Part shown: piece after piece, positions 1 through 64,000 of the stretch
Numbering within the stretch: the stretch's first letter is position 1
Layout of the letters: every line of letters begins with the position of its first letter
DNA from: an uncultured Acidobacteriota bacterium
Lineage (GTDB): Bacteria > Acidobacteriota > Vicinamibacteria > Vicinamibacterales > UBA2999
Length of the DNA stretch: 64,000 bases
Direction of reading: 5' to 3'
Assembly: GCA_963818645.1 (NCBI GenBank)
Contig: CAWFTF010000025.1
Span: 32,828-96,827 of the forward strand
Position numbers and translations under genes: made by a program
Notes under the pieces: generated by a model
Seen by the model: only the letters and a program-made list of their open reading frames with translations
Told to the model about the DNA's origin: nothing
Database searches by the model: none

Positions 1-2
1 TG

Positions 3-1325
3 ATGCCGCTCAAAGCTGCACGTGCCGTGAGCGGAGGGCGTGGACATCGCCGCGTGCAGGGTGCGCTCGTCGTCGCACAGGTGACGCTCACGTTGGTGCT
101 GCTCGTCGGCGCAGGCCTGCTGATCAAGAGCTTCTGGCAACTGCAGCGCGTCAACCTGGGACTCGATTCAAACCGAGTGGTGTGGTTCCAGACTCGCGTG
201 CCGGCGAACAAGGGTTTTCGTCAGGTCGGCAATCAGAACGGCATGGTGGCGCTGGACGTGAGTCCGATTCCGGGGCAGCTCTTCGATCGCCTGCGAGATC
301 GACTGCGCCAGATCCCAGGCGTCGAGTCGGTGGGGGGGACCAATGCGGGGCTCGTGTCCGGTGCGACGATGCAGGCGTCGTTCAGGATCGAAGGGCGACC
401 GATGGAAGGAGGAGCTGACCCGGCGGCCAGCTTCGCAGCGAGAACAACCGATCCGTTCGTGAACTACTCACTCGTGACGCCTGACTTCTTCAAGACCATT
501 CGCGTGCCTGTGGTCCGGGGACGAGAGTTCACCGCGCGTGACACGCGTGAGGCACCACCAGTCGTGATCATCAACGAGGCGATGGCCCGTCGCTACTGGC
601 CCGGAGAGGATCCGATCGGGAAGCGCCTCACCGTCACAATCGTGCCTGGCGAACAACTGCGCGAGATCGTCGGCATCGTCGGCGATACGCCGAACAGCCG
701 ATGGGATCGGGCAGCGTCGCCCAGACTGTACGCGCCGCATGCGCAGGAGTCGCTGCGATCGCGCGTGCCGTACGGTCAGAGCCGCGTGAACATGGCGTAC
801 ATGCTTCGGATCTCGCAGCCACTGTCGGCGATTGTGCCGGAGTTGAGGCGGGCAGTCGCGGAGGTCGATGCCAGCCTTCCTGTCTCGGACCTCGAGATGC
901 TGGACCAGTTCTTCGCGCGGCAGGTGGATGCGCCGAGGGATTCGATGGTGCTGGTAGGAATCTTTGGCGCGGTCGCGTTGCTGCTCGCGGTCTGTGGCAT
1001 CTACGCGATCGTCGCGTATGGCGTGGTGCAGCGGACGCATGAGATCGGTATCCGCATGGCGCTCGGTGCTCGACGCGCGGCGGTTCTCGGTCTGGTCATG
1101 CGTCAGAGCACGATCCTGACGGCCATCGGTCTGGTGCTCGGCGTGGCAGTGGCCGCGAGCCTGACGGGATACCTCAAGAGCCTGCTGTTCGAGATCACGC
1201 CGCTCGATACCGCGACGTTCTTCGCGATGCCGGCGATCTTCGCGCTGATTGCCGCGGTGGCTTCGTACCTCCCGGCGCGCCGCGCGACGAGGCTCGATCC
1301 GCAGGCCGTCTTGCGGAGTGAGTAG
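3..1325 (+). CDS. ABC transporter permease, MacB/FtsX family, C-terminal half (5' end cut by window edge)
   Basis: ORF 3..1325 has a TM helix, a ~230-aa periplasmic MacB-like domain, then an FtsX-type TM module (GIRMALGARRAAVLGLVMRQS). The frame is open to the window edge. Confidence 0.85.
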   Translation: MPLKAARAVSGGRGHRRVQGALVVAQVTLTLVLLVGAGLLIKSFWQLQRVNLGLDSNRVVWFQTRVPANKGFRQVGNQNGMVALDVSPIPGQLFDRLRDRLRQIPGVESVGGTNAGLVSGATMQASFRIEGRPMEGGADPAASFAARTTDPFVNYSLVTPDFFKTIRVPVVRGREFTARDTREAPPVVIINEAMARRYWPGEDPIGKRLTVTIVPGEQLREIVGIVGDTPNSRWDRAASPRLYAPHAQESLRSRVPYGQSRVNMAYMLRISQPLSAIVPELRRAVAEVDASLPVSDLEMLDQFFARQVDAPRDSMVLVGIFGAVALLLAVCGIYAIVAYGVVQRTHEIGIRMALGARRAAVLGLVMRQSTILTAIGLVLGVAVAASLTGYLKSLLFEITPLDTATFFAMPAIFALIAAVASYLPARRATRLDPQAVLRSE

Positions 1326-1346
1326 CCACGCATTCATGAACACCCT

Positions 1347-1426
1347 GTCAACTCCCAACTCCCAATTTCCAACTCCCAAACACGGCGAAACTTTTGGAAG
1401 TTGGGCGTTGGGAATTGGGAGTTGAC
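1347..1426. repeat. Octamer-repeat hairpin, class A (CAACTCCC)n/(GGGAGTTG)n; putative bidirectional terminator
   Basis: Arms gtcaactcccaactcccaatttccaactcccaaa and tttggaagttgggcgttgggaattgggagttgac are near-perfect reverse complements around a 12-nt loop. Lies between convergent genes. Confidence 0.85.
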
Positions 1427-1440
1427 ACGCGCGTCAATGC

Positions 1441-2136
1441 CTAGAGACTCGCCGCTACGACACTCCGCGCCACCGGCGCGAACTTGTGCCGGTAGTAGCG
1501 AGTCCAAATGGCAATCGTCGGGATGCCGATGATCGTCGGCGCCAGCCACACCAGCAGAGAGAACGTCCCGACCCCGAGGTGGTTGGCATTGACGACGAGG
1601 AAAGCCGTCGTTGCGGCGATGCACGCGCCCAACATGCTTCCCATGTGCTCGAACCACCAATGCATCGGATGGGATGGCGGCCTGGTCCAATAGGCCAGAC
1701 GTCCACCGCCCACGAACAGGCCAACGAAGGAAAAGGCCGTGAAGAGCTGATGGCCGGTGCGGAGGCCGTAAAAGGCCGCCGCGACACTCGCGGCTGTGAG
1801 AAGCGCCGGTAGCCCTACGTCCCATGGGTGGCGATGCACGCCTGTTCGCGTCTTCGCGCGCAGCACCCGTATCCCTCCCGACACGCTGGTGGAGGTCAGG
1901 ATAGCGACAAAGAACAGGAAGGCCCCCGCTTCGCGCTCTTGCGCCGACGTGCCGGTGAGCCATCGCGTGCCAGCCAGCATGAACGCCGTGATCGCGACAA
2001 CGGTCATGCCGCTCACGAAGACCCAGCCGGCGCGACGATGGGTGACGCCGCCCTTTTTGGTCACGAGCGGAACGAGCATGGACAGCAGGGCGGCAGAGCC
2101 GCCGGCGATGTGCAGATACAGCAGTGACTTCAACAT
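1441..2136 (-). CDS. hypothetical polytopic membrane protein
   Basis: 231-aa ORF with about 6 hydrophobic helices and ordinary composition. The overlapping alternative ORFs are Arg/Pro-rich mirror ORFs. Confidence 0.7.
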   Translation of the reverse strand: MLKSLLYLHIAGGSAALLSMLVPLVTKKGGVTHRRAGWVFVSGMTVVAITAFMLAGTRWLTGTSAQEREAGAFLFFVAILTSTSVSGGIRVLRAKTRTGVHRHPWDVGLPALLTAASVAAAFYGLRTGHQLFTAFSFVGLFVGGGRLAYWTRPPSHPMHWWFEHMGSMLGACIAATTAFLVVNANHLGVGTFSLLVWLAPTIIGIPTIAIWTRYYRHKFAPVARSVVAASL

Positions 2137-2246
2137 GACGACATGATGCGCGTCGCGGGCGCTGAACGCATGTGCCGAAGGTCACGGGCGCCATCCATGA
2201 CTTCCGGCACGGGTCTCCCCAGGCTCGACGCCTCTACAATGACCGC

Positions 2247-3446
2247 ATGCGCGGAAGGCGGTGGCTGAACGTCGCGGCGCTGTCGACGTGGCTGTTGTGC
2301 GGCCTTCCGCAGAGCATCGCCATCGCGCGCGGCGAGTTTGCGGGCTGGCCGGCGACCATGTGGCTGACGGCGTATCTGCTGTATGGCGCGGCCCTCATCG
2401 TGTTTCTCGGACTCGGCCGCATGCGGGCGAGGCTCGGTTACTACGCCCCGCTGCTGGTCCTCGTCGTGCAAATGGTGACGGCGCTCGCCGTCGTGATGCT
2501 GTCGGTCGTGTATCTCCGCGGCACGAACTCCACTCCTGGCTTGTTCGTCGTCATCGCCGCACAACTCCCGTATCTCGCGTCGTCGAAGGGCCAGTCGGCT
2601 CGCCCGCAGACGCAGATCACCGTCAAGCCGGCTTGGATCTGGTCGATGCTCGGCGTGCTCACCCTGACGAATACGGCGTTTCTTTTTGCCGTCGAGCGCA
2701 CGTGGAGCGGCGCGTTGAGCTATGGGTTGAGCATGGGGGCGTTCATGCTGTTTGCCGCGGCGAGCTCGTTTCTCGTGCAAAGCGAAGCGGCGGCGCGCGA
2801 TGAGCTGGCGACTGTCAACAGGGAACTGCTGGGCACACGAGCGCTGCTTGCCGAGAGCAGCCGGGTCGAGGAGCGGCTGCGCATCTCGCGCGACCTGCAC
2901 GACACGCTGGGGCATCACCTGACTGCGCTGAGTCTTCAACTCGACGTCGCGGCGCGTCTCTCGGAGGGCAAGCCGGCGGATCACATCCGCCAGGCGCATG
3001 CCATCACACGGTTGCTCCTCGGCGACGTGCGTGATGTCGTGAGCCGCTTGCGGGAGACGAGTCAGCTCGACCTCGCGCAGGCCATTCGTTCGGCGGCGGC
3101 CGGACACGGCGAGGGCATGGCCATTCATCTCGATCTGCCCGACGCGCTGAGCGTCGAAGACACTTCACGCGCAGAGATTCTGCTTCGCTGTATCCAGGAG
3201 ATCATCACGAACACCGCTCGGCACGCACACGCGCGCAACCTCTGGATTCGATTGGAGGCACGGCCAGACGGCATCGCGCTACATGCTCGAGACGACGGCC
3301 GGGGCGCGGATGTCGTGGTGTTCGGCAACGGTCTGACCGGGATGCGCGAGCGTTTCGAGCAGTACGCTGGTCGCGTCGAGTTCACTCCCGGGCACGGCAC
3401 CGGCTTCGAGATCCGCGGCTTTCTTCCGACACCTGCCGCTGCATGA
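2247..3446 (+). CDS. sensor histidine kinase, HisKA_3 (NarL-partner) type
   Basis: H-box RISRDLHDTLGHHLTAL, ATPase boxes ITNTARHA, DDGRG and GNGLTGMRERF, and a multi-TM N-terminus. Start placed at ATG 2247 inside ORF 2172..3446. Confidence 0.9.
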   Translation: MRGRRWLNVAALSTWLLCGLPQSIAIARGEFAGWPATMWLTAYLLYGAALIVFLGLGRMRARLGYYAPLLVLVVQMVTALAVVMLSVVYLRGTNSTPGLFVVIAAQLPYLASSKGQSARPQTQITVKPAWIWSMLGVLTLTNTAFLFAVERTWSGALSYGLSMGAFMLFAAASSFLVQSEAAARDELATVNRELLGTRALLAESSRVEERLRISRDLHDTLGHHLTALSLQLDVAARLSEGKPADHIRQAHAITRLLLGDVRDVVSRLRETSQLDLAQAIRSAAAGHGEGMAIHLDLPDALSVEDTSRAEILLRCIQEIITNTARHAHARNLWIRLEARPDGIALHARDDGRGADVVVFGNGLTGMRERFEQYAGRVEFTPGHGTGFEIRGFLPTPAAA

Positions 3447-4084
3447 TCCGCATCGTGCTCGTGGACGATCAGACGCTCGTGCGGCAGGGCATTCGCTCTC
3501 TGCTCGAGCTCGCCTCCGATGTCTCGATCGTGGCGGAGGCGTCCGACGGTGACGAGGCGGTGGCCGTGATCCGGCGCGAGAACCCCGACGTGGTGCTGCT
3601 CGATCTGCGGATGCCCAGGAAGGGCGGCGTCGAGGTCCTGAGAGATCTGCAGGCGTCGTCCACTCTTCCGCCGACCATCGTCCTCACGACGTTCGACGAT
3701 GACGAGGCGCTGCTGGATGCGGTGAGAGCGGGAGCGAAGGGATACCTTTTGAAGGACGTGTCGCTCGAGCGGCTGACGGACGGCATTCGTGAAGTCGCGC
3801 GCGGCGGGTCGATCATCCGTCCGGCGATTACGGAGCGTGTGCTCAAGGGGCTCGAGCACGTGCGTCGCGAGTTCGACGCGTTGAGTCCACCCGATCCGCT
3901 TACGAAGCGGGAAGTCGAGGTCCTGCGTCTGATGGCGGGCGGTTACAGCAATCGCGAAATCGCCGAAGCGCTCGGGACCGCGGAAGGAACTGTGAAGAAC
4001 CACGCGTCGAGCATCCTGTCCAAGCTGGGTGTCCGCGATCGCACGCGCGCGGTGCTCAAGGCGTTGGAGTTGGGGTACATCTAA
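3443..4084 (+). CDS. response regulator, NarL/LuxR family
   Basis: Receiver domain (VLVDDQ...DVVLLDLRMP) plus LuxR HTH (LTKREVEVLRLMAGGYSNREIAEAL). ATGA overlap with the kinase stop. Confidence 0.95.
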   Translation: MIRIVLVDDQTLVRQGIRSLLELASDVSIVAEASDGDEAVAVIRRENPDVVLLDLRMPRKGGVEVLRDLQASSTLPPTIVLTTFDDDEALLDAVRAGAKGYLLKDVSLERLTDGIREVARGGSIIRPAITERVLKGLEHVRREFDALSPPDPLTKREVEVLRLMAGGYSNREIAEALGTAEGTVKNHASSILSKLGVRDRTRAVLKALELGYI

Positions 4085-4087
4085 CAT

Positions 4088-4268
4088 GCGGTCCGAAGGG
4101 GCGAAGGGGCGAGGGTGCGATGGTCCGGTGCGACGGTCCGATGGTCCGGTCCGACGGTCCGATGGTCCGGTCGCCCAGCGTGACGACGGACCTTCGCACC
4201 TCGGACCGGACCTTCGCACCCCGGACTGGACCGTCGCACCGCCGCCCCTTCGCCCCGTCGGACCGTGC
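4088..4268. repeat. Long imperfect hairpin of (CGAAGGGG)/(GGTCCGAY) octamers, class E
   Basis: The left half (gcggtccgaaggggcgaaggggcgagggtgcgatggtccgg...) is the approximate reverse complement of the right half (...ccgtcgcaccgccgccccttcgccccgtcggaccgtgc). Lies between convergent genes. Confidence 0.8.
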
Positions 4269-4276
4269 GTTCGCAT

Positions 4277-5585
4277 CTACGTCGACAGATCCCGCCGATA
4301 TGTCTCAGTGAAAGCCAGCGTCGACAGCCACGAGATGAGCGACATCGCCGTGATGTAGATGGTGATGAGCGTCGAGTCGCCGGTGGCGCTGAAGAGCGAC
4401 GTGGCGATGGCGGGGGAGAGCGCGCCGCCGAGAATCGTGCCGAGCGTCAGGCTCAGCGACGCGCCGCTGTAGCGCGTGGCCGTCGGGAACAGCTCGGAAA
4501 ACACCGCCGGTTGCGGACCGATGTAGGCCCCCTGAATCACCAGTATTCCGCAGAGTGCGATGCCGGCCAAAAGAACCGATCGGGTATCGGCCAACGGAAA
4601 GAAGACGAGCGACCAGAGCACGAGCGCGCCGTTTCCCCACTGCATGATTCGCCGACGGCCGAACCGATCGGACAAGACCGCGGAGACGAAAATCGACACC
4701 GCAAACAACACCGCAGCAATGAGAAGCAGCGCCAGGGTCGTTGTCAGCGGGAACTTGAGCTCGCGCGTGGCGTACGACACGAAGTAGACGATCACGATGT
4801 AGCCGAGCGTGCTGATGCCGATGTAGCTCCCGGCCGCGAGCATGACCGCGCGGGCGTCATGACGAAGCACGTCGACGATTGGCATGCGCCGCGCGGACTG
4901 TGCCTTGAGTACCTGCGCGAAGATCGGGCTCTCCGCAAGGCCCATGCGAACCCAGAGTCCGACGGCAACGAGCACCGCGCTGGCGATGAACGGAATACGC
5001 CATGCCCAATCGGCGAACGCCGCCGGTGACACCGCGCTCGATGTGACGAGGAACACGAGATTGGACAGGATGATTCCCGCTGGCAACCCGAGGGCGACGA
5101 AGCTCCCGAAGAACCCGCGACGTGATTGAGGTGCGTGCTCGACGGACATGAGCACGGCGCCACCCCACTCGCCACCCAGCGCGAACCCCTGCACGAATCG
5201 AAACGTGACGAGCAGGATCGGCGCCCAGACACCCAGTTGCGAATAGTTCGGCAGCAGACCGATGCCGAGCGTCGACAGCCCCATCAGCATCAGCGACCAC
5301 ACGAGCATCGACTTGCGTCCGAGGCGATCGCCGTAGTGACCCATCGCCACGCCGCCCAACGGTCGTCGCGATGAACCCGATGGCAAATGTGCCGAATGCC
5401 GCGAGCGTACCGGCGAGGTCCGACACCTGGGGGAAGAACTGCGGCGCAAAGACGACGGCCGCGGCAGTTCCGTAAATGAAGAAGTCGTACCACTCGATCG
5501 TGGTGCCGATTCCGCCCGCGAGCGCGACGCGGCGGGCTCCGAGGGCCGTTCGCTTGGTTTCGGTTGACGGGAGCGGAGTCGCCAT
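4277..5585 (-). pseudogene. MFS transporter, metabolite:H+ symporter (MHS)-like, frameshifted
   Basis: The N-terminus (IEWYDFFIYGTAAAVVF...AFGTFAIGFI) is in the ORF 4857..5585 frame. The rest (RPLGGVAMGHYGDRLGRKSML...) is in the ORF 4277..5449 frame. A 1-nt indel lies near 5363-5368. Confidence 0.85.
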
Positions 5586-5598
5586 CGGGGGATATTGT

Positions 5599-5680
5599 GT
5601 CCCGAACCTCGAATCCCGAACCTCGAATCCCGAATCCCGAATCCCGAATCCCGAGTCCCGAGTCCCGAGTCCCGAGTCGG
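5599..5680. repeat. Tandem octamer array, class B (CGAATCCC / CGAGTCCC), single arm
   Basis: About 10 consecutive 8-nt units are seen directly. Lies in a divergent promoter region between the MFS gene and the PQQ sugar dehydrogenase, with no complementary arm adjacent. Confidence 0.9.
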
Positions 5681-5718
5681 TACGGCCTATACTGATCGCT
5701 TCCGGAGGGAGCGCAGTT

Positions 5719-6978
5719 ATGAGCAGGCCACGTTCGGCGCACGGCTATCGTCTTTGGTTCGTCCTCGCAGCGCTGGGGACTGTGACCTTCGGGATTCACG
5801 CGCGCGCAGGCCAGCAGAAGGTGGAGTTTCGCGGCGGCATTCCTGTCGCGCCGTCGGGGCTTGCCGGTCACAAGCTGCCCGCCCAGCCGGTTGAATTCGA
5901 CACTGGCGAGGGTCAGCGCATTCGCGTGTCAGCGGTGACGCGCGCGCTCGAATACCCATGGGCGCTGGCGTTCCTTCCGGACGGCACGATGCTCATCACG
6001 GAGCGCGCCGGCCGCCTGCGCGTGATTCGAAACGGCGTGCTCGATCCGCAGCCTGTCGCCGGCGCACCTGCGTCGTACTGGACCGGAGAGTCCGGGCTGC
6101 CCGGAGCCGTCCATGGCTACATGGACATCGCGCTCCATCCGCAGTTCGCGCAGAACCGTCTCGTGTATCTTTCGTACACCAAGCCACTCGATGACAAGAA
6201 GACGACGGTCGCGGTTGCGCGTGGCCGCTTCGACGGCAAGGCGCTGACCGAAGTGAAGGACGTCCTGGTGCTGGACCGAGCCGGCACATCGCGCATCGCG
6301 TTCGGTCGCGACGGCAACCTGTACATCTCCACAACCGGCACCGACCCGAAGGACCCGAAGGATCCGCAGAACCCCAACACGCAGGGCGGCAAGGTCCTGC
6401 GTGTTCGCGATGACGGCAGCATCCCGAAGGACAATCCGTTTGTCGGCAAACCGAATCACCGGCCCGAGGTCTACACGCTGGGCCATCGCAGCGCGCTCGG
6501 TCTGGCCGTGAATCCCGCGACTGGTGAGATGTGGCTCAACGAGAACGGGCCCAACGGCGGCGACGAGATCAATATCCTCAAGCCCGGTGCGAACTATGGG
6601 TGGCCGATCGTGAGTTACGGCCGCCAGTACACAGGGCCGTGGCAGTCAGAGATTCCCGGACACGCAGGGTTCGAGCCGCCGCTCGTGTTCTGGGTCCCGT
6701 CGATTGCCGCCTCCGGTATGGCGTTTTACACCGGTGACAAATTTCCCAAGTGGAAGGGGGACGTGTTCGTCGGCGCTCTGCGGACCGGCGAAATTCCGGG
6801 CACCGGGCACCTCGAGCGGATCCTCTTCAACGAAAAGATGGAGGAACTGCGCCGCGAATCGCTGCTCGTCGAGTTGCGCCAGCGCATTCGCGAGGTCCGC
6901 CAGGGTCCGGACGGACTGTTGTACCTCCTGACCGACGAGAAAGAAGGCGCAGTGCTCAAGATCGAGCCTGTGCAGTAA
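5719..6978 (+). CDS. PQQ-dependent sugar (glucose/sorbosone) dehydrogenase, soluble type
   Basis: YPWALAFLPDGTMLITERAGRLRVI and GHRSALGLAVNPATGEMW motifs, plus a signal peptide. ATG 5719 is preceded by ggaggga. The upstream part of ORF 5476.. only translates the octamer repeat. Confidence 0.85.
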   Translation: MSRPRSAHGYRLWFVLAALGTVTFGIHARAGQQKVEFRGGIPVAPSGLAGHKLPAQPVEFDTGEGQRIRVSAVTRALEYPWALAFLPDGTMLITERAGRLRVIRNGVLDPQPVAGAPASYWTGESGLPGAVHGYMDIALHPQFAQNRLVYLSYTKPLDDKKTTVAVARGRFDGKALTEVKDVLVLDRAGTSRIAFGRDGNLYISTTGTDPKDPKDPQNPNTQGGKVLRVRDDGSIPKDNPFVGKPNHRPEVYTLGHRSALGLAVNPATGEMWLNENGPNGGDEINILKPGANYGWPIVSYGRQYTGPWQSEIPGHAGFEPPLVFWVPSIAASGMAFYTGDKFPKWKGDVFVGALRTGEIPGTGHLERILFNEKMEELRRESLLVELRQRIREVRQGPDGLLYLLTDEKEGAVLKIEPVQ

Positions 6979-7070
6979 GCAGAAGACAGAAATTCGCAGT
7001 AAGCATCAATGGCGGTCGCAGACCGACTAAGATCTGTCTGGGCATTCATATCGGTATACCGGAACCACGC

Positions 7071-8273
7071 ATGGGCTTCATTCGACTCCTTTTTGTTGCA
7101 ACGGTTGCGGCTGTGTCGGTCGCCGCGGCTGGTTGTGCCGCGGAAGATCCGGCCGCCAGCGCGGCGTCGGCCGCCTCGGGTCGCGGCGGTGGCCGTGGCG
7201 GTGCCGGTGGAGCGGTGCCGGTGACGGTCGCACCTGTCATCACCAAGGCGATGCCGATCGAGATCAGCGTCATCGGCACGGCCGAGGCGTTTTCGAACGT
7301 CGGCATCCGTTCTCAGATCACCGGGCAGCTCGAGAAGGTCAACTTCACGGAAGGCGACGATGTGCAGCAGGGTCAGGTGCTGTTCACGCTGGATCGTCGT
7401 CCGCTCGAGTTGGCACTCCGCGAAGCGCAGGCAAATCTCGAACGCGATACCGCGCGGGCCGAGAACGCTGCGCTCATGACCAAGCGCTACGAGGATCTCG
7501 CGAAGCGCGGCATCGCACCGCGCGAGCAGCTGGACACGTCGCGGGCGGACATGGCTGCGCTCAACGCAACGGTCAGCGCGGACAAGGCCGCGGTCGAGAA
7601 CGCGACCGTGCAGTTGGACTACGCCACGATCAAGGCGCCGATCTCCGGTCGTACCGGCGCCCTGGCGGTGCATGAGGGCAACCTCGTGCGCGCCAACGAT
7701 CAGACCGCGCTCGTGACCATCAACCAGATCATGCCGATGTCGGTGTCGTTCTCAGTGCCGGAATCACGTCTTTCCGAATTGAAGCGCTACCTCGCTGGCG
7801 GCGCGCTCACCGTGAGGGCGACACCGCCCAACGATGAGGGTCCCGCCGCCACTGGCAAGATCGCCTTCATCGACAACGCGGTTGACGAGAACAGCGGCAC
7901 GATTCGCGTCAAAGGCACGTTCGCCAACACGGATCGCCGGCTCTGGCCTGGCCAGTACGTCAACGTGGTAGTCACGCTCACGACGGATCCGAAGGCGATC
8001 GTGGTGCCGTCGGTTGCGGTGCAGACCGGTCAGCAGGGCACGTTCGTGTTCGTGGTCAAGCCGGACCAGACCGTTGAGATGCGTCCCGTCACCGTCGCGC
8101 GCGTCAGCGCAAGCGACACGGTGCTCGTGAGCGGCGGCGTGCAGCCGGGCGACACGGTCGTGACCGACGGACACCTGCGGCTCGTTCCCGGGAGCCGGAT
8201 CAGCGTCAAGGGCGACAACGCCCAGCAGGCGACTCAAAGCCAGCCACAAGAAGACCGAAAGGGCGCGCCATGA
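7071..8273 (+). CDS. efflux RND transporter periplasmic adaptor (MFP) subunit
   Basis: Lipobox signal (VAAAGC), coiled-coil hairpin region and a beta-barrel C-terminus typical of HlyD/AcrA. Start at ATG 7071 within ORF 6750..8273. Confidence 0.9.
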   Translation: MGFIRLLFVATVAAVSVAAAGCAAEDPAASAASAASGRGGGRGGAGGAVPVTVAPVITKAMPIEISVIGTAEAFSNVGIRSQITGQLEKVNFTEGDDVQQGQVLFTLDRRPLELALREAQANLERDTARAENAALMTKRYEDLAKRGIAPREQLDTSRADMAALNATVSADKAAVENATVQLDYATIKAPISGRTGALAVHEGNLVRANDQTALVTINQIMPMSVSFSVPESRLSELKRYLAGGALTVRATPPNDEGPAATGKIAFIDNAVDENSGTIRVKGTFANTDRRLWPGQYVNVVVTLTTDPKAIVVPSVAVQTGQQGTFVFVVKPDQTVEMRPVTVARVSASDTVLVSGGVQPGDTVVTDGHLRLVPGSRISVKGDNAQQATQSQPQEDRKGAP

Positions 8274-11200
8274 ATATGTCGGCACTGTTCATCAAGCGTC
8301 CGGTCACCACGACGCTGTTGATGCTCGGCATCCTGGTGTTCGGTGGACTCGCGTACCAGGTGCTGCCGGTCGCCGATCTCCCGAGCGTTGATTTCCCATC
8401 CATCCGTGTCCAGGCATCGCTGCCCGGCGCCAGTCCCGAGACGATGGCCGCCTCGGTCGCCCTTCCGCTGGAAAAGCAGTTCACGTCGATCGCCGGCGTC
8501 ACCAGCATCAATTCCACCAGCACGCAGGGCGGCACCGACATCACCATTCAGTTCGACATCAACAAGAACATCGACGCCGCCGCCCAGGACGTCCAGTCGA
8601 TGATCGGCCGCGCCTCACGGCAGCTCCCGCCGGAGATGCCGTCGCCGCCTTCCTATCAGAAGGTCAACCCGGCGGATCAGTCGATCTTCTTCATCGTCCT
8701 GAGGTCGTCGACGCTGTCGCTCGCGGTGCTCGATGAGATCGCCCAGTCGCAGGTCGCGCAGCGCATCTCGATGGTCAGCGGCGTGGCGCAGGTCAACATC
8801 TTCGGGTCGCAGAAGTTCGCGGTCCGCGTCGATGTGGACCCGCGCGAGCTGGCGGCGCGATCGATCGGCATCGACGAGGTGGCCAACGCCATCAACAACG
8901 CGAACTCGAATCTGCCGACGGGCACCATCTACGGTGAGCGCACGTTCGTTGTCCGGTCCAATGGGCAGTTGATGCGTGCCGCCGCGTACGGGCCGACAAT
9001 CATCGCCTACCGCAACGGCATGCCCGTTCGGCTGGACGAAGTTGCGCACGTCTACGACGGCGTCGAGAACGACAAGACAGCGAGCTGGCAGAACGGTGAA
9101 CGCTGTATCTACCTGCCGGTGCAGAAGCAGCCCGGCGTGAACGTGGTCGAGACCGTGGACCGGATCAAGGCGCTGCTGCCAACCATCCGCGAGCAGTTGC
9201 CGGCGTCGGTCACGCTCGACGTCCGCAGCGATCGCGCCCTCACGATTCGCGAATCGGTGCACGACGTGAAGCTCACGCTCATGATCACGGTCATGCTGGT
9301 CGTGCTCGTGATCTTCCTGTTCCTCCGCAACCTCTCCGCCACGATTATCCCGAGCCTGGCGCTCCCGTGCTCGCTTGTCGGGACCTTCGCGGTGATGTAT
9401 CTGCTCGGATACAGCCTCGACAATCTGTCCCTGATGGCCCTCACCCTCTCCGTCGGGTTCGTCGTCGACGACGCGATCGTGATGCTGGAGAACATCGTCC
9501 GGCACATGGAGATGGGGAAGAACGCCATGCAGGCTGCCTACGATGGCTCGAAGGAAGTGGCGTTCACGATTCTGTCGATGACGCTGTCGCTCGTCGCCGT
9601 GTTCATCCCCGTGCTGTTCATGGGCGGCATCGTCGGTCGCCTGTTGCACGAGTTTGCGATCACCATTACCGCGGCGATTCTGATCTCGGGCTTTGTCTCA
9701 ATCAGCCTGACGCCCATGCTGTGCAGCCGATTCCTCCGGCCGCCGCATGCGCAGAATCACGGCCGTCTCTACAACCTGTTCGAGTGGGTGTTCGATACGT
9801 GGCGCGGTGCCTACAGCGTGACGCTTCGCGTCGCCCTGAGATATCGGTTCATCACTGCGACCATCTCAATGGTTCTGATGGTTGCGACCGTGTACCTGTT
9901 CATCGCGGTGCCGAAGGGCTTCCTGCCGAGCGAAGACCAGGGACGATTCAACGTCAACACCGAAGGGGCGCAGGGCATCAGCTTCGATGAGATGGTTCGC
10001 CACCAACTGCAGGTGGCCGACGTCTTGTTGAAGGATCCCAACATCGCCAGCGCGGGCGTGAACGTCGGCCAGATGGGGAACAATGCGACCGGCGGCTCGA
10101 ATCAGGGACGCATGTTCGTTGAGTTGAAACCACGGGAGGAGCGCCAGAAGAGCGTCGATGAGGTGATCGCGGAGCTGCGTCCCAAGCTCGCCGAGATCAC
10201 GGGCATCCGGTCGTTCATGGTCAACCAGCCGCCGATCAACCTCGGTGGAGGCGGCCAGAATCGCGCGCTGTATCAGTTCACGATGCAGGACACCGACACC
10301 GCCGAGTTGTACAAGTGGGCGCCGGTGTTCGAATCCAAGATCCGGCAGACGCCTGGTTTCGAAGACGTCAACAGCGACCTGCAGTTGAACAACCCGCAGG
10401 TCACCGTCGAGATGAACCGCGACAAGCTGTCGACGCTCGGTTTGACTGCCACGCAGGTGGAGAACGCGCTCTACAACGCCTACGGCACGCGGCAGGTCTC
10501 CCAGATTTACGCGCCGAACAATCAGTACCAGGTGATTCTGCGAGTCGCACCGCAGTTTCAGCGCGATCCCGGGGCGATGTCGCTGCTCTATATCCGCGCC
10601 AACAACGGCCGGCTGATTCCGCTCGAGTCCGTCGCGCGAATGAAGACTGAAGTCGGGCCGTTCCAGGTGAATCACTTCGGTCAGCTTCCGGCCGTGACCA
10701 TCGCGTTCAACCTGGCGCCTGGCTTTGCGCTCGGCGACGCGGTCAATCAGATTCAGTCGATGGCGGCGACGACGCTGCCGGCCACGATCAACCTCGCATT
10801 CCAGGGAACCGCGCAGGCATTTCAGGATTCATTGCGCGGGTTGGGACTGGTGCTCGCGATGGCGATCGTCGTGATCTACATCGTGCTCGGCGTGCTGTAC
10901 GAGAGCTTCACGCATCCGCTGACGATTCTCTCCGGCCTGCCCGCCGCGGGCCTTGGCGCGTTGCTGACGCTCATGGTCTTCAAGACCGAGTTGAACCTCT
11001 ACGCCTTCGTCGGCGTGATCATGCTCGTCGGCCTGGTCAAGAAGAACGGCATCATGATGGTGGACTTCGCCGTGGACCTCCAGCGGCAAGGGAAGTCGGC
11101 GGCGGAAGCGATCCACGAGGCGTGTCTCGTGAGGTTCCGGCCGATCATGATGACGACGATGGCCGCGCTCGTGGGAACGTTGCCGATTGCGTTGGGACTG

Positions 11201-11383
11201 GGTGCCGGCGCCGAATCGCGTCGACCGCTGGGTCTTGCAGTGGTCGGTGGTCTCGTGGTGTCGCAGCTACTGACGCTCTACATCACGCCCGTCTATTACG
11301 TCTACATCGAGGGCGCCCGTGCCCGTCTGATGCGTCGTCGTCTCGCAAGGGAGCATCAGGAAGTCCCAGTGGTCGCGCACTAG
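8270..11383 (+). CDS. efflux RND transporter permease (AcrB/MdtB-like)
   Basis: 1037 aa with 12-TM/2-loop RND architecture and an N-terminal MNMSALFIKRPVTTTLLMLGI. ATGA overlap with the MFP gene. Confidence 0.95.
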   Translation: MNMSALFIKRPVTTTLLMLGILVFGGLAYQVLPVADLPSVDFPSIRVQASLPGASPETMAASVALPLEKQFTSIAGVTSINSTSTQGGTDITIQFDINKNIDAAAQDVQSMIGRASRQLPPEMPSPPSYQKVNPADQSIFFIVLRSSTLSLAVLDEIAQSQVAQRISMVSGVAQVNIFGSQKFAVRVDVDPRELAARSIGIDEVANAINNANSNLPTGTIYGERTFVVRSNGQLMRAAAYGPTIIAYRNGMPVRLDEVAHVYDGVENDKTASWQNGERCIYLPVQKQPGVNVVETVDRIKALLPTIREQLPASVTLDVRSDRALTIRESVHDVKLTLMITVMLVVLVIFLFLRNLSATIIPSLALPCSLVGTFAVMYLLGYSLDNLSLMALTLSVGFVVDDAIVMLENIVRHMEMGKNAMQAAYDGSKEVAFTILSMTLSLVAVFIPVLFMGGIVGRLLHEFAITITAAILISGFVSISLTPMLCSRFLRPPHAQNHGRLYNLFEWVFDTWRGAYSVTLRVALRYRFITATISMVLMVATVYLFIAVPKGFLPSEDQGRFNVNTEGAQGISFDEMVRHQLQVADVLLKDPNIASAGVNVGQMGNNATGGSNQGRMFVELKPREERQKSVDEVIAELRPKLAEITGIRSFMVNQPPINLGGGGQNRALYQFTMQDTDTAELYKWAPVFESKIRQTPGFEDVNSDLQLNNPQVTVEMNRDKLSTLGLTATQVENALYNAYGTRQVSQIYAPNNQYQVILRVAPQFQRDPGAMSLLYIRANNGRLIPLESVARMKTEVGPFQVNHFGQLPAVTIAFNLAPGFALGDAVNQIQSMAATTLPATINLAFQGTAQAFQDSLRGLGLVLAMAIVVIYIVLGVLYESFTHPLTILSGLPAAGLGALLTLMVFKTELNLYAFVGVIMLVGLVKKNGIMMVDFAVDLQRQGKSAAEAIHEACLVRFRPIMMTTMAALVGTLPIALGLGAGAESRRPLGLAVVGGLVVSQLLTLYITPVYYVYIEGARARLMRRRLAREHQEVPVVAH

Positions 11384-11457
11384 GTCAACTCCCAATCTCC
11401 AACTCCCAACTTCCAAACGTCGGTTGGAGGTTGGGAATTGGAGAGTTGGGAGTTTGC
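11384..11457. repeat. Octamer-repeat hairpin, class A
   Basis: gtcaactcccaatctccaactcccaacttccaa / ttggaggttgggaattggagagttgggagttt, located between convergent genes. Confidence 0.85.
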
Positions 11458-11460
11458 AGT

Positions 11461-12360
11461 TTATTTCAGGTACCAGTGCCCCGCCAGGCTCACACCGACG
11501 CCACCGAGGTCATACCCGATCGCTGGCTCGTTGAACCAGCGGTAGCTCACCTGCGTGCTGATCGCAAACTGCGGCACGCTGGCGAACGACAACTCGCCTC
11601 CGCCGAAGAGCTGCGATCCGTAACGTGAGTCCGACATGTCGCCGAGCACCGGACTCGCGATCGAGGAGCGGTAGAAGTTGAGGCCGGCGCCGACATACGG
11701 GCGCAGCCACGTGTAGTCGGCGATGTGGTCGTTGAACGAAAACAGGACGCTCGGACCGAACTCGGTTGACGACATCGTGCCGAGATCGATCGGGTTCGAG
11801 ACCTCGTATCGCGACAGATCGAACTGAACGCCGACCCGCTTGTGCGACCATCCGCGCGCGGTCACGCCGAGACCAAAGGACGGACCACCCATGAGGGCGC
11901 CCACGCCGAACTTGTGCGTCGTTCCTGAAGACGATGGCGTGGTGGTGCGAACCGGCAGACGGTTGCCGGTCTGCGCAGGCTCAACCGCGGCGGACGTTGT
12001 TGTCACACGGGGTGATGACTGAGCGGTGGCACGCGGAGCAGGCGGGTTGCTCGGCAGCGGCGCGCCGGACGCCGCCGTGCCGTTCGACACGGCCCCATTC
12101 GACACGGAGCCCACGCTCACTCGCACGTACCCGACACCATCCGCGGCGGATGGCCACGCGACCTTCACCCAGTCACCAACGTTGCGCGTGACTGCGAGCC
12201 TGGTGCCGCGAGCAGCCTGGCCAATCACCGGGCTGGCGGTGCTCGGCGCCTTGTGCACACTCGCCGCCGACGCGTTGACTGTCAGTTCAGTGCCCTGGGC
12301 CGTCACCCATGACGGGCTCAACAACAGAACGATGACGACGGCTGCGGCATGACGAATCAT
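11461..12360 (-). CDS. secreted SH3b-domain protein fused to a small outer-membrane beta-barrel domain
   Basis: Signal peptide, then an SH3b-like segment (VHKAPSTASPVIGQAARGTRLAVTRNVGDWVKVAW), a P/S/T-rich linker, and a C-terminal ~150 aa of alternating beta-strand pattern like 8-stranded OMPs. Confidence 0.7.
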   Translation of the reverse strand: MIRHAAAVVIVLLLSPSWVTAQGTELTVNASAASVHKAPSTASPVIGQAARGTRLAVTRNVGDWVKVAWPSAADGVGYVRVSVGSVSNGAVSNGTAASGAPLPSNPPAPRATAQSSPRVTTTSAAVEPAQTGNRLPVRTTTPSSSGTTHKFGVGALMGGPSFGLGVTARGWSHKRVGVQFDLSRYEVSNPIDLGTMSSTEFGPSVLFSFNDHIADYTWLRPYVGAGLNFYRSSIASPVLGDMSDSRYGSQLFGGGELSFASVPQFAISTQVSYRWFNEPAIGYDLGGVGVSLAGHWYLK

Positions 12361-12496
12361 TTCGAACCTCCTGCTTCAACTTCCGGTTGCGTGGGCCAAC
12401 TGACGGTTCCGTGATCGACCCCGCGCACTGCTGCACGGAATTGACACGGTCAGGTGGGCCCCCGAGTGATCGGAGCAAAGGACGTGCTGGCAGGGG

Positions 12497-12655
12497 CAAT
12501 TTGTGATTTGCTGATCTTTGATTGTTGATTCGTTGTTGATTGATGATTGTTGATTGCTGATTCCGGATGGGTCGTTCGGAATCTCCAATAAATCACCAAT
12601 CAGCAATCGCCAATCGTCAACCGATCACCAATCAAAGATCGACAAATCACCAATG
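12497..12655. repeat. Long hairpin of GATTG-rich short units, class D
   Basis: The left arm caatttgtgatttgctgatctttgattgttgattcgttgttgattgatgattgttgattgctgattcc is complementary to the right arm ggaatctccaataaatcaccaatcagcaatcgccaatcgtcaaccgatcaccaatcaaagatcgacaaatcaccaatg. Lies between divergent genes. Confidence 0.85.
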
Positions 12656-12675
12656 CTCTGTGGAACCATCACGAC

Positions 12676-13443
12676 GTGATCGAGGCACAGGATCTGACGC
12701 GACGCTACGGGCAGGTCACCGCCGTCGATCGCCTCTCGCTGAAGGTGGCCGAAGGTGAGCTGGTCGTGTTGCTGGGCGGCTCAGGGTCCGGCAAAACAAC
12801 CACGCTCAAGATGGTCAACCGGCTGATCGAGCCGACGTCCGGCCGCGTGTTGATCGAGGGAGAGGATGCCGGAGCGATCCCGGCGCACGAGCTCCGCCGG
12901 CGAATCGGATATGTCTTCCAGCGCGTGGGTCTCTTCCCGCACATGACGATCGGGGACAACGTGGGTATCACGCTGACGCTGCTCGGGTGGGATCGCGCTC
13001 GCGTGGCGGCGCGAGTCACCGAGCTGCTCGAGCTCGTGGAGCTCGACCCGGGTCTTGTGCGCGATCGACATCCTGATGAACTGTCGGGCGGAGAGCAGCA
13101 GCGTGTCGGTGTCGCGCGCGCGCTCGCGGCCTCGCCGCGGTTGATGCTGCTCGACGAGCCGTTCGGCGCGCTCGATCCGCTGACACGTGATCGCTTGCAG
13201 CAGTCCTTCCTGCGCATCCGGCGGCGTCTGTCGCTGACGGCGATCTTCGTGACGCACGACATGGTGGAGGCGCTCCTCGTCGGCGATCGGATCGCCGTGA
13301 TGCACGGCGGACGGCTCGTGCAAGTGGGCACACCGGCGGAGCTGTTGCAGTCGCCGGCCGACGATTACGTCCGCCAGTTGATGAGCACGCCTCGGCGTCA
13401 GGCAGAACTGGTTGAAGGCCTCCTCGCCGCCAGGCCCTCGTGA
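12676..13443 (+). CDS. ABC transporter ATP-binding protein (osmoprotectant/glycine-betaine type)
   Basis: Walker A GGSGSGKTT, signature LSGGEQQRV, Walker B LMLLDEP. GTG start. Followed by an OpuB/OpuC-like permease. Confidence 0.9.
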   Translation: MIEAQDLTRRYGQVTAVDRLSLKVAEGELVVLLGGSGSGKTTTLKMVNRLIEPTSGRVLIEGEDAGAIPAHELRRRIGYVFQRVGLFPHMTIGDNVGITLTLLGWDRARVAARVTELLELVELDPGLVRDRHPDELSGGEQQRVGVARALAASPRLMLLDEPFGALDPLTRDRLQQSFLRIRRRLSLTAIFVTHDMVEALLVGDRIAVMHGGRLVQVGTPAELLQSPADDYVRQLMSTPRRQAELVEGLLAARPS

Positions 13444-15007
13444 AAGAGCAACTCGCGCTCCTGCCCGGTTACCTCACCGCGCACTTGCAGCTCACGCTGT
13501 TCGCGCTGCTGGCAGGGGCCGCGGTGAGTATTCCCGCCGGCATCGCGATCACACGCAGCCGTCGCCTCGAGCGCCCCGTGCTCGCGGTCGCCAGCGTGAT
13601 CCAGACTGTTCCCAGCCTCGCGCTGCTCGCGGTCATGGTGCCCGCGCTCTCGTCGCTGGGCCTGCGCAGCATCGGATTCCTTCCGGCGTTCATCGGCCTG
13701 ACGTTGTACAGCGTGCTGCCGGTGCTGCGGAACACGGTAACCGGATTCGCCGGGCTCGATCCCGCGCTCACGGAAGCGGCGCGCGGAGTCGGCATGACGT
13801 CGCGGCAGCAGTTGTGGCGAGTTGAACTGCCGCTGGCGCTGCCGGTGATTCTTGCCGGGCTTCGGACGTCGACGGTGTGGACGGTGGGGATGGCCACGCT
13901 GTCCACGCCGGTCGGTGCGCCGAGCCTCGGCAACTACATCTTCGCCGGTCTGCAGACGAGGAACCTGACTGCGGTGCTCGTCGGATGCGTGGCGGCTGCG
14001 GTGTTGGCACTGCTCCTCGACGGGTTGGTGCGCGCACTCGGTGCCGCAGTGCTCGCGCGCAAGGCGGTCGTCGCTGGTTGCCATCCTCGCCGTGTTCGGC
14101 CTGCTCTACGCGCACGCCACGATCGCGTTCGTGGCGTCAGCCACTCGAACAGGTCCGGCTCGGATCGTCGTCGGCGCGAAGACGTTCACCGAGCAATACA
14201 TCCTCGCGAGGGTTCTTTCGACGACGATCGCGAACGCCACGGGCAGTCAGGTGGACGTGTTGTCGTCTCTGGGTTCGACCGTCGCGTTCGATGCGCTTCG
14301 TGCCGGCGACATCGACGCCTACGTGGACTACTCCGGAACGATCTGGGCGACGATCATGCGTCGCGATGCCTCGTCCGTCGATCGCGAAACAGTGCTCCGA
14401 GAGGTCGGGCGCTACCTGAAGGACGAGCACGGCATCGAAGTCGTCGGCGCGCTCGGTTTCGAGAACGCGTATGCGATGGCCATGCGCCGTGCTCACGCCG
14501 CCAGTCTCAACGTGCGCAGCCTCAGCGATCTTGGCGCGCATGCCCCGCGGCTCGCGGTCGGTGGTGACTACGAGTTCTTCCAGCGGCCGGAATGGCGCGC
14601 GATTCAGGAACGATACGGGCTGCGCTTCCGAGAGCAGCGCAGCATGGACCCATCGCTGATGTATCAGGCCGTCGCAAACGACCAGGTCGATCTCATCGGC
14701 GCGTTCTCCACCGACGGCCGCATCGCTGCGCTCGACCTCGTGCTGCTGGAGGACGAGCGGCACGCGATTCCGCCGTATGACGCCCTCATCCTGGCAGGCG
14801 CTCGGCTCGTCCGCGAGCACCCCGATGCCATTGCCGCGCTGCGCGAGCCTGAACGGAGCCATCGACGCCGACCGCATGCGCCGCATGAATCTCGCGGTGG
14901 ACGAGGACGGGAAGTCGCCCGAGGTCGGTGCGCGGCAGACTTTTCGCCGAAGGTCAAAGGTCAAAGGTCAAAAGGTCAAAGGTAAAATTGATCTGGTAAA
15001 TGAGTGA
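13440..15007 (+). pseudogene. fused ABC permease / OpuAC-type substrate-binding protein, two frameshifts
   Basis: The permease (13440 frame) is good to ...LVRALGAAVLARK. The TM anchor plus SBP (KTFTEQYILARVL...) continues in the 14041 frame. The SBP C-terminus (LNGAIDADRMRRMNLAVDEDGKSPEVGARQ) is in a third frame from ~14847. The 3' end is uncertain (14985 or 15007). Confidence 0.75.
14948..14985. repeat. Tandem AAGGTCA(A) array, class F, single arm
   Basis: cgaaggtcaaaggtcaaaggtcaaaaggtcaaaggtaa seen directly. Overlaps the 3' end of the SBP reading frames. Confidence 0.85.
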
Positions 15008-16045
15008 CCCCGTTCTCGACATCCGCCCGCTCGGCCATCGCTGGCAGACCGTCGATCCGTTCCTCTTCTGCGTTCACCACATCGACTACTACCCGAAGGG
15101 GAACGAGCGAGTTTGGTCCGGCAGTCCCGTTGACCGGTCACGAGATCGGTCAGGACTTCGAGGGCGTGGACGGCTGGCGCATGTATCACGGCGATGTCGT
15201 GCCCGGCTTCCCGCAGCATCCGCATCGCGGATTCGAGACGGTGACGATCATCCGCCGCGGCTACATCGATCACTCCGACTCGCTTGGTGCGGCAGCCAGG
15301 TTCGGTGCCGGCGACGTGCAGTGGCTGACCGCCGGCGCCGGCGTCGTGCACTCGGAGATGTTTCCGCTGCTCAATCGCGAAGGTCCGAACACGCTGGAGC
15401 TGTTTCAGATCTGGCTGAACCTTCCGTCGAAGGACAAACTTGTCGAGCCCTATTTCACGATGCTGTGGGATCGCGAGATCCCGAGGCGAGTGTTCACCGA
15501 CGCGGCAAGGCGGCGCACCGAAGTCATGATCATCGCGGGTGCGCTCGAGGGAACGATGCCGCTCGCGCCACCACCGCATTCGTGGGCGTCGAAGCCGGAG
15601 TCCGACCTTGCGATCTGGTCGATCTCCCTCGAGAAAGACGCCACGTGGACGGTGCCGCCGGCAACCGGTCCGCACACGTTGCGCACCCTCAACTTCTTCG
15701 CAGGCACGTCGCTGCGCGTTGCCGGGCGGCTGGTGATGGGCACGTCGGCCGTGCAGGTTCAGGCGAATCAGCCGATCACGATTGAGGCTGTTGACGGACC
15801 TGCAGACGTGCTGCTGCTCCAGGGTCGTCCAATCGGCGAGCCCGTTGCTCAATACGGCCCGTTCGTCATGAACACGCCGGGAGGAATTGCAGCGCGCCTT
15901 CAGCGACTACCAGCGCACGCTTTTCGGTGGGTGGCCGTGGCCGGAGAATGCGCCCGTCCACGGTCGAGACCCGGTGCGATTCGCAAAACATGCCGACGGT
16001 CGCATCGAGCGCATCGTCGAGGAAGCCACGCCCGAGACGAGGTGA
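15000..16045 (+). pseudogene. pirin family protein, two frameshifts
   Basis: MSDPVLDIRPLGHRWQTVDPFLFCVHHIDYYPKGNER (frame 1), then GPAVPLTGHEIGQDF...HPHRGFETVTII (frame 2, switch ~15110), then EELQRAFSDYQRTLFGGWPWPENAPVH...ETR* (switch ~15880). Confidence 0.85.
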
Positions 16046-16116
16046 AACGCCCGTCCGCCAACCCGCGTAATGAGTAGGGTCAGACCTTCCCACTATTGCT
16101 CGAGAACGATTTGTTG

Positions 16117-17139
16117 ATGAGACCTACGTACCGAATGTCACGTGCACTTCTCGCCGCGCTCCTCACTCTGCTTGCGGGGCTCGTTGCAGGCGGTGTGAAT
16201 CTGATCGCGCAACAACAGGCAGCGGCGGCCGATACGAACGCCCTCGAGGTCATTCAGCTTCGCCCCAACTTCTACGTGATCGCGGGTGACGGCTCGAACA
16301 TCGCCGTGCAACTGGGGAACGATGGCATCGTGATCGTCGACACCGGGACGGGCAGCAAGGCGAAGCAGGTCATCGCCGAGATCCGAAAGCTGTCGTCGCG
16401 ACCGATCCGCTACGTGATCAACACGAGCGCCGATCCCGATCACGTCGGTGGCAACGACGAAGTGTCAGCGGCAGGGCAGTCGGTCATTCCGACCGGCGGT
16501 CTCAACGAGATTGGCGCAGCCGGCGGACGAGCGCCGATTCTGGCGGAAGAGAACGTCCAGTCGCGAATGGCTGCGCCCGAGGGTGAGAAGTCTGCATTTC
16601 CAATCGGCGCGTGGCCGACCGTGACGTATGCATCGGCGCTCGAGGAAACACAGAAGGATCTCTACATCAACGGCGAAGCGATCGTCACGACCTATCAGCC
16701 CGCTGCGCACACTGACGGCGACAGCATCGTGTTCTTCCGGCGATCAGACGTGCTCGTCACCGGCGACGTCTTCGACCAGACGCGCTTCCCGGTCATCGAT
16801 CGCGAGAAAGGCGGGAGCATTCAAGGGGTCATCGACAGTCTCAACCGCATCATCGGCATCACCGTGCCGCCTGTTCCGTTCGTCTGGCAGGAAGGCGGCA
16901 CCGTCGTCGTGCCGGGTCACGGTCTCATGAGCCACGAAGCTGATGTCGTTGACTACCGCGACATGGTGACCATTGTCCGCGACCGGATTCAATCGTGGAT
17001 CGGCAAAGGGATGACGCTCGAACAGGTGCGCAAGGCCGATCCAGTCAAAGGGTTCCGTGGCAGGTACGGCTCCAACACGGGCGCGTGGACCACGGACAAG
17101 TTCATCGAGGCGGTCTACACAGACCTCGGCGGAAAGTAA
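16117..17139 (+). CDS. secreted MBL-fold protein with degenerate metal motif
   Basis: Paralogous to 23752..24684, but the HxHxDH position reads NTSADPDHVGG. Has a signal peptide. The start may be 16096, 16117 or 16135. Confidence 0.75.
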   Translation: MRPTYRMSRALLAALLTLLAGLVAGGVNLIAQQQAAAADTNALEVIQLRPNFYVIAGDGSNIAVQLGNDGIVIVDTGTGSKAKQVIAEIRKLSSRPIRYVINTSADPDHVGGNDEVSAAGQSVIPTGGLNEIGAAGGRAPILAEENVQSRMAAPEGEKSAFPIGAWPTVTYASALEETQKDLYINGEAIVTTYQPAAHTDGDSIVFFRRSDVLVTGDVFDQTRFPVIDREKGGSIQGVIDSLNRIIGITVPPVPFVWQEGGTVVVPGHGLMSHEADVVDYRDMVTIVRDRIQSWIGKGMTLEQVRKADPVKGFRGRYGSNTGAWTTDKFIEAVYTDLGGK

Positions 17140-17159
17140 ATCGCGGAAAGTAAACCAAC

Positions 17160-17975
17160 GTGAGAAGGGTCAACTCAGTAGTCGCAACGGCGCTGCTCGT
17201 TGCGCTGGTCGCGTCGCCATCGCTCATCGCGCAGACTCCGGCGCGCGGACAAGGACAAGGCGGGCGAGGTGGTCGTGGAGAGGCGCCTCCCGAACCGCCG
17301 CCGACACCTCGGGCTGCGGCACCAATCGATCTCACCGGCAACTGGGTCTCCGTCATCACCGAAGACTGGCGCTGGCGTATGGTCACACCTCCGAAGGGCG
17401 ACTACGTCAGCCTCCCGATCAACGCCGAAGCGAAGAAGGTGGCGGACGCGTGGGATGCGGCAAAGGACGTCGCCGCCGGAGACCAGTGCAAGGCCTATGG
17501 AGCGCCTGGCCTCATGCGCCTGCCAACCCGGTTGCGCATCTCATGGCAGGACGATACGACGCTGAAAGTCGAAACAGACGCGGGCACGCAGACGCGGTTG
17601 CTGCACTTCGGCGAGTGGAAGCCGCCAGCCGGAGGACCGACGCGACAGGGCAATACGACCGCGCAGTGGGAAATGCGCCAGGGCCGGCGCGGTGCGCCGC
17701 AGCCTCCGCCGGAGCAGCGCTTCGGCAATCTCAAGACGGTGACGACGGGGCTGATGGCCGGGTACCTGCGCAAGAACGGCGTTCCGTTCAGCGAAAAGAC
17801 GACGCTCACCGAGTATTGGGACCTGCTGCGTCAACCCACTGGCGAGCAATGGATCGTGATCACAACGGTCGTCGAGGACCAGACGTATCTGACGCGCACG
17901 TGGATCACGTCGCTCAACTTCAAGAAGGAAGCCAACGGATCGAAGTGGGATCCGTCAGCGTGCGAGGCGAGTTGA
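17160..17975 (+). CDS. secreted hypothetical protein (distant member of the DGKPD-SG-W superfamily)
   Basis: GTG start, signal peptide, IDLTGNWVSVITEDW...GDYVSLPINAEA...RKNGVPFSEKTTLTEYW. Shares its motif order with 17996..18976. Confidence 0.7.
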   Translation: MRRVNSVVATALLVALVASPSLIAQTPARGQGQGGRGGRGEAPPEPPPTPRAAAPIDLTGNWVSVITEDWRWRMVTPPKGDYVSLPINAEAKKVADAWDAAKDVAAGDQCKAYGAPGLMRLPTRLRISWQDDTTLKVETDAGTQTRLLHFGEWKPPAGGPTRQGNTTAQWEMRQGRRGAPQPPPEQRFGNLKTVTTGLMAGYLRKNGVPFSEKTTLTEYWDLLRQPTGEQWIVITTVVEDQTYLTRTWITSLNFKKEANGSKWDPSACEAS

Positions 17976-17995
17976 GAAGAGAGCGAGGGAGTGGA

Positions 17996-18976
17996 ATGAA
18001 GATTACCGTGCTGACAGCTCTCGCGATGCTCGTGAGCGCGCCGGTGTTTGCGCAGGGGCAGGTCGAGGCCGCGGCCGCGGCGACACGTGGTCAGATCATC
18101 GACCTGGCAGGATCGTGGGCGAACCGCCTTCACGAAGACTGGATCGAGCGTGCACCTGGTCCGCATATCGGCGACTACAGCGGTCTGCCGATCAACGACG
18201 AAGCGCGGGCCTACGCCGACCTCTATCAGGTGTCGATGCAGAACATGCCTGAACGGCAGTGCATCCTCTACACCTCGCAGTACATCGTCATGGGGCCTCA
18301 GAACCTGCGCATCGAACCTGACGTCGATCCGATCTCGGGTGCGATCGTCGCGCTGCACATGACCGGCACGGTCGATCGCGCCCCCCACACGGTCTGGATG
18401 GACGGACGTGCCCATCCGTCGAAGAACGCACCGCACACGCCCGGTGGGTTCAGCACCGGCGTCTGGCAGGGCGGGACGGTTGTCGCACAGACGACGCACT
18501 TGAAAGCTGGTCTGGTGTGGAGGAACGGTGTGCCGCACAGCGATCAGGCCACGATCACCGAGTACTACGCGCGTCATGGCGACATGCTCACGATCACGAT
18601 GATCCTGAACGACCCGATCTATTACGAGGAGCCGTTCATTCGAAATGCGACGTTCGAGCTCGACCCGCAGACGCGAGTGTTGCCAGAGCCGTGTGAGCCG
18701 CAGGTCGAGATTCCGCGCGCGCCGGGCGTGGTGCCGCACTACTTGCCAGGTGAGAACCCGTATCTCAACGAATTCGCAGAGACATTCAACCTGCCACTCG
18801 AAGCGGTACGTGGTGGCGCGGCCACGACGTATCCCGAGTACGGAAAGAAGTTGAGGTCGACGTACAAGCCGCCGGCGAAGTGCACGGTGTACTGCTGCGG
18901 AGGCACGGGGCTGACCGTTCCCAATACGAACAACGCTGCGTGTCGTGAAGGCGACGCGCCCCCGCCGACTCCGTAG
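17996..18976 (+). CDS. secreted hypothetical protein (paralogue of 17160..17975)
   Basis: MKITVLTALAMLVSAPVFAQG signal, then IDLAGSWANRLHEDW...GDYSGLPINDEA...WRNGVPHSDQATITEYY...NDPIYYEEPF. The first 313 codons of ORF 17057.. are out-of-frame overlap. Confidence 0.75.
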   Translation: MKITVLTALAMLVSAPVFAQGQVEAAAAATRGQIIDLAGSWANRLHEDWIERAPGPHIGDYSGLPINDEARAYADLYQVSMQNMPERQCILYTSQYIVMGPQNLRIEPDVDPISGAIVALHMTGTVDRAPHTVWMDGRAHPSKNAPHTPGGFSTGVWQGGTVVAQTTHLKAGLVWRNGVPHSDQATITEYYARHGDMLTITMILNDPIYYEEPFIRNATFELDPQTRVLPEPCEPQVEIPRAPGVVPHYLPGENPYLNEFAETFNLPLEAVRGGAATTYPEYGKKLRSTYKPPAKCTVYCCGGTGLTVPNTNNAACREGDAPPPTP

Positions 18977-19012
18977 GCACGAAGCTCACGGAGGGCACGA
19001 AGACACGAAGAG
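18977..19012. repeat. Short tandem GCACGAAG-type array, class H
   Basis: ggcacgaagctcacggagggcacgaagacacgaagag lies immediately after the stop at 18976. Confidence 0.6.
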
Positions 19013-19017
19013 AAAAG

Positions 19018-19672
19018 AGCTCCGTCGTCGGCTCGCGGGTCGCCCATCTCCGGCGGCCGCTCCGCGCGGCGGGAAATCGCTCTTCGCTCGTACCCTGACG
19101 CCGTCGCCGCGAGTAGTGCCCGATGCCGACGCCTGCTATCGCGGCATGCACCGGCATTGCCGGTGCGAACGTCACGGATCGCGCGTTACGAACTCGCGGC
19201 GGTGAATCCCTACGATCGATTTCCGGCTTCGCACTGACGCGCCGCGCTCCGAACGGCCGTCCTTCGGAGCGACCCGCAAGCATTTTTCGGGTAGCCGCTT
19301 GTGAAGTCCACAATGATCCGAACGGGACCAGCAGATCTCGACGACCGCCCGATGGTTGGCGTAATCGCGACGGAACACCGCTCCCAACGTCGCCCAGGGG
19401 CTTATACGCTCGGTCGTTACATGCTTGGCCCGGCGTCCGTTCGAAGCATGGCGCTACGCCGCGTAGCTGGAAATTGATCGCAGCGATTCAACGCCGCGAG
19501 TTCGTGCCGCGCGATCCATCAGATGGAAATCGAGCTCTGACGGTGTATGCCGCGATGGCGGACGTAGGATTCGCGTACTACTCGCGGCGCGAGCGACAGG
19601 GTACGAGCGGAGAGCAATTTCCCGCCGTGCGGAGCGGACGCGGACGAGCGTGTGACGAGCGAGCAATGTAAG
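19018..19672. repeat. Approximately 650-bp imperfect palindrome (two inverted ~230-300-nt units), unknown nature
   Basis: 19045-19215 aligns by eye to the reverse complement of 19465-19640 with most positions matching. An example is cggcgggaaatcgctcttcgctcgtaccctg versus cggcgggaaattgctctccgctcgtaccctg. Weaker symmetry continues to a centre near 19345. Confidence 0.75.
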
Positions 19673-19730
19673 CGTGCCAGTCGCCTGCGCAAAGATGTGA
19701 AGGGGTCTGACCCCTGCGTCGTATTGAGCG

Positions 19731-21698
19731 TCAGGGCAACGCCAGCGCGACGAGCTCGCCTGGATACTGACGTCCTGAGATCCCGACGACGATGTACTGC
19801 TTGCCCTTGGCCATGTAGGTCATCGGCGCATTGCTGACGCCGGCGGGCAATTCCATCTCCCAGACAATCGCACCGGTCTTCTTGTCGAACGCGCGGAACT
19901 TCTTGCCGCCCCACGGACCGCCGGGCGGCAGCCCCACGCCGCTGTCGCTCCCTTCACCCATGAACACGAAGCTCTTGGTGACGAGCGCGGCGAGGCGGCC
20001 GGGCGTGCCGAGCGGTGGCAGGTTGAGTCCCTTGAACGCCGGGTGATTGCGGAGGCCGTCGCCGTTGGCGACCGACCACGCGATGTCGCCCTTGTTCAAG
20101 TCGATCGCGACCAGACGTGAGTACGGCGGCTTGAATGGATCGGGCAGGCCCTGAGGCCCGAACGGCCACGGCGACTGCTGCTTCACGTAGGGGAGCGTCG
20201 ACTCCGGATGCTGCGACTTGCCCAATGCGATGACAGTGGGCATGTGCGCCGACGGCACATACAACATGCCGGTTTCGGGATCGAACGCTGCGCCGCCCCA
20301 GTCCGCGCCGCCGTTCGTTCCGGGCACGAGCAAGAGACCCTTCGGACCGTCGGCGCTTCCAAGCAGGACCGGTGGCGTGTAGATCGGGCCGGTCTTGTAC
20401 TCGCTGACGATCTTCTTCGCTTCGGCCTTGAGTTCCGGCGTGAAGTCGATCAAGTCGTTGTCGGAGACACCCTGCTGATCGAACGCCGGCGGCTTCGACG
20501 GAATCGGCTGCGTCGGTGAGTACCACTCGCCGGGCACGTCCCCTTTCGGCACTGGCTTTTCTTCGATCGGCCACACCGGCTGACCCGTCACGCGATCGAA
20601 CACATACACAAACGCCTGTTTCGACACCTGCGCGACGGCCTTGATTCGTCGTCCGTTGAGCGTGATGTCGCCGAGGACTGGAGCGGCGGGAAGGTCGTAA
20701 TCCCACAAACCATGATGAATGGTCTGGAAGTGCCATACGCGTTTGCCGGTGCGCGCGTCGAGGCAGACGATCGACTCCGCATACAGGTTGTTACCAGGCC
20801 GCGTGCCACCGTAGTAGTCGCCCGTGGCTTCTTCGAACGGCAGGTAGACGTAGCCGAGATCTTCGTCAGCGCTGAGGAGCGACCACGCTCCGCTGTTTCC
20901 TGAGTACGTCCACGAGTCGTCGAGCCACGTATCGTTGCCCGGCTCGCCCTTTCGCGGCACGACGTGGAACGTCCACAGCAGCTTGCCCGTTCGCACGTCA
21001 TACCCACGCACATCGTCGGGAGGCATCTCCTTCGGTGCGCGCGCGCGTTCGTTGAGGATGTCAGTTGCAGGCGAGGGGACACCGGCTACGACCACGACGT
21101 CCTTGACGACGAGCGGTCCGCTGCTCCAGCGCCACCCGGTGATCGTCCGTTCGAACCCTTTCGTCAGGTCGACCTGGCCGTTGTCGCCGAAGTCCGCGTA
21201 TCGTTTTCCGGTCTTGGCATTGATGGCGACGAGATTCGCGCCGACGTTGGTCACGATGCGCGCGTCGCGTCCATCGGTCCAGTACGCGAGGCTCCGCGTG
21301 GCCCCGCCGCGCGCCGGGCCCTGCCCATCCGGGCGAAGTGGAAGGCTGTCGTACCACAGCGTCTTGCCCGTCGTCGGATCCAGCGCGACGACGGCCCCGA
21401 CGGCGGAACTCATATACATCACGCCGCCAACGACGAGCGGTGTGTGCTGGTAGTTGGCCGCCGCTTGCGCATCAGGGAACGTTGGACGCAGTTCCTCAGG
21501 CAGGCCAGAACGTGTCCACGCTACGCGGAGGTTCTTGATGGTGTCTTTGTTGATCTGCTCGAGAGGCGAGTACTTCGTGCTGCCTTTGTCTCCGGCGTAC
21601 GCGGGCCAATCGCGATCGGCGTCAGCGGCACCGCCGGTCAGCGTCCAGACGGCGAGGGCAATAAGGATGAATGGAACCGAAAGAGCCACTTTGCGCAT
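19731..21698 (-). CDS. PQQ-dependent dehydrogenase (quinoprotein, 8-bladed propeller)
   Basis: DWPAYAGDKGSTKYSPLEQI, repeated W-containing propeller blades, signal peptide. Start at ATG 21698 within ORF 19731..21785. Confidence 0.85.
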   Translation of the reverse strand: MRKVALSVPFILIALAVWTLTGGAADADRDWPAYAGDKGSTKYSPLEQINKDTIKNLRVAWTRSGLPEELRPTFPDAQAAANYQHTPLVVGGVMYMSSAVGAVVALDPTTGKTLWYDSLPLRPDGQGPARGGATRSLAYWTDGRDARIVTNVGANLVAINAKTGKRYADFGDNGQVDLTKGFERTITGWRWSSGPLVVKDVVVVAGVPSPATDILNERARAPKEMPPDDVRGYDVRTGKLLWTFHVVPRKGEPGNDTWLDDSWTYSGNSGAWSLLSADEDLGYVYLPFEEATGDYYGGTRPGNNLYAESIVCLDARTGKRVWHFQTIHHGLWDYDLPAAPVLGDITLNGRRIKAVAQVSKQAFVYVFDRVTGQPVWPIEEKPVPKGDVPGEWYSPTQPIPSKPPAFDQQGVSDNDLIDFTPELKAEAKKIVSEYKTGPIYTPPVLLGSADGPKGLLLVPGTNGGADWGGAAFDPETGMLYVPSAHMPTVIALGKSQHPESTLPYVKQQSPWPFGPQGLPDPFKPPYSRLVAIDLNKGDIAWSVANGDGLRNHPAFKGLNLPPLGTPGRLAALVTKSFVFMGEGSDSGVGLPPGGPWGGKKFRAFDKKTGAIVWEMELPAGVSNAPMTYMAKGKQYIVVGISGRQYPGELVALALP

Positions 21699-21724
21699 GG
21701 GGCAAAGTGTAGATCGAAGGGTGG

Positions 21725-22006
21725 CTATTCGACGGGTACGGCGACTGCTTGAGCCTGGTCGGCTGGCTGGGTCGGTGCCGACCATTCGCAGCTGCGGAGT
21801 GCTTCGCGGATATCGGCGAGTGCGCGAACGATCAATCGAAGTTCATCAATGCCGGACGTGCTGCGTGCCTCGAGCACACGTGTCTGCGCCACGTCGTTGA
21901 TGTGAGCGATGGCGGTTTCGATGTGGCGCCTCGCGACGGCGATGCGCTGCACCGGTGAATCGTTCTTGGCGACGATGTGGAGCATCCCGGGTCCTTCAGT
22001 CGTCAC
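21725..22006 (-). CDS. small hypothetical helical protein
   Basis: 93-aa ORF with balanced composition, 27 nt upstream of and co-oriented with the PQQ dehydrogenase. No recognisable family. Confidence 0.45.
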   Translation of the reverse strand: MTTEGPGMLHIVAKNDSPVQRIAVARRHIETAIAHINDVAQTRVLEARSTSGIDELRLIVRALADIREALRSCEWSAPTQPADQAQAVAVPVE

Positions 22007-22347
22007 TGTTTGCGCCTGTCTTCTGCTACGCGCGGTTGTCGGCGTCGGTCATAACCGGTTCGCCGTTCACTATGGGGAATCACCCCACACCCATTCGAGA
22101 GCAACTGCCACCGTGATGAGGTGGGTGAACATTCGGACCACGGGCGGTCAACATTGACCATCACGTCGGGTCTCTGAAACCAACCGAACAGTCTCCGCGG
22201 CGACGGACTTTTTTCTTAGCTTCTCGCTACCTTCCGCTCGGTCTTTCGCGCGGTTATTCCAGAAATCGCGTCGCCATTCCTGAACGTAGCAAGCGGCGCG
22301 CCGCCTGTGTTGACCTTGCACAGCAGCGGCGATAGCCTACGGTCGCC

Positions 22348-23673
22348 ATGTCATCTACGGGACCGAGTTCTCCAGAACGAACCTATCTGTCGGGCTTTGG
22401 AAATGAGTTCGCATCTGAGGCGATCGCGGGTGCGTTGCCGCGGGATCAGAACACGCCGCAGAAGCCGCCAATGGGCCTCTACATCGAAGAGTTGAACGGC
22501 ACCGCGTTCACTGCGCCGCGCGGCGTCAGCCGATCAACGTGGACGTATCGCATCCGGCCGTCGGCGATGCACAAGCCGTTCAAGCCACGCGACCCGCGCC
22601 TGATTCGGAGTGGTCCCTTCAACGAAGTTCCACCGTCACCGAACCAGCTCCGCTGGCGAGCGATACCGATTCCAAAAGAGCCCACTGACTTCGTCGACGG
22701 CATCGTGACGATCGGTGGCAACGGCGACCCTGCGGCTCAGTCAGGTGCAGCAATTCACCTGTACGCGGCCAATCTTTCCATGCGGGATCGGTTTTTCTAT
22801 AACGCCGATGGAGAATTCCTGATCGTCCCGCAATCGGGCGCGATCGTGTTGCATACAGAATTTGGGATCCTCGATGCGCCACCGGGGCATGTGGCATTGA
22901 TTCCGCGCGGCATCAAGTTTCGGGTTGAGCTTCCCGACGGGCCGGCGCGCGGCTTCATCTGTGAGAACTATGGACAGCACCTGAGGTTGCCGGACCTCGG
23001 CCCTATCGGGACGTTCGGCCTCGCGAACGCGCGTGATTTCCAGGCGCCCGCCGCGGGCTTCGAAGATCGTGAAGGCGCCTTCGGCCTGATTGCCAAGTTC
23101 GGTGGCGGGATGTGGGAAGCGGAGATCGATCACTCGCCGCTCGACATCGTCGCGTGGCGTGGCAACTACCTGCCGTTCAGGTACGACCTCTACAAGTTTC
23201 AGTGCATCAACACGGTCACCTTCGACCATCCGGATCCGTCGATCTACTGCGTGCTCGCGTCGCCGACGTCGGTGCCCGGCACATCAAACATGGAGTTCGG
23301 GTGTTTCCCCCCACGATGGACTGTGGCCGAACACACGTTCCGTCCACCACCGTTCCACAGAAACGTCGCGAGTGAGTTCCTCGGGTTGATCGCAGGGAAG
23401 TACATCGGCAAGGGCGATGACTTCGGTCCCGGCAGCGCGAGCCTGCACAACTGCATGTCGGGTCACGGCCCCGATGCCGAGGCGTACGAGCGCGGACGCA
23501 CCGCAGAGCTCAAGCCGCAGTTTTTGGATGACACGCTCGTCTTTCTGTTCGAGACGCAGTTGCCGATTCGTCCGACGCGCTTCGCGCTGGAGACGGATCT
23601 GCTCGAGCGCGACTACTACGCGCACTGGCAGGGACTGAAGAAGAACTTTGGTCCGGTTGGATCCGGACGGTAA
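22348..23673 (+). CDS. hmgA: homogentisate 1,2-dioxygenase
   Basis: [46 protein letters not shown] and full-length (441 aa) HgmA-like sequence. Confidence 0.95.
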
Positions 23674-23704
23674 TACAATTCGCTCGGCTACGGGCTCACG
23701 GTTC

Positions 23705-23734
23705 TTTGGAGTTGGGAGTTGGAGATTGGGAGTT
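23705..23734. repeat. Class A octamer array, single arm (GGGAGTTG orientation)
   Basis: tttggagttgggagttggagattgggagtt lies between hmgA and the MBL gene. Confidence 0.8.
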
Positions 23735-23751
23735 TTCATAGAGGGGACGCT

Positions 23752-24684
23752 ATGAGACGCACGTATGTGCTCGGCATGATCGTGGTTGCGGGCGTTGTCG
23801 CGGCAGCGGCCGCGAATCTGGGTGCGCAACAACAACCGGCGGCGGGAGGACAGGGTCGTGGTGGTGGCGGTCCGGCACTCGGCAAGATCGAAAAGGTTGC
23901 CGACAATCTCTATTTCATCTTCGGCGCCGGCGGCAACACCGCCGTGTACATCGCTGAGAAGGGTGTCGTCCTCGTCGACACCAAGAACCCTGACAATGGG
24001 CAGGGCATCCTCGATCAGGTGAAGTCGGTCACCGACAAGCCGATCACGCACATCATCAACACGCATACGCACGGCGATCACAACGGGAGCAACGTCTTCT
24101 TTCCGGCGAGCGTAGAGATTGTCTCGCAGGAGAACACCGCGGCGAACATGCAGAAGATGCCGGCGTTTCAGGAGGCGTTGAACAGACACGGTCTTCCCGA
24201 TCGCACCTTCAAGGACAAGATGACGGTGCTTAGCGGGAAGGACGCGATCGACCTGTACTACTTTGGCCCGGCGCACACCAACGGCGACGCCTTCGTCGTG
24301 TTCCGCAACGCGCGCGTCGTCCACGCCGGTGATGCGTTTGCGAACAAGGGTCAGCCGCTCATCGATCGCAACAACGGTGGCAGCGGCATCGCCTACCCGG
24401 AGACGATCGCCAAAGCGGCCAAGGGAATCGGGAAAGTCGACATCGTCATCAACGGGCATTCGCCGGTGACGATGAAGTTCCAGGACCTGGTGGACTACGG
24501 TGAGTTCAACCGGCTGTTCCTCGAGCACGCGCGCGCATCGCTCAAGGCCGGCAAGACGCCGGAGCAGGCGATGATGGATTTGAAACTGCCCGAGAAGTTC
24601 AAGGACTACAACCTGACAGGCGGCCGCGGCGGCCCGGGCGGCAACTTCGGCGTGATCTTCGAAGAACTCAAGGGCGGCAAGTAA
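23752..24684 (+). CDS. secreted MBL-fold metallo-hydrolase
   Basis: Canonical NTHTHGDHNGSN (HxHxDH) motif and a signal peptide. Start at ATG 23752 within ORF 23719..24684. Confidence 0.85.
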   Translation: MRRTYVLGMIVVAGVVAAAAANLGAQQQPAAGGQGRGGGGPALGKIEKVADNLYFIFGAGGNTAVYIAEKGVVLVDTKNPDNGQGILDQVKSVTDKPITHIINTHTHGDHNGSNVFFPASVEIVSQENTAANMQKMPAFQEALNRHGLPDRTFKDKMTVLSGKDAIDLYYFGPAHTNGDAFVVFRNARVVHAGDAFANKGQPLIDRNNGGSGIAYPETIAKAAKGIGKVDIVINGHSPVTMKFQDLVDYGEFNRLFLEHARASLKAGKTPEQAMMDLKLPEKFKDYNLTGGRGGPGGNFGVIFEELKGGK

Positions 24685-24784
24685 GGCTTTATACTCCCCA
24701 CGCATCAGCCGGGTCCCTCACAGGGGCCCGGCATCCCGCAATATCACGTCAACGTAGTGCGCACGCTTCACCGAGGAGGACTCT

Positions 24785-25828
24785 GTGACTCAACCCGCAC
24801 TTGGTCTGCTGTCGAGCGCCATCGTGATGGCGATCGCTCTGGGGTTCATCTCGCTTTTTGACTTCGGGACGTTCGCCGGATGGATCGCGTTCGTGATGCT
24901 CGGCCTTATTCCCATGCAGGTCGTCGCCGTGGTGCTCTGGGGTGGCAACCCTGCGTTCGCAAGCGGGCTGCGTCAGCCAGTGAAGGGCATCGTCCTGGTG
25001 CTGGTAACGGCGATCGCAACGGCTATCATCACTCCGCTGGTCTTCTTGACGGTGGGTGAGGGTGCCGCGCCGCCCGGACCGATCCCCTCACATTACGCTG
25101 TCATCGTCGTGCCGACGACGTTCTGGCTCACGATCATGATGGGTGGGTGGCCGTTCAATCGTGTGAGCTCGAACCCGATCGTTTCCGGTTTACTCACGCT
25201 GGTCGCGGCATACGTCGTGACGTACGTCGTCTTCCGAGTCTTCTTCAACTACGACTTCATGCAGGGCGCGCCGGTGTATCTCCAGTCGGCGCCGAAGGGG
25301 ATGTTCAACGGCGTGTCAGCGCTGGTGTTCTACGTCACGGCGCTCGCCGTCATGTTCCTCGTACTGTGCTTCGATCTCTGGCCGCTCACGTTGTCGCCCG
25401 GAATCATGAAGCAGCCTGTGCTTGGCCTCGTGTGGACGGCAATTGCGCTGATCGGCGCTGCACTTGCGATAACGATCGGGATCAACGGAGCCGGGGCGGA
25501 CCCGATGGCGTTTCTCACCGAGGTCACGGTTCCCTTCATCTTCGGCTCGATCATCGTCCTGAACATGCTGCAGAACTCGCTCTTCGCGCGAATGACGCAG
25601 CCCCTCAAAGGCGTGATGAACGCGATCGCGGCTGCCGCCGTGGGGTTGATACTCGCGCGCCTGTACATCTCGCTGGTGCCGATGGTGTCGGGACCGCTCA
25701 CCTCTGGCCCACCCGGATACGACCGCGAGATCTGGCTCGCCAACGCGCTTCTCAGCGTGACGTTCCCGTTCCTCATCTACCACGCTGTGTTCTTCGGGTT
25801 CTGGCCGCTGCTTCGAGCTAAGCAGTAG
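24785..25828 (+). CDS. hypothetical polytopic membrane protein
   Basis: 347 aa with about 9-10 TM helices, a GTG start and no recognised family. Confidence 0.7.
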   Translation: MTQPALGLLSSAIVMAIALGFISLFDFGTFAGWIAFVMLGLIPMQVVAVVLWGGNPAFASGLRQPVKGIVLVLVTAIATAIITPLVFLTVGEGAAPPGPIPSHYAVIVVPTTFWLTIMMGGWPFNRVSSNPIVSGLLTLVAAYVVTYVVFRVFFNYDFMQGAPVYLQSAPKGMFNGVSALVFYVTALAVMFLVLCFDLWPLTLSPGIMKQPVLGLVWTAIALIGAALAITIGINGAGADPMAFLTEVTVPFIFGSIIVLNMLQNSLFARMTQPLKGVMNAIAAAAVGLILARLYISLVPMVSGPLTSGPPGYDREIWLANALLSVTFPFLIYHAVFFGFWPLLRAKQ

Positions 25829-25854
25829 GCAGTAGGCGGTAGGCCCGTGGAGCG

Positions 25855-25893
25855 CTACGAAGAATTTCGTTGACACTACGAAATCAATCGTAG
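25855..25893. promoter_or_regulatory. Two dyad-symmetric operator candidates plus TTGACA box upstream of blaI-like gene
   Basis: ctACGAAgaatTTCGTtgacaCTACGAaatcaaTCGTAG contains IR1 ACGAA-N4-TTCGT and IR2 CTACGA-N6-TCGTAG. A TTGACA lies at 25870-25875, and the region ends 14 nt before ATG 25907. Confidence 0.45.
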
Positions 25894-25906
25894 GAGACTT
25901 CGGAAT

Positions 25907-26299
25907 ATGGCGCGTCGCCCCACTCCACGGCCCACAGACGCCGAACTTTCCATCCTCCGCGTCCTTTGGGAGCGAGGGCCGAGCACAGTCCGGCAGGTTC
26001 ACGACGTTCTGTCTGCCGACCGCGAGTTCGCCTACACGACCACGCTGAAGCTGCTGCAGTTGATGACGGAAAAGGGCGTCGCCATGCGAGAGGAGCACGG
26101 CCGCGTCCACCTGTACCGCGCGGCTGTCGCACAGGAGGAAACGCAGCGGCACCTGATCCGAGACCTGGTCGATCGCGCCTTTGGCGGCTCGCCCAGTCGG
26201 CTGGTGATGCAGGCCCTTGCCGCGACGCCGGCCTCCGCTGAGGAGTTGCGGGAGATCCGCCGCCTGTTGAAAGAGCACGAGGAGAAGGCCCGTGACTGA
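25907..26299 (+). CDS. BlaI/MecI/CopY family transcriptional repressor
   Basis: Winged-helix N-terminus (TDAELSILRVLWERGPSTVRQVHDVL...YTTTLKLLQLMTEKG), 130 aa, overlapping the downstream M56 gene. Confidence 0.9.
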   Translation: MARRPTPRPTDAELSILRVLWERGPSTVRQVHDVLSADREFAYTTTLKLLQLMTEKGVAMREEHGRVHLYRAAVAQEETQRHLIRDLVDRAFGGSPSRLVMQALAATPASAEELREIRRLLKEHEEKARD

Positions 26300-28046
26300 G
26301 CCGCTGCTCGATACGCCGCTCGTCCAGTCAATCGGCTGGGCGCTGATTCATTTCATCTGGCAGGGGACTGCGATCGGTCTCGCGACCGCCATCGCTCTTC
26401 GACTTCTCGCCGGAGCGCGACCGACGATGCGCTACGCGGTGGGATGTTTCAGCCTCGTGCTGATGCTGATCGTGCCAATTGCCGCGGTGTTCTCCGATCG
26501 CACATCTGATTCCCTGAACGTGGTCTCCGTTACCACAGCGGCCGTCGCCGCTGTGCCATCTCTGCCGATAAATCGTCTGCTGCCCACAACAGTCATCGTG
26601 TGGCTCGCGGGCGTGCTGCTGCTGTCGATTCGGTTGATCGCGGCATGCGCCGGCGTCGAGCGACTAAAGAGAGCCACTCGAGCAGTGGATGCGACGGTCG
26701 CTTTGCGAGTGCAATCGCTCGCACATCGTTTCGGCATCGACAAGCCAGTGCGTGTCTTCGAGTCGGCTCTCGTACGAGTGCCGACCGTCGTCGGCTATCT
26801 GCGACCGGTCATTCTGCTTCCCGCGAGCGTCATCACGGGCCTTGCTCCGGCGTACCTCGATGCCGTGCTCGCCCACGAGCTCGCTCACGTGCGCAGACAC
26901 GATTACCTCATCAACACGCTGCAGTCGCTTGTCGAAACGCTTCTCTTCTATCACCCGGCGGTGTGGTGGTGCTCACGTCAGATTCGAATCGAGCGTGAAC
27001 ACTGCTGCGACGACATGGTGGTCGAGGCCGGAGGCAATCGGGTGGCGTACGCGGCCGCGCTCGCTCAACTGGAAGAATTGAGAGGACTTCAACCCATGCT
27101 CTCGCTCAATGCATCTGGAGGGAGGCTCGTCGATCGCATTCGCCGCCTCCTTGGGGAATCGCCAATGAAGGAGCGCCGATTGACGACATGGACGATCGTC
27201 GCCGCGCTTGCCGTCGTGACCGCTATCGTTGTGACACCGGGCCGCAGCGTCGTCGACGCCAGTGAGCTCGTGCAGGTGCCTGCGCCGCCGACTGCTCCAG
27301 CACCGCTCGCTGGTGTGCGCGCCGCCAGCAAGACGTCTGAGACGGCAGACTGGGCTGACTACGTCCGTGAGACGCAGGCGGCGCTTGACGCGCTTGCCCG
27401 CGAGACGCAGGGAGTCGCGGTGCTTGCCGAACAGGCCGAGCCGCAACCTCAGGCGCAAGCCAGGCCGCAGCCCCAGGCCCAGCCTGCGCCCCAGTCTCAG
27501 GCTCAGCCCGCGCCGCAGCCGCAGCCTCAGCCTCAGCCAGCGCCGCGGCCTCAGGCTCAGCCCAGGCCTCAGCCACCGCTGCCGCCCGTGCCACCGACGC
27601 CTTCCGCCGTCGCTCTGCCACCGGCACCGCCGAGTCTTGCGCCCCTAGCGCCCGCGCCTCCATTACCTCCGAACTCACAGGTCGCGTTACCAGCGCTTCC
27701 GGCACCTCCCGCGCCACCGGCTCCACCCGCGGAGCCACTCGGCCTGGATCCGGACTCGATCCACGAGTTGATCACGAGTGCCACGCAACAGATCGCCGAA
27801 AGCTTTGAGGAGTTGCGCCGCGCCACCGAGGAGGTCGGTCTCAAGCAGGAAGCGATTCGTCAGGCGCAGGCCGAGATAGCGAAGATGCGAATCGAGTCGC
27901 TCACTGCCAAGGCGCAGATCGAAGTCATGCAGAAGACGCTCTCGGAGTTCTCAGCGAAGAGCGCGGCTTCGCAGTTGGATCGCCGAGAGATGCAAAAGCT
28001 GATCGACGAGCTCAGCGCGGAACTCGCGAAGCTGCGCGTTCGCTGA
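26292..28046 (+). CDS. BlaR1/M56 family membrane peptidase-sensor with P/Q/A-rich and coiled-coil C-terminus
   Basis: HELAHVRRHDY zinc motif after 4 TM helices. A C-terminal (PQ/AQ)n low-complexity region (27440-27740) is followed by a heptad-like helix. Confidence 0.9.
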   Translation: MTEPLLDTPLVQSIGWALIHFIWQGTAIGLATAIALRLLAGARPTMRYAVGCFSLVLMLIVPIAAVFSDRTSDSLNVVSVTTAAVAAVPSLPINRLLPTTVIVWLAGVLLLSIRLIAACAGVERLKRATRAVDATVALRVQSLAHRFGIDKPVRVFESALVRVPTVVGYLRPVILLPASVITGLAPAYLDAVLAHELAHVRRHDYLINTLQSLVETLLFYHPAVWWCSRQIRIEREHCCDDMVVEAGGNRVAYAAALAQLEELRGLQPMLSLNASGGRLVDRIRRLLGESPMKERRLTTWTIVAALAVVTAIVVTPGRSVVDASELVQVPAPPTAPAPLAGVRAASKTSETADWADYVRETQAALDALARETQGVAVLAEQAEPQPQAQARPQPQAQPAPQSQAQPAPQPQPQPQPAPRPQAQPRPQPPLPPVPPTPSAVALPPAPPSLAPLAPAPPLPPNSQVALPALPAPPAPPAPPAEPLGLDPDSIHELITSATQQIAESFEELRRATEEVGLKQEAIRQAQAEIAKMRIESLTAKAQIEVMQKTLSEFSAKSAASQLDRREMQKLIDELSAELAKLRVR

Positions 28047-28055
28047 CGCTCGCGC

Positions 28056-28125
28056 GAACTCCCAAGGCGATGCCAACTCCCAACTCCCAAGATTGGGAGT
28101 TGGAAGTTGGGAGTTGGGAGTTGAC
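28056..28125. repeat. Octamer-repeat hairpin, class A
   Basis: gaactcccaaggcgatgccaactcccaactcccaa-ga-ttgggagttggaagttgggagttgggagttgac lies between convergent genes. Confidence 0.85.
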
Positions 28126-28128
28126 GAT

Positions 28129-28800
28129 TTACTTGGCCTGAATATGAATTCCGCACTCGAGCTTCTGGCCCTGCCAGCGGCCCGAGCGCGGGTTCTGCGG
28201 ATCGAACGGCAGTTCCGTGCACGGCTCGCAGCCGATGCTCGTGTAGCCCAGTTCGTACAGCGGCAGCAGTGGAATGTCGTGCGCCTTCGCGTACGCCCAC
28301 ACGTCGCGCGCGGTCCAGCCAGCGATCGGCGCGACCCGGGAAATGGTCCTTCCGGGGAGCTTGAACGGCTCCACTTCTTTCAGGTTCGCGCGTGACGGCG
28401 ACTGATCGCGACGCAGCGCCGTGAACCACGTGTCGTAGCCTTCCAGCGCCGAGAACAGCGGCTCCACCTTGTGACGCTTGCAGCACGCCTCGGTGCTCTC
28501 GGCCTGCCACAGCCCGACGCTCGGCGTCTGCGCCCGAAGGTTGATCAGATTCAGTCCCCACCGCTCCGACAGTTCGTCGCGATACGCCAGCGTCTGCGCG
28601 AAGTGATGGAACGTGTCGAGGAACAGCACGGGGATATCTGGACGAACCTCGCGCAGCATGTGCGTGAGCACCACGCACTCGGCCTGAAAGCTCGACGTGA
28701 TGCACGGTGTCTGCGCGCTACTCAGCGCGCGCTCGATTGTTTGTCTTGCCTGGTCTACGAGTTCCGAATCCCGGACCCCGAGTCCCGAATCCCGGGTCAT
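28129..28800 (-). CDS. cysH: assimilatory adenylylsulfate (APS)/PAPS reductase, Fe-S type
   Basis: ECGIH C-terminal motif plus the CC (EACCKRHKVEPL) and CxxC (GCEPC) cysteine pairs typical of Fe-S APS reductases. The ATG overlaps the cysN stop (ATGA). The first ~12 codons are class B repeat. Confidence 0.9.
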   Translation of the reverse strand: MTRDSGLGVRDSELVDQARQTIERALSSAQTPCITSSFQAECVVLTHMLREVRPDIPVLFLDTFHHFAQTLAYRDELSERWGLNLINLRAQTPSVGLWQAESTEACCKRHKVEPLFSALEGYDTWFTALRRDQSPSRANLKEVEPFKLPGRTISRVAPIAGWTARDVWAYAKAHDIPLLPLYELGYTSIGCEPCTELPFDPQNPRSGRWQGQKLECGIHIQAK

Positions 28801-30128
28801 GTGAGCATCTCCTCGAGTGCCTTGCGAACAGCCTCGGCGGCTTCCTCGTCCGACGCCGCGTGCCGGGCGATGTGAGCCAGGCGTTGTGCGAACGTGAGCG
28901 GCGCCCCCTGCGCTTCAACCGCACCGCGAAGCGGATCGGTGATCATGCCGGCGCCGCACGTGAACTGCGTCGCGGGATCGATCAGGATGAAGCTGCCGGT
29001 GCTGCGATTCTCGGCGTAGCGATCGAACACGATCGGCCGCGCCGTGGATATCTGGACGTTGCCGATCTGATTCAGGACCAACGTGTGATTGACTTCGGCG
29101 GTCACCGTGCGCGTGCCGTGCTTCAGCAGATACACGCGACCGGGATCCAGCGGCCGCTCGTCCATCCACACCAGTTCCGCCTCGAACCGCTGCCCGACAA
29201 ACGCCGGTTCAACGGTCAGCACATCACCGCGACTGATGTCGATCTCATCGTCCAACGTGAGCGTCACCGACATCGGCGCGAACGCCATGGCCAGGTCGCC
29301 GTCGTAGGTGACGATGCGCTTGATGCGAGCGCTGCGGCCGGAAGGCCAGGCGGTAATGCGATCGCCGGTCCTGACGCTGCCGGACACAATCTGGCCCGCG
29401 TATCCGCGGAACTCGTGGTCCGGACGAAGCACCATCTGCACCGGGAAACGGAACGGCGCCGCCGGCAGGTTGCGATGCACCCGCACGGTCTCGAGGTACT
29501 CGAGCAGGGGAGGACCGTCGAAGTACGGCGTGCGCGCGCTGCGCGTGATGACGTTGTCGCCCTCGAGCGCGCTCATCGGAATGGCGTGCACCGACGCGCC
29601 GGTGAGGAACTCACTGAAGTCGTCCAGGATCTTCTCGTAGACCTCGCGATCGAAGTCGACGAGGTCCATCTTGTTGATGGCGAGCACGAAGTTCGTGATG
29701 CCGAGCAGCCGCGCGATTCGCGCATGCCGCTTCGACTGCGTGCGGACGCCGTTGCGCGCGTCGATCAGCAGAATCGCGACGTCAGCGGTTGACGCGCCCG
29801 TTGCCATGTTCCGCGTGTACTGCTCGTGACCGGGCGTGTCCGCGAGGATGAACTTGCGACGCGCGGTCGCGAAATAGCGATACGCAACGTCGATCGTGAT
29901 GCCCTGTTCGCGCTCCGCGCGCAGGCCATCCGTGAACAGCGAGAAGTCGATCGGCCCGGCGTTGCGATTCTTCGATGCCTTGGCCACCGACGCAACCTGG
30001 TCTTCGTAGACCGACTGCGAGTCGTGGAGCAGCCGCCCGATCAGCGTGCTCTTCCCATCGTCAACGCTGCCGGCAGTGCAGATTCTCAGGAGGCTGGATT
30101 CCACGGTCCGGGTTCCTGGTTCCGGCAT
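28797..30128 (-). CDS. cysN: sulfate adenylyltransferase subunit 1 (GTPase), no fused APS kinase
   Basis: GSVDDGKST, DTPGH and NKMD GTPase boxes. Start at ATG 30128 ([20 protein letters not shown]) within ORF 28797..30455. Overlaps the cysD stop. Confidence 0.9.
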   Translation of the reverse strand: MPEPGTRTVESSLLRICTAGSVDDGKSTLIGRLLHDSQSVYEDQVASVAKASKNRNAGPIDFSLFTDGLRAEREQGITIDVAYRYFATARRKFILADTPGHEQYTRNMATGASTADVAILLIDARNGVRTQSKRHARIARLLGITNFVLAINKMDLVDFDREVYEKILDDFSEFLTGASVHAIPMSALEGDNVITRSARTPYFDGPPLLEYLETVRVHRNLPAAPFRFPVQMVLRPDHEFRGYAGQIVSGSVRTGDRITAWPSGRSARIKRIVTYDGDLAMAFAPMSVTLTLDDEIDISRGDVLTVEPAFVGQRFEAELVWMDERPLDPGRVYLLKHGTRTVTAEVNHTLVLNQIGNVQISTARPIVFDRYAENRSTGSFILIDPATQFTCGAGMITDPLRGAVEAQGAPLTFAQRLAHIARHAASDEEAAEAVRKALEEMLT

Positions 30129-31069
30129 CAGAAATAGCCTTCCCGCTTCTTCAACTCCATCGAGCCATCCTGATCGTGATCGATGATGCGAAGCTGACGC
30201 TCTGATTGGCGCGTCGCGATCAGCTCCTCGATGATCTTCGGCACGGTGTCCGCGTCGGACTTGATCGCGCCCGTGCACGGCGAGCAGCCGAGCGAGCGCA
30301 TGCGGCACTTCACGACCTGTGGCTTCTCGCCGGGCATCGTGACGACGAACGGTTGTTCCTGGACGATGAGCGAGGCGCCGCGGACGATCACCTCGCGCTC
30401 TCGCGCGAAGTAGAGCGGGACGATCGGGATGTTCTCCGCGTGGATGTAGTTCCACACGTCGATTTCGGTCCAGTTGGAGAGCGGGAACACGCGGATGCTT
30501 TCACCCGGCCGCAGCTTCGCGTTCAGGAGCGTCCAGAGCTCGGGACGCTGGCGCTTCGGATCCCATTGTCCGTTCGGGTCGCGCACGGAGAAGATGCGCT
30601 CCTTGGCGCGCGAGCGCTCCTCGTCGCGCCGAGCGCCGCCGATAGCCGCGTCGAAGTTCCCGGCCTGCAGCGCGTCGAGCAGCGACTTCGTCTTCAGCAG
30701 TCCGCAGCAGCGCTGCGTGCCCACCTTGAAGGGCTGCGTGCCGTCCGCGATCGCTTCCTCGTTCGTGTGGACGATCAACCGCGCGCCGACGGCACGAGCC
30801 ATCTCGTCGCGGAACTCGATCATCTCGCGGAACTTGTAGGTGGTATCGACGTGCAGCAGCGGAAACGGAATCGGACCCGGATAGAACGCCTTCTGGGCCA
30901 GCCGCAGCAGGACCGACGAGTCCTTGCCGATGGAGTAGAGCATCACTGGTCGTTCGAACTCGGCGACGACCTCGCGGAAGATGTGAATGCTCTCGGCCTC
31001 CAGCGCCCGGAGATGATCCAGGCGAGAGGCGGTGAGGGTCGAGTCAGGAGTCAGGGCCACTGTCGACAT
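30128..31069 (-). CDS. cysD: sulfate adenylyltransferase subunit 2
   Basis: [15 protein letters not shown]...[19 protein letters not shown]-reductase-fold N-terminus, full-length CysD-like. Start ATG 31069 (or 31087). Confidence 0.9.
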
Positions 31070-31087
31070 GTTTCCTAAGACGTGCAA

Positions 31088-31116
31088 TAAAAAAGCCCGG
31101 GTTCGTGTCCCCGGGC
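31088..31116 (-). terminator. Intrinsic-terminator-like hairpin in the cysD 5' leader (possible attenuator)
   Basis: The minus strand reads gcccggggacacgaacccgggc followed by ttttttatt, ending ~20 nt before the cysD RBS and ATG. Confidence 0.5.
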
Positions 31117-31298
31117 TTCGATCGCGTTAGCGTGTCTGGGTGTTTTTGCTATTCACCCGATTGCCAGATCGTCACCTTGGGGACCTTTACAGGTCCTGCT
31201 ACAACAGCAGCGGACACAAAGGCGACAGATTCGGACGGACATCGAATTAGATTCTACCCGCCAGCCGCCCTGAACGCAAAAAGGAGTAGCTTAAGGCC

Positions 31299-31694
31299 AT
31301 GAAACGCCTGCTATACGCCGTTGTCGCCCTGTCGGGCCTGCTGGCTGTGCCGCTCGCCGCGCACCATTCGTTTGCGGCGGAATTCGACGCCAGCAAGGCC
31401 ATCCGCGTCACCGGGACGCTGTCCAAGGTGGAGTGGACCAACCCCCACATTTACTTCTACTTGGACGCCAAGGACGAGCAGGGAAACGTGGTCAAGTGGA
31501 CCTGCGAATCGGGCGCTCCAGGCGCGTTGAGCCGGCGCGGGTTCAAGCGCGGCGACCTCAAACTCGGCGACACGATCGTGGTTGACGGGTATCGCGCGAA
31601 GAACGGGTCCAACCTGATGGATGCCCGTCGCGTGACCCTGGCCGACGGCCGCATCGTGTCGGGTGCTTCCGCCGGAGACGGAGGCCCGCAATGA
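31299..31694 (+). CDS. small secreted protein, DUF6152-like (mature N-terminus HHSF)
   Basis: Signal peptide ...AVPLAA|HHSFAAEFDASKAIRVTGTLSKVEWTNPH. RBS aaaggag. The stop overlaps the next ATG (ATGA). Paralogue at 36969..37391. Confidence 0.8.
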   Translation: MKRLLYAVVALSGLLAVPLAAHHSFAAEFDASKAIRVTGTLSKVEWTNPHIYFYLDAKDEQGNVVKWTCESGAPGALSRRGFKRGDLKLGDTIVVDGYRAKNGSNLMDARRVTLADGRIVSGASAGDGGPQ

Positions 31695-32530
31695 CCGCGA
31701 CCCGCACCGGCCTGGTCTCGATCGCCGTTCTGGTGGCGCTCGCCCTCACCGGGGTGGCCACACGTGCGCAACTGCAGGTCCCCGACTTCAAGTCGAACCG
31801 ACCGACGCCGCGCATGGCGAATGGCAAGCCCGACTTCAGCGGCTACTGGAAGGGGACGACGGATACCAAGCCCGGCGGCAACATCGGCAAGGACCTGCCG
31901 GGATGGAAGCTGCCGCTCACGCCGGCGGGTGAGGCCGCGCTCAAGCACAACCTCACGGCCACGATCGATCCCGAGAGCCTGTGCATCATCGGCGGGATCC
32001 CGCGCCACAACGCCAGCGGTCTTCCGTTCGAAGTCCTCCAGGGCAACAACAAGATCGCGTTCCTCTATTGGTACAGCTACTTCCGTCTGATTCCGATCGA
32101 TCCGAATCGCAAACACTCCGACGATCCGGATCCATCGTTCTTCGGCGAGGAGCTGGGTCGATGGGAAGGTGACACGCTGGTCATCGACTCGATCGGGTTC
32201 AAGGACGAGAAGGTCTGGATCGACGAGAACGCGAACCCTCACAGCGACGCGCTGCACGTCGTCGAACGATGGACGCGGCCTGATGCCGACCACATTCACG
32301 TTGAGACCTTGATCGAGGATTCGAAGTTCTACACGCGACCGTTCACGTATTCGCGAACGTGGGTGCTGGGAAAGCCTGACGAGGAAATTCAGGAATACGC
32401 GTGCAGCGAGAACAACGTCGATGCGGCCCATCTCGGTTTCGGACCGGGTCCGATTCGTCCCGATGGCACGCGCGGTTACATCGATCCCGCGCCGCTGCCG
32501 CCGCCGCTTCCTCGCGTGCCCGCGAAGTAG
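31691..32530 (+). CDS. secreted DGKPD-SG-W family protein (P280-1), function unknown
   Basis: Signal peptide, NGKPDFSGYW, C..GGIP, GRWEGDTLVIDS, HVVERW, FYTRPF, EYACSENN. Shares motifs with 36037, 37388 and 50218. Confidence 0.8.
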   Translation: MTATRTGLVSIAVLVALALTGVATRAQLQVPDFKSNRPTPRMANGKPDFSGYWKGTTDTKPGGNIGKDLPGWKLPLTPAGEAALKHNLTATIDPESLCIIGGIPRHNASGLPFEVLQGNNKIAFLYWYSYFRLIPIDPNRKHSDDPDPSFFGEELGRWEGDTLVIDSIGFKDEKVWIDENANPHSDALHVVERWTRPDADHIHVETLIEDSKFYTRPFTYSRTWVLGKPDEEIQEYACSENNVDAAHLGFGPGPIRPDGTRGYIDPAPLPPPLPRVPAK

Positions 32531-32736
32531 GTTGGTAGTGGGAAGTCAACTTTCTTTGACGACGATCCGCTCGCTGCGCTACAAGTAATGCCAATGACGC
32601 CCACGGCCCCGCGCCTCTGTTGTTGCTGTTGTTGTCGCTGCAACAGACGTGTCTCCGGTGACACGCGCGCGGTGGAGGGCCTCACGATGACGCCCTGAGT
32701 TCCTGATCTTTCATTCAGACTCGGCCACCGATCGAA

Positions 32737-32770
32737 GGCCCGGAGGTTCACGCTTCCGGGCCTTTTTCTT
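32737..32770 (+). terminator. Rho-independent terminator
   Basis: ggcccgga-ggttcacgct-tccgggcc followed by tttttctt. Confidence 0.7.
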
Positions 32771-32825
32771 TGTACGTCCAGGCCCCGAAGCATGGCGATC
32801 TCGCGAACACGACGAAGGAACCCAC

Positions 32826-35800
32826 ATGTTTCGGAAGTTGCTCTCGATAGTTCTGCTCCTGTTTGTGTCCGTTGCGCTGCAGGCGCAGCAGGCGAATAAC
32901 GCGATCCTCGTCGGCGTCATCAGCGACAGCACCGGCGCATTTCTTCCAGGCGCGACCGTCACCGCCACTCATGTGGCGACGAATACCTCGGTCGACATCC
33001 TCACCGACGAGCGCGGGCAGTACCGCACGCCTCCATTGCGGATCGGCGACTACGAGCTCACCGTCCGGCTCGACGGCTTTCGCACATTCGTGCGTCGCGG
33101 CGTCGTGCTCAACATCGGCGACGTTCGCAACGTCGACGCGACGCTCGACATCGGAGCGATTGCCGAGACCGTGACGGTCGACGCGACGCCACCCCCACTC
33201 AACACGTCGGACTCGACCGTCGGCACGGTCATCACCAACGAACAGATCGCGGCCCTCCCACTCAATGGACGCGACTATCTGCAATTGGCATCGCTGTCAT
33301 CGGGCACCGGGCCGGCCAGCAGCCAGGGTGTGGTCATTGGCGGGCAATCGGGAACCGCCGTCGCCTTCCTGCTCGACGGGCACGACAACAACAGCCAGCA
33401 GATCACGACCGGTCACTCGGGGCAGAAGGAGATCGTCAAGCCGTCAGTGGACGCGATTCAGGAGTTCAAGGTCGTCACCAACAGCTACTCAGCGGAATAT
33501 GGCCGCTCCTCGTCAGGCGTGGTCAGCGTGTCGCTCAAGTCGGGAACGAACAGCCTGAATGGCAGCCTCTACGAGTTCTTTCGCGACGACGCGCTGAACG
33601 CGACCAATTACTTCGCGACGACGAAGCCCGTCGACACGCGGCATCAGTTTGGCGGCGCCGTCGGGTTCCCAATCATCCGAAGCAAGACCTTCTTCTTCGG
33701 CGACTCCGAGACCGGCCGCATCCAGCGAGAGACGACGACGCTCTCGACGCTGCCGTCGGCGACGGCGCGAGCCGGTCAGTTCTCGCGGACGATCATCGAC
33801 CCGCTGACGACGTTGCCGTTCCCGGGGAATCAGATCCCGGCGTCGCGTGTCGATGCTGTGGCGGCGCGCATCCTCGGCTACGTGCCTCTGCCCCAGACGG
33901 GCGCTGCCACGAACAACTTCACCTACAACAGCCCGTCCGATCAGGACCAGCAGACGTGGGACGTTCGCATCGACCACGTGTTCAGCCCGAAGCACAACGC
34001 CTATGTCCGCGTGAGCTCTCAGCGCCTCGAGAACAAGCCGAACTCGCCACTCCCGCCGGATGCCAACGGCAACTACGTGGTCTCAGGCGCGAGCGACATC
34101 TCCGACAACAAGAGCATCGTCGTCGTCCACAACGCGGTCTGGTCGCGCAACGTCATCGGGTCGATCCGCGTGGGATACAACCGCATCGACTGGGACGAGA
34201 TCGTGCCGCCACAGGATCTGCGCGGGATCGGCATCCCCGGCGTCGACTCCAGCAACCCGGGCTTCTCGCAGATCGCGATCACCGGGTACCGGACGCTGGG
34301 AGTGTCGAACGTGCCCAATGCCGACGATTCGAAGAATCTTCAGGTGTCAGGCGACATATCGCTGACGAAGGGGACGCACACGATCAAGACAGGGGTCCAG
34401 CACTATCAGCTCGGGATCGACTTCCTCAGCTCGCAGCGCAGCAGCGGCATCTTCAACTTCAACGGCCAGTACACGGGCGATCCGTTCGCGGATTACCTGC
34501 TTGGATACGGATCGTCGGCGAGCCTCTCGAAGTACGCGAAGTTGAACTTCCGCACGCCCTATACCCACTTCTTCGCGCAGGACGACTGGCGAACGAGCGA
34601 GCGGCTCACGCTCAACCTTGGCCTGCGCTACGAGCTGAACTACCCGTCGGTCGATCAGAACGACGCGATCGCGAATTTCGATCTGGATACCGATCCGCTG
34701 AACCCGCGCATCGTGCTTGCGGGCTCGGAGGGTGACGATCGCGCCGCGCGTGCGCTGGTTGCCTACCAACTACCGGCAGTTCGCCCCGCGTGCCGGCTTC
34801 GCGTATCTCCTGCCCGGCGACAAGACGGTCATTCGAGGCGGAGCCGGCATCTTCTACGGAAACATGATCACGGTCGGCGGCATGTCGTCGCTCGAGATCA
34901 ATCCGCCGAATCACGTCCGCATCGCGCAGACAACAGACCGGACGATTCCATCGATCTTCTTGAGCCAGGGTTTTGCCGCCGACGCGTTGTCGGTTGCGAA
35001 CGCGCGCGACGTCAATCTGGTGTCATGGGATCGCAGCGACAAGCAGCCGACGGCGTACCAGTGGAACGTGAACGCACAGCGCGAGCTGCCCGGTCAGGTG
35101 GTTGTCGAGGTCGGCTACTACTCCAACCGTCTGGTCAACAACTGGCGATCGATCGACGGCAACCCGGCGCCTCCGGGTCCGGGAAACCTCAATCGCCGGC
35201 GCCTCTACCAGACGACCGCCGTGCCGCCGACGGGCGACGTCATTACGCTCGCCAACGTCACGCGCATTCAGAAGGACGGCTGGAGCCAGTACCACGGGCT
35301 CCAGACGAAGTTCGAGAAGCGCTACTCGAAGGGCATCTCGCTGCTTGCGGCGTACACGTGGTCGAAGACTCGCGGCCTCGAAGGCGGCTACCAGGACTAC
35401 ACGAACATCGATGCCGAAGTGGGGCCCACGTCCACCGATCGCCCGCACCACTTCGTTGGAAGCGGCATCTACGAGCTGCCGTTCGGTCACAACCGATCGA
35501 TTGGCGGTGATTGGGATGGTCTTACGAACGCGTTGCTTGGCGGGTGGAGCGTCAGTCCCATCCTCACGGCGACCTCGGGAGCGCCTCTCAACCTGACTGT
35601 CAACGGGAACCCGTCGAACTCGAGCGGCACGGATCGGCCGAATGTGGTGGGCGAGTGGCGGCTGGATGATCCGACGGCCGATCAGTGGTTCAACACCAGC
35701 GCATTCGTGGCGAATGCGCCGTTCACATACGGCAATGCGCCGAAAAACCTGATTCGCGGGCCAGGCTACTTCAATCTCGACATCTCGATTCAGAAGGCGT

Positions 35801-35970
35801 TCCGCGTGTCTGAGGGCGTACGCGCGGACATCAGGTTCGAGTCGTTCAACGTCACCAATGCCGTCAATCTCGGCAACCCCAATACCACTGTCGGCGACGT
35901 CAACTTCGGGCGCATCTCGTCTGCTGGCGCAGCGAGACAGAGCCAGGTTGCCGTGAAGCTGCTGTTCTGA
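32826..35970 (+). pseudogene. Oar-like TonB-dependent transporter (carboxypeptidase-regulatory-like N-domain), one frameshift
   Basis: Signal peptide, then GVISDSTGAFLPGATVTATHVATN...GQYRTPPLRIGDYELTV, and AETVTVDA. The barrel continues in the second frame from ~34759 (PTNYRQFAPRAGFAY...) and ends ...VAVKLLF. Confidence 0.85.
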
Positions 35971-35977
35971 ACCCTAT

Positions 35978-36009
35978 GGTCCACAGTCCACAGTCCTCAG
36001 TCCACGGTC
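35978..36009. repeat. Tandem octamer array, class C (GTCCACAG), single arm
   Basis: ggtccacagtccacagtcctcagtccacggtc lies directly after the transporter stop. Confidence 0.85.
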
Positions 36010-36036
36010 TACTCATGAAAAACCATAAGTTGCGAA

Positions 36037-36951
36037 GTGGCGCGATCGTCATGGCCGATGATCGCGGCGGGAGCAAGCACCGCGATCGCACAGGGAGCCC
36101 AGTCATGGCGCGAGCGAACGGTTGTGCCAATTGCGTCCGTCGAGTGGACGGGTGCGCGACTCGCAGACGGTCAGCCAGACGTGCAGGGCCACTGGTCCAA
36201 CACGATCGGCAACCACAACAACTTCACTCGTCCGCAAGGAGGCGACGATGGTGCGCCGGGCGGAGGAGCGAGGGAGCGGGGCCAGGCGAATCGCGCTCCG
36301 AGCCGGGTGAGTGATCCACCAGACGGTCAGATCCCATACCAGCCCTGGGCGCGAGCCAGACAACAGGAGTTCGGTTCTCATCTGGACGATCCGACGCGTC
36401 CCGAGTATGTCGAGCCGCTCGCACGGTGCGCGCCCGCAGGTCCAACCAAGTCGTTCATGTGGCACGGCTACGAGATCCGCCAGTATCCGGGCTATGTGCT
36501 GTTCCTCTTCGATTCTGGTACGCGAATCATCCACCTTGATGCCAAGCCGCATCTTGCGGAGAACGTCAAGCTGTGGAACGGCGACTCGCGCGGCCACTGG
36601 GAAGGCAACACGCTCGTCGTCGACGTCACCAACAACAACTCGAAGTCGCGGTTCGCGCGCACTGGTGAGTTCGTCAGCGAGCACGCGACCATTCAGGAGC
36701 GTTACATCTTCGACAGCGCGGGTGAGCGCTTCATCTATCAAGCGGTCTACACCGATCCGACCGTGCTGACGCGGCCGTTCACGGTGACGATTCCCAACCG
36801 CCGTATCACCGACAAGACGCCGCAGGACGGCTGGAACAACATCACGTTCCCCGCCATCCACTCCGGCACCGAACCCATCATCGAAGCCTACGAACGCACG
36901 TGCGTCGAGAACAACGGCGAGCACGGCGGCGTAGCTGTCGAGTCGAAGTAG
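36037..36951 (+). CDS. secreted DGKPD-SG-W family protein (P280-2)
   Basis: DGQPDVQGHW, RCAPAGP, GHWEGNTLVVDV, IQERY, DPTVLTRPF, AYERTCVENN. The true start may be ATG 36015 (MKNHKLRSGAIV...) with another indel near 36050. Confidence 0.75.
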   Translation: MARSSWPMIAAGASTAIAQGAQSWRERTVVPIASVEWTGARLADGQPDVQGHWSNTIGNHNNFTRPQGGDDGAPGGGARERGQANRAPSRVSDPPDGQIPYQPWARARQQEFGSHLDDPTRPEYVEPLARCAPAGPTKSFMWHGYEIRQYPGYVLFLFDSGTRIIHLDAKPHLAENVKLWNGDSRGHWEGNTLVVDVTNNNSKSRFARTGEFVSEHATIQERYIFDSAGERFIYQAVYTDPTVLTRPFTVTIPNRRITDKTPQDGWNNITFPAIHSGTEPIIEAYERTCVENNGEHGGVAVESK

Positions 36952-36968
36952 AGGAGAACCCGATAGCC

Positions 36969-37391
36969 ATGACACGCACAACTGCTTTACTCGGCGCCGT
37001 TCTCACGTGGGCGCTCGTCGTAACGGTGCCGGCAGCCGCGCATCATTCGTTTGCCGCGGAGTTCGACGCGAACAAGCCCGTTGAATTGAAGGGGGTCGTC
37101 ACCAGGCTTCAGTGGACGAACCCGCATGGGTGGATCTACGTGGACGTCAAGGACGCCAGCGGCGTCGTCACGAACTGGGCGATCGAGTTCGGTGCGCCGT
37201 ACAGCCTGCTGCAGAAGGGACTGCGCAAGAGTGACTTCCCGGTGGGCTCCGAGGTCGTCGTGAAAGGATTCCGCGCCAAGACCGGCAAGGCAGTGGCCAA
37301 CGCGCGGAGCGTCACGCTGCCCGACGGACGCAACTTCTACGCATCGGGGGGAGACAGTCCGGGCGCACCGGTGGAAGTGAGCGCGCGATGA
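36969..37391 (+). CDS. small secreted protein, DUF6152-like (mature N-terminus HHSF), paralogue 2
   Basis: ...TVPAAA|HHSFAAEFDANKPVELKGVVTRLQWTNPH. The stop overlaps the next ATG (ATGA). Confidence 0.8.
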   Translation: MTRTTALLGAVLTWALVVTVPAAAHHSFAAEFDANKPVELKGVVTRLQWTNPHGWIYVDVKDASGVVTNWAIEFGAPYSLLQKGLRKSDFPVGSEVVVKGFRAKTGKAVANARSVTLPDGRNFYASGGDSPGAPVEVSAR

Positions 37392-38158
37392 GGCTACCAG
37401 CGCTGCTCTTGTTGTTGGCTGCCTCGTCTCTGCTTACAGCGCACGGCGCGTGGGCGCAGGAGACACAGCCGTCGATCCCTCGTAGTGCCGACGGCAAGCC
37501 TGACTTCTCCGGAATCTGGCAGACGCTGAGCGCCGCCGAGTACGACCTGGAGCCGCACTCGACCCGGAAAGATGCACCTCCCGGACCGGGCATCGTCGAA
37601 GGGCAGGTCATCCCGTATCGGCCGGAGGCGTCGCAACAGCGCAAGAAGAATTTCGACGCGCGCGCGACCAACGACCCGCGCGAGAAGTGCTTCACCCTCG
37701 GGACGCCGCGCGGCATCTACTCGCCGGAGCCCTTTCAAATCTTCCAGCGCGCACGCGACCTGACGCTGGTCTTCCAGTTCGGGCACTCGGTGCGCACGAT
37801 TCACACCAACGAGACTCGTCACCCGAAGGCCCGATCGGATTCTGGCTCGGTGACTCCCGCGCTCGATGGGAAGGGGACACGCTCGTCGTCGATGTCGTCG
37901 ACTTCAACGGCGAGACCTGGCTCGATCGCGCCGGGAACTTCCACAGCGACCAACTGCACGTCGTCGAGCGCTGGTCCTTCCTCGACGCCAACACGATTCA
38001 GTACACCGCGACGCTCGAGGACCCGACGGTGTACACGCGGCCGTGGAGCCTGAGCGTGATACTGCACCGGCACCGCGAACCCGAATTTTCAGCTGATCGA
38101 GAACTACTGCTACACGCTCGACTACGACAAGTTCTATCCCGTGCCCTCCGGGCAATAG
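37388..38158 (+). pseudogene. secreted DGKPD-SG-W family protein (P280-3), two frameshifts
   Basis: ADGKPDFSGIW...KCFTLGTP... (frame 1), then EGPIGFWLGDSRARWEGDTLVVDV...HVVERW...DPTVYTRPW (from ~37820), then QLIENYCYTLDYDKFYPVPSGQ* after the TTTT run at 38086-38089. Confidence 0.8.
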
Positions 38159-38193
38159 GGCTGACGAATATGTATCGAATCAGGAGAACGTCA

Positions 38194-38661
38194 ATGAAGA
38201 CAGCAGGTGTCATGATGATGTTGGCTGCCCTCGTCACGTGTGGGCGCCACGGGGCAGGCGCAGCAACCGGCGCAGGGCGAATGTCGTCGCGCCCGGCCTC
38301 GACCGCAAAGATCCTCAAGCGTGCGGAGATCGATGCGCTGCTCGCGCAGCCGTCGAACGTGCTCGTCATCGACGTGCGGCGTCCCGACGAGATCGGGTCG
38401 ATCGGCGGTTTCCCGGTTTATCTGAACGTGCAAGCCGGTGATCTCGAGAAGCGACTCCCGTCGATTCCGAAGGACCGCCTGATCATCACCGTTTCGAATC
38501 ACGCGTCGCGCGCCGGACGTGCGGCGGACCTTTTGCAGAAGAACGGCTTCAACGTGGCCGGTGCCGCCGGCGCTCAGGACTACGAAGCCGAGGGAGGCGC
38601 GCTCGTGAAGATTGCGCCGCCATCGCGAAGCACGGCCTCGGCCGAGCCACGCAAGCAGTAA
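38194..38661 (+). CDS. secreted rhodanese-homology domain protein, active-site Cys replaced by Ser
   Basis: Signal/lipobox-like N-terminus, VLVIDVRRPDEI, and an active-site loop reading IITVSNHASRAGRAADLL where rhodaneses have C-x4-R-[SA]. Confidence 0.75.
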   Translation: MKTAGVMMMLAALVTCGRHGAGAATGAGRMSSRPASTAKILKRAEIDALLAQPSNVLVIDVRRPDEIGSIGGFPVYLNVQAGDLEKRLPSIPKDRLIITVSNHASRAGRAADLLQKNGFNVAGAAGAQDYEAEGGALVKIAPPSRSTASAEPRKQ

Positions 38662-38668
38662 CGGATTC

Positions 38669-38743
38669 GGCGCGGTGGCGAAGCGGCAACGCGGTGGTCT
38701 GCAAAACCACCATCCGAGGGTTCGAGTCCCTCCCGCGCCTCCA
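38669..38743 (+). tRNA. tRNA-Cys (GCA)
   Basis: Acceptor ggcgcgg/ccgcgcc, anticodon arm gtggt-ctGCAaa-accac, T arm gaggg-ttcgagt-ccctc, discriminator t and encoded CCA. Folded by hand. Confidence 0.9.
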
Positions 38744-38755
38744 GTGGGGAAATCG

Positions 38756-39416
38756 ATGATCACGGAGGTTCAGGCCGACGAGGGGAGCGTCAACTGGTCG
38801 CGGGTGGCAGCGTTGTTCGAGGATCGATACGGCGCTGGATCGGCCGAGCGGCTCATCTCGATGCTCGAGCAGCCGTGCGTGACGTTTGCGCGCATCGCCA
38901 GCCGAGTTCGGTGTCACCCGTGAATGCGTCCGACTGTGGCATCAGCGCCTGTTGCCGGACGCGCCACGTGGGCATCAGCGACAGCAGTTGTGCCGCGAGC
39001 ATCAGATGAAGCGGCGATTGCTCGAGGACGCGCTGTTCCTCAGGTTCTATCGCCACATCCGATCGTCGGTGCCGCACCAGCGCGTCACCCTGATCCCGTC
39101 ACGCGACGGGTTTCGCAAGCGCACGGTGCGTATCGATGGCCGTACGATCGCGCTCAGGCGTGCGCGTCGGAACAGTGCGTGGCGCGGCTCGAACAACGGG
39201 ACTGTCTATACCCTGACGAGCAGTCCTGCCGGCGCGGATCTCTTGTATTACGAGCTCTCGTCCGAGGACTACCTGCTTGTTCCACGAGAGGCTCTGCCCG
39301 TTGGAATCGTCACGTACGTCGACACGGACGCATCAACGTATCAGCGTTTCAAGAACACCTTGGCAGCGCTTTCGCGACCGTCTAGCCTTCAGGTCGAATG
39401 GGCTCGGCGGGGGTGA
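38756..39416 (+). pseudogene. hypothetical protein with putative HTH segment, one frameshift
   Basis: MITEVQADEGSVNW...CVTFARIAS (frame 1) continues as EFGVTRECVRLWHQRLLP... (frame 2) near 38902. No family recognised. Confidence 0.5.
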
Positions 39417-40290
39417 TTCGAGAGCGAGCGAGCTCCTCGTTGCGTTTGACCTGGGGCAATTGCACCGAGAAGAAACGATAGAGAAGCCACGAGTCGAGCA
39501 GGCCCACTGCCACGAGCACGAGATATGCGAGATTGCTCTGCACGAGGCCGAGGTCCTTGAGCAGCGTCGACAAGCCGAAGCCGACGATCCACGCATCGAA
39601 GCTCATACACAAGCGACGGAAGGTTTCCGGGCGGATTCGCTGGATGATGTAGGCGCCGATCGGTACGCCAATCGCAATGCTTGGCAGGATGTACGGGATG
39701 AGCGCCATACTCTGCACCGTGTAGAGTCCGGCGTAGGCATACGCGATCGCAGTGAAGCTCGATTCCGCCAGCCGGATGAAGCCGAGTGCGGCGCGAAAGT
39801 CTCTCTGCGTCAGGCCCTGGTTGCTCAGCATCACCGCCAGCGGTGGCCCTGAGATCGTGGTGACCGAGTAGAGCACGCCGACGCCGCCGCCGAACACCAA
39901 CCCGACCGACCGCTCGGACTTGATCGGCCTTCGATACCCGGCCGCCTGAAACAGGATCAACGGCAGCAGAACGATGAACGTGCCGAACCGGAGCCAGCCC
40001 GGGTTGACGATCGACACAATCGCGGTGCCGAGGATGACGCCCGGCAGCAGACCGATCACGATCGGCAGCACGCGCCGCCACACGCGAGGCAGTGCGTCCC
40101 GATTCACCCATAGCACGTAGGCGTTGAGGGCGACTTCGATCGGGATGAGTGCCGGGTTGAGAACGCGGTTGGTCAGGAAGAGCAGCGCGATCGGAACGGT
40201 GATCGACGAGAACCCGTAACCAAGGGCACCGTTGACGATAGCCGCGCCGAGCGTGATGAAGACGAGTGCGAGCTGAGCAGGGTCCATCAC
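39382..40290 (-). CDS. TauE/SafE family sulfite/anion exporter
   Basis: N-terminus LGAAIVNGALGYGFSSITVPIALLF and 8 TM helices with internal duplication, typical of DUF81/TauE. Confidence 0.85.
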   Translation of the reverse strand: MMDPAQLALVFITLGAAIVNGALGYGFSSITVPIALLFLTNRVLNPALIPIEVALNAYVLWVNRDALPRVWRRVLPIVIGLLPGVILGTAIVSIVNPGWLRFGTFIVLLPLILFQAAGYRRPIKSERSVGLVFGGGVGVLYSVTTISGPPLAVMLSNQGLTQRDFRAALGFIRLAESSFTAIAYAYAGLYTVQSMALIPYILPSIAIGVPIGAYIIQRIRPETFRRLCMSFDAWIVGFGLSTLLKDLGLVQSNLAYLVLVAVGLLDSWLLYRFFSVQLPQVKRNEELARSRITPAEPIRPEG

Positions 40291-40360
40291 GTCGTGAGCC
40301 AGCCAGTCTTGCGTGTTTGTCGCGACTCTGTCAACGCCTGCACCGTTTGACGTCGAACAT

Positions 40361-41432
40361 TCATTCGGACTCGTCCACGGTGTGATGCTGCCGATACTGG
40401 CGCCAGTCGATCTTCAGCTTCCGCATGCGCGCGCGCAGCGTATGCGGGTTGATCTCGAGCAGGCGCGCCGCCCCGTGCCGCCCCTCGACCCGGCCGCCGG
40501 TCGCCTCGAGCGCAGCCTCGATGTGCTGTCGAATGACGACGTCGAGCGGCGCAAGGCGGGACGGCGCCGTCTCGCTCGATCGCACCGGAGCGGGAGCCGA
40601 TGCCCTCGGGTCCTGGCCGAGTGCGCCCGCAACGTTGAGCGCTTTCCCCTGACCGATTAACACCGCGCGGTCCATCACCGCGGCCATCTCGCGCACGTTA
40701 CCCGGCCACTGATACTCGGCCAGCAACTTCACGTCACTGTCCGAGACCGGCACCGGACGAAGACCGAAGCGGTTTGCCGCGAGCTCCGCGAAGTACTCGG
40801 CAAACGCACGGATATCGCTCGGGCGATCGCGCAGCGGCGGGATCACGATCGGAAACACCGAGAGGCGATAGTACAGGTCTTCGCGAAACGTCTGCTGTTC
40901 GACCATGCTGGGCAGATGGCGGTGCGTGGCGGCCACGATTCGCACGTTCACTTTGACCGGCCGCTCTCCGCCGACGCGAACCAGCTCGGATTCCTGGACC
41001 ACGCGCAGCAGGCGGACTTGCGCCGCGAGGTGCAAGCTCGCCGACTTCGTCGAGAAACAGCGTGCCGCCGTCGGCCTGCTCGAACCAGCCTTTGCGCCGG
41101 GCCACTGCACCAGTGAAGGCGCCCTGCTCGTGGCCGAACAGTTCCGAATCGATGAGTTCGGCAGGAATCGCTCCACAGTTGACGCGGCGGAATGGGCCGT
41201 GCCGGAACGGCGAGTGTTCGTGGATTGCGCGGGCGATGATCTCCTTGCCGGTTCCGGTCTCACCGAACACCAACACCGGCGCGGCACTGCGGGAAACGAT
41301 GCGGGCCCGCGCCATCACCGCCGCCAATCCTGTGTCGCCGCCGATCAGCCGCTCCTCGCCCGCGCGAGTGTCGCCATTGATGAGCACGGCAGGAGCCAGC
41401 CGCGTCGGAGCTATCTTCTGTTTCTGTGACAT
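40361..41432 (-). pseudogene. sigma-54-dependent transcriptional activator (AAA+ plus Fis-type HTH, no sensory domain), one frameshift
   Basis: GETGTGKE Walker A, GAFTGA loop and [12 protein letters not shown] (frame 1). Then [18 protein letters not shown]...RIVAATHR...WPGNVREM and a C-terminal HTH (AARLLEINPHTLRARMRKL) in frame 2. The switch is near 41035. Confidence 0.85.
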
Positions 41433-41483
41433 ATGACAGATATCGACTGGCTATTATTACAGAAAATCTGTCTTATTTAACAG
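41424..41483. promoter_or_regulatory. AT-rich segment with two CTGT-N8-ACAG dyads (candidate activator binding sites)
   Basis: ctgtgacatatgacag (41424-41439, overlapping the activator ATG) and ctgtcttatttaacag (41468-41483), plus acagaaaatctgt between them. The local AT-richness is unique in the window. Confidence 0.45.
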
Positions 41484-41532
41484 AAGTAGATGATTCCGGG
41501 TCTGGGAAGTCAAATTCCACGGAAAACCCGCA

Positions 41533-41548
41533 CGGTCCAGGTCTTGCC
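41533..41548 (+). promoter_or_regulatory. candidate sigma-54 (-24/-12) promoter
   Basis: cGGtccaggtcTTGCc has GG (41534-35) and TTGC (41544-47) at exactly the TGGCAC-N5-TTGC spacing. The -24 flank is weak. It lies ~240 nt upstream of ATG 41787 and ~50 nt downstream of the dyads. Confidence 0.35.
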
Positions 41549-41786
41549 TCTTGCCCATGCGATGTCTCCGCTCGCCCATCGATGTCCCTGTCGTCCCACG
41601 TCGTGTCGGTGCGCATGTATGACGCCGACGACCACCGGGTGGTAAGCGACCTCCGCTAGTTCGGTCCGCCCCCACCCTCTGCCCCGGTCGATCGGCTCAC
41701 CAGTTCACGTCACACACACGTTGCTGTGCGCAGGCACGCACAGCAGTTTCGGGGCGCCGATCGGTGCATCGGCCAGAGGAGATTCG

Positions 41787-44372
41787 ATGTTTCGCAGAGT
41801 GTTCATGTTGTCCGCGGTGCTGCTCGCCGGGTTGATTCCCGCGACAGCCAGCGCTCAGACCGCGGCCGCTGTCGGCGGTGTGGTTCGTGACTCGTCCGGC
41901 GGTGCCATCCCCGGTGCGACGGTTCGCGTGATTAACGAAGCCACCGGCGCCGCGCAGGAAGCCGTCAGCGACGCAGAGGGCCGCTATCAAGTGACCGACC
42001 TGGCTCCCGGCCAGTATCGCGTGGAGGCGGCGCTCGACGGATTCGAGCCGGCCGTTGCTCGTGGTGCCGTCGACGGACGCCAGGCGGCGAAGATCGACGT
42101 GACGCTGACGCCTGCTCGATTCACGGAAGGCGTGGTCGTGACGGCTCGTCGTGTCGAAGAGGCGGCTCAGGAAGTTCCCATTCCGGTGTCGGTGTTGAGT
42201 GGCGAGCTTGTCGCCAACGCCGGCGCGTTCAACGTGAATCGCGTGAAGGAACTGATTCCGACCGTCCAGTTCTATTCGTCCAATCCACGCAACTCCGCGG
42301 TCACCATTCGTGGCATCGGTTCACCGTTCGGCCTCACCAACGACGGCATCGAGGCCGGCGTCGGCCTCTACATCGACGGCGTGTTCTACGCGCGTCCGGC
42401 GTCGGCCACGCTCGACTTTCTCGACGTCGCGCAGGTTGAAGTGTTGCGCGGACCGCAGGGGACGCTCTTCGGCAAGAACACGACGGCGGGTGCCATCAAC
42501 GTGACCAGCAAGCGGCCCACGTTCACGCCGGAATCGAACATCGAGCTGGCCTATGGCAGTTACGACTTCGTTCAGGCGAAGGCTTCGGTGTCAGGCGGGT
42601 TCAATGAGAAGGTCGCCGGACGGGTCTCGTTCTCGGGCACCGGGCGCGACGGGTTCATCTTCAACACCGCCGAGCAGGCGAAGACGAACACGCTGAACAA
42701 TCTGGGCTTCCGTGGTCAATTGCTCGTCCTGCCGTCCAAGCAGGTGGCCATCAACGCCTCGGTCGATCACACGCGGCAGCGCCCGAATGGGTATGCACAG
42801 GTGATTGCGGGTGTGGCGCCGACGCTTCGACCGGCCAACCGGCAGTGGGCGCAGATCGTCTCCGATCTCAACTACACGCCGCCGAGCTACAACGCGTTCG
42901 ATCGCCTGACGGACACCGACACGAGCTGGCAGTCCAACCAGGATCTCGGTGGCGGCTCGGCCACGATCGACTGGACGGTGGGACGAGGACGGATCACGTC
43001 GCAGACCGCCTACCGATACTGGAACTGGGATCCATCCAATGACCGCGACTTCATCGGCCTGCCGGTGACGACGATCTCGGCCGGCACCTCGAAGCAGCGC
43101 CAGTGGACGCAGGAGGTCCGGTATGCGGGGCCGCTGTCCTCGCGCTTCAATCTGGTCACCGGCATCTTCGCGTTCCACCAGGGCATCGACTCCAATCCGG
43201 TGATTAAGCAGGAGCAGGGATCGGCGGCGGCGCGTTTCCTCCTGGCGCCGAGTGCCGCCGCGGCGACGCCCGGCCTTCTCGATGGATACGGATTCGATCA
43301 ATATCTGAAATTCCGCAATATGAGCGCAGCGGCGTTTGGTCAACTCGAATGGCTCGTCACCGATCGCCTTCGCATCCTCCCGGGCCTGCGCTTCAACTAC
43401 GACCAGAAGGACGTGGACTTCAACCAGACCGTCTATGGCGGACTCCAGACGACGAATCCGGCGCTCGTCGCGCTGAAGCTCTCGGTCCTCGCGCCGCAGG
43501 CATACACCGCCGACGTCGATGACACGAACACCTCCGGGCAGCTGACGGTGGCATACAAGGTCACCCCGGCCGTGAACACCTACGGCACATACTCGACCGG
43601 CTTCAAGTCCGTCGGCCTCAACCTGAATGGTGTGCCGACGGATGCGCTCGGCAACCCAGTTCTTTCAGCAGCGGTGATCAAGCCGGAAGACGCACGTCAC
43701 GTGGAGTTCGGCGTGAAGACCGAGTTCCACCCCGGTTACACCGCGAACTTCACGGTCTTCAACACCAGGATCAAGGACTACCAGACGCAGGTCGTGAATG
43801 CGCAGGTCGGCGTGTTACGTGGCTACCTGGCGAACGCCGAGAAGGTGCGTGTGAGAGGCGCCGAATTCGACGGCAGCGCACGGATCAACAAACGGCTCTC
43901 GTTCTATGGCGCCGCCGCCTATACCGACGGTATCTACGTCTCGTTCCCCGACGCGCCGCCGCCGCTCGAAGAGACCGGCGGTCCACAGGTAAAGGACATC
44001 TCCGGCTCCGTGCTCCCCGGCATCTCGAGGTGGGCACTCACGTTCGGTGGTGAATACAACAAGCCGGCCACTGTCTTCGGCCAGAACGGCGAGTTCTTCG
44101 GCGCCGTCGACAGCAGCTATCGAACCGAGTTCTCGTCGAGCCCGTCCGCGTCGCGCTACATGATGGTGGACGGCTATGGACTGGTCAACCTGCGGACCGG
44201 GTATCGCTGGAACGATGGTTGGTCGGTATTCCTCTGGTCGCGCAATCTGCTCGACAAGCAATACTACGAGATCCTCTCGGCGCAGCCGGGGAACTCCGGA
44301 TTGATCGTCGGCTTGCCCGGAGACCCGCGCACGATCGGCCTGACCGTGCGCATGAATCTTCGCTCGAAATAG
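41787..44372 (+). CDS. TonB-dependent receptor with N-terminal carboxypeptidase-regulatory-like domain
   Basis: Signal peptide, GGVVRDSSGGAIPGATVRVINEATG...GRYQVTDLAPGQYRV, TonB-box-like EGVVVTA, plug (VEVLRGPQGTLFGKNTTAGAINV) and a 22-strand-size barrel. Confidence 0.9.
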   Translation: MFRRVFMLSAVLLAGLIPATASAQTAAAVGGVVRDSSGGAIPGATVRVINEATGAAQEAVSDAEGRYQVTDLAPGQYRVEAALDGFEPAVARGAVDGRQAAKIDVTLTPARFTEGVVVTARRVEEAAQEVPIPVSVLSGELVANAGAFNVNRVKELIPTVQFYSSNPRNSAVTIRGIGSPFGLTNDGIEAGVGLYIDGVFYARPASATLDFLDVAQVEVLRGPQGTLFGKNTTAGAINVTSKRPTFTPESNIELAYGSYDFVQAKASVSGGFNEKVAGRVSFSGTGRDGFIFNTAEQAKTNTLNNLGFRGQLLVLPSKQVAINASVDHTRQRPNGYAQVIAGVAPTLRPANRQWAQIVSDLNYTPPSYNAFDRLTDTDTSWQSNQDLGGGSATIDWTVGRGRITSQTAYRYWNWDPSNDRDFIGLPVTTISAGTSKQRQWTQEVRYAGPLSSRFNLVTGIFAFHQGIDSNPVIKQEQGSAAARFLLAPSAAAATPGLLDGYGFDQYLKFRNMSAAAFGQLEWLVTDRLRILPGLRFNYDQKDVDFNQTVYGGLQTTNPALVALKLSVLAPQAYTADVDDTNTSGQLTVAYKVTPAVNTYGTYSTGFKSVGLNLNGVPTDALGNPVLSAAVIKPEDARHVEFGVKTEFHPGYTANFTVFNTRIKDYQTQVVNAQVGVLRGYLANAEKVRVRGAEFDGSARINKRLSFYGAAAYTDGIYVSFPDAPPPLEETGGPQVKDISGSVLPGISRWALTFGGEYNKPATVFGQNGEFFGAVDSSYRTEFSSSPSASRYMMVDGYGLVNLRTGYRWNDGWSVFLWSRNLLDKQYYEILSAQPGNSGLIVGLPGDPRTIGLTVRMNLRSK

Positions 44373-44427
44373 CGCGTCGGCGCGGGCGGTGCTTGCGTGT
44401 TGCTCGCGTCCGCGCCACCATGTCGAG

Positions 44428-45687
44428 ATGTCGTTCGACGGTAGCAACCGAATCTGGCAACACGCGAGCGCGTTCGCCGCGCTGATGGTCATCGCGCTGA
44501 CCGTGGCGGCGTGCACCTCGCCGCCACCACCGGTGCCGCCTGCCGCGACCACCGCCGCAAAAACGTTCGTCGGGTCGGCCGCGTGCGAATCGTGCCATCG
44601 CGACGAATACAGCAGATGGAAGGACACGCTCATGGCGCGTGTCGTCCTCGATCCGGCACAGCATCCAGATGCTGTGCTGGGCGATTTCTCCACGCCGAAT
44701 CCGCTCGTCACGTTCAAGAAGGAAGAGGTGGCGTTCATCTACGGTACGAAGTGGAAGCAGCGCTACTTCACCAAACGCGGAGACGACTACTTCGTGTTCC
44801 CCGCGCAGTGGGACATCCAGGCAAAGACGTGGCGGCGCTACTACGTCGAGCCGGGAACGGACTGGTGGGCCGAGCATTACCCAGCCGACCAGATGCAGAG
44901 ACCGACGGGTCCTCTCTGCGACGGCTGTCATTCGGTCAACTACGACATCAAGACCAAGCAGGTGACGGAGTGGAACGTCGGTTGTGAGAAGTGTCACGGC
45001 GCCGGAAGCCTGCACGTGCAGAATCCGGTAGCCTCGACCATCGTCAATCCCGCGAAGCTCCAGGGCGACCGGGCCGACGATGTGTGTCTGCAGTGTCATA
45101 CGCAGGGTCAGCCACGCACGAAACCGCTCGAGGGCGTCTACTACGACTGGCCGGTGGGTTATCAACCGGGCGATCGACTCAGCGACGTCTGGATGCTCGA
45201 AGAGCATCACCTCGGCAAGGAGACGTTCACGCACTGGCCCGACGGTCACGCACACAAGAACCGGATGCAGGGAAACGACTTCGTGCAGAGTCAGATGTCG
45301 TTGAAAGGCGTGCGCTGTTACGGATGCCACGACGTGCACGGCACGCCGAATGAGGCTGACCTGCGGTTGCCGGGAAATGCGGTCTGCTTACAGTGTCATG
45401 ATCCCCGGCGACAGCCGGGCCCACCTGGAACGCTGGAGCAACATACGCAGCACGCGGCCAACAGTGAAGGCAGCAAATGCATCGCGTGTCATATGCCGCT
45501 CATCGCGCGGACTGTCGGCACGGTGAACGTTCGCAGTCACACGTTCAAGTTCATTTCCCCGAGCACGACTCTGCAGAATGGCGTGCCCAATCCCTGCACG
45601 TCGTGCCACAAGGACCGCACGCCGCAGTGGGCGAGCGACGCGTTGAAGAAATGGCCGGGGGTTTCCGCATGGCGCGTCGGCGGTTAG
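44428..45687 (+). CDS. octahaem c-type cytochrome, probable lipoprotein
   Basis: Eight CxxCH motifs (CESCH, CDGCH, CEKCH, CLQCH, CYGCH, CLQCH, CIACH, CTSCH). Lipobox LTVAAC. Start ATG 44428 within ORF 44389..45687. Confidence 0.9.
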   Translation: MSFDGSNRIWQHASAFAALMVIALTVAACTSPPPPVPPAATTAAKTFVGSAACESCHRDEYSRWKDTLMARVVLDPAQHPDAVLGDFSTPNPLVTFKKEEVAFIYGTKWKQRYFTKRGDDYFVFPAQWDIQAKTWRRYYVEPGTDWWAEHYPADQMQRPTGPLCDGCHSVNYDIKTKQVTEWNVGCEKCHGAGSLHVQNPVASTIVNPAKLQGDRADDVCLQCHTQGQPRTKPLEGVYYDWPVGYQPGDRLSDVWMLEEHHLGKETFTHWPDGHAHKNRMQGNDFVQSQMSLKGVRCYGCHDVHGTPNEADLRLPGNAVCLQCHDPRRQPGPPGTLEQHTQHAANSEGSKCIACHMPLIARTVGTVNVRSHTFKFISPSTTLQNGVPNPCTSCHKDRTPQWASDALKKWPGVSAWRVGG

Positions 45688-46385
45688 CCGCGTCTCTCGT
45701 GAGCGCCGCGTGTGTGGCCCTTCCGACGCCGGCGGCCGCGCAGGACGAGCCGCGCTGCGTGGTTCTGTGCGCCCCGGAGCTCAAGATCGAGCCGACGTGG
45801 ACCATCGAGAATCTCGGCGGCCGGCGCCGTATCGAGGTGAATGGGGAGGTCGAGTCGGTCGGCGTCGAGTCGGCGTTCGAGCTCGTGCTCGCGTTGGATG
45901 TGCCCACCACGATTCCACGCGTGGGGTTCACGTTCGAGGCGATCTTCAGCCCGTTCGGCTCGACCAGCGTGCATCCGTTCACGGGTGTCCCGGCCGCAGA
46001 CGTGGGCCGTGATTCGATCCGCGACAACGGCGTCGAGATCGAAACCGAATTCAACTTCAATCTGTTCGAGGCCGAACAGACCGGCGGCTGGATCTCGTCC
46101 CACTTCGACGTCGTCGATCAGTTCAGCCCGGGCGAGACGCCGAGAGCGGGCAGCACCTACACGCACAAGCTCGACTTCGAGTGGGACACCGCTTTTCACC
46201 TGTTCAACAGGTTGTCAAAGGGGCACTGGCTTCGGAATGTCGAGGCTGAGGTGTCGCTCGACTATCTCGCGACAGGTCTGCCCAAAGCAGGCGACATCAT
46301 CGGCGACGAACGGTTTCTGGACGACGCCAGCCCGTGGTCGTTCGCTGTACTCATGATCATTCCGCTCGCGCCACTCGCGCCCTGA
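45669..46385 (+). CDS. secreted hypothetical beta-rich protein
   Basis: MARRRLAASLVSAACVALPTPAAAQ signal and an alternating-polarity sequence. Overlaps the cytochrome 3' end by 19 nt. Confidence 0.65.
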   Translation: MARRRLAASLVSAACVALPTPAAAQDEPRCVVLCAPELKIEPTWTIENLGGRRRIEVNGEVESVGVESAFELVLALDVPTTIPRVGFTFEAIFSPFGSTSVHPFTGVPAADVGRDSIRDNGVEIETEFNFNLFEAEQTGGWISSHFDVVDQFSPGETPRAGSTYTHKLDFEWDTAFHLFNRLSKGHWLRNVEAEVSLDYLATGLPKAGDIIGDERFLDDASPWSFAVLMIIPLAPLAP

Positions 46386-46394
46386 GAGGACACG

Positions 46395-46860
46395 ATGGCG
46401 CTACTCCCGTCCTGGGCCCCGAATCTCCATCCGCTCGTGATCCATTTTCCGATCGCCCTCATCATCGTTGCGGCGTTCGCGGACCTCGTCGACTCGCTGT
46501 TTGGCCGCCCACAGTGGCTCGCGTCCGCAGCCACGACGCTGTTCGCGTTGGGAGCTGCGGGCGCCATCGTCGCCTGCCTGAGCGGGCAACAGGCACTCGA
46601 GACGGTGCTGATGCCCGGCATGGCTCATCCCATCGTCGAATCGCATCGCACGTGGGCGCTTGCGACGACATTCTATTTCTCGCCTGTTGACGCTGATTCG
46701 AGTGGGCGCCGCATACCGCGCTCCTCTGGCACGTCGCTATCGTTTCGTGCTGCTGATTGCTTCGCTCGTCGGAGTCGCCGGGCTCCAGCAAACGGCCGAG
46801 CGTGGCGGACGGCTGGTGTTCGAGCAGGGCGTGGGTGTGATTGGATCGAGTCTGCGATGA
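46395..46860 (+). pseudogene. DUF2231-like membrane protein, one frameshift
   Basis: LHPLVIHFPIALIIVAAF and TM helices in frame 1. The C-terminus (...LLIASLVGVAGLQQTAERGGRLVFEQGVGV) is in the ORF 46660..46860 frame. The switch is near 46680. Confidence 0.7.
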
Positions 46861-47597
46861 CGCGATCGGAGGAGCTGATGCGCAGAACATTCATGATCAT
46901 CGGAATCGTCGTGCTCACTTCGATGGCTGCTCAGCAGGCACCGAATCCTCGTCAGCAACCTGGCGCGACGGTGACGATGTTCGCCCCGGAGCAGCACGAT
47001 CTGTACGACGGCCACTTCATCCTCTCGGCGTCGCGCGTCTACATGGTTGGCGGGCTCAACGATGCACCCGGCTGGGATCACATGGACAATGCCGCGGCGA
47101 CCTTGAGACCCGCGGCAGGGACCGTGGAGATCGATGTCGACGAGATCAAGAACACGGGGCGCTTCGAGGCGCGGCTGAAGGTTCCCGAAGGCGATCTGGT
47201 GCTGGCGTTCGATCGATTTCGCGAGTTCAACCCCTGTCAGAACGGCGGGATCGTCGCGGCCCTGCACGAGCACGGTACCGACTCGGGCTGCGGGGACAAC
47301 AACTGGCCGAAGACGTTTGTCTATCTCGCCGGATGGGGCGACGGGCATGCGACGCTCAACGGCAAGCCGCTGTACCAGGACTACGAGATGCACTTCATGG
47401 TCACGCAGGGGATTCGCGACCGGAAGACGCTGAAGGTGGCGTACCCCCTTGACGGCAAGAAGCTGCCGGGCGGGGAAGTGAATCCCGCGACGCAGCAGAT
47501 CGACTTCTACATCCGCAGTCCGAAAATGGATCAGCGGAACAAGCCTGCGCGCGAGGTCTTCATGCATTTCTTCGGTATGGAGGTGACCTGGAAGTAA
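46857..47597 (+). CDS. secreted hypothetical protein
   Basis: ATGA overlap with the preceding gene. Signal anchor MRRTFMIIGIVVLTSMAAQQ. 246 aa, no recognised family. Confidence 0.65.
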   Translation: MTRSEELMRRTFMIIGIVVLTSMAAQQAPNPRQQPGATVTMFAPEQHDLYDGHFILSASRVYMVGGLNDAPGWDHMDNAAATLRPAAGTVEIDVDEIKNTGRFEARLKVPEGDLVLAFDRFREFNPCQNGGIVAALHEHGTDSGCGDNNWPKTFVYLAGWGDGHATLNGKPLYQDYEMHFMVTQGIRDRKTLKVAYPLDGKKLPGGEVNPATQQIDFYIRSPKMDQRNKPAREVFMHFFGMEVTWK

Positions 47598-47609
47598 GGT
47601 ATTGACCAC

Positions 47610-48110
47610 ATGGAGCCGTTCTTTGTGTGGCTCGAGGCCACGTCTCTCAGTACCTGGCTTCGCGAGTCACCGTCGTTGTGGGCCTTTCCCTTCGTGCTGA
47701 TTCTCCACACGGTGGGGCTGGCGTTCTTCGTCGGCACGAACGTCGCGTGGGACGTTCGCGTGCTCGGCTTCAGCCTGGGCATCCCGCTCGAGGCTTTACG
47801 GCGCTACTTCCTGGTGATGTGGGCCGGCTTCTGGATCAACGCCTTTTCCGGCGTCCTGCTGCTCATCGCCTATCCGACCAAGGCGCTGACCAATCCGCTC
47901 TTCTACGCGAAGCTTGCGCTCATCGCGTTCGGAGTCGTGCTGGCGTTTCGGATTCGTCGAGAGGTGAACGGGCTCGCCGCGCCCGCTGACGCCCCTCCGA
48001 TGGCAAGGATGCTCGCGGCGGTATCGCTCGCGTGCTGGATCGCCGTCATCTTCGCGGGCCGACTGCTTGCGTATACGTGCACGCGTCTGACGGTGGACTT
48101 CCCGTGCTAG
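47610..48110 (+). CDS. small 4-TM membrane protein (tandem paralogue 1)
   Basis: 166 aa; WAFPFVLILHTVGLAFFVGTNVAWDVRVLGF resembles PIFESLHFLGMSLLLGTVGVFDLRLLGF of the next gene. Confidence 0.7.
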   Translation: MEPFFVWLEATSLSTWLRESPSLWAFPFVLILHTVGLAFFVGTNVAWDVRVLGFSLGIPLEALRRYFLVMWAGFWINAFSGVLLLIAYPTKALTNPLFYAKLALIAFGVVLAFRIRREVNGLAAPADAPPMARMLAAVSLACWIAVIFAGRLLAYTCTRLTVDFPC

Positions 48111-48602
48111 ACCAGCTGCTTCACGCGGTGGAGGCGTATCTGCGTCATACGCCGCAGGGCGAGTTTCTGCGGACGGCGAGATGGGGCTGGCCGATCTTCG
48201 AGTCGCTTGCACTTCCTCGGCATGTCCCTGCTGCTCGGAACGGTCGGCGTCTTCGACCTCCGGCTGCTCGGGTTCGCAAGGCGGATTCCGATCGCTGCGC
48301 TGCACCGGCTGATTCCGATTGGCATCTCGGGCTTCTTCATCAACCTCGTGACCGGTATCTGCTTCATCTCGGCCACGCCCGATCAATACCTGTTCAACAA
48401 GGCGTTCTACTGGAAGGTGACGTTCATCACGATTGCTGGCGTGAACGTGCTGATCTTCTACGCGCGAACATTCAGGCGATTGTTGGAGACGCCACCGGAC
48501 GTCCCACCTCCATTGTCGGCACGTCTGGCTGGCGGAGTGTCGCTGCTCGCGTGGATCGGCGTCATGTCTGCTGGACGGCTGTTGACGTTTTTCAGGCCAT
48601 AG
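48104..48602 (+). pseudogene. small 4-TM membrane protein (tandem paralogue 2), one frameshift
   Basis: A GTG 48104 start (VLDQLLHAVEAYL...WPIFESL) continues as HFLGMSLLLG... in the ORF 48207..48602 frame. The switch is near 48209. Confidence 0.65.
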
Positions 48603-48604
48603 GC

Positions 48605-48714
48605 GGTCCACAGTCCACGGTCCTCGGTCCACGAGTCTCGGTTCTGCTCGAATCCCGAATCCCGAATCGCGAACCCCGAATCCCGAATCCCGAATCCCGG
48701 ATCCCGGGCCCCGG
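48605..48714. repeat. Composite array: class C (GTCCACRG) then class B (CGAATCCC) then CCCGGGNC units
   Basis: ggtccacagtccacggtcctcggtccacgag ... ctcgaatcccgaatcccgaatcgcgaaccccgaatcccgaatcccgaatcccggatcccgggccccgg. Confidence 0.9.
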
Positions 48715-48736
48715 TCGGCTGCGGTATTCTCGACGC

Positions 48737-50149
48737 ATGAATGTTTCGCGTCTCCTGCTCGTCACGTTCATCGTCGTGGCATCGGCTTTCAACACCGGTC
48801 TGCACGCGCAGTGGAATGCGACTGCGATCGAGGCCGAAACGATGCAGCATTTTCAGGCGCTGCTGCGTCTGGACACCACCAGCCCGCCAGGAAATGAGCG
48901 ACGCGCGGTCGAATACCTGGAGCAGGTACTGAAGCGCGAGGGCATCTCCTATCAGGTGTTCGCCAAGGATCCGCAACGTCCCAACCTGGTCGCGCGCATC
49001 AAAGGCAACGGGAAGAAGCGGCCAATCCTCGTGATGGGGCACACCGATGTCGTGTCCGTCGATCCGCAGAAATGGAGCTTTCCGCCCTTTGGCGCCACCC
49101 GCGACGGCGGCTATGTGTACGGCCGCGGCGCCGTTGACGACAAAGACAGCGTCGTCGCCGGCCTGATGCTGATGCTGACACTCAAGCGCAACGGAACGGC
49201 TCTCGATCGCGACGTGATCTTCCTCGCGGAGTCGGGAGAGGAAGGGGCCCCCGAATTCGGCGCGCAGTTCATGATCGACAACCACTTCGACGCCATCGAC
49301 GCCGAGTACTGCTTTGCCGAGGGCGGCGGCGTCGCGCGCTCGGGTGGCCGCGTGACGCAGGCGACTGTGGGGACGACGGAGAAAGAGCCGCGTCCGATTC
49401 AGCTCATCGCGCATGGGACGTCGGGCCATGGCTCGGTGCCGTTGAAGGACAACGCCATTGCGCGGCTCTCGTCGGCGCTGGCGAAGATCTCCGCGTGGGT
49501 GCCTCCGTTGCAACTCAGCGAGACGACGATCGCCTACTTCAAGACGCTGGCGACTGTCGTGCCGCCCGAGATGGCGCAACGCTACAGAGATGTGCTGAGC
49601 ACCAATCCAAAGGCCGCAGCCGCAGCCGCCGAGTGGATGCTCGAGAACCAGCCACAGCACTGGTCGATGCTCCATACGTCGCTCGTCCCGACAATCATCG
49701 ATGGCGGCTATCGCTACAACGTGATTCCCTCTGAGGCGAAGGCGACCATCGACGTGCGACTGCACCCCGAAGAGGACCAGAAGACGTTTCTCGATCGCGT
49801 GCGTGCCGTCATCAACGACCCGAAGGTGGAAGTGCGATGGTCGCGCGATTCGTATCGCCCCGCTGGCGCGTCACGCCTGAACACCGAGGCGTTCACGGTG
49901 CTGCAGACGCAGCTCAAGGCGCACTACAACACGATCACGCTGCCGATGATGGGAACCGGGGCCACCGACATGTCGCAGGTTCGATCGAAGGGTGTGCAGT
50001 GCTACGGCATCGGTCCGGCGCTCGACACCGAAGACTCCGCGCGCGGCTTCGGCGCGCACAGCGACCAGGAGCGCATTCTCGAAAGCGATCTGCACCGCTT
50101 CGTGCGTTTCCAGTACGACGTGGTGATGGAGCTGGCGAGAGCGCGATAA
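48737..50149 (+). CDS. secreted M20 family metallopeptidase
   Basis: MGHTDVV and GRGAVDDKDS motifs, plus a signal peptide. Start at ATG 48737 within ORF 48032..50149. Confidence 0.9.
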   Translation: MNVSRLLLVTFIVVASAFNTGLHAQWNATAIEAETMQHFQALLRLDTTSPPGNERRAVEYLEQVLKREGISYQVFAKDPQRPNLVARIKGNGKKRPILVMGHTDVVSVDPQKWSFPPFGATRDGGYVYGRGAVDDKDSVVAGLMLMLTLKRNGTALDRDVIFLAESGEEGAPEFGAQFMIDNHFDAIDAEYCFAEGGGVARSGGRVTQATVGTTEKEPRPIQLIAHGTSGHGSVPLKDNAIARLSSALAKISAWVPPLQLSETTIAYFKTLATVVPPEMAQRYRDVLSTNPKAAAAAAEWMLENQPQHWSMLHTSLVPTIIDGGYRYNVIPSEAKATIDVRLHPEEDQKTFLDRVRAVINDPKVEVRWSRDSYRPAGASRLNTEAFTVLQTQLKAHYNTITLPMMGTGATDMSQVRSKGVQCYGIGPALDTEDSARGFGAHSDQERILESDLHRFVRFQYDVVMELARAR

Positions 50150-50218
50150 GGATCCGGGATTCGGGATTCGGGATTCGGGATTCGGGATTCGAGAGTCCAA
50201 AGCCGAGAGCCGAGAGCC
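50150..50218. repeat. Class B array in opposite orientation (GGGATTCG)5 followed by class G (CCGAGAG) units
   Basis: ggatccgggattcgggattcgggattcgggattcgggattcgagagtccaaagccgagagccgagagcc lies between convergent genes. Confidence 0.9.
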
Positions 50219-51073
50219 TATCTAAAATGCTCCGTTGACTTCTCGTTCTCGAGGCAGATGAACTCGATCAGCTCTGTGTCGAGCATGATCTCGTTCTTGA
50301 TCGTCACCGTCCACGGCCGCGTGTACACCTTGGGATCGTCGACAGTGACCTCGATGTCGAGATTGCCGTAGTTCACGCGCGTGAAGCGCTCGGTCATCTT
50401 CGCGGCGTCGGTCAGCGGACTGCCGTTCACGTCCAGCCAGCCACCATCACGGAATCCAGTGGTCTCGACCACGAGCGTGTCGCCCACCCATTTGCCGGTG
50501 GAGTAGCCGAACCACCACGGCTGCTGGTCGTTGTCAGGCAGCGGACGGCCGTCAGTGTGGATCTGCCTGATGCCCGCGTTCCCTTCATACAGGATCACGA
50601 CGATCGACGGCGTCTGAATAATCTTGCGCGGCTGCGGATGCGTGTAGAGCTGCATGTTGCCCATCGGCAGGCAATGCGCATCCGGGTTGTCCTTCATGTT
50701 GTCTGCCATGCGCTGCTTCTTGAGTGCGAGCGCTGCTGGCTGAAACGGCAGCCCACCCGGAACGCCGGATCCGATGTCGAAGAACAGCCCCGGCCCTCGC
50801 GGCAACACCGCAGGCGTGCCGGGCGCGCCGCCTGTCCCACTGACGCCGCTGCCCGCACCGATCTCACGCCAGCCCGGGCTGCCCCAGATGCCTGACAGGT
50901 CTGGCTTCCCGTCGGCCGTGCGCGGTGCTGGTGCCAGCAAGATTCGGTTTGCCGTCTGCTGTTCGCGGAACGTTGGGAGTAGGGAAGGACGGCCACTGCG
51001 CCGAGAGCGACCCGGAGCAGAACGCGACGAGCGTGACGACGGCGGCCGAGCGGAGCGCGAACGCAATATGCAT
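50218..51073 (-). pseudogene. secreted DGKPD-SG-W family protein (P280-4), one frameshift
   Basis: The signal peptide plus PNVPRTADGKPNLA (ORF 50864..51073 frame) continues as PAPRTADGKPDLSGIW...HCLPMGN...GKWVGDTLVVET...DDPKVYTRPW...EFICLENE. The switch is near 50935. Confidence 0.8.
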
Positions 51074-51076
51074 GAA

Positions 51077-52084
51077 TCAGAACATCGCGATCGGGTTGAC
51101 GGGTGAGCCGGTGCCGCGCGGGATCGGCAGCGGCGCGATCATCAACATGAATTCCCAACGCTTGCGAGCCGCGGCGGCGGCGCTGACGGCGTCGAAGTCC
51201 GCGCGATCGAGCAAGTGCACGCCGAGGATCGTCAACACGAAATTGTGCAGCGAGCTCGGGGCCAAATCTCCTGGCGGGTGCGGCGCATAGTCGGGCGTCT
51301 CCCATCCGAGTATCGCGATGTCGCGCTTCTTGAGCCACGGGATGACCGAGTTGTCGAGGCCCGCCATCGCCTCGTTGATCGGCCAGGGGCCAAGCGTCGA
51401 CCGCCGCGCCCATCGGCCCCAGCGCAGAAGCAGCGCATCACCAGCCATCGCCTTGACGCCGGCCATCTTCTCCCAGGCTTCCAGGTCTTCCGCGAAGATG
51501 CGCGTGCCCGGCTCGAGGTACGGCACGCCCTTCAGCCTCGGGATGTCGTAGAGAACTCCACGGGTGACGATCCCGTTCTTCATCGTGAGGATCGAGTTCT
51601 TCGCGGCGCCTCCGTCTTTGGTGACCAGCCGCTCGACTGGATATCCGTTCCACATCTTGCCGCCGAAGAACACGTGAGCGAACGAATCCAGGTGCGTCGT
51701 GCCGGCGCCATGAATGCACGGATAACCGATGCGGTCGGTGGCCGCCGAGGAGGTGGCCGTCACCATCGCCCATTCCACCGGGCAGGGAACGTCCACGCTT
51801 TTTTCGGTCTCGGCGTTCGACGCGAGCGACACGGCTACACCGTCTTTCACCAGTGCTGCCGCCTGTGCCCGTTTTGCTGCCGTCACCAGGTTGAGAGTGC
51901 CGAGCTCATCGTCTTTGCCCCATCGGCCCCAGTTCGAGAGCTCGGTCTGCCACCGTTCGTATTCGGCTTTCGTCACCAGGGGACGGGAGGCCGACGCGGG
52001 AGCGGAGCTGGTTTGCGACATGAGGACCACGCCGCAGGCGATGAACGACATCAGCAGCGAGCCAGACAGAGCCAGCTTTCGCAT
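51077..52084 (-). CDS. secreted cyclase family protein (arylformamidase-like)
   Basis: WGRWGKDDELGTLN and HGAGTTHLDSFAHV (HxGTHxDxxxH) motifs, plus a signal peptide. Confidence 0.85.
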   Translation of the reverse strand: MRKLALSGSLLMSFIACGVVLMSQTSSAPASASRPLVTKAEYERWQTELSNWGRWGKDDELGTLNLVTAAKRAQAAALVKDGVAVSLASNAETEKSVDVPCPVEWAMVTATSSAATDRIGYPCIHGAGTTHLDSFAHVFFGGKMWNGYPVERLVTKDGGAAKNSILTMKNGIVTRGVLYDIPRLKGVPYLEPGTRIFAEDLEAWEKMAGVKAMAGDALLLRWGRWARRSTLGPWPINEAMAGLDNSVIPWLKKRDIAILGWETPDYAPHPPGDLAPSSLHNFVLTILGVHLLDRADFDAVSAAAAARKRWEFMLMIAPLPIPRGTGSPVNPIAMF

Positions 52085-52150
52085 TGCTCCTCCTGTGTGG
52101 TGACGCGGCGCGATTATACGCTCGGCGCAACGGAGAAGAGGCTTCGTGCG

Positions 52151-53273
52151 CTAATACCTGGCGATGCGCACGCGCACCTGGCGTGGTTGTCCGGCTGCGG
52201 CTCGCGCGATCACGAACACCTCTGTCCCTCGCGCCAGGAGCCGTGGAGTCTTGAGCAGATACGGCGTTGGCCATTCTGCCGACGGATCGGTCAGCGCCAG
52301 CAGGACATCGGTGCCGCCATCAGGCCGCCGGGCCGACACTTCGAGCGTCGAGAGGCCGGCGACCATCTCGGGCTGGATCGCCCACACGCGCGTGTCGTTC
52401 GTCAGTCTGGCCCGCGTTTCGACCACGAGATCTGTCGCCGTTCGAGTTGCCGGAACCATCGCGAAGAAGACACCGAGCGTGCTGCGATCGGTTGCAGGCT
52501 CACTCGTCCCGCGGTAGTGAACGTCGACGACGATGCGAGACCGCGCGGGCAAACGATAGGCGACATCGTCAGGCAAGCTGACGAAGGTATGCCACGGTGT
52601 CCAGCTGCCGAGCCACTGTCCTGTGCTTTCGAGGCTGAACGTTGCCCCACGCACGACGCGACGATCGCCGGGCATGAACTCGAGTCCTCGCACCTGGACA
52701 GTCGCAGTCAGGCCGAGATCGATCACGACCCTTCTTTGTCGTGTCGGTCGCCTTCGCCTCAATTGCGATCGGCTGCAGCGGCCGTAAGAGGTCGGGCTGA
52801 CCCAGTTGCCAGTGATCCGTATGCGGCGTGGCGCGGATCTCTCGTGTCGCGGAAGCGTTCGGATCGACAACGTTGAGAAATACCTTGCCGCCGTTTCGCG
52901 GTCCAAGTCCTTCGACCCACGACACGAGGAACTGCGATTCGCGCAGCGTCAGGTGGTTGTCGTTGACGAAGTCACCGTATCCGGCCACTGCCGACCAGGG
53001 AGGCATGTGGCGACGCAGCACGGACGCTCGCATCGCCCGGCCCTGCAGCCACGTCTGCTCGTAGGTCTCGAGCGGAAACGACAGCCCCTTGTCCATGTGA
53101 CACATCACGCATCGTTGGTCCAGGATCCGCACGATCTCCCGATCGAACAGCACTGTCGTCGTCAGCGACCCATGCGATTGCACTCCCTGTGGCCATGCGA
53201 TGACAAGCGCAATTCCTAGAGCCAAGAGCCCAGAGACCAAAGCCGAGAGTCGGGAGCCCAGAGCCCGGCTCAT
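52151..53273 (-). pseudogene. monohaem c-type cytochrome domain protein with beta-sandwich C-terminal domain, one frameshift
   Basis: FDREIVRILDQRCVMCH (CxxCH) in the N-terminal frame. The C-terminal frame (VVIDLGLTATVQVRGLEFMPGDRRVVRGATF...) starts at ~52740. ATGA overlap with the upstream gene. Confidence 0.7.
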
Positions 53274-54340
53274 CGCTCCCGCACCTCGAACGTCGTCACG
53301 AACGTGTGGACCGTGTCGCGACGCCTGAACTGCGTCCACGCTCGATAGCGGCCAGGCTTCGGCATCAAGCCGTCGAAGATCACCCGGGGACCGCCGCGCA
53401 GTTTCTCGAGATCGGCACCCGGCGGGATCAGGAACTGCGGCATGTCTTCGTCGTCGTTCCCGCCGGGAACGATGTCGAGCGAGTGCGAGTGGACGTACTC
53501 GTTGAGGTCTTCGCTCATGATGAGCGTGTGCCCGAACGCGCCGAGGTAGGTCTGCAGATCGGTGACCGGTTGTCCTGTCGCGGTGTCTGTCAGATCGAAC
53601 TGAAGATGACCGTAGAGCCCTGCGACGAACGGCGCTGGATCGTAGCTGACCTTCGCCGTGAGATCGTCCATCGTCTGCGTGTTAATGGCATCCGGAGTGA
53701 GCCGCGCAGAGTCGCCCGCGAGATCGCCTCGGTAACCGGCTGTCACCAGCGGGCGTGCGATGAACTGTGATGCGCCACCGGCAGGAAGGAAGTCGGACAG
53801 GACCTTGTAATAGCCAGCCTTCGGCAGCGTCACGTCGATGACCCACGTGCCATCCGGCTGAAGCTCGGGATGGATGTGCTGAAAGTGAGTCATATCCTGA
53901 CTGATGACGAACAGGTGATATTGACGCTCGTGCACAGTCTCGAACTTCAGGATGCGTTCGCCTGTGCCCGGATGAGAGATGCGAAACTGCCACTTCGCGG
54001 GCTTGCCGGCCTGGACGACAGCCGGTTCGGTGGTGAGCTCGAGCCCGTAGTCGCGGACGTCGAATGGCGCACCGCGCACGAGCGCCATGCCGCAGCGCGG
54101 ACACGTGCCTGCGATGTCGAGCGTGTAGTCCGGATGCATCGGGCACACGAACGCTGTTTCAACATCGGTTGAATCGGATCCCGGGCCCCGGGCCCCGGGT
54201 CCCGGTGACTGCTGCGCCTGAACGAACAGCGTCACCAGCAGGCAGAACGACAGCGTGACGATCGCGGCGAAGGCAGGATGTGCGAGCCGCGAGCGGAACA
54301 GGAGCGACGTCCAGCGTTCAGCGATGCGGGCTCGTCGCAT
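53270..54340 (-). CDS. secreted protein with heavy-metal-binding domain (CPMHP...CPRCGM)
   Basis: FVCPMHPDYTLDIAGTCPRCGMALV, followed by Ig-like domains (HERQYHLFVISQDMTHFQHIHPE). The start (54340 or 54349) overlaps the upstream gene. Confidence 0.75.
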   Translation of the reverse strand: MRRARIAERWTSLLFRSRLAHPAFAAIVTLSFCLLVTLFVQAQQSPGPGARGPGSDSTDVETAFVCPMHPDYTLDIAGTCPRCGMALVRGAPFDVRDYGLELTTEPAVVQAGKPAKWQFRISHPGTGERILKFETVHERQYHLFVISQDMTHFQHIHPELQPDGTWVIDVTLPKAGYYKVLSDFLPAGGASQFIARPLVTAGYRGDLAGDSARLTPDAINTQTMDDLTAKVSYDPAPFVAGLYGHLQFDLTDTATGQPVTDLQTYLGAFGHTLIMSEDLNEYVHSHSLDIVPGGNDDEDMPQFLIPPGADLEKLRGGPRVIFDGLMPKPGRYRAWTQFRRRDTVHTFVTTFEVRER

Positions 54341-56256
54341 TGCCCTCATACGTGCCCGTGCCTGGGCCAGGCAGTTCGTCGGCGCGCGGGCCCGTGTAGC
54401 GCGCGACGTGAAGACCGGTGTCGTTATCCACCCAGTAGATGAGGCCGTCCTTGAAGACGGGGTAGGTGCGCGCGACACCCTGCGGCACCGTCAGCGCGTG
54501 ACCTACTTCGCGCGGCGTGTACGGATTCGAGATGTCGATGACGCGCAGGCCGTGCGCGTACCAGGTCGTGAACACGAGGTTCTTGAAGATCGTCGGATTG
54601 TGATTCTGCTGCGGGATGCGACGACGAGGCTGACCGTTTGGCTCTGTCGTCGCCTGCGTGAGGCATTCCTCGATCTGATTGTCGGGAATCGCGAATGCGC
54701 CCACCATGATCGGCACCATCTCGGATTCGACGGACACCATGCGCGCGTAGTTGAGAGGGCAGCCGCCGTTCTCGTCGCTCAACCAGACGTACGCCGGACG
54801 ATCTTTGGTGTTGCCGCGCACGCGAGCCGGTCTGGCAGGCACGAACACTGCGCTGTGCGTGCCCGTCGGCGAGGCGTTCACGGGCGGATACACGTCAAAG
54901 CGCGATCTCGTCATGAGCACGAGGTAGCGCGCAGCCTTCGCTTCCGGCGATGCATTCGACGCGAGGAAAGCCTTCAGACCCGGATCGTTGTTGACCACCA
55001 TGTGCAGGCAGTCGTTGGCGATCTGCGGAATCTTCGCCCCGTCCAGCACACCGTTGGCCGAGACGATGGTCGATCGCTGGTTGCAGCCGGCGGACTCCTG
55101 TCGCCAGCATCGCGTCGCGGGAGTGCGCGATCTTCTCTGAGTCGAGCACATAGAAGCCAGCTGTTGTCCCCGCCACATACACCCGCTCGCCATCGTCAGT
55201 CACCGATACCGAGTGCAGGCGGTTCTGTTCGCGGTTCTGAAAGTTGCCCGCCTGGCCGAGTCCGTTCTTGGAATCACTGAAATCGAGGAAGCGCCCGTCG
55301 GAGAAGAGGCCTGTCGCGTCAGGACGCTCGTCGATCGGCGGACCGCCGACTTCCTGGAGCGTGAAGCCCGCAAGGAACTTCGGCTTCATCAGCATCTCGC
55401 CGGTGTCTTCGTCGGTCACGGCCATGACGAGGAGGTCGGGCACCTTCAGTCCAGGGCTCGTGGGGTCGGGGACACCGCCAGTCCAGTTCGTCATGTAAAC
55501 GAGGACACGGTTCGTATTCGACGGATCGTGCCAGAGGAAGAACTCGTGCGACTGCGAATAGAAGTCCACGACCTCGCTCTTCGCGGTCGGCTGGCACGTG
55601 TTCATGTCGATGCGGTACGCCTCCATGCGACCGAGCGTGTTGGTGCCCGCGTTGCGCACGAGGATGTAGCGGTCCTCTCCACGTGAGGTCTTGTAGACCA
55701 GCGACCGCAGCTCGCGGTCGTCGAAGCCTTCGTTGCCTTCGACCATCGCCGGGATCTCACCGACGACAACCGGTTGCTGCTTTGCGGGGTCGGGCTGAAT
55801 CTTCAGGATGTTGACTGCGTGCTTGACGCCGGCGCCGTTCGAGTGCCCGACGAAGACGCAATTGCCGGCGACGCCGAGCCCGCGGCCATCGCCGGCTCCG
55901 TCGAGGTCGCCTCCACGCCACGCGCCGGTCGCTGGATCGCGCTCGGAGGGAATCAACGGCACCCAGTGAATGTGCTCGAGATTGCGAAAGAGGAAGAGCC
56001 GCTTCTCGACCTCGAAGGCACCCGCCTTCGCGTCCGCCTCAGACGAATGCGGATCGATCTGGCCTTGACGGTTGACGCGCACCGAGGGCATCTGCGCCAT
56101 CGGCGTGTCGAAGGTGCTCGGCTGACAGCCGGCAGGATCCCTCGAGTGGTCAACGCACTGCTGGTCGGCTGAGGCGGTCCGGCTGAGGCCGGACACCACA
56201 TACAGGCCGATGGCCCCGAGCACACAAATGGTCAAACGCGCGAGATGGCGTTTCAT
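54318..56256 (-). pseudogene. LVIVD-repeat beta-propeller protein, one frameshift
   Basis: Signal anchor MKRHLARLTICVLGAIGLYVV; ...YVLDSEKIAHSRDAMLA (frame 1) continues as QESAGCNQRSTIVSANGVLD...AHGLRVIDISNPYTPREV (frame 2) near 55104. Confidence 0.7.
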
Positions 56257-56269
56257 GCGCGGCAGTATA

Positions 56270-56352
56270 CAAACTCCCAACTCCCAACTCCCAACGACCA
56301 ACTTCCAACACGTTGGAGGTTGGGCGTTGGCGCACGTATCAGATTGGGAGTT
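56270..56352. repeat. Octamer-repeat hairpin, class A
   Basis: caaactcccaactcccaactcccaacgaccaacttccaaca / cgttggaggttgggcgttggcgcacgtatcagattgggagtt lies between two co-oriented minus-strand genes. Confidence 0.8.
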
Positions 56353-57379
56353 ATGAAGCTGGCACGAACGCCAGAAATCGGCGCGGATTGTCGATGGTGA
56401 TCCGGCGGAGCATCTCGTCAGTCACGCCTGCCTTGCGCAGCTTCGGAGCGAACACGGTCAGCGTGATCCCATACCCCGGCCGGGCGTCGCTGCGTGCGGT
56501 GAAGTTGTAGTCGGACGACAAGAGCAGGCGATCGATGTACCCCGCGTCCAGGAAGGCGAGGATCATCGCCACCTTCTTGTCGTCGGGCACCAGCCCGCCG
56601 GTCACGCGGTCAAAGCCGACATAGGCGCCGCGTTTGGCAATCTCTTTGACGACTTCCGCGGAGGGATCGTCGAGGCAGCAACTGTGGCCAATCGCCACGC
56701 GTCCGGGGCTGACGCCGACCGACTCGAACGCGTCGAGTTGCCTGAGGCCGGCGTCCTTCGGCACGTTGGGTCCGGTGCCGTAGGCGTTGTGCGTGAAGAT
56801 CGGAAGGTGGTTGCGGAGGTGTGCCCTGCCCACGGCGCGAAACACCTTTCGTTCAGCGGCGCTCATCGGCGCGTCGGGTGTTTCGCCGATCTCCCCGAAG
56901 GCGCCGTACCTGGCGGCATTCGCGTCGCTGACGAGGTCGTCAGCAATCTGGTCTTCAGATTTCGCCGCGACATCCTGCGGATAGGTGCGCTCCATGTACA
57001 GGCCGCCGCAGGCCACGATGTGCACGCTGGTGCGCGACGCGATCTGTCTGAGCAGGGCGTTGTCGCGGCCGACGTCGTTGGTGCCCGCATCGACGATGCA
57101 GCCGATGCCTTCGGCCGCGGCAACGTCGAGCTGCTCGAGCACTGGTGCGGCATCCTTGGCCGGACCCGACCTGTTCGACTGGGGAGCCACGCGCGCCCAC
57201 TCGAACGACAGGTGCTCGTGAAACAGCGTCGCCCTGTTGAGTGTGTCGGGCGAGACGTCCCTGAGCACCGTCCGAATCGTCGCGCCCTTTGGAAACGTGA
57301 GCGCTTCGCGTGACGCGGGCGTCTGCAGAGGCGCCACCGCGGCGCAGGCGAGAAGTCGCAGTATCTCCCGGCGATCCAC
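56351..57379 (-). CDS. phosphotriesterase-related (PTE family) amidohydrolase with Tat-like signal
   Basis: MDRREILRLLACAAV..., an LFHEHL HxH motif, and a 342-aa TIM-barrel hydrolase-like sequence. Confidence 0.85.
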   Translation of the reverse strand: MDRREILRLLACAAVAPLQTPASREALTFPKGATIRTVLRDVSPDTLNRATLFHEHLSFEWARVAPQSNRSGPAKDAAPVLEQLDVAAAEGIGCIVDAGTNDVGRDNALLRQIASRTSVHIVACGGLYMERTYPQDVAAKSEDQIADDLVSDANAARYGAFGEIGETPDAPMSAAERKVFRAVGRAHLRNHLPIFTHNAYGTGPNVPKDAGLRQLDAFESVGVSPGRVAIGHSCCLDDPSAEVVKEIAKRGAYVGFDRVTGGLVPDDKKVAMILAFLDAGYIDRLLLSSDYNFTARSDARPGYGITLTVFAPKLRKAGVTDEMLRRITIDNPRRFLAFVPAS

Positions 57380-57415
57380 GGTGCGGATTATAACGTCGGC
57401 CTGTAACCGTGAACT

Positions 57416-58360
57416 GTGAACTGTGATCTGCTGTGGATGAGTCGTCGCGTGTCACAGCCGCGCGGCTCATCCGTCTTCGTACCGGAGAATAGATGGTGTG
57501 ACTCAAGGTGGAAGCTGCTGTTGACGGCGTTTGAAGGATTGCGCGGCCGGCTCTTTGGCCTCGCCTATCGCATGCTCGGCTCGCGCGCCGACGCTGAGGA
57601 CATCGTGCAGGAAGCGTACGTGCGCTGGCACGAGGTGACGAAGGACAGGATTGACAATCCGGAAGCGTGGCTCGTCACCACTACGTCGAGGCTGGCCATC
57701 GACCGGTTGCGACGGCTCAAGACCGAACGTGAGGCGTACGTCGGCCAATGGCTGCCGCAACCGATCGTGACCGACACGCCTCCGGATCGTCACCTCGATC
57801 TCGCCGACGATCTCTCGATGGCGTTCCTCACGCTGCTCGAACGGCTTGCGCCCGAAGAGCGAGCCGCCTTTCTCCTGCACGACGTGTTCGACGTCGGCTA
57901 CCCGGAAATCGCCTCCGTCATCGAGAAGACCGAATCTGCCGCCCGGCAGGTCGTCCATCGTGCGCGCGAACGAGTGCGTGGCGAGCGCAAGCGCTTCGAT
58001 GTCAGCGAGTCTGCAAAGGAAACACTGCTGCAGCGCTTCCTTGCGGCCACCGAGGCACGAGACGAGCAGGCCGTGCTCGCATTGTTCGCACCCGACGCCA
58101 CGTGGACGGCCGACGGCGGTGGCAAGGCTGCTGCCGCACTGCGTCCGATCGTCGGCGCCGATCGCATCGCCACGCTGGTCATGGGGCTGTATGAAAGGTT
58201 CTGGACAAACGGACGCACGCTGGAGCTCGGCACCATCAACGGCGAGGCCGGGCTGTGCCTCCGCGATGGCGCTCACCTCATCGCGACGATGTCGATCGCT
58301 ACGGATGGGGAGCAGATTCTCGCCGTCTACGCCGTGGTGAATCCGGACAAGCTCGGGTAG
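57416..58360 (+). CDS. ECF sigma factor, ECF41/SigJ-like with SnoaL-like C-terminal extension
   Basis: LFGLAYRMLGSRADAEDIVQEAYVRW plus the three ECF41 signature motifs: WLPQP, DGGGK and NPDKL. The exact start is uncertain. Confidence 0.85.
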   Translation: MNCDLLWMSRRVSQPRGSSVFVPENRWCDSRWKLLLTAFEGLRGRLFGLAYRMLGSRADAEDIVQEAYVRWHEVTKDRIDNPEAWLVTTTSRLAIDRLRRLKTEREAYVGQWLPQPIVTDTPPDRHLDLADDLSMAFLTLLERLAPEERAAFLLHDVFDVGYPEIASVIEKTESAARQVVHRARERVRGERKRFDVSESAKETLLQRFLAATEARDEQAVLALFAPDATWTADGGGKAAAALRPIVGADRIATLVMGLYERFWTNGRTLELGTINGEAGLCLRDGAHLIATMSIATDGEQILAVYAVVNPDKLG

Positions 58361-58417
58361 CGGGCGCTGTCACAACGCGCCCTGCCCACCCGTCTTCGCT
58401 GTAGAAGGAGACGGACC

Positions 58418-58885
58418 ATGAATACCCGAATCGACGTCAGGAAGTACATCAGTTCCAGCCTGACCCAGGCGCTGCTCAAGCTCTCATTCGAATCGCAAAA
58501 ACATCTCGAGCATTCACTTCTCAGGCTCGTCGAGATCCGTGCATCACAGATCAACGGCTGTGCCTATTGTCTCGACATGCACACCAAAGATGCGCGTGCC
58601 GCCGGTGAAACGGAGCAGCGCATCTACACACTCGACGCGTGGCGCGAGACGCCGTTCTTCACCGATCGCGAGCGTGCCGCGCTCGAGTGGACGGAGGCCG
58701 TGACGCTTGTCGCTGAAACGCGCGTTCCCGACGATGTCTACGAGCAGGTGAGGCAGCAGTTCAGCGAAGAAGAACTCGTCGAGCTGACGTTCGCCGTCAT
58801 CGTCATCAACAGCTGGAATCGCCTCAACGTGTCGTTCCGGCCGCTCGTCGGCGACTATCAGCCGAAGGCGGTGGTGGCAGTCTGA
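58418..58885 (+). CDS. carboxymuconolactone decarboxylase (AhpD-like) family protein
   Basis: VEIRASQINGCAYCLDMH (CxxC AhpD-like motif), 155 aa. Confidence 0.9.
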   Translation: MNTRIDVRKYISSSLTQALLKLSFESQKHLEHSLLRLVEIRASQINGCAYCLDMHTKDARAAGETEQRIYTLDAWRETPFFTDRERAALEWTEAVTLVAETRVPDDVYEQVRQQFSEEELVELTFAVIVINSWNRLNVSFRPLVGDYQPKAVVAV

Positions 58886-58893
58886 ATCTCGTC

Positions 58894-59034
58894 GATTGTT
58901 GATTTGGGGATCTTTGATTGTTGAGTCGTTGATGATCGGGGATTGCTGATTGGGGATTGTGGTACACCTGTTTTCAATCTCCAATCACGAATCAGCAATC
59001 AACAACGAATCGCCAATCAAAGATCCTTAAATCA
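58894..59034. repeat. Long hairpin of GATTG-rich short units, class D
   Basis: gattgttgatttggggatctttgattgttgagtcgttgatgatcggggattgctgattggggattg is complementary to caatctccaatcacgaatcagcaatcaacaacgaatcgccaatcaaagatccttaaatc. Lies between convergent genes. Confidence 0.85.
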
Positions 59035-59046
59035 GAACTCCGTGTA

Positions 59047-62000
59047 TCAGAAGTTCAGCGTGAAATTGAACCGTGCGAACCGCGGATTGAGCACAGAGGT
59101 CGGCCGCAGCCAGCTCGCGCCGTTGGAGACGACGTCGTACACCTGATTGAACGCAGTGCCGGTGTTCGCGTTGAAGAGGTTGTAGAAGTCGAACCCGACA
59201 TCCATGCGGTAGCCGTGGAAGCGGAGGACCTTTGCGACTCTCATGTCCACCGAGTTGATGCGATCGGGGTACACCTCACCTGGCAATGTCAGGTCGACGG
59301 TCTGAAACGCCAGGCCCGGCGCGAGCGGACGGCCGATCGACGAACCCTGGAGAATCTGGCTGGTCACGTTGTAATTCGCGGCGACGGACCCGCCGTTGGT
59401 CGCCACGAATGTGTTGATCGTCGACGGCTGCGTGTTCGGTGTCGATCGGATGGAGCCGGCGACGAGTACATCGATCCGCGGAATCGTGTACGTCACGGAA
59501 CTGCGGAATGTGGTGAGCCACGACTCGTCCACCGCGCACGCCGATTTCTGCGCGTTGGCCAGGACGGAACCAACAGTGACGAACAGCTCGGGCAGCGCAT
59601 CGGTCATCTGGCAGTAGTCACGAACGCCGCGACCGGTGCTCGTTCCACCTTGGAACGTGATGCCGTTCGACGTGCGCGCGTTCACCGACACGTCCACGCC
59701 ATGCCAGTACGTCGTGACGTCGCCGTAGTCGCTCGCGAAGGTGTAGTAGTTGTCTGTCGCGCCCAGCGGCGAACGGGCGTTGCGCGTCACGAACGTGACC
59801 GGATAGCCGCCGCCGTTCGGCAGGTTCGCATTGCTCGGCGCAGTGATGGTCGCCGTGTCGAAGTCCTGCGGCCCGACTGCCCGGTTGTCGGTGAAGAAGT
59901 GATTGCCCCACCACCGGCGGTTGTAGCCGACGTCCACCGACACGCGTGGCAGCAGCTCGTGCTGAATCGAGACGCCGAACTGCCAGTCGTACGGGCGGAT
60001 TCCCCAGCCATGCAGCACGTCCGGATTGACCGTCGTCGTGCTGAACGGGTTGCCGAAGTTCAGGTTCGTCCACGGACCGCAGACGTCACCGCCTGTGGGC
60101 CGGTTGTCCTCTGCCACCTTGTTCATCAGCACGCAGTCGACGACGAAGTTGCCGTTCGAATCGGTCCAGGATCGGTTCGTCGTCTGCTGGAAGGTCACCG
60201 CCGGATTCGCGATCGTGTACTGCGCGTCGTTGTTTGCGGCCTGCAGATACTTGCTGAAGTTCGCCTTGAGCGACGTCTTGCCATTGCCGAACAGGTCGTA
60301 GGCCGCGCCCATGCGAGGCGTGATGTCGTGGTAGCCCGTGACGCCATCCAACTTGGGGAAGAGGAAGGTGGAGCCGAACTGGTTGTCCTCGACGACGCCG
60401 TTTTCGCCTTCGGGGAACCAGCTCCACGCGTGCTCGTAACGGAGGCCTCCCTGCAGTGTCAGCCGGCCGCGCGTCCACTGATCCTGGACGTAGAAGGCGT
60501 CGAAGCGCGTGCGGTTGCTCTGCCAGAACGGCGCGTCCCGCATCGTGAACTGAATCGGGGTGCGGTTGTTGAACACGTAACTCAGTTGGCTGCCCGCGTT
60601 CTGGAAGTTCTTCTGCACCTGGAACGCGGCCTGATATCCAACCTTCAAGCTGTGTGCGCCGGTGACGTAGGTGCCCGACGCGCGCCACACGTTGTGAAAC
60701 TGCTCGTTCGATCCGGCCGACGACCAGCCGCGATACGTGAAGTTGCCGACGGGCGTGCCGCCGAGCGTGCTCTGCTCCTGCACCGGTATGAAGTTCGTGA
60801 GTGCGCCGCCGGGGATCTGGCCGCCAAACCGGCTCGCGAACTGAGAGAATCCGGCTTCGAGCAACAGCTTGCTCGTGAACGGCGACGTCCACGTGAACTG
60901 CGTGATCTTCTCGCGGTTGTCCCACACGTTGCCCGACTCCGGAGCCAGCGCGCCGAAGAATCCGGCGCCGACGCTGCCGAGAGCCACCCAGTCGTCGCCG
61001 CGATCGCGGCACTGTTCGGCGCCCTTCGCGTACGCCGATCCGTTGCAGACGTTCTGATAGTCGAGATAGAAACCGACCTTGTTGCGCGGCGTCGCCTGAC
61101 CGGTCAACCTGATCGCCTCGATCATCTTCGCGGCTGCGCCTCGCGCCGTCAGCGTCTCGTCTTTGTCGTAGAACCACTTCGACTGATCGCCTGCGTTCCT
61201 GTTGCCGAAGAGGCCGGGAATCTCCTGCTGGTTCCCGTAGCTCCTGATGTTGTTGTAGAACCACAGCCGGTCCTTGATGATCGGACCGCCGAGCGCGAAA
61301 TTCGTGTCCCAGTTCTTGATCAAGCCAGGGACCTGCGTCAGCCCGAATCCGATCAGTTCGTCGTCCAGGTTGTTTCCCTGCGACCACTTGCCCGCGAGGC
61401 TGAGGAATCCGGTTCCGCTGAAGGTGTTGCCACCGGTCTTCGGGATCAGATTGAACGCCGGGCCGCCGCGATCGACTTCACCCAGTCCGCCGGAGATCGT
61501 CACCTGGATCTCGGACGATTCGCCGATGGGATAGCCGAAGCCCGCGACGCCGCCGCCATTGAACGCCGACCCGACGTTCATGCCGTCGATTTGAATCGTG
61601 CCTTCATTGCCGCGCCCGCCGCGCGCCGTGAAGAAGTTCGTCGAGACTCCTGAACTCACGTCGAGCCCGGTGGCCTGAATGCCCGGGACCGTGGCGAGCA
61701 GGTTGCCGTAGCCTCGTGATGCGGGAATCGCCTGGACGACCGCGCTCGACAGCACCATCTGTCGTCGCGTGCTGGTCTGTGTGTCCACCACTGGTGATTC
61801 GCCGGTGACGGTGATGGTTTCGGTGAGGGCTCCAACGCGCATGTCCGCGTTGATCGTCGTGACGCCGCCGCCGGCCACTTCGACGCCTTCGCGGCTGACG
61901 GTGGCGAAGCCGGGCAGAGTGAAGGTCACTTTGTAGATCCCGGGAGGCAGATCGGGAATCCGGTAGAGACCGTTTGAATCGCTGATCCCGCTTCGCACTT

Positions 62001-62160
62001 TCTCGATCAGCACAGGACTGGATGCTTCCACGGTCACGCCGGGCAGCACGCCACCCGAGGTGTCCTTGATGAAGCCCGACAGCGACGCTTGGGCAAAGAC
62101 GGTTGCCGGCAGGATCACGAACGACGCAAAGGCGACCACCACACGTTTGATGACGCGCAT
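59047..62160 (-). CDS. Oar-like TonB-dependent transporter (intact)
   Basis: Signal peptide, GFIKDTSGGVLPGVTVEASSPVL...GLYRIPDLPPGIYKV, TETITVTGESPVVD, and a C-terminal ...RFARFNFTLNF. Start ATG 62160 with aggaga RBS. Confidence 0.9.
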   Translation of the reverse strand: MRVIKRVVVAFASFVILPATVFAQASLSGFIKDTSGGVLPGVTVEASSPVLIEKVRSGISDSNGLYRIPDLPPGIYKVTFTLPGFATVSREGVEVAGGGVTTINADMRVGALTETITVTGESPVVDTQTSTRRQMVLSSAVVQAIPASRGYGNLLATVPGIQATGLDVSSGVSTNFFTARGGRGNEGTIQIDGMNVGSAFNGGGVAGFGYPIGESSEIQVTISGGLGEVDRGGPAFNLIPKTGGNTFSGTGFLSLAGKWSQGNNLDDELIGFGLTQVPGLIKNWDTNFALGGPIIKDRLWFYNNIRSYGNQQEIPGLFGNRNAGDQSKWFYDKDETLTARGAAAKMIEAIRLTGQATPRNKVGFYLDYQNVCNGSAYAKGAEQCRDRGDDWVALGSVGAGFFGALAPESGNVWDNREKITQFTWTSPFTSKLLLEAGFSQFASRFGGQIPGGALTNFIPVQEQSTLGGTPVGNFTYRGWSSAGSNEQFHNVWRASGTYVTGAHSLKVGYQAAFQVQKNFQNAGSQLSYVFNNRTPIQFTMRDAPFWQSNRTRFDAFYVQDQWTRGRLTLQGGLRYEHAWSWFPEGENGVVEDNQFGSTFLFPKLDGVTGYHDITPRMGAAYDLFGNGKTSLKANFSKYLQAANNDAQYTIANPAVTFQQTTNRSWTDSNGNFVVDCVLMNKVAEDNRPTGGDVCGPWTNLNFGNPFSTTTVNPDVLHGWGIRPYDWQFGVSIQHELLPRVSVDVGYNRRWWGNHFFTDNRAVGPQDFDTATITAPSNANLPNGGGYPVTFVTRNARSPLGATDNYYTFASDYGDVTTYWHGVDVSVNARTSNGITFQGGTSTGRGVRDYCQMTDALPELFVTVGSVLANAQKSACAVDESWLTTFRSSVTYTIPRIDVLVAGSIRSTPNTQPSTINTFVATNGGSVAANYNVTSQILQGSSIGRPLAPGLAFQTVDLTLPGEVYPDRINSVDMRVAKVLRFHGYRMDVGFDFYNLFNANTGTAFNQVYDVVSNGASWLRPTSVLNPRFARFNFTLNF

Positions 62161-62195
62161 GTTCTCTCCTTCTCGCGATGTCCAGCACGAGGGTC

Positions 62196-62666
62196 TCAAT
62201 ACACAGGCATCTCCTTTGTCTGCAGGCGTGAGGCGCCGCCACTGTCAGTGGTCCTCACCGATGTCTGGAGCACGCTGCCCCTGAGGCATCCCAGCGGAAA
62301 CGTGAACGGGAACTGTCGAACCGCGAAGCTCTCGATCGAGATGCTCCCGAACTGGCGCGTCAGCGATGCGGAATCGAAAATCGTCGGCGGTGCTGTCGAG
62401 CGGAACGGGTCCAGCAACTGGAAGCGGACCTCGGCAAGTGTCACCGGAAAGTGGCCCGCCGTGACGTTCAAGGTGACCGGAGCCGAGACCGGCATGACCG
62501 TCGAACACGGGTGAGCGATCGACCATGTCAGCCGGGGCAACACGAGCGGCGTGAAGTCCAATTCGTTCTTGAAGCTCGACGGCTCGGTGGGCATCGTCGC
62601 ATCGTCGCAGGCGACGGTCCCGAGGCAGGCCGCGACGATGGCGATCGCAAGGATGTTTGGTTTCAT
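62196..62666 (-). CDS. hypothetical lipoprotein
   Basis: MKPNILAIAIVAACLGTVAC lipobox. 156 aa. Lies 35 nt upstream of and co-oriented with the Oar-like transporter. Confidence 0.65.
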   Translation of the reverse strand: MKPNILAIAIVAACLGTVACDDATMPTEPSSFKNELDFTPLVLPRLTWSIAHPCSTVMPVSAPVTLNVTAGHFPVTLAEVRFQLLDPFRSTAPPTIFDSASLTRQFGSISIESFAVRQFPFTFPLGCLRGSVLQTSVRTTDSGGASRLQTKEMPVY

Positions 62667-62717
62667 ACGCACCTCCTCGCCGCATGGCGTGGTCTCACGC
62701 CATCAGTTCTTCCCCCG

Positions 62718-64000
62718 TCAGCGCGCGATGTGGCAGCTCGTCGTGGTCACCTGACGGCACTCGAGGAAGAAGGCGTGCGTCATCTGAATCAGCGACAGCC
62801 CCTCGGCGCCCGTGCCCCAGCCCGGCACGAAGGAGAACTTGTCCGGTTCCCACGACTTGTATCGTCGGAAGTAATCGGCGATCTCCTGGCGCACTCGCGC
62901 GGTCAGCGCATATTCCGGCCGCCCCTTCTTGAGCGGAGACACGATGACCTTCGCATCGTAGCCCTTCTCGTCGTTCATCAGCAGCAGGCCGACGATGGCG
63001 CCACGGACGAGGCTGCCGCCTTCGATTGGCGGCCCGAGCACGAGGACGTCGAAGGGATCACCGTCGTATGAGACGGTCTGGGGGACGAAGCCGTAGTTGA
63101 CCGGATAGCCACCGATGTTCTCGGGTATCACGCGATCGACCGCGCGTTTGTTGGCCGCCATGTCGAACTCCCACTTGTTCCGATCGCCGCGAGCGATTTC
63201 GACGTAGGCGTTGACGGTGCCGTCCTCGTTGAGGGGTGGGGTGTCCCGCCAGACGTGCTTCGCGTGCGGCTTGGATTCGGACAGGCTGGTGGAGAGACGC
63301 GTCGCGGCAGCGACCGGGAGCTCCGACGAGATTTCGCGCGACGGCTGTGAGGGCGCAGTCGCTGACGCCGGCTGCTGCGGATGTCCTTCGACGATCTCGA
63401 GCTCCATATTGTCTGGAGCCAGCACGAAAGCGGACCGCAAGCCGTTCGCCCTGCGCGGCGGCGTCAATACTTTTACGCCTTCCTCGCGAAGTCGGGCCAG
63501 CGTCTGATCCAGGTTGTCCACGCTGATCGCGACATGGTCGATCGCGCGACCGCGATTGGTCGCGTACTGCGTGCGTCCCTTCCATTGCCCGCCGTAGAGT
63601 GCTTTCGCGTGCGCGGTCGGATACCAGAAGAACGTGACGTTATCGAGCTGCGATGATGCAGAGGGACCCGTCGGGATCCCGCGAAACGCGCGCTCGGTCT
63701 TCAGCTGATTGCGCGGCGTCAGCCCGAGGTGTTTCTCGTACCACGCCGCCGCAGACACCGGGTCGTCGCTCAGCAGGTGCACGTGCATGAAGTTGTGATG
63801 CATCGCGCTCTGCACTTCGATTGTCGCGTGGTCGGGTCCATCGAGATACATGAAGAAGTTGCGATCGCGGGTGCCGGCGCCGAAGAGCTCCACGCCGTCC
63901 GTCAGCACGGTCTGGAACGTCGTTCCCAATTTGATCTGGCGTTCGAACTCCGCCTTCATGTCCTCGGCGCCCCAGCCAATGTGGAAGAGGGGAGACACGA
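62718..64000 (-). CDS. VOC (glyoxalase/dioxygenase-fold) domains fused to family I inorganic pyrophosphatase; 5' end outside window
   Basis: C-terminal 175 aa: NAYVEIARGDRNKWEFD...YPVNYGFVPQTVSYDGDPFDVLVLG...IVGLLLMNDEKGYDAKV (PPase). The N-terminal ~230 aa is VOC-like (HVHLLSDDPVSAAAWYEKHLG, IDHVAISVDNLDQTLARLREEGV). No stop lies between them. Confidence 0.7.
   Translation of the reverse strand, partial: VSPLFHIGWGAEDMKAEFERQIKLGTTFQTVLTDGVELFGAGTRDRNFFMYLDGPDHATIEVQSAMHHNFMHVHLLSDDPVSAAAWYEKHLGLTPRNQLKTERAFRGIPTGPSASSQLDNVTFFWYPTAHAKALYGGQWKGRTQYATNRGRAIDHVAISVDNLDQTLARLREEGVKVLTPPRRANGLRSAFVLAPDNMELEIVEGHPQQPASATAPSQPSREISSELPVAAATRLSTSLSESKPHAKHVWRDTPPLNEDGTVNAYVEIARGDRNKWEFDMAANKRAVDRVIPENIGGYPVNYGFVPQTVSYDGDPFDVLVLGPPIEGGSLVRGAIVGLLLMNDEKGYDAKVIVSPLKKGRPEYALTARVRQEIADYFRRYKSWEPDKFSFVPGWGTGAEGLSLIQMTHAFFLECRQVTTTSCHIAR

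Follow-up and report, generated by a model that had tools for sequence, protein, structure and literature searches.

Seven-base tandem repeats crowd the intergenic spaces of a Vicinamibacterales genome

What are the runs of short tandem units that recur between the genes of a 64,000-nt stretch of DNA (the window) from a Vicinamibacterales (Acidobacteriota) genome? The first-pass annotation had described them as hairpins built from 7-8-nt units and as an element of no described type. We find that the intergenic spaces of this soil acidobacterial genome are crowded with short 7-base repeat runs, which are almost certainly heptanucleotide long simple-sequence repeats (heptameric SSRs) of the chromosome. 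The explanation that probably fits the data best as a whole combines heptameric SSRs, their turnover by slippage and recombination, and hairpins at transcript ends.

Results

Repeat unit and distribution

Tandem Repeats Finder (TRF) and reading of the sequence located tandem repeats at every position that the first-pass annotation had listed (Table 1). At a threshold of at least 12 of 14 lag matches, the window holds 16 strict period-7 regions, compared with 0.7 expected from Markov shuffles; periods 8 and 9 gave two regions and one, respectively, and the 15 regions of period 6 are mostly coding. A stricter periodicity score returned eight regions of period 7 (0.0 in shuffles) and none of period 8. 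The 7-nt part of the proposed 7-8-nt unit thus holds, while period 8 is not enriched in the window by either measure: each reported 8-mer is a heptamer extended by one base, the first of the following unit, and units of 7 and 8 nt are mixed at 4089-4266 only. Another 23 acidobacterial loci yielded 65 period-7 arrays versus two of period 8. Although 90% of the window is coding, 15 of the 19 arrays overlap coding sequence by 7 nt or less. They are nearly confined to non-coding spacers, of which they leave little unoccupied, and a stop codon usually lies 0-20 nt from their start.

The same few unit classes turn up at many loci, and the AACTCCC unit accounts for 5 of the 16 arrays in the array census. 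Counting at least seven unrelated units was an overstatement, since several classes grade into one another within single arrays. CAACTCC, CGAGTCC, CGAATCC, CGGATCC, CGGGCCC and CGAACCT intergrade in this way, with single-base steps connecting the first five (window positions 5600-5678, 28764-28798 and 48646-48714; also L021, L094, L122 and L025). Variant units cluster in runs: the difference is 1.10 positions between neighbouring units and 2.65 between units at least three apart, a contrast reached in 0 of 2000 permutations and partly inflated by register shifts that follow 1-nt indels.

Table 1. Heptamer arrays of the window, their settings and their counterparts in relatives (dG in kcal/mol)
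Position	Architecture and units	Setting	Fold or array score	Relatives and other copies
1346..1427	Hairpin, (CAACTCC)x4.4, 12-nt loop, (GGAGTTG)x4.4; arms 35 nt, 86% complementary	Convergent: FtsX-type permease 3-1325 (+) / DUF2306 1441-2136 (-)	dG -48, z -7.9	Missing from L165, L166, L169
4089..4266	Hairpin, 178 nt, GGTCCGA/CGAAGGGG family, mixed 7-8-nt units	Convergent: response-regulator gene (stop 4084) / MFS gene (stop 4277)	dG -153.5, z -12.8	~75% identical end to end with elements of L126, L129, L130, L134, L165, in same or another slot
5600..5678	One-sided, 11 units, CGAACCT/CGAATCC then CGAGTCC; G4 motif on minus strand	133-nt divergent spacer, 14 nt from MFS start codon, adjoins TATACT box	TRF score 103, z +0.5	L165 (CGAACCC)x9; L166, L169 no array
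11384..11454	Hairpin, CAACTCC arms, 7-nt loop	Fills 77-nt convergent spacer: RND pump gene (stop 11383) / SH3-domain gene (stop 11461)	dG -48.6, z -8.2	Also in independent assemblies L127, L128, L132; GGTCCGA-type hairpin instead in L126, L129, L130, L134, L165; REP-like element instead in L131, L157, L166
12499..12654	Hairpin, 156 nt, GATTG family, (nnGATTG)n, loop, (CAATCnn)n; 64-nt arms, 81%	Divergent: SH3-domain gene / opuA-like ABC operon	dG -75.9, z -9.9	Retained in L126, L128, L132, L136, L157, L165; single arm in L130, L131, L133; missing from L134, L135, L137-139
14950..14987	One-sided (AAGGTCA)x5.3	Covers last ~10 codons of OpuAC gene 14041-14985	z +0.8	L136 both arms (hairpin); L130 short version of both arms
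18976..19011	Weak irregular CACGAAG repeats	From stop codon on	TRF period 9, 66% matches	Similar CACGAAG runs in L094 and L004
23706..23734	One-sided (GGAGTTG)x4	32 nt past homogentisate dioxygenase stop, 17 nt ahead of next start codon	z +0.7	
25822..25844	One-sided (GCAGTAG)x3.3	Immediately upstream of BlaI-type operator and promoter		L002 x4.5; L004 (GAACGAA/GAACGGA)x8; L003 none
28056..28123	Hairpin, CAACTCC arms	Convergent: BlaR-like M56 gene (stop 28046) / PAPS-reductase gene (stop 28129)	dG -43.2, z -6.5	L002, L003 orthologous hairpins, unit counts differ; L004 empty site (TGACGATTTAC)
28764..28798	One-sided CCGAATC/CCGGACC/CCGAGTC x5; G4 motif on minus strand	cysN-stop/PAPS-reductase junction		L004 (GGAGTTG)x4; L002 two GGAGTTG-like units; L003 none
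35979..36009	One-sided (GTCCACA)x4.4	8 nt past stop codon	z +1.3	L001 copy number unchanged, only point changes
48606..48714	Composite one-sided, (GTCCACA)x4, (CGAATCC)x8, then CGGATCC/CGGGCCC	From 3 nt past stop codon to 22 nt before M28 peptidase start codon	Score 95, z +2.0	Block 48605-48719 wholly absent in L001, L002; GGC at both borders
50150..50221	Composite one-sided, (GGATTCG)x6 + (GAGAGCC)x4; G4 motif on plus strand	Fills convergent spacer: M28 peptidase gene (stop 50149) / 50218(-) gene	97% matches, z -0.7	L001, L002 unrelated plain hairpin
53218..53266	One-sided (AGAGCCC)x7	3 nt beyond stop of 53270-54340(-) gene		L001, L002 shorter by exactly 21 nt (3 units)
54180..54205	(CCCGGGC)x3.7	Within coding region, encodes SPGPGARGPGS linker		
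56272..56335	Partial hairpin, (AACTCCC)x5, then shorter inverted arm	15 nt beyond stop of phosphotriesterase gene 56351-57379(-)	dG -35.2, z -6.6	
57401..57430	One-sided (CTGTGAA)x4.4	Short divergent spacer ahead of ECF sigma-factor gene		
58900..59034	Hairpin, 135 nt, GATTG family; 60-nt arms, 80%	Convergent: CMD-family gene (stop 58885) / 59047-62199(-) gene	dG -68.8, z -7.9	72-75% identical over length to 12499-12654; GATCTTTGATTGTTGA / CAATCAAAGATC common to both

Hairpins and one-sided arrays

Most of the arrays had been taken for hairpins, which overstates their number: the architecture of array, loop and inverted array is found at 7 of the 19 loci. These seven fold at dG -35 to -153 kcal/mol (z -6.5 to -12.8), with equal stability on both strands, and the loops of the CAACTCC hairpins all differ. 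At the other 12 loci the array has one side only, and its folding is no stronger than that of shuffles (z -0.7 to +2.0). The L034 locus has CAACTCC arms on either side of a 90-nt unrelated insert, resembling terminal inverted repeats.

A usual position between convergent genes was confirmed for the hairpins (five of seven) and not for the arrays at large (6 of 19). Hairpins occupy 5 of the 8 convergent spacers of the window versus 2 of 45 others (hypergeometric p about 4e-4) and begin there 0-20 nt past the stop codons; the convergent slot at 50150 holds a one-sided array that lacks a strong fold. At independent, crudely annotated acidobacterial loci, two of the six placeable CAACTCC hairpins are convergent. 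Canonical terminators are indeed rare, as first reported: consensus matches over 60 kb do not exceed chance (30 versus about 36 expected), and two textbook terminators are present, at 32734-32765(+) and 31119-31092(-). None of the window hairpins has a proper U-tract.

Selection on structure, also proposed initially, gained no covariation support in the GATTG hairpin, the sole family tested. Its 5-nt cores are invariant, its variable dinucleotides are uncompensated, and no compensatory changes were seen.

Turnover between relatives

Orthologous spacers were compared among relatives 78-96% identical, and both the unit-number variation and the family switching that such a comparison had been suggested to reveal were seen. 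Relatives differ in unit number (+21 nt), in the dominant unit variant, in the presence or absence of whole arrays and, between strains about 96% identical, by the swap of an entire spacer between two hairpin families. At 5600, for example, (CGAATCC/CGAGTCC)x11 in the window corresponds to (CGAACCC)x9 in a strain whose MFS protein shares 96% identity. In some relatives the compared slots hold no element. The statement that architecture is kept while sequence is not holds at a given slot, where four element types alternate in the same convergent spacer: a CAACTCC hairpin, a GGTCCGA-type hairpin, a REP-like palindrome or a plain hairpin. At the SH3/efflux convergent slot, a strong hairpin of some family is present in 15 of the 18 genomes compared. 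Flanking identity shifts from 95.9% to 91.2% across the swapped spacer allele, which points to ordinary homologous recombination.

The window contains two frameshifted genes, as expected from error-prone long-read assembly. An assembly or sequencing origin of the arrays is nevertheless practically inconceivable: the independent JGI metagenome assemblies L127 and L128 share the hairpins at 96-100% identity, and orthologous arrays are present in five more ENA/JGI/NCBI assemblies. Absence from independent assemblies had been named as the sign of an artefact; the elements are present there, and we therefore reject this explanation.

Discussion

Slippage of units and recombination are the most likely origin of the arrays. 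Units of 7 nt would slip during replication, or be exchanged unequally, and so build and remodel arrays in place, while homologous recombination of flanking genes would carry whole spacer alleles between strains. We consider it quite likely that slippage drives array turnover; the slippage-type mechanism raised in the first-pass annotation is backed by the exact three-unit indel, the replacement of dominant variants and the greatest likeness between adjacent units. In a published proposal, the preference for 7 nt reflects how long a piece of DNA the replicative polymerase holds. Pure slippage leaves unexplained the recurrence of a few unit classes across many loci, the end-to-end homology across loci of the GGTCCGA and of the GATTG copies, and how two arms remain complementary. 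Copies with array, loop and inverted array would fold on either strand into stem-loops of great stability, and they are concentrated between convergent genes. Judging from sequence, such hairpins may serve, or be retained, as transcript-end structures that dispense with a U-tract, in termination or 3'-end protection, a role that we put forward tentatively. One-sided arrays would be unstructured spacer DNA ahead of promoters and start codons, and several could form G-quadruplexes.

The hairpin families (GGTCCGA/CGAAGGGG, GATTG, perhaps CAACTCC) might instead be non-autonomous mobile elements of REP/REPIN or MITE type, inserted into spacers by a transposase encoded elsewhere, with heptamer periodicity secondary and slippage acting internally afterwards; we regard both the identity and this route as unlikely. 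Setting such elements aside from the start was too firm for the GGTCCGA and GATTG copies, which are homologous along their full length across loci, with non-periodic signatures in common, and which leave a mobile origin some probability. The GGTCCGA element also occupies both the convergent slot at 4089 and that at 11384, strains about 96% identical differ by presence/absence or by clean replacement, direct repeats of 3-5 bp (GGC, CGG, TGACG) border three filled sites, in relatives the same slot is contested by true GTAG-headed REP-like elements, and the L034 arms are arranged like terminal inverted repeats. However, paralogous copies are just 72-75% identical and thus record no recent burst, and the CAACTCC hairpins, whose loops all differ, are not copies of one master. 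The window hairpin families have no conserved GTAG head, and a scan of 30 window proteins and the gene calls of relatives revealed no transposase or Y1/RAYT domain. Microhomology-mediated deletion of palindromes would leave border repeats just as readily, and the identity shift across the swapped spacer indicates ordinary recombination. Also to be weighed against slippage and recombination with a transcript-end role is the absence of any function, the arrays being mutational by-products tolerated where harmless; hairpins would then pile up between convergent genes for the sole reason that promoters and ribosome-binding sites are missing there. Rapid turnover with loss in close relatives, the absence of covariation in the GATTG hairpin, arrays that run into the ends of coding regions and the weaker convergent association at independent loci all agree with this, but the SH3/efflux slot is nearly always taken by a strong hairpin, which may be of any of four unrelated sequence types, and the GATTG element persists at one site in relatives down to 65% protein identity. 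We hold it to be clearly less probable than not.

That same persistence bears on a regulatory reading in which a DNA- or RNA-binding protein with sequence specificity docks at many sites along an array, one in every 7 nt. The ctx promoter of Vibrio cholerae, with its TTTTGAT heptads, provides a model, and TAACTGA repeats are proposed sites of a post-transcriptional regulator. The GATTG core is invariant on both arms across these relatives while the 2-nt spacers vary freely and uncompensated, which points to conserved sequence rather than conserved pairing. In addition, the GATTG element at 12499 adjoins a conserved promoter-like box, directly upstream of it and within ~20 nt of the divergent start codon, the arrays at 5600 and 25822 abut a TATACT box and a BlaI-type operator, and a few unit classes recur. 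Docking is improbable all the same: unit classes replace each other at one slot in either orientation, which a specific binder would hardly tolerate, close relatives do without the array, no candidate protein was found, and concerted evolution of repeats could also give invariant cores. More improbable still is a role as G-quadruplex or i-motif elements with an influence on transcription or translation, which has been proposed for the GGGAATC repeats of Xanthomonas. Of six G4 motifs in the window, five fall inside heptamer arrays (about 1.3 motifs expected in shuffles), and the dominant units GGGAGTT, GGGATTC, GGGACTC and GGGCTCT are of the G3N4 class to which this would apply. Yet GATTG, AAGGTCA, GTCCACA, GCAGTAG and CTGTGAA cannot form G4 and share the period and locations, the G-rich strand has no consistent orientation relative to neighbouring genes, and duplex pairing would outcompete G4 in hairpin copies.

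The arrays do have described counterparts, contrary to the initial impression. Among long SSRs, heptamers are reported to be the most abundant class in the majority of surveyed genomes (Mrazek 2007, as summarised in PMC4679880). Cyanobacterial STRRs are intergenic heptamer arrays of several unit families, hairpin-forming and inverted ones included (PMC2670836), and heptameric SSRs with such forms are known from Xanthomonas and Nostoc (PMC4692102). The window arrays are equivalent to the STRRs and to the G-rich heptamers of Xanthomonas and Nostoc, the dominant G3N4 units resembling GGGAATC and GGGGAYT (PMC4692102), and the 3'-end role suggested here is that proposed for REP/BIME elements and STRR hairpins. 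Because cyanobacteria and Xanthomonas already have such repeats, what is new is the host, together with a clear view of fast turnover, and not the kind of element.

Period and units of the arrays

TRF searches, with each array also read by eye, found short tandem arrays at every locus that the first-pass annotation had named. At a lag-match threshold of at least 12/14, with Markov shuffles as the null, period 7 was found in 16 regions of the window vs 0.7 in shuffles. Periods 8 and 9 gave two regions and one, periods 10-12 none, and period 6 gave 15, mostly codon repeats. With a stricter score, period 7 retained eight regions vs 0.0 in shuffles and period 8 none; the 8-nt units described previously each consist of one heptamer and the opening base of the unit that follows. 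As in heptanucleotide long SSRs (LSSRs), head-to-tail 7-nt copies in the window exceed chance length by both shuffles and TRF. A coding repeat at 27440-27574 (GCCGCAGCCTCAGCC..., period 6/24/30), within the BlaR-like M56 gene, encodes a low-complexity Ala/Ser/Pro-rich stretch and has no relation to the heptamer arrays.

By TRF, about 10 unit classes are spread over 19 loci in the window. AACTCCC, which is CAACTCC in another register and GGAGTTG on the other strand, occupies five loci (5/16 window arrays) and also occurs in the related loci L003 and L004; the AATCCCG class occupies three to four. The units are not all unrelated, as had been suggested, since gradients inside single arrays join five of them (see table below). 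In other acidobacterial loci, CAACTCC continues into CAAGCCC/CGAGCCC/CGAGTCC, CAAACCC/CGAACCC, CAACGCC or CAAAGTC. The intergrading units (CGAATCC, CAACTCC and neighbours) are one C3N4 superfamily, from which GATTG, AAGGTCA, GTCCACA, GCAGTAG, CTGTGAA and the GGTCCGA/CGAAGGGG element stand apart. Five of the six G4 motifs in the window fall within heptamer arrays; G4 formation as a common denominator was rejected, because unit classes that are not G-rich exist. A unifying GGA (CsrA-like) motif, judged by eye to be present in about 5 of 12 unit classes, was not convincing either.

Genomic setting and folding

The window has a G+C content of 64% and ordinary genes, including transporters, dehydrogenases, sulfate assimilation genes and a BlaI/BlaR pair. 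The best named matches of its TonB-dependent receptor (41721-44372) are Vicinamibacterales MAGs, and soil-metagenome relatives of this protein show 84-100% identity. The curated gene map is 90% coding and has 53 spacers (8 convergent, 7 divergent and 38 co-directional). Two genes are split across two reading frames, an MFS transporter gene at 4277-5585 on the minus strand (435 aa in relatives) and a TonB-dependent outer-membrane protein gene at 32826-35970 on the plus strand; each is a pseudogene or else reflects an indel error of long-read assembly.

Although the window is 90% coding, 15 of the 19 arrays overlap coding sequence by at most 7 nt, the non-coding placement expected of LSSRs. Spacers are nearly filled by the arrays, which start 0-20 nt from a stop codon in 14/18 intergenic cases. 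Exceptions to the non-coding placement are the two coding arrays in the table, an array at 57401 that overlaps the start of a predicted gene by 15 nt, and coding-edge cases.

Positions of hairpins (array, loop, inverted array) and of graded and coding arrays in the window
Feature	Position	Remark
Hairpin	1346-1427	
Hairpin	4089-4266	
Hairpin	11384-11454	
Hairpin	12499-12654	GATTG family
Hairpin	28056-28123	
Hairpin	56272-56335	partial
Hairpin	58900-59034	
Graded array	5600-5678	stepwise, CGAACCT to CGAATCC to CGAGTCC
Graded array	48646-48714	CGAATCC to CGGATCC to CGGGCCC
AAGGTCA array	14950-14987	last codons; encodes the C-terminal tail (KVKGQRSKGQR) of an OpuAC substrate-binding protein
CCCGGGC array	54180-54205	fully coding; encodes the SPGPGARGPGS linker of a heavy-metal-binding-domain protein

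The seven hairpins have folding energies of -35 to -153 kcal/mol (z -6.5 to -12.8 vs shuffles) and thus match the hairpin-capable copies known among cyanobacterial STRRs. The remaining 12 loci have an array on one side only and gain no folding stability over shuffled sequence (z -0.7 to +2.0), so that hairpins make up 7/19 loci and not most of them, as the first-pass annotation had it. Both strands of the hairpins fold about equally well, and the transcribed strand is therefore not inferable from strand asymmetry. The earlier placement between convergent genes holds for the hairpins of the window, which lie in 5/8 convergent spacers vs 2/45 others (hypergeometric p about 4e-4, our own calculation); a sixth convergent spacer (50150) carries one-sided arrays. 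The same placement is weak in independent acidobacterial loci, where crude gene calls put only 2/6 placeable CAACTCC hairpins between convergent genes.

Selection on structure had also been proposed. In the family tested, the GATTG hairpin, a double change was seen in only 1/38 pairs, paired columns were invariant and the covariation term was unfavourable. Across relatives there is no variation in its 5-nt cores, and changes in its 2-nt spacers are not matched by compensating pairing. The test thus gave no evidence of RNA-structure selection, and RNA structure accounts for the pattern no better than conservation of the sequence itself or concerted evolution would. An Rfam gathering scan of the window matched tRNA-Cys alone, so the elements are covered by no known RNA family.

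Comparison of intergenic slots between relatives

We compared syntenic loci from seven further assemblies (L001-L004, L165, L166-L169) and, for the region of the SH3-domain gene (11461-12360), added 39 metagenome loci; nine slots were comparable. Nucleotide identity to the window is about 92% for L001 and L002 and about 78% for L003 and L004; the MFS protein of L165 is 96% identical. Near-identical hairpins recur in the independent JGI assemblies L127 and L128, which rules out an assembly artefact.

Both unit-number variation and class switching between strains, which the first-pass annotation had suggested looking for, were observed (slots 53.2k, 25.8k, 5.6k, 28.76k and 11.4k). Copy number changes by whole units, as in LSSRs, at 53.2k, where the window is longer than relatives by exactly 21 nt (3 units), and at 25.8k, where the window has x3.3 units as against x4.5 for L002; informative cases are few and 1-nt indels occur as well. 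At 25.8k, L004 has a different unit (GAACGAA/GAACGGA x8) and L003 is empty. The window carries (CGAATCC/CGAGTCC)x11 at 5.6k vs (CGAACCC)x9 in L165, and L166 and L169 have no array in a spacer of about 25 nt. At 28.76k a CCGAATC-type array in the window corresponds to (GGAGTTG)x4 in L004 and to nothing in L003, and at 28.05k CAACTCC hairpins of differing unit content occur in the window, L002 and L003, with an empty site in L004. L001 and L002 lack the entire 115-nt composite block at 48.6k, each border of which carries GGC, and at 50.15k relatives hold an unrelated plain hairpin instead of an array. The GATTG hairpin at 12.5k persists down to 65% protein identity, has one arm in three relatives and is absent in five.

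The 11.4k slot lies between convergent genes. It contains a CAACTCC hairpin in the window and in five metagenome loci (L127, L128, L132, L133, L136), a ~160-nt GGTCCGA-type hairpin in L126, L129, L130, L134 and L165, and a plain hairpin in L139; L135, L137 and L138 are empty. In three loci (L131:1396-1505, L157:3890-3975, L166:2210-2295) it is taken by a REP-like GTAG-headed palindrome (GTAGGGCGGGTCT..AGACCCGCC + GGGTCC..GGACCC), a kind of which the window itself has none. A second REP-like type, CGGGGGCTGAAGCCCCCGC.CTAC, occurs in another locus (L037:2360-2585). Between L126 and the window the flanking genes are 95.9% and 91.2% identical, and the whole stop-to-stop spacer is different.

Slots can also hold arrays of other period. 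GATCCCTGC x3, with period 9, occupies the slot of a heptamer array at L166:9340-9385, and CGGTCCGAA-type units of period 9-10 stand at L134:3620-3700 in a slot held elsewhere by a heptamer array. The 7-nt rule is therefore strong and not absolute.

The Penicillinase_R and Peptidase_M56 gene pair is preceded at 25858-25895 by a BlaI/MecI-type operator (TACGAAGAATTTCGT ... TACGAAATCAATCGTA) that contains a TTGACA; L002-L004 have kept this operator, and the heptamer array immediately upstream of it switches class. A box, CAGCACG-N4-TTTGCTC (~12478-12494, minus strand), abuts the GATTG hairpin about 125 nt upstream of the SH3-domain gene. It is found in L126-L139, L157 and L165, is kept down to 54% protein identity, and resembles a sigma-54 -24/-12 promoter, but with AG in place of the expected GG. 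A segment of ~7.5 kb (31.8k-39.4k), comprising a TonB-type OMP gene, a DUF6152 gene, small ORFs and tRNA-Cys (38669-38743), is present in the window and L001 and missing from L002-L004, where the cys genes directly abut the TauE gene; it may be an insertion beside the tRNA gene.

Origin and spread of the arrays

Adjacent units differ at 1.10 positions vs 2.65 for distant units (0/2000 permutations as extreme); register shifts account for part of this difference. The arrays were probably built and remodelled by slippage of 7-nt units or by unequal exchange, which predict what was seen: whole-unit indels, replacement of the dominant variant between close strains, variant gradients along arrays and likeness of adjacent units. 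The jump in identity across the swapped 11.4k spacer suggests that whole spacer alleles also move by homologous recombination of their flanks. Slippage by itself leaves three things to be accounted for: that a few unit classes recur at many loci, that GGTCCGA-type and GATTG-type copies are homologous end to end between loci, and that the two arms remain complementary.

The GGTCCGA-type and GATTG-type families may therefore have a mobile-element component; their copies at different loci are homologous throughout and share non-periodic signatures. Compared with MITEs, which have terminal inverted repeats, a target-site duplication of fixed length and copies of uniform length, the elements have arms that are inverted repeats, but border repeats that vary in length and sequence and copies of 70 to 180 nt. 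Measured against empty sites in L001/L002, L166/L169 and L004, direct repeats at the borders of filled sites are GGC (48602-48722), CGG (5586-5700) and TGACG (28046-28130), which would be compatible with either target-site duplication or microhomology-mediated deletion of palindromic or repetitive DNA. Their inconsistency speaks against a mobile component, as do paralogues that are merely 72-75% identical, the loops of CAACTCC hairpins, which all differ, and the failure to find a transposase among window proteins. RAYT (Y1 transposase) was absent from the 30 window proteins scanned and was not found in the gene calls of relatives' fetched loci. The elements differ from REP/REPIN elements in that the window has no GTAG-headed palindromes and paralogous copies are not near-identical. 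The earlier statement that the elements are neither REP nor MITE is not fully supported for the GGTCCGA and GATTG families, given the end-to-end homology of their copies.

Possible role at transcript ends

Consensus terminators in the window are not above chance (30 matches vs about 36 expected), which agrees with the earlier remark that canonical terminators are rare. Two intrinsic terminators of textbook form, with a GC stem of 10-14 bp plus a T-run, do exist, at 32734-32765 (+) and 31119-31092 (-); the second lies upstream of cysD (30128-31087, -), and from this leader position it could be an attenuator. Heptamer hairpins share with intrinsic terminators a G+C-rich stable stem-loop, with stems of 30-85 bp, far above the typical length. 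They depart from them in the U-tract: the consensus scan matched no heptamer hairpin as a whole. Its sole match within the hairpins is an 8-bp sub-stem of 12499-12654 (12616-12597, minus strand), and the only T-rich stretch read in the hairpin flanks is on one side of 11384-11454.

In the 11.4k convergent slot a strong stem-loop of one or another of four unrelated sequence types is nearly always present, which bears out the earlier view that architecture outlasts sequence. Its occupancy is the strongest functional hint, and would fit either a need for structure at transcript ends or a site permissive to insertion. Judged from sequence comparison, the hairpins could plausibly be transcript-end structures that work without a U-tract. 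If they do end transcripts, the way in which convergent genes are delimited in a phylum poor in canonical terminators would be explained, and terminator and operon prediction in Acidobacteriota would be affected. We consider it unlikely that the array-loop-inverted-array hairpins of Vicinamibacterales are the main bidirectional transcript-end device of the lineage, rebuilt by heptamer slippage and fold-back copying of arms; such rebuilding in place would make them self-renewing terminators, that is, more than slippage debris. A bolder version would have the recurrence of CAACTCC and its one-step neighbours over four phyla (Acidobacteriota, Cyanobacteria, Planctomycetota and Bacteroidota) reflect a conserved sequence-specific generating or binding activity beyond slippage.

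Distribution across phyla

A scan for exact (CAACTCC)x3, with one genome per species, returned at least 120 records. Among the matches listed, about 49 are cyanobacterial, 23 acidobacterial, 11 planctomycete, 11 from Bacteroidota and 26 from other groups. In every group, arrays with other 7-nt units are also numerous in the 8-kb loci around the listed matches, and arrays of period 5, 8 or 9 are scarce there. Among the matches listed, an inverted partner within 200 nt was found for 10/25 acidobacterial vs 4/55 cyanobacterial arrays, and for 1/12 planctomycete, 0/11 Bacteroidota and 3/27 other arrays, so within this set the hairpin arrangement is characteristic of Acidobacteriota and not exclusive to them. 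CAACTCC did not stand out in viral contigs, where two permuted controls gave 14 and 26 stretches vs 6 for CAACTCC, nor did any evidence set this unit apart across phyla.

Comparison with known repeats

REP/BIME (REPIN) elements of Proteobacteria are imperfect palindromes packed into spacers immediately behind stop codons, in many cases where genes converge. They vary from one strain to another and serve to stabilise mRNA 3' ends or as terminator-like structures. The window elements resemble them in their placement as palindromes in spacers, and REP-like GTAG-headed elements fill the same slot in relatives. The window elements differ in having arms of tandem heptamers and no GTAG head or fixed ~35-nt unit, and no RAYT gene was seen among the 30 window proteins scanned.

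The canonical units of STRR1-3 are CCCCAGT, TTGGTCA and CAACAGT, none of which TRF found in the window. Cyanobacterial STRRs consist of 7-bp head-to-tail units, with several families per genome at many intergenic loci; some copies are hairpin-capable, for example in the hupS-hupL spacer, and proposed roles include transcript stability, translational coupling and termination (PMC2670836). The window likewise has several 7-bp unit families dispersed over intergenic loci, some of them hairpin-forming, and its unit CAACTCC is tandem in many cyanobacteria (49 among at least 120 records). However, its host is a member of Acidobacteriota with 64% G+C and not a filamentous cyanobacterium, its arrays are shorter (typically 3-11 units, as against up to 14 or more), and inverted CAACTCC arrays are, among the matches listed, much commoner in Acidobacteriota. 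With a non-cyanobacterial host, as the best named protein matches indicate, and no canonical units, the elements are STRR-like rather than STRRs in the strict sense.

Xanthomonas GGGAATC and Nostoc GGGGAYT repeats are intergenic G3-4N3-4 heptamers, sometimes in inverted pairs between convergent genes, which form G4 in vitro; in related species they stand at the same sites but vary extensively in length and sequence (Rehm et al. 2015, PMC4692102). Intergenic location, inverted pairs at convergent genes, variability at conserved sites and G4 potential are common to both systems, whereas the window units are GGGATTC and GGGAGTT, many window classes are not G-rich, and that work describes no long composite hairpins such as those seen here, whose arms reach 85 nt. 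TAACTGA direct repeats, common to Beggiatoaceae, cyanobacteria and Bacteroidetes (MacGregor 2015, PMC4679880), offer another case of a single heptamer across distant phyla, intergenic and often just upstream of start codons. There one unit dominates, with 169 direct vs 1 inverted, whereas the window has many units and a third of its loci inverted. Among long SSRs with units of 5-11 nt, heptanucleotides are reportedly the most abundant class in most prokaryotic genomes surveyed, those with unit length not a multiple of three are mostly non-coding, and polymerase slippage over a ~7-nt contact has been proposed as the cause of the heptamer excess (Mrazek 2007, as summarized in PMC4679880 and PMC4692102). 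That survey is statistical and older than Vicinamibacterales genomes, and neither hairpin arrangement nor strain-level replacement appears in these summaries.

A literature search found no heptamer repeats in Acidobacteria or Vicinamibacter. The preference for 7-nt units and the role of STRR-type arrays have been in question since 1990, and this lineage is a tractable natural experiment, with soil metagenome assemblies at 78-96% identity in which a slot is empty, filled, resized or switched in family. The arrays are also hotspots of assembly and alignment ambiguity and potential strain-typing markers. The first-pass annotation recognised no described element type; the kind is in fact known already, from STRRs and from the Xanthomonas/Nostoc heptamers. 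The arrays are genuine, not random, and dynamic in their biology, and the most fitting class for them is STRR-like heptanucleotide SSRs, here in a new phylum. What is new relative to the known systems is the high share of hairpins, the clustering of these between convergent genes and the switch from one family to another among strains at one slot.

Follow-up and report, generated by a model that had tools for sequence, protein, structure and literature searches.

Upstream of a TonB-dependent transporter (TBDT) gene, and again downstream of it, an uncultured Acidobacteriota bacterium encodes secreted proteins of two families, the small DUF6152 and one that we call P280. The question is whether these proteins serve the transporter or form a module of their own. 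The locus lies in a 64,000-nucleotide stretch of DNA, all of which was analyzed and which is referred to here as the window. A preliminary description of the DNA had given the order as a DUF6152-P280 pair (D1-P1), a terminator, the TBDT, P280-2, DUF6152-2, P280-3 and a rhodanese-like gene. It had placed cysD, cysN and cysH upstream of D1-P1 in divergent orientation and had closed the locus with the rhodanese-like gene and tRNA-Cys. This order and the coordinates were borne out (Table 1). The reported ATGA overlaps of stop and start codon are likewise present: reading the sequence directly gave GCAATGAC for DUF6152-1/P280-1 at 31691, and the stop of DUF6152-2 overlaps the start of P280-3 at 37388 as GCGATGAG. 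P280-2 and DUF6152-2 are separated by a spacer of 17 nt containing a GAGGAG ribosome-binding site. D1-P1 is its own transcription unit with a terminator before the TBDT, and the terminator-like hairpin is kept in L002, a 95%-identical relative. No known riboswitch was detected around the locus, the search matching only tRNA-Cys.

Table 1. Features of the locus and further P280 paralogues in the window.
Feature	Position	Strand	Remarks
Two tandem divergent P280-like genes	17160-17975, 17972-18976	+	P280 profile matches; without Pfam match
DUF6152-1	31299-31694	+	131 aa, secreted; PF19649 E 1.1e-28; predicted mature N-terminus HHSF
P280-1	31691-32530	+	279 aa, secreted; predicted calycin-like β-barrel
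Intrinsic-terminator-like hairpin, end of D1-P1 unit	32734-32765	+	14-bp stem, 8 GC pairs, then T-run TTCTTTGT
Oar-type TBDT	32826-35970	+	CarboxypepD_reg, Plug, OMP_b-brl_4; frame broken
P280-2	36037-36951	+	divergent 'beta' subtype; P280 profile E 3e-52
DUF6152-2	36969-37391	+	140 aa; Pfam E 2.5e-31; predicted mature N-terminus HHSF
P280-3	37388-38158	+	three-frame translation and reconstruction; two frame breaks
Rhodanese-like, secreted, possible last operon gene	38194-38661	+	Pfam Rhodanese E 1.9e-4, at gathering threshold
tRNA-Cys (GCA), locus boundary	38669-38743	+	ARAGORN; Rfam tRNA 64 bits
Solitary P280 paralogue	50218-51066	-	P280 profile E 3e-72; 31% identical to P280-1

Several reading frames of the locus are interrupted, and L002 was used as the reference for judging these breaks. 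An extra T near 34764 divides the TBDT between two frames, and P280-3 is broken near 37826 and near 38075. Since the extra T and the break near 37826 are both absent from L002, these two are most likely assembly indels; the break near 38075 is common to L002. Another split gene of the window, again most likely through assembly indels, encodes a sigma-54 activator. Signal peptides and localisation were judged by eye. All members had been described as carrying signal peptides; in the window that of P280-2 is disrupted by paired indels of -1 and +1, whereas in L002 it is normal.

The small protein, which had been likened to DUF6152, indeed belongs to this family (PF19649), its two copies scoring 99.7 and 108.1 bits against a gathering score of 27. 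PF19649 was the only Pfam family matched at E <= 0.01, the BOF profile (YgiW/YdeI) giving no match, and a literature search returned no paper mentioning DUF6152 or PF19649. The AF2 model (pLDDT 86) predicts an OB-fold, with a Foldseek probability of 1.0 to the LysRS anticodon-binding domain, SSB and PriB. A single-sequence search also matched DUF6152 to the Lap adhesin repeat 6xi3 (E 9e-9), less strongly so when a profile was used; this was set aside as compositional resemblance to a β-rich repeat, the AF2 fold being an OB-fold. Residues invariant in 60 sequences are A21-H22-H23, F25, E28, D30, W46, N48-P49-H50, W67, E70 and K101, and A21-H22-H23 is also invariant in a set of 51. The two histidines directly follow the AxA motif of the signal peptide in every sequence of the alignment inspected. 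From this cleavage motif the mature protein is predicted to begin with histidine, placing His-His at the new N-terminus.

P280 is a much larger family, with homologues amounting to 8,434 representatives (50%-identity clusters). The proteins had been described as matching no recognised function, and they do constitute one family without annotation: no match was found in NCBIfam, in Pfam with 51 diverse members, or in the PDB with sequence and profile. The AF2 model of P280-1 (pLDDT 86, pTM 0.83) contains 8-9 consecutive strands, to be set against the 8-10 of the antiparallel meander barrel of calycins, and predicts a calycin-like β-barrel with a helical N-terminal segment. Its best PDB neighbours by Foldseek are streptavidin, CRABP/FABP, Tp0751 and nitrophorin, all of them weak, with a probability of 0.97-0.98 but E >= 0.01 and TM <= 0.58. 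The first strand bears an invariant G51-x-W53, which resembles the GxW signature of lipocalins. The family further shares the motifs DGKPDLSGxW and WEGDTLVVD and an invariant Cys pair, and an invariant His or Cys cluster of the kind typical of metal sites was not seen.

Both families are present in several copies, and the locus had been called a repeated cassette. There are two DUF6152-P280 copies, yet the repeat reflects ancient paralogy, with identities of 44% between the two DUF6152 proteins, 35% between P280-1 and P280-3 and 22% between P280-1 and P280-2. P280-2 clusters with the P280 subtype found directly upstream of DUF6152 genes. Three further P280 paralogues lie in the window outside the region first described (Table 1); the tandem pair among them follows a gene for a metallo-β-lactamase-fold protein and is convergent with a PQQ dehydrogenase gene.

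To quantify the pairing, neighbours were counted for those genes and clusters whose flanking sequence reached 1 kb or more (35 DUF6152 genes and 98 P280-anchored clusters). The two families co-occur far beyond chance: a P280 gene is found within 200 bp of 29 of the 35 DUF6152 genes (83%), on the same strand in 26 of these. In the other direction, DUF6152 is present in 41 of the 98 clusters and no DUF6152 gene is found in 52. P280 thus does not need DUF6152, about half of its clusters being without it, and a comparison of P280 genes beside DUF6152 with solitary ones gave no specific residues of note. The pairing recurs across soil bacteria. Junctions from DUF6152 to P280 overlap by 4 nt in 26 of 75 cases, the others having spacers of 5-25 nt; two natural DUF6152-P280 fusions stand in tandem in locus L069, and the pairwise identities of paired proteins correlate (r = 0.67). 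Co-occurrence, 4-nt overlaps and natural fusions together make a physical complex of the two proteins plausible.

The transporter of the window is of Oar type by its domains, which are CarboxypepD_reg, Plug and a full OMP_b-brl_4 barrel, the latter present as positions 2-428 and 430-838 in two frames. The cassette had been described as lying around this transporter. The gene order and an enrichment agree with that, but as a general statement it is overstated: counting full-length TBDTs and leaving out CarboxypepD_reg-P280 fusions, only 17 of 179 clusters (~10%) have a TBDT at a distance of up to 700 bp, against 2-5 per 700-bp bin further out. The local enrichment is thus about 3-fold and concerns a minority of clusters; the link to TBDTs is enriched but facultative. 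For PQQ dehydrogenases the enrichment beside the module is no weaker than for TBDTs: 7 loci have one directly adjacent and 5 others have one within 3 kb, compared with 1 beyond 3 kb. Cytochrome c proteins and pairs of DUF6644 membrane proteins also recur, the latter for example in Derxia lacustris, where the operon order is TBDT-D-P-P-DUF6644-DUF6644 (D, DUF6152; P, P280). DUF6644 weakly resembles DUF2214. A pair of CopC-CopD type with DUF6644 as CopD was considered and rejected, hhalign giving a probability of 0.1 against E. coli YebZ in what is a weak test with a single sequence. In the majority of clusters neither a TBDT nor a PQQ enzyme nor a cytochrome is found alongside, and same-strand neighbours are heterogeneous.

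We favour, with a probability of roughly 0.4, the reading that DUF6152 and P280 are a conserved two-protein envelope module acting as a soluble binding or hand-over accessory and not as a dedicated part of the Oar-type transporter. Both proteins would be exported to the periplasm via Sec signal peptides, and cleavage by signal peptidase would expose the invariant His-His of DUF6152 at its new N-terminus. Together with Asn-Pro-His and the invariant acidic, basic and aromatic residues these histidines would most likely form a fixed metal or ligand site, and the barrel of P280, the slightly more variable partner, probably holds a small molecule. The two proteins would be made in fixed proportion and probably form a periplasmic heterodimer, the module appearing to serve TonB-dependent uptake in some loci and oxidation by PQQ quinoproteins and cytochromes c in others.

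A more specific proposal, which we consider unlikely, is that the pair carries a scarce cofactor, either PQQ or a metal such as a lanthanide, from the TBDT to apo PQQ dehydrogenases, so that no inner-membrane transporter would be needed. It would account for PQQ dehydrogenases being the specific neighbours with the strongest enrichment; they often lie directly beside DUF6152 (L031, L097, L167, L173 and L175), and in L069 one follows the two fusions, its start overlapping the preceding stop. The majority of these neighbouring enzymes carry WDYD, which we take to be the Asp signature of the lanthanide type, and ABC transporters are not among the frequent neighbour families. The literature offers a context, since Acidobacteria use quinoproteins and those in which the PQQ importer PqqU was found, which belong to the class Vicinamibacteria only, are without PQQ synthesis (PMC12124388). 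It also offers a precedent, a different small periplasmic protein encoded next to lanthanide TBDTs having been proposed as a lanthanide carrier (bioRxiv 10.64898/2026.07.10.737718). Against the proposal, a PQQ enzyme is adjacent in only ~3% of clusters, and at least five P280 paralogues in one window of 64 kb seem too many for a carrier of a single cofactor. Known lanthanide sites are rich in carboxylates and thereby differ from a His-rich one; neither EF-hand families nor other known lanthanide or PQQ motifs were found in DUF6152 or P280, and none of the adjacent TBDTs matches PqqU or another specific NCBIfam model above cut-off. It is equally doubtful that DUF6152, as a secreted OB-fold, carries an N-terminal His-His metal centre of a new type and would, with P280, make up a periplasmic system by which Acidobacteriota and some Proteobacteria support their PQQ/lanthanide quinoprotein metabolism, either as carrier from TonB-dependent import to apo-dehydrogenases or as redox-active partner.

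By analogy with LPMOs, which PQQ or cytochrome partners feed with electrons, the pair could instead be a periplasmic metalloenzyme of two subunits, in which the N-terminal histidines of DUF6152 would provide a putative histidine-brace-like centre for Cu or another metal, P280 would hold the substrate in its barrel, and PQQ dehydrogenases or cytochromes c would deliver electrons. The invariant His directly after the cleavage site and the third invariant His fit such a centre. Redox proteins recur as neighbours (PQQ dehydrogenases, cytochrome c domains, PSCyt-ankyrin and AhpC/redoxin-like proteins), as do proteins of glyoxalase/dioxygenase fold and metallo-β-lactamase fold. We nevertheless regard this as quite improbable: DUF6152 has a predicted OB-fold and not the β-sandwich of known histidine-brace proteins, catalytic residues are not identifiable in P280, and the DUF6644 profile showed no similarity to CopD in the comparison with YebZ.

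Because Oar of Myxococcus xanthus is implicated in protein export, the preliminary description had considered that the cassette could supply the transporter with cargo or accessory proteins; the precedent is the Oar-dependent secretion of PopC. One set does share an apparent operon with this transporter in the window, several loci of Acidobacteriota have an Oar-type TBDT abutting a DUF6152-P280 cluster (L001, L020, L055, L077 and L153 among them), and some P280 proteins bear the same N-terminal CarboxypepD_reg domain as Oar-type TBDTs. The analogy has little chance of being right, however, given how few clusters adjoin a TBDT. In Proteobacteria the adjacent TBDTs are classical and not of Oar type, the strong terminator parts D1-P1 from the TBDT, the Derxia operon runs on into genes for the inner-membrane protein DUF6644, a hint that traffic is directed inward and not outward, and no export-specific feature was found.

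A role in sulfur assimilation, such as scavenging of sulfur compounds co-regulated with cysDNH, is highly improbable. In its favour, cysH-cysN-cysD is kept divergent from D1-P1 in at least 7 related contigs, and the window as well as L002, L086, L164 and L166 have a TauE-family permease close by. The module is adjoined by a rhodanese gene in the window and, as a close homologue beside a DUF6152 gene, in L129, and by a cysteine desulfurase with SrpI encapsulin in L004 and as a fragment in L146. Against it, only one Vicinamibacterales-like lineage shows the cysDNH synteny, sulfur genes are not among the frequent neighbours across the whole family, and most of the shared intergenic region is taken up by a structured minus-strand leader and terminator that belong to cysD and not to D1.

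The linkage of DUF6152 to P280, with its translational coupling and natural fusions, joins two orphan families into one testable unit. P280 is a very large family without annotation in the libraries searched and is abundant in soil Acidobacteriota, a dominant and poorly understood group. Handles are provided by the invariant His-His at the N-terminus, by the Cys pair and by Derxia lacustris HL-12, which is in culture and has a compact operon, and the neighbourhood of PQQ dehydrogenases and TBDTs bears on the cofactor supply of periplasmic quinoproteins in soil bacteria not making PQQ.

Among known systems, the module resembles the TBDT-linked periplasmic binders (BtuF, FhuD, lanmodulin, PqqT and the lanthanide-carrier candidate of bioRxiv 10.64898/2026.07.10.737718) in being secreted, soluble and sometimes encoded beside a TBDT, and in having barrel or pocket folds that suit a small ligand and no enzyme motifs. 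It differs in consisting of two proteins, a predicted OB-fold and a calycin-like barrel instead of a class III SBP or an EF-hand protein, in its facultative TBDT (~10%) and in that an ABC partner was not found. With CopC/PcoC, YcnI, PmoD and LPMOs, DUF6152 shares the small all-β periplasmic character, a mature protein predicted to start with an invariant His, and an additional invariant His. It has two N-terminal histidines, however, and its predicted OB-fold is not an Ig-, cupredoxin- or Fn3-like sandwich; its partner is a calycin-like barrel and not, as in CopC/CopD, CopD. The transporter of the window has the same architecture class as Oar of M. xanthus (CarboxypepD_reg and a large barrel), but PopC is a subtilisin-like protease to which neither DUF6152 nor P280 is related, and the module pairs also with classical TBDTs and mostly with none. 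P280 itself is comparable to the lipocalins and other calycins (bacterial Blc, YceI, ZinT/YodA, FABPs and streptavidin), which include its best Foldseek neighbours; it is secreted as well and would, as predicted, have an antiparallel β-barrel with GxW on the first strand. It is set apart from them by a longer helical N-terminal segment, the Cys pair, DGKPDLSGxW and WEGDTLVVD, by the missing sequence-profile match to any lipocalin, FABP or avidin family and by the weakness of the structural matches (E >= 0.01). ZinT unites a barrel and an N-terminal His-rich metal site in one protein, akin to the combination that DUF6152 and P280 may form as two.

The layout of the locus was established by ORF listing, Pfam searches and direct reading of the sequence. 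The preliminary description had claimed a gene order in which small secreted proteins are paired with members of P280, a family of secreted proteins without annotation, with stop and start codons overlapping as ATGA in both pairs. This order and both overlaps were borne out, and the small protein is DUF6152 (Pfam PF19649), as had been supposed. The genes cysD, cysN and cysH lie upstream of the DUF6152-1/P280-1 pair in divergent orientation. Identities between the paralogues are 44% (DUF6152-1/DUF6152-2), 35% (P280-1/P280-3) and 22% (P280-1/P280-2), and the paralogues in the window are evidently old. In a related Vicinamibacterales contig (L166, 8001-13523) the order is DUF6152-P280, TonB-dependent transporter (TBDT, 864 aa), TauE. 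A block of the window, running from the Oar-type TBDT through P280-2, DUF6152-2, P280-3 and the rhodanese-like gene to tRNA-Cys, sits between DUF6152-1/P280-1 and the genes for TauE and an 883-aa TBDT (39382-44372). Compared with the L166 order, this block is arranged as if it had been inserted.

DUF6152 and P280 genes of the window and associated features
Feature	Position	Strand	Remarks
Further P280 gene	17160-17975	+	
Further P280 gene	17972-18976	+	
Soluble PQQ-dependent dehydrogenase	19731-21785	-	684 aa; WDYD motif
DUF6152-1	31299-31694	+	PF19649, E 1e-28
P280-1	31691-32530	+	start overlaps DUF6152-1 stop as ATGA
Hairpin	32734-32765	+	14-bp stem and T-run
TBDT	32826-35970	+	CarboxypepD_reg, Plug, full OMP_b-brl_4 barrel
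P280-2	36037-36951	+	
DUF6152-2	36969-37391	+	PF19649, E 2.5e-31; preceding 17-nt spacer contains GAGGAG
P280-3	37388-38158	+	ATGA overlap with DUF6152-2
Rhodanese-like gene	38194-38661	+	secreted product
tRNA-Cys	38669-38743	+	
DUF6644 tandem pair	47610-48110, 48207-48602		invariant His, Arg, Lys
Further P280 gene	50218-51066	-	

Two of these genes have interrupted reading frames, which the preliminary description had missed: the TBDT frame is split in two near 34764, and the P280-3 frame changes near 37826 and near 38075. A sigma-54 activator gene (40361-41432) is likewise split, and the signal peptide of P280-2 (36040-36060) is disrupted by single-base indels. For comparison we used L002, a contig from a long-read metagenome assembly that is 95% identical to the window; the alignment of the two contains 62 single-base gaps over 8 kb. 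L002 has neither the TBDT break nor the first P280-3 break; the second one, near 38075, is common to both. Since L002 lacks the breaks near 34764 and 37826 and the sigma-54 activator is also split, these two were treated as probable assembly indels and not as pseudogenes, the break near 38075 being excepted. The gap pattern is typical of long-read assemblies, so that split genes in the window should not be taken as pseudogenes.

To analyze the linkage of the two families, both were mapped with profiles in two sets of 80 loci each, one from genomes with P280 as the anchor and one from metagenomes with DUF6152 as the anchor. A P280 gene was found within 200 bp of 29 of the 35 DUF6152 genes that had at least 1 kb of flank on both sides, in 26 of these 29 cases on the same strand, showing that the two families co-occur in other genomes as well. 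The 98 clusters with such flanks in the P280-anchored loci contained both families (41), DUF6152 alone (5), a lone P280 gene (43), two P280 genes (8) or four (1). The usual gene orders are D-P, D-P-P and P-P-D (D, DUF6152; P, P280), and a separate P280 subtype, to which P280-2 belongs, occupies the position immediately upstream of DUF6152. Among 75 D-to-P junctions, 17 overlap as ATGA, six as GTGA and three as TTGA, and the remainder have spacers of 5-25 nt. Furthermore, a gammaproteobacterial MAG (L069) encodes two tandem DUF6152-P280 fusions (10477-12578 and 12563-14542) with a linker of about 70 residues, followed by a PQQ dehydrogenase gene with overlapping stop and start. Sequence identities of paired DUF6152 and P280 proteins correlate (r = 0.67), DUF6152 being slightly more conserved (45% versus 38%). 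By adjacency, junction overlaps and fusions, DUF6152 is close to an obligate neighbor of P280, whereas P280 also functions without DUF6152. The complex of both proteins proposed previously is thus supported by linkage, 4-nt overlaps and natural fusions.

A word-indexed search with P280-1 yielded 3,384 relatives, and every source name among the matches listed was "hypothetical protein"; an exhaustive HMMER scan yielded 8,434 cluster representatives (E <= 1e-3). No Pfam model matched any of 51 diverse members, and searching the PDB with the family profile gave no match. The family has a conserved motif near the N-terminus (P-x-P-R-x-x-D-G-K-P-D-L-S-G-x-W), a near-invariant cysteine pair (C98 and C238 in P280-1) and further conserved WEGDTLVVD, ER, DP and E-x-Y-x-C-x-E-N-N elements. 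In the AF2 model (pLDDT 86, pTM 0.83), the N-terminal segment is helical and eight antiparallel strands follow in succession. Among solved structures the model comes closest to streptavidin, CRABP/FABP, lipocalin-like Tp0751, NanoLuc and nitrophorins, each match being weak (E >= 0.01). We read the predicted structure as a ligand barrel of the calycin type; its first strand bears an invariant G-x-W similar to the lipocalin signature.

Literature searches found no mention of DUF6152 or PF19649. The DUF6152 residues that do not vary across 60 sequences are A21, H22, H23, F25, E28, D30, G39, W46, N48, P49, H50, G62, W67, E70, P74, L77, G81, G90, K101 and G117. The A-x-A motif of the signal peptide is directly followed by HH in every sequence aligned and printed; therefore, mature DUF6152 should start with His-His. 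A free amino terminus is usually functional when the first residue of a secreted protein is invariant, as in CopC, YcnI, LPMOs, Ni-SOD and TIMPs. The most economical reading is that H22 and H23 form a candidate site coordinating a metal or ligand. In the AF2 model (pLDDT 86), five strands form a barrel, interrupted by a helix after the third; Foldseek grouped the model with OB-folds, among them the LysRS anticodon-binding domain, SSB, PriB and Stn1, with a probability of 1.0.

Of 179 clusters, 17 have a full-length TBDT no more than 700 bp away, while the next 700-bp bins outward contain 3, 5, 3, 4, 3 and 2. The enrichment is real and confined to a minority of clusters. TBDTs flanking proteobacterial clusters (Derxia L072, L004, L030) are classical, with Plug and TonB_dep_Rec, and no adjacent TBDT reached the cut-off of a specific NCBIfam model. 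CarboxypepD_reg, the domain heading Oar-type TBDTs, is also found at the N-terminus of some P280 proteins (P0213, P0217, P0225 and P0259; loci L036, L039, L041 and L145). The earlier idea that the DUF6152 and P280 proteins serve the Oar-type TBDT as cargo or accessories is weakly supported at best, because TBDT adjacency is occasional and the adjacent TBDT not always Oar-type, because DUF6152-1/P280-1 forms a separate transcription unit, and because the Derxia operon continues into inner-membrane genes. Taken together, the evidence supports a predicted secreted heterodimeric module, in which an OB-fold with a fixed His-His site at its N-terminus is paired with a calycin-like barrel. The module is present in many paralogous copies beside genes for envelope uptake and oxidation.

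Same-strand neighbors are mixed; among 131 of them, the families that occurred at least four times were Glyoxalase (6), DUF6644 (5), Lactamase_B (5), CytoC_RC (4) and Cytochrome_CBB3 (4). PQQ-dependent dehydrogenases occur within 700 bp in seven non-redundant loci, within 3 kb in five more, the enzyme of the window included, and further out in only one; additional cases are found on long DUF6152-anchored contigs (L164, L167, L171, L173, L175). Most of these dehydrogenases contain WDYD, the Asp-x-Asp signature of lanthanide-dependent enzymes. The enzyme of the window converges on the tandem P280-like genes, which are preceded by a metallo-β-lactamase-fold gene. Such dehydrogenases would be the recipients if the module were a cofactor shuttle for quinoproteins, delivering a lanthanide, another metal or PQQ. 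We consider this unlikely; the many P280 paralogues argue mildly for diverse ligands and against a single cofactor. Among Acidobacteria, those reported to carry the PQQ importer PqqU all belong to the class Vicinamibacteria and lack PQQ synthesis genes (PMC12124388), and a role as lanthanide carrier has been proposed for a different small protein without conserved domains that is encoded beside lanthanide TBDTs (2026 preprint, 10.64898/2026.07.10.737718).

Cytochrome c proteins, including a PSCyt/PSD protein, recur near the module. A recurrent Acidobacteriota cluster encodes PSCyt/PSD cytochrome-domain, HXXSHH (DUF1552) and ankyrin-repeat proteins: in L169 and L176 these genes are followed by P280-P280-DUF6152, in L028 and L063 a PSCyt1-ankyrin protein adjoins P280-P280-DUF6152, and in L177 all three types adjoin a tandem DUF6152 pair. 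With PQQ or cytochrome partners as feeders, the two proteins could form a two-subunit, histidine-brace-like metalloenzyme; this is rather improbable, as the module does not have the histidine-brace fold. Tandem pairs of DUF6644, a four-helix membrane protein, adjoin the clusters in about a dozen loci, as in the Derxia lacustris operon (TBDT-D-P-P-DUF6644-DUF6644) and a Methylococcales MAG (D-P-P-DUF6644-DUF6644). In the window, the pair is separated by about 2 kb from an eight-heme cytochrome c gene upstream of it (44389-45687) and by about 1.6 kb from a solitary P280 gene. In L004, a Pseudomonadota MAG, genes for an SrpI-type (family 2A) encapsulin and a cysteine desulfurase (5490-8154) are divergent from the DUF6152/P280/TBDT cluster.

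At least seven contigs of the lineage to which the window belongs have cysHND divergent from DUF6152-1/P280-1, and several of them also have a TauE permease gene close by. Upstream of cysH (25907-28046) lie genes for a BlaI-like repressor and for a BlaR1-like M56 sensor whose long tail is proline-rich and coiled-coil; this arrangement is conserved in the related contigs L002, L164 and L165. By gene neighborhood the sulfur context is restricted to this lineage and is not found across the family as a whole. A lineage-specific sulfur role of the module is considered very improbable. The region between cysD and DUF6152-1 contains a conserved structured non-coding element (31092-31262, minus strand). 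Its GGACC hairpin and its long helix show compensatory changes, and several positions that pair as G-U on the minus strand are A-C mismatches when the plus strand is folded. The minus-strand element finishes with an intrinsic terminator (31119-31092) immediately ahead of the start of cysD, and it matches no Rfam family. Compared in only four distinct sequence variants, it looks like a candidate leader of cysDNH, of an attenuator or riboswitch-like type not yet described.

The nearest concept for the DUF6152/P280 module is that of periplasmic cargo binders partnering TBDTs. Copper proteins with an N-terminal histidine are a further comparison, from whose histidine-brace members the module differs in fold; a comparison with CopD was negative in a single-sequence test (DUF6644 profile against E. 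coli YebZ alone, hhalign). Calycins such as ZinT can also be compared; the module has no profile match to lipocalins. The description that fits the DUF6152/P280 module best is that of a putative new two-protein variation on the periplasmic binding-accessory theme.

Follow-up and report, generated by a model that had tools for sequence, protein, structure and literature searches.

Organisation of the locus

The window analysed here, a stretch of 64,000 nucleotides from an uncultured Acidobacteriota bacterium, holds between positions 40361 and 48602 a minus-strand regulatory gene that faces a string of seven plus-strand genes. All eight genes reported by an initial annotation of this DNA were located, namely an activator, a TonB-dependent receptor (TBDR), a cytochrome, a secreted protein called G4 here, a DUF2231 protein, a second secreted protein (G6) and two DUF6644 paralogues. 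By Pfam and synteny, the locus lies between a TauE/SafE (TSUP) family permease (39382-40290, minus strand), a conserved neighbour of the activator, and a secreted M20/M28 peptidase (48764-50149, plus strand), the conserved downstream end of what is a variable locus. The comparison set consisted of 170 related loci, among them 80 genome loci and 80 metagenome loci, cited below by L numbers.

The activator (40361-41432, minus strand, with ORFs in two frames) was described initially as a sensor-less sigma-54 activator, and Pfam agrees: Sigma54_activat (PF00158, E 8e-68) covers residues 30-195, followed by AAA_lid_14 and by HTH_8 at residues 301-339, GAFTGA is present, and the orthologues are similarly short (353-359 aa). 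The stretch ahead of the AAA+ domain is just 29 residues long and holds no sensor domain, but Walker A begins near residue 57 and not at about 45 as first counted. The protein shares with the PspF and HrpR/HrpS type its GAFTGA AAA+ domain, its C-terminal HTH and the lack of receiver, GAF or PAS domains; it also matches the NCBIfam PspF models, though only in part. It differs in reaching no NCBIfam equivalog and in having no evident PspA- or HrpV-like partner gene. Ahead of the TBDR lies a predicted sigma-54-type promoter, CGGTCCAGGTCTTGC (41533-41547, plus strand, GG-N10-GC spacing); this -24/-12 element is kept in 9/9 aligned orthologous intergenic regions whose flanks have diverged; a strict consensus scan had missed it, the -24 element departing from TGGCAC. 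An inverted repeat, ACAGA-N3-TCTGT (41459-41471, plus strand), lies within an AT-rich stretch, is partly conserved in the alignment and is a candidate binding site for the activator.

The first gene of the string (41787-44372) encodes a TBDR with an N-terminal CarboxypepD_reg domain, a plug (PF07715, E 7e-16) and a barrel of the 22-strand family (PF00593, E 1e-38), without an NCBIfam equivalog: the best model, TonB-siderophore, reaches 150 bits where 223.5 would be needed to pass the cut-off, and matches to solved siderophore receptors in the PDB are limited to the plug. TBDR-like genes are very common in the genomes examined, and the window holds a second one. The next gene (44428-45687) encodes an octahaem c-type lipoprotein cytochrome with a VAAC lipobox and eight CxxCH motifs, all invariant in 15 homologues. 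It is followed by G4 (45669-46385), by the DUF2231 protein (46395-46860), a four-TM protein of the inner membrane in which four His are conserved, according to Pfam and an analysis of residue conservation, by G6 (46857-47597), a secreted beta-rich protein, and by the two Pfam DUF6644 genes (47610-48110 and 48104-48602), the first a 4-TM protein with weak CopD similarity, the second broken in frame. On gene content the initial annotation holds up, for the receptor through its plug and barrel, for the 8 x CxxCH lipoprotein through its motifs and lipobox, for the secreted beta-rich protein that overlaps the cytochrome by 19 nt (G4), for the His-rich DUF2231-like membrane protein, for the secreted protein joined by an ATGA overlap (DUF2231/G6) and for the tandem-paralogous 4-TM proteins that overlap by 7 nt (the DUF6644 pair).

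These same overlaps bear out the tight packing of the string, the spacing of the plus-strand genes from the TBDR onward being 55, -19, 9, -4, 12 and -7 nt, and it is plausible from this spacing that the seven genes form a single operon. A pattern search of the plus strand within the string found no terminator-like site apart from one weak match at 48314-48331, which falls within the second DUF6644 gene.

Insertions of 1 nt, private to the window, break the frame of three of the eight genes, a feature that the initial annotation did not register. The extra nucleotides lie at 41028 (activator), at 46682 (a G, in DUF2231) and at 48205-48209 (second DUF6644 gene). Metagenome contigs that are 98-99 % identical (L081, L090, L091, L092 and L094) do not have the extra bases and their ORFs are intact; L081 (98 % identical) has an intact activator reading GELAPAAQVRLL, and the DUF2231 frameshift is missing from L090, L092 and L094. 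Because these contigs are intact, the three frame breaks are probably assembly errors. We find it highly doubtful that the frameshifts are real and the locus decaying in this strain, with activator, DUF2231 and one DUF6644 gene as pseudogenes and the operon non-functional. Three private insertions among eight genes would agree with decay, as would further split genes close by (37388-38661 and, at about 34760, the second TBDR-like gene), but about five frame breaks in 16 kb amid 98-99 % identity to intact relatives are a better fit to assembly error, and the long-read MAGs L002 and L006 of the same collection have similar split ORFs.

A cysteine-rich leader upstream of the receptor

Between promoter and TBDR we found a short ORF, MSPLAHRCPCRPTSCRCACMTPTTTGW (41562-41645, plus strand), with 5 Cys in 27 codons; the ORF and its Cys codons, including a CRCxC core, are kept in 10/11 orthologous loci, the exception being the error-prone L002. 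Its ATG stands 15 nt past the -12 GC in all orthologues, which gives a predicted 5' UTR of about 3 nt, so that the ORF would be nearly leaderless, starting about 3 nt past the predicted transcription start. RNAalifold, run on 9 sequences, calls a 10-bp long-range helix (41624-41696, plus strand) between GCCGACGACC (41624-41633, the 3' end of the leader ORF) and GGTCGATCGGC (41686-41696), with no covariation in these sequences because both arms are nearly invariant. Further on, some 35 nt short of the TBDR start, a terminator-like GC hairpin is followed by UUU (41723-41754, plus strand, dG -16.2). The stem covaries: six diverged orthologues form a hairpin here too, each with a stem sequence of its own and with T3-T5 behind it, although a U-tract of 3-5 U is short. 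We could identify no explicit antiterminator pairing in the leader region.

With both the ORF and RNA structure downstream of it in place, we infer that the leader acts as a Cys-responsive attenuator. Control by cysteine or sulfur limitation has been shown for the polycysteine leaderless sORFs of mycobacteria (Canestrari et al., bioRxiv 10.1101/834739), which are likewise short Cys-rich ORFs with which an operon transcript begins, ahead of sulfur- or cysteine-related genes and with RNA structure downstream. As in the mycobacterial 'ribulon', several Cys-rich leaders lie in one genome region in the window. The putative leader peptide described here differs in coming from another phylum (Acidobacteriota-like), in its interspersed Cys codons (CxC...CxCxC), in its coupling to a sigma-54 promoter and in being followed by a structure that resembles a terminator, whereas the mycobacterial system has an RBS-sequestering duplex. 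In contrast to the PspF and HrpR/HrpS type, the physiological signal may enter through the leader peptide. The cassettes of the string sit behind this promoter and this Cys-rich leader, a combination suggestive of sulfur scavenging.

Cassette mosaicism of the gene string

The initial annotation had considered TBDR and octahaem cytochrome as a possible functional unit within a seven-gene system, whose conservation in relatives it proposed as the check. Across the 170 loci the string instead breaks into cassettes. Of the 80 genome loci, only L001-L003 have the cytochrome flanked by TBDR, activator and TauE, and about 45 loci from several phyla (Vicinamibacterales, Gemmatimonadota and others) carry the cytochrome with G4 and/or DUF2231, in two arrangements and mostly without a TBDR of the window type. 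The TBDR-cytochrome-DUF2231 neighbourhood is therefore not conserved; what the cytochrome keeps is G4 and DUF2231. Among the 80 metagenome loci, a scaffold running from TauE and activator through the divergent TBDR to the M20 peptidase holds differing cassette sets, the tandem DUF6644 pair being conserved in nearly all of them. TBDR and cytochrome stand side by side only in the immediate lineage, where the cytochromes are >=80 % identical, and the TBDR also occurs there without the cytochrome (L099, L103-L106, L108 and L111). In close relatives the TBDR is accompanied by the DUF6644 pair alone, by G6, or by a sulfate ABC transporter ahead of the cytochrome; in L082 a five-gene block, Porin_O_P plus Sbp/CysT/CysW/CysA, all above NCBIfam cut-offs, parts the two genes. 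G6 is likewise separable: it stands alone in L088/L089 and was lost from L092 through a clean internal deletion. It has 1793 homologues, no Pfam or NCBIfam family, and a fold search with it gave nothing. Receptor and octahaem cytochrome are thus not a fixed pair, and the string forms a mosaic of separable cassettes.

The comparison gives no support to a dedicated TBDR-cytochrome conduit, given that TBDR and cytochrome occur separately in relatives. The proposal of a dedicated system built from a plugged TBDR and an octahaem lipoprotein, for outer-membrane redox or for reductive acquisition of Fe/Cu, has some support from iron transport; in one version the TBDR would import a ferric complex, the cytochrome would reduce it with electrons arriving through DUF2231, and the DUF6644/CopD-like proteins would handle the metal. 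The cytochrome lies inside or beside an ABC importer in L085/L086, L062 and L018, and the importer's binding protein matches solved FbpA/HitA/FutA (E 1e-23 to 1e-15); TBDR-like genes lie <2 kb from the cytochrome in about nine unrelated loci, some of them on the same strand, as in the Bryobacterales L052, L057 and L074; the best NCBIfam and PDB matches of the TBDR, below cut-off and to the plug only, are siderophore receptors; and DUF6644 matches CopD weakly. We nevertheless consider this reading unlikely: close relatives carry the TBDR without the cytochrome, most genomes carry the cytochrome, G4 and DUF2231 without the TBDR, TBDR-like genes abound in the genomes concerned, with a second copy in the window itself, and the Cys-rich leader and the neighbours cysDN, TauE and, in L082, the sulfate importer point away from metals.

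The cytochrome and its constant partners

Among solved structures the best match of the cytochrome is OcwA of Thermincola potens (6I5B, E 4.9e-26), in two stretches that span most of the protein. Nitrite and hydroxylamine are substrates for reduction by OcwA, whose haem core can be overlaid on NrfA, c554 and MccA. By homology, the window cytochrome belongs to the NrfA / c554 / MccA / OcwA superfamily, a placement as a relative only: assignment to a characterised enzyme family, which the initial annotation had set as a test against its reading, was rejected since the protein has no CxxCK, eight haem motifs rather than nine and no NCBIfam equivalog. Both it and OcwA are multihaem c-type cytochromes associated with the cell envelope, but OcwA has nine CxxCH and is a surface protein of a Gram-positive, whereas the window cytochrome has eight and is a diderm lipoprotein, and Thermincola has no counterparts of G4 and DUF2231.

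These two are the cytochrome's constant neighbours across related loci. G4 is a secreted protein of 238 aa that belongs to no Pfam family, and its 2073 homologues are all annotated 'hypothetical'. About 10-12 strands are predicted for it; its AF2 model reaches only moderate confidence (pLDDT 70.7), and the top 50 Foldseek matches, although weak (E from 3e-4, TM 0.35-0.41), consist almost entirely of outer-membrane beta-barrels, with a likeness to barrels of 8-12 strands. G4 is accordingly predicted to be a small outer-membrane beta-barrel. No solved homologue of DUF2231 was found. The recurrent set of cytochrome, G4 and DUF2231 is a widespread, uncharacterised three-protein module, for which an envelope redox role is plausible.

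The MtrCAB clusters of Shewanella and the Pcc/Ext clusters of Geobacter also combine an outer-membrane beta-barrel with one or more multihaem cytochromes, and the porin of the relative L082 is weakly similar to ExtI. MtrCAB and Pcc, however, use a large porin of about 20 strands or more together with a cell-surface cytochrome, whereas the window has a single cytochrome gene, no MtrA-like periplasmic decahaem protein or extracellular partner, and a TBDR barrel that is plugged and not a constant neighbour of the cytochrome. With its 238 aa and about 10-12 strands, G4 is too small to sheathe a cytochrome. On these grounds the locus does not qualify as a porin-cytochrome conduit of the MtrCAB / Pcc kind. 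A parallel in proposed logic is offered by systems of the MsrPQ type, in which a membrane haem-b protein feeds a periplasmic redox enzyme: here a small His-rich membrane protein would supply a periplasmic redox protein with electrons from quinol, but DUF2231 has no sequence relationship to that system and its haem binding is putative.

The trio might also be a general periplasmic electron hub that connects dehydrogenases (periplasmic PQQ-dependent dehydrogenases and SorA-like molybdoenzymes being the donors) to the quinone pool or the respiratory chain, its place in this operon being incidental. Genes for PQQ dehydrogenases lie near the cytochrome in 17/80 loci and SorA-like genes in 9/80, the wider gene context of the trio is heterogeneous, and the cytochrome family is very large (>6697 homologues, 64-98 % identity in the top 120) and strongly conserved in aerobic soil lineages. 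We give this view a low probability, as most of the PQQ genes lie 4-5 kb from the cytochrome, in either orientation, and it leaves unexplained both the dedicated outer-membrane barrel partner and the repeated embedding beside importers and anion porins.

Sulfur context

Two further Cys-rich leaders in the window precede cysDN and the second TBDR-like gene, with strong terminators (dG -18.6 and -25.0). L001/L002 have cysN, cysD, a Cys leader, TauE and the activator on one strand, divergent from the TBDR, and Cys-rich ORFs also lie upstream of the TBDR orthologue in L061 and of the DUF6644 pair in L115/L116. Outside the window lineage, no Cys-rich leader was found directly upstream of the cytochrome trio, so that the trio's link to sulfur rests on its operon membership here, on L061, where a CysB-family regulator and a ChrA-type transporter lie directly upstream of cytochrome-G4, and on the SorA-like molybdoenzyme neighbours. 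Other neighbours of the cytochrome point elsewhere (FbpA-like Fe(III) ABC transporters, PQQ dehydrogenases, RND pumps). Of the reductive metal role first proposed, then, some support for iron stands in the FbpA-like transporters of other genomes, but the regulatory signals in the window speak for sulfur and not for metals.

As sulfur uptake systems admit toxic sulfate analogues, the trio could be co-expressed with them in order to detoxify chromate, selenite/selenate or tellurite in the periplasm. The ChrA-type chromate transporter of L061, a weak match, below cut-off at E 1e-5, between the L082 porin and ExtI, the porin of a selenite/tellurite operon, an ArsR/ArsM-like gene upstream of the cytochrome in L046 and RND efflux pumps that adjoin it in several loci are all compatible with this; but each of these links is weak or a single case, the cytochrome family has no known reductase activity, and we rate the idea as very improbable.

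A proposed composite sulfur-limitation operon

The reading we favour, at a probability of about one half, is a composite cysteine/sulfur-limitation operon that includes an OcwA-like envelope redox module, and not a dedicated TBDR-cytochrome machine. The divergent sensor-less activator presumably opens the sigma-54 promoter ahead of the TBDR. The first element of the transcript would be the nearly leaderless 27-codon ORF with its five Cys codons, followed by RNA helices and the terminator-like hairpin; when Cys-tRNA is scarce, ribosomes would stall in the leader, the RNA would refold and more read-through would reach the TBDR and the genes beyond. The variable slot after the TBDR takes different cassettes in different strains: (i) the octahaem lipoprotein with G4 and DUF2231, (ii) G6, (iii) the DUF6644 pair and, in a sister lineage, (iv) an anion porin with the Sbp-CysTWA sulfate importer. 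Cassette (i) is an autonomous, widespread envelope module in which DUF2231 probably ties the module to the quinone pool via its four conserved His, the OcwA-like cytochrome would perform periplasmic redox chemistry, and G4, as a small outer-membrane barrel, would let substrate in or anchor the cytochrome. In this operon, cassette (i) would most likely act on an inorganic sulfur oxyanion, of the type of sulfite, thiosulfate or tetrathionate, and turn it into a form that the cell can assimilate.

Gene content of the locus

Every gene named in the initial annotation was recovered by ORF listing, translation and Pfam. The sigma-54 activator (40361-41432, minus strand) carries Sigma54_activat from residue 30, AAA_lid_14, HTH_8 and the GAFTGA motif, and it lacks a sensor domain. 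On the other strand, a TonB-dependent receptor (TBDR; 41787-44372; CarboxypepD_reg, Plug and barrel) is followed by the cytochrome (44428-45687; eight CxxCH motifs and a VAAC lipobox), by G4 (45669-46385), a secreted protein with no Pfam family that overlaps the cytochrome by 19 nt, by a DUF2231 protein joined through an ATGA to G6 (46857-47597), a second secreted protein without a family, and by two DUF6644 paralogues, a and b, that overlap by 7 nt. The locus is flanked by a TauE/TSUP permease (39382-40290, minus) and a secreted M20 peptidase (48764-50149).

While the gene content of the initial annotation was thus largely correct, it had overlooked the broken reading frames of three of these genes. 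Alignment with metagenome contigs that are 98-99 % identical revealed private single-base insertions at 41028 (activator), 46682 (DUF2231) and 48205-48209 (second DUF6644), the three ORFs being intact in all relatives aligned. Two further split genes lie close by, one interrupted near 34760 and the other at 37388-38661, giving at least five in about 16 kb, or about one break per 3 kb. These breaks may reflect real pseudogenisation; because of their density, and because two long-read MAGs of the same collection (L002 and L006) show an equal split-ORF pattern, we consider that they are probably assembly errors. Each of the three breaks with near-identical relatives consists of one extra base, none in a long homopolymer. 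CTTGCAC, considered as a systematic or programmed frameshift motif in the activator and second DUF6644 genes, was rejected, as it is not enriched (6 found vs 7.3 expected) and the alignment with one related locus, L081, places the activator's extra base elsewhere.

A mosaic of separable cassettes

Two sets of related loci were compared: 80 genome loci fetched with an alignment of the cytochrome, onto which the window proteins were then mapped, and 80 metagenome loci fetched with DUF6644a. Locus ORFs were grouped using GC3-based gene calls and coverage-filtered clustering; single-linkage clustering of stop-to-stop ORFs gave one giant cluster and was not used.

In the genome set, only L001-L003, with cytochromes 80-81 % identical to that of the window, have the TBDR, activator and TauE genes beside the cytochrome gene, and G6 and DUF6644 are absent from all 80 loci. 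The cytochrome is accompanied by G4 and/or DUF2231 in about 45 of the 80, belonging to Vicinamibacterales, Gemmatimonadota and others, and this trio occurs in two arrangements, either cytochrome, G4 and DUF2231 in succession or G4 divergent from cytochrome and DUF2231.

In the metagenome set, the scaffold of TauE and activator on the minus strand and TBDR and M20 on the plus strand is kept and its middle is variable. The full content, cytochrome-G4-DUF2231-G6-DUF6644ab, is found in the window and in L090, a short contig that holds the cassette genes only, without TBDR or M20; L092 has the same set without G6, lost by a clean internal deletion that left a remnant of 13 codons. Between TBDR and M20, L099 and L103 contain the DUF6644 pair alone, L104-L106, L108 and L111 contain G6 and the DUF6644 pair, and L001, L002 and L003 of the genome set contain cytochrome, G4 and DUF2231 alone (in L002 the latter two were identified through ORF matching); in L082 these three genes are preceded by Porin_O_P, Sbp, CysT, CysW and CysA. 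G6 also stands alone amid unrelated genes in L088/L089. Since the cassette sets vary across loci and G6 can occur by itself, the gene string is, judged by its content in relatives, a mosaic of separable cassettes. The initial annotation had suggested that it could be a TBDR-octahaem outer-membrane redox or metal-acquisition system, and had itself made conservation of the neighbourhood a test of that proposal; by this test, given the splitting of the string across related loci, the proposal fails. This case calls for caution, as tight spacing in one genome suggested a seven-gene machine that comparative data split into independent cassettes.

Several other features were observed in the window and in related loci. 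The tandem heptamer (GAATCCC)n is present at four window sites (5625-5659; 28780-28793; 48650-48705, plus; 50156-50190, minus; 0.02 matches expected), and two of the arrays, in opposite orientations, bracket the M20 peptidase gene. DUF6152 proteins and secreted paralogues without a Pfam family, bearing the motif ADGKPD(F/L)SGIW, form repeated pairs or triplets (window 31299-32530, 36037-38050 and 50218-51066; L088 12508-14527), and homologues of the motif-bearing paralogues gave about 50 ORF matches across the loci retrieved, frequently close to the cytochrome or DUF6644. A conserved non-coding element, GACTTCnnnTTCAGGAACTCTTCAG...CTCCGCTA, lies about 100 nt 5' of DUF6644a in several lineages (L094, L103, L104, L112 and L116) and is absent from the window, where the gap between G6 and DUF6644a is 12 nt; GGGGTCTGACCCC hairpins are found 3' of the TBDR in L103/L104. 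A gene of the 'putative cyclase' family is located nearby (51077-52084, minus), and a SorA-like/cyclase/(G4) set is divergent from the cytochrome in several Vicinamibacterales genomes (L017, L028, L030, L035 and L038). The sole Rfam match in the window is a tRNA gene (38669-38740, plus), which sits between a rhodanese-like ORF and a block of family-less ORFs, upstream of TauE.

Promoter and leader of the TBDR operon

Nine orthologous activator-TBDR intergenic regions were aligned and their conservation was found to be concentrated in islands. One of these is a sigma-54-type promoter, CGGTCCAGGTCTTGC, at 41533-41547, with the canonical GG-N10-GC spacing in all nine regions; it surfaced only through this comparative alignment, a strict consensus scan of the intergenic region (<=2 mismatches) having returned nothing convincing. 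Starting 15 nt past the promoter GC, a Cys-rich leader ORF (41562-41645) encodes MSPLAHRCPCRPTSCRCACMTPTTTGW; its frame, length and CxC...CRCxC pattern are kept in 10/11 loci while other codons vary, the exception being the error-prone L002. According to RNAalifold, the 3' end of the leader ORF forms an invariant 10-bp helix with a downstream element. In six diverged orthologues, a GC-rich hairpin followed by T3-T5 lies about 35-45 nt 5' of the TBDR start, with a stem sequence that differs in each of the individual folds; that of the window is at 41723-41754 (dG -16.2). Inspection of folds by eye gave no clear antiterminator pairing among the leader 3' arm, the GGTCGATCGGC element, the terminator-like hairpin and the pre-RBS hairpin, and an Rfam search of the 240-nt leader matched neither a riboswitch nor any other RNA family. 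On this comparative evidence, the intergenic region has the anatomy of a leader-peptide attenuator. Polycysteine leaderless sORFs of mycobacteria have been shown to be cysteine-responsive attenuators (bioRxiv 10.1101/834739).

Links to sulfur metabolism

A scan for similar short ORFs identified two more in the window. The first, encoding MSVRICRLCVRCCCSRTCKGPQGDDLAIG (31242-31153, minus), is followed by a perfect terminator (31089-31118, dG -18.6) and then by cysD (PAPS_reduct, 30128-31069) and a cysN-like GTPase gene (28797-30455); this arrangement resembles a classical Cys attenuator of an operon for sulfate activation. This leader is also found in L001 and L002, in which cysN, cysD, the leader, TauE and the activator share a strand and diverge from the TBDR operon. 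The second, encoding MPMTPTAPRLCCCCCCRCNRR... (32588-32698, plus), has six Cys codons in succession and precedes a terminator (32737-32767, dG -25.0) and a second TBDR-like gene (32826-35970; CarboxypepD_reg, Plug and OMP_b-brl_4), the latter in two ORFs split near 34760.

Comparable links were found in relatives. In L061, a gammaproteobacterial MAG, a close TBDR orthologue (18673-21224) has a Cys-rich short ORF, MHGRACCCSCNVC..., upstream, and about 8 kb away a block at 7628-11910 contains, in order, a CysB-family regulator and a ChrA-type transporter and, directly after them, the cytochrome and a G4-like gene. A Cys-rich ORF is also present upstream of the DUF6644 pair in L115/L116, and SorA-like molybdoenzymes are encoded near the cytochrome in 9/80 loci. 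These leaders, terminators and sulfur-gene links make the scaffold (TBDR, DUF6644, TauE and cysDN) well tied, at the level of sequence, to cysteine or sulfur limitation. No convincing Cys-rich leader was found directly 5' of the trio in other lineages, so that its own tie to sulfur rests mainly on operon membership in the window lineage.

The cytochrome-G4-DUF2231 module

The cytochrome belongs to a family of >6697 homologues, the top 120 of which are 64-98 % identical. Among solved structures, the best match to the cytochrome is OcwA from Thermincola potens (6i5b, E 4.9e-26), which reduces nitrite and hydroxylamine and whose haem core aligns with those of NrfA, c554 and MccA. With its eight haem motifs, and lacking both a CxxCK and an NCBIfam equivalog, the window protein is by these comparisons a superfamily relative that falls outside any characterised enzyme family.

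All 2073 homologues of G4 are annotated as hypothetical. Its AF2 model (30-sequence alignment, pLDDT 70.7) shows about 11 long strands past the signal peptide, in which hydrophobic and polar residues alternate, and the top 50 PDB matches consist almost entirely of outer-membrane beta-barrels, including OmpA, Ail, NspA, OpcA, OmpX, OprH and FapF, with weak scores (E from 3e-4, TM 0.35-0.41). The model thus describes a probable small outer-membrane barrel. DUF2231 orthologues conserve four His (H12, H17, H78 and H84), compatible with cofactor or metal ligation. Comparison with solved structures gave nothing similar for DUF2231 and was uninformative for the TBDR; for the G6 model (pLDDT 66.8) the structure search gave no significant match (best E 0.08), and a literature search on DUF2231 and DUF6644 found nothing useful.

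Combined, these features suggest a three-layer arrangement of inner membrane, lipoprotein cytochrome and outer-membrane barrel. The trio might be an unrecognised envelope electron-transfer system that is plugged into nutrient-limitation operons and changes a scarce nutrient's redox state ahead of uptake, a reading to which we give about one chance in four. Here it would form part of a cysteine-sensing sigma-54 operon, the nutrient being a sulfur oxyanion or iron. That such a system is common in soil Acidobacteriota and Gemmatimonadota belongs to the same reading and is equally tentative. Essentially all Acidobacteriota genomes encode multihaem cytochromes that have at least eight CxxCH motifs, for which no substrates are known (PMC8100337).

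Other neighbours leave room for other roles. The trio may have an iron role, as in L085/L086, L062 and L018 the cytochrome lies within or next to an ABC importer with a binding protein similar to the Fe(III)-binding proteins FbpA/HitA/FutA, and in about nine unrelated loci a TBDR-like gene is found no more than 2 kb from the cytochrome (in three of them, in Bryobacterales, as a neighbour on the same strand). With PQQ dehydrogenases near the cytochrome in 17 loci and RND pumps also recurring, it may also be a general electron hub or act in oxyanion detoxification.

Significance of the locus

We infer both mechanism and substrate in describing the operon as a sigma-54-driven sulfur-scavenging operon with exchangeable cassettes, probably attenuated by cysteine; this description is better supported than a TBDR-octahaem machine. 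Also better supported is that one cassette is a widespread uncharacterised envelope module of OcwA-like cytochrome, outer-membrane barrel and DUF2231. Leader-peptide cysteine sensing, so far demonstrated in mycobacteria, is hereby suggested for Acidobacteriota-like soil bacteria, where it would control TBDRs and cysDN and would in one case be layered on a sigma-54 promoter. If this is confirmed, receptors and DUF proteins that otherwise resist assignment (DUF6644 and TauE neighbours) would gain a nutrient, sulfur. The cytochrome family, very abundant at >6,000 homologues and constantly partnered by one protein in each of two membranes, offers a concrete three-protein target for biochemistry.
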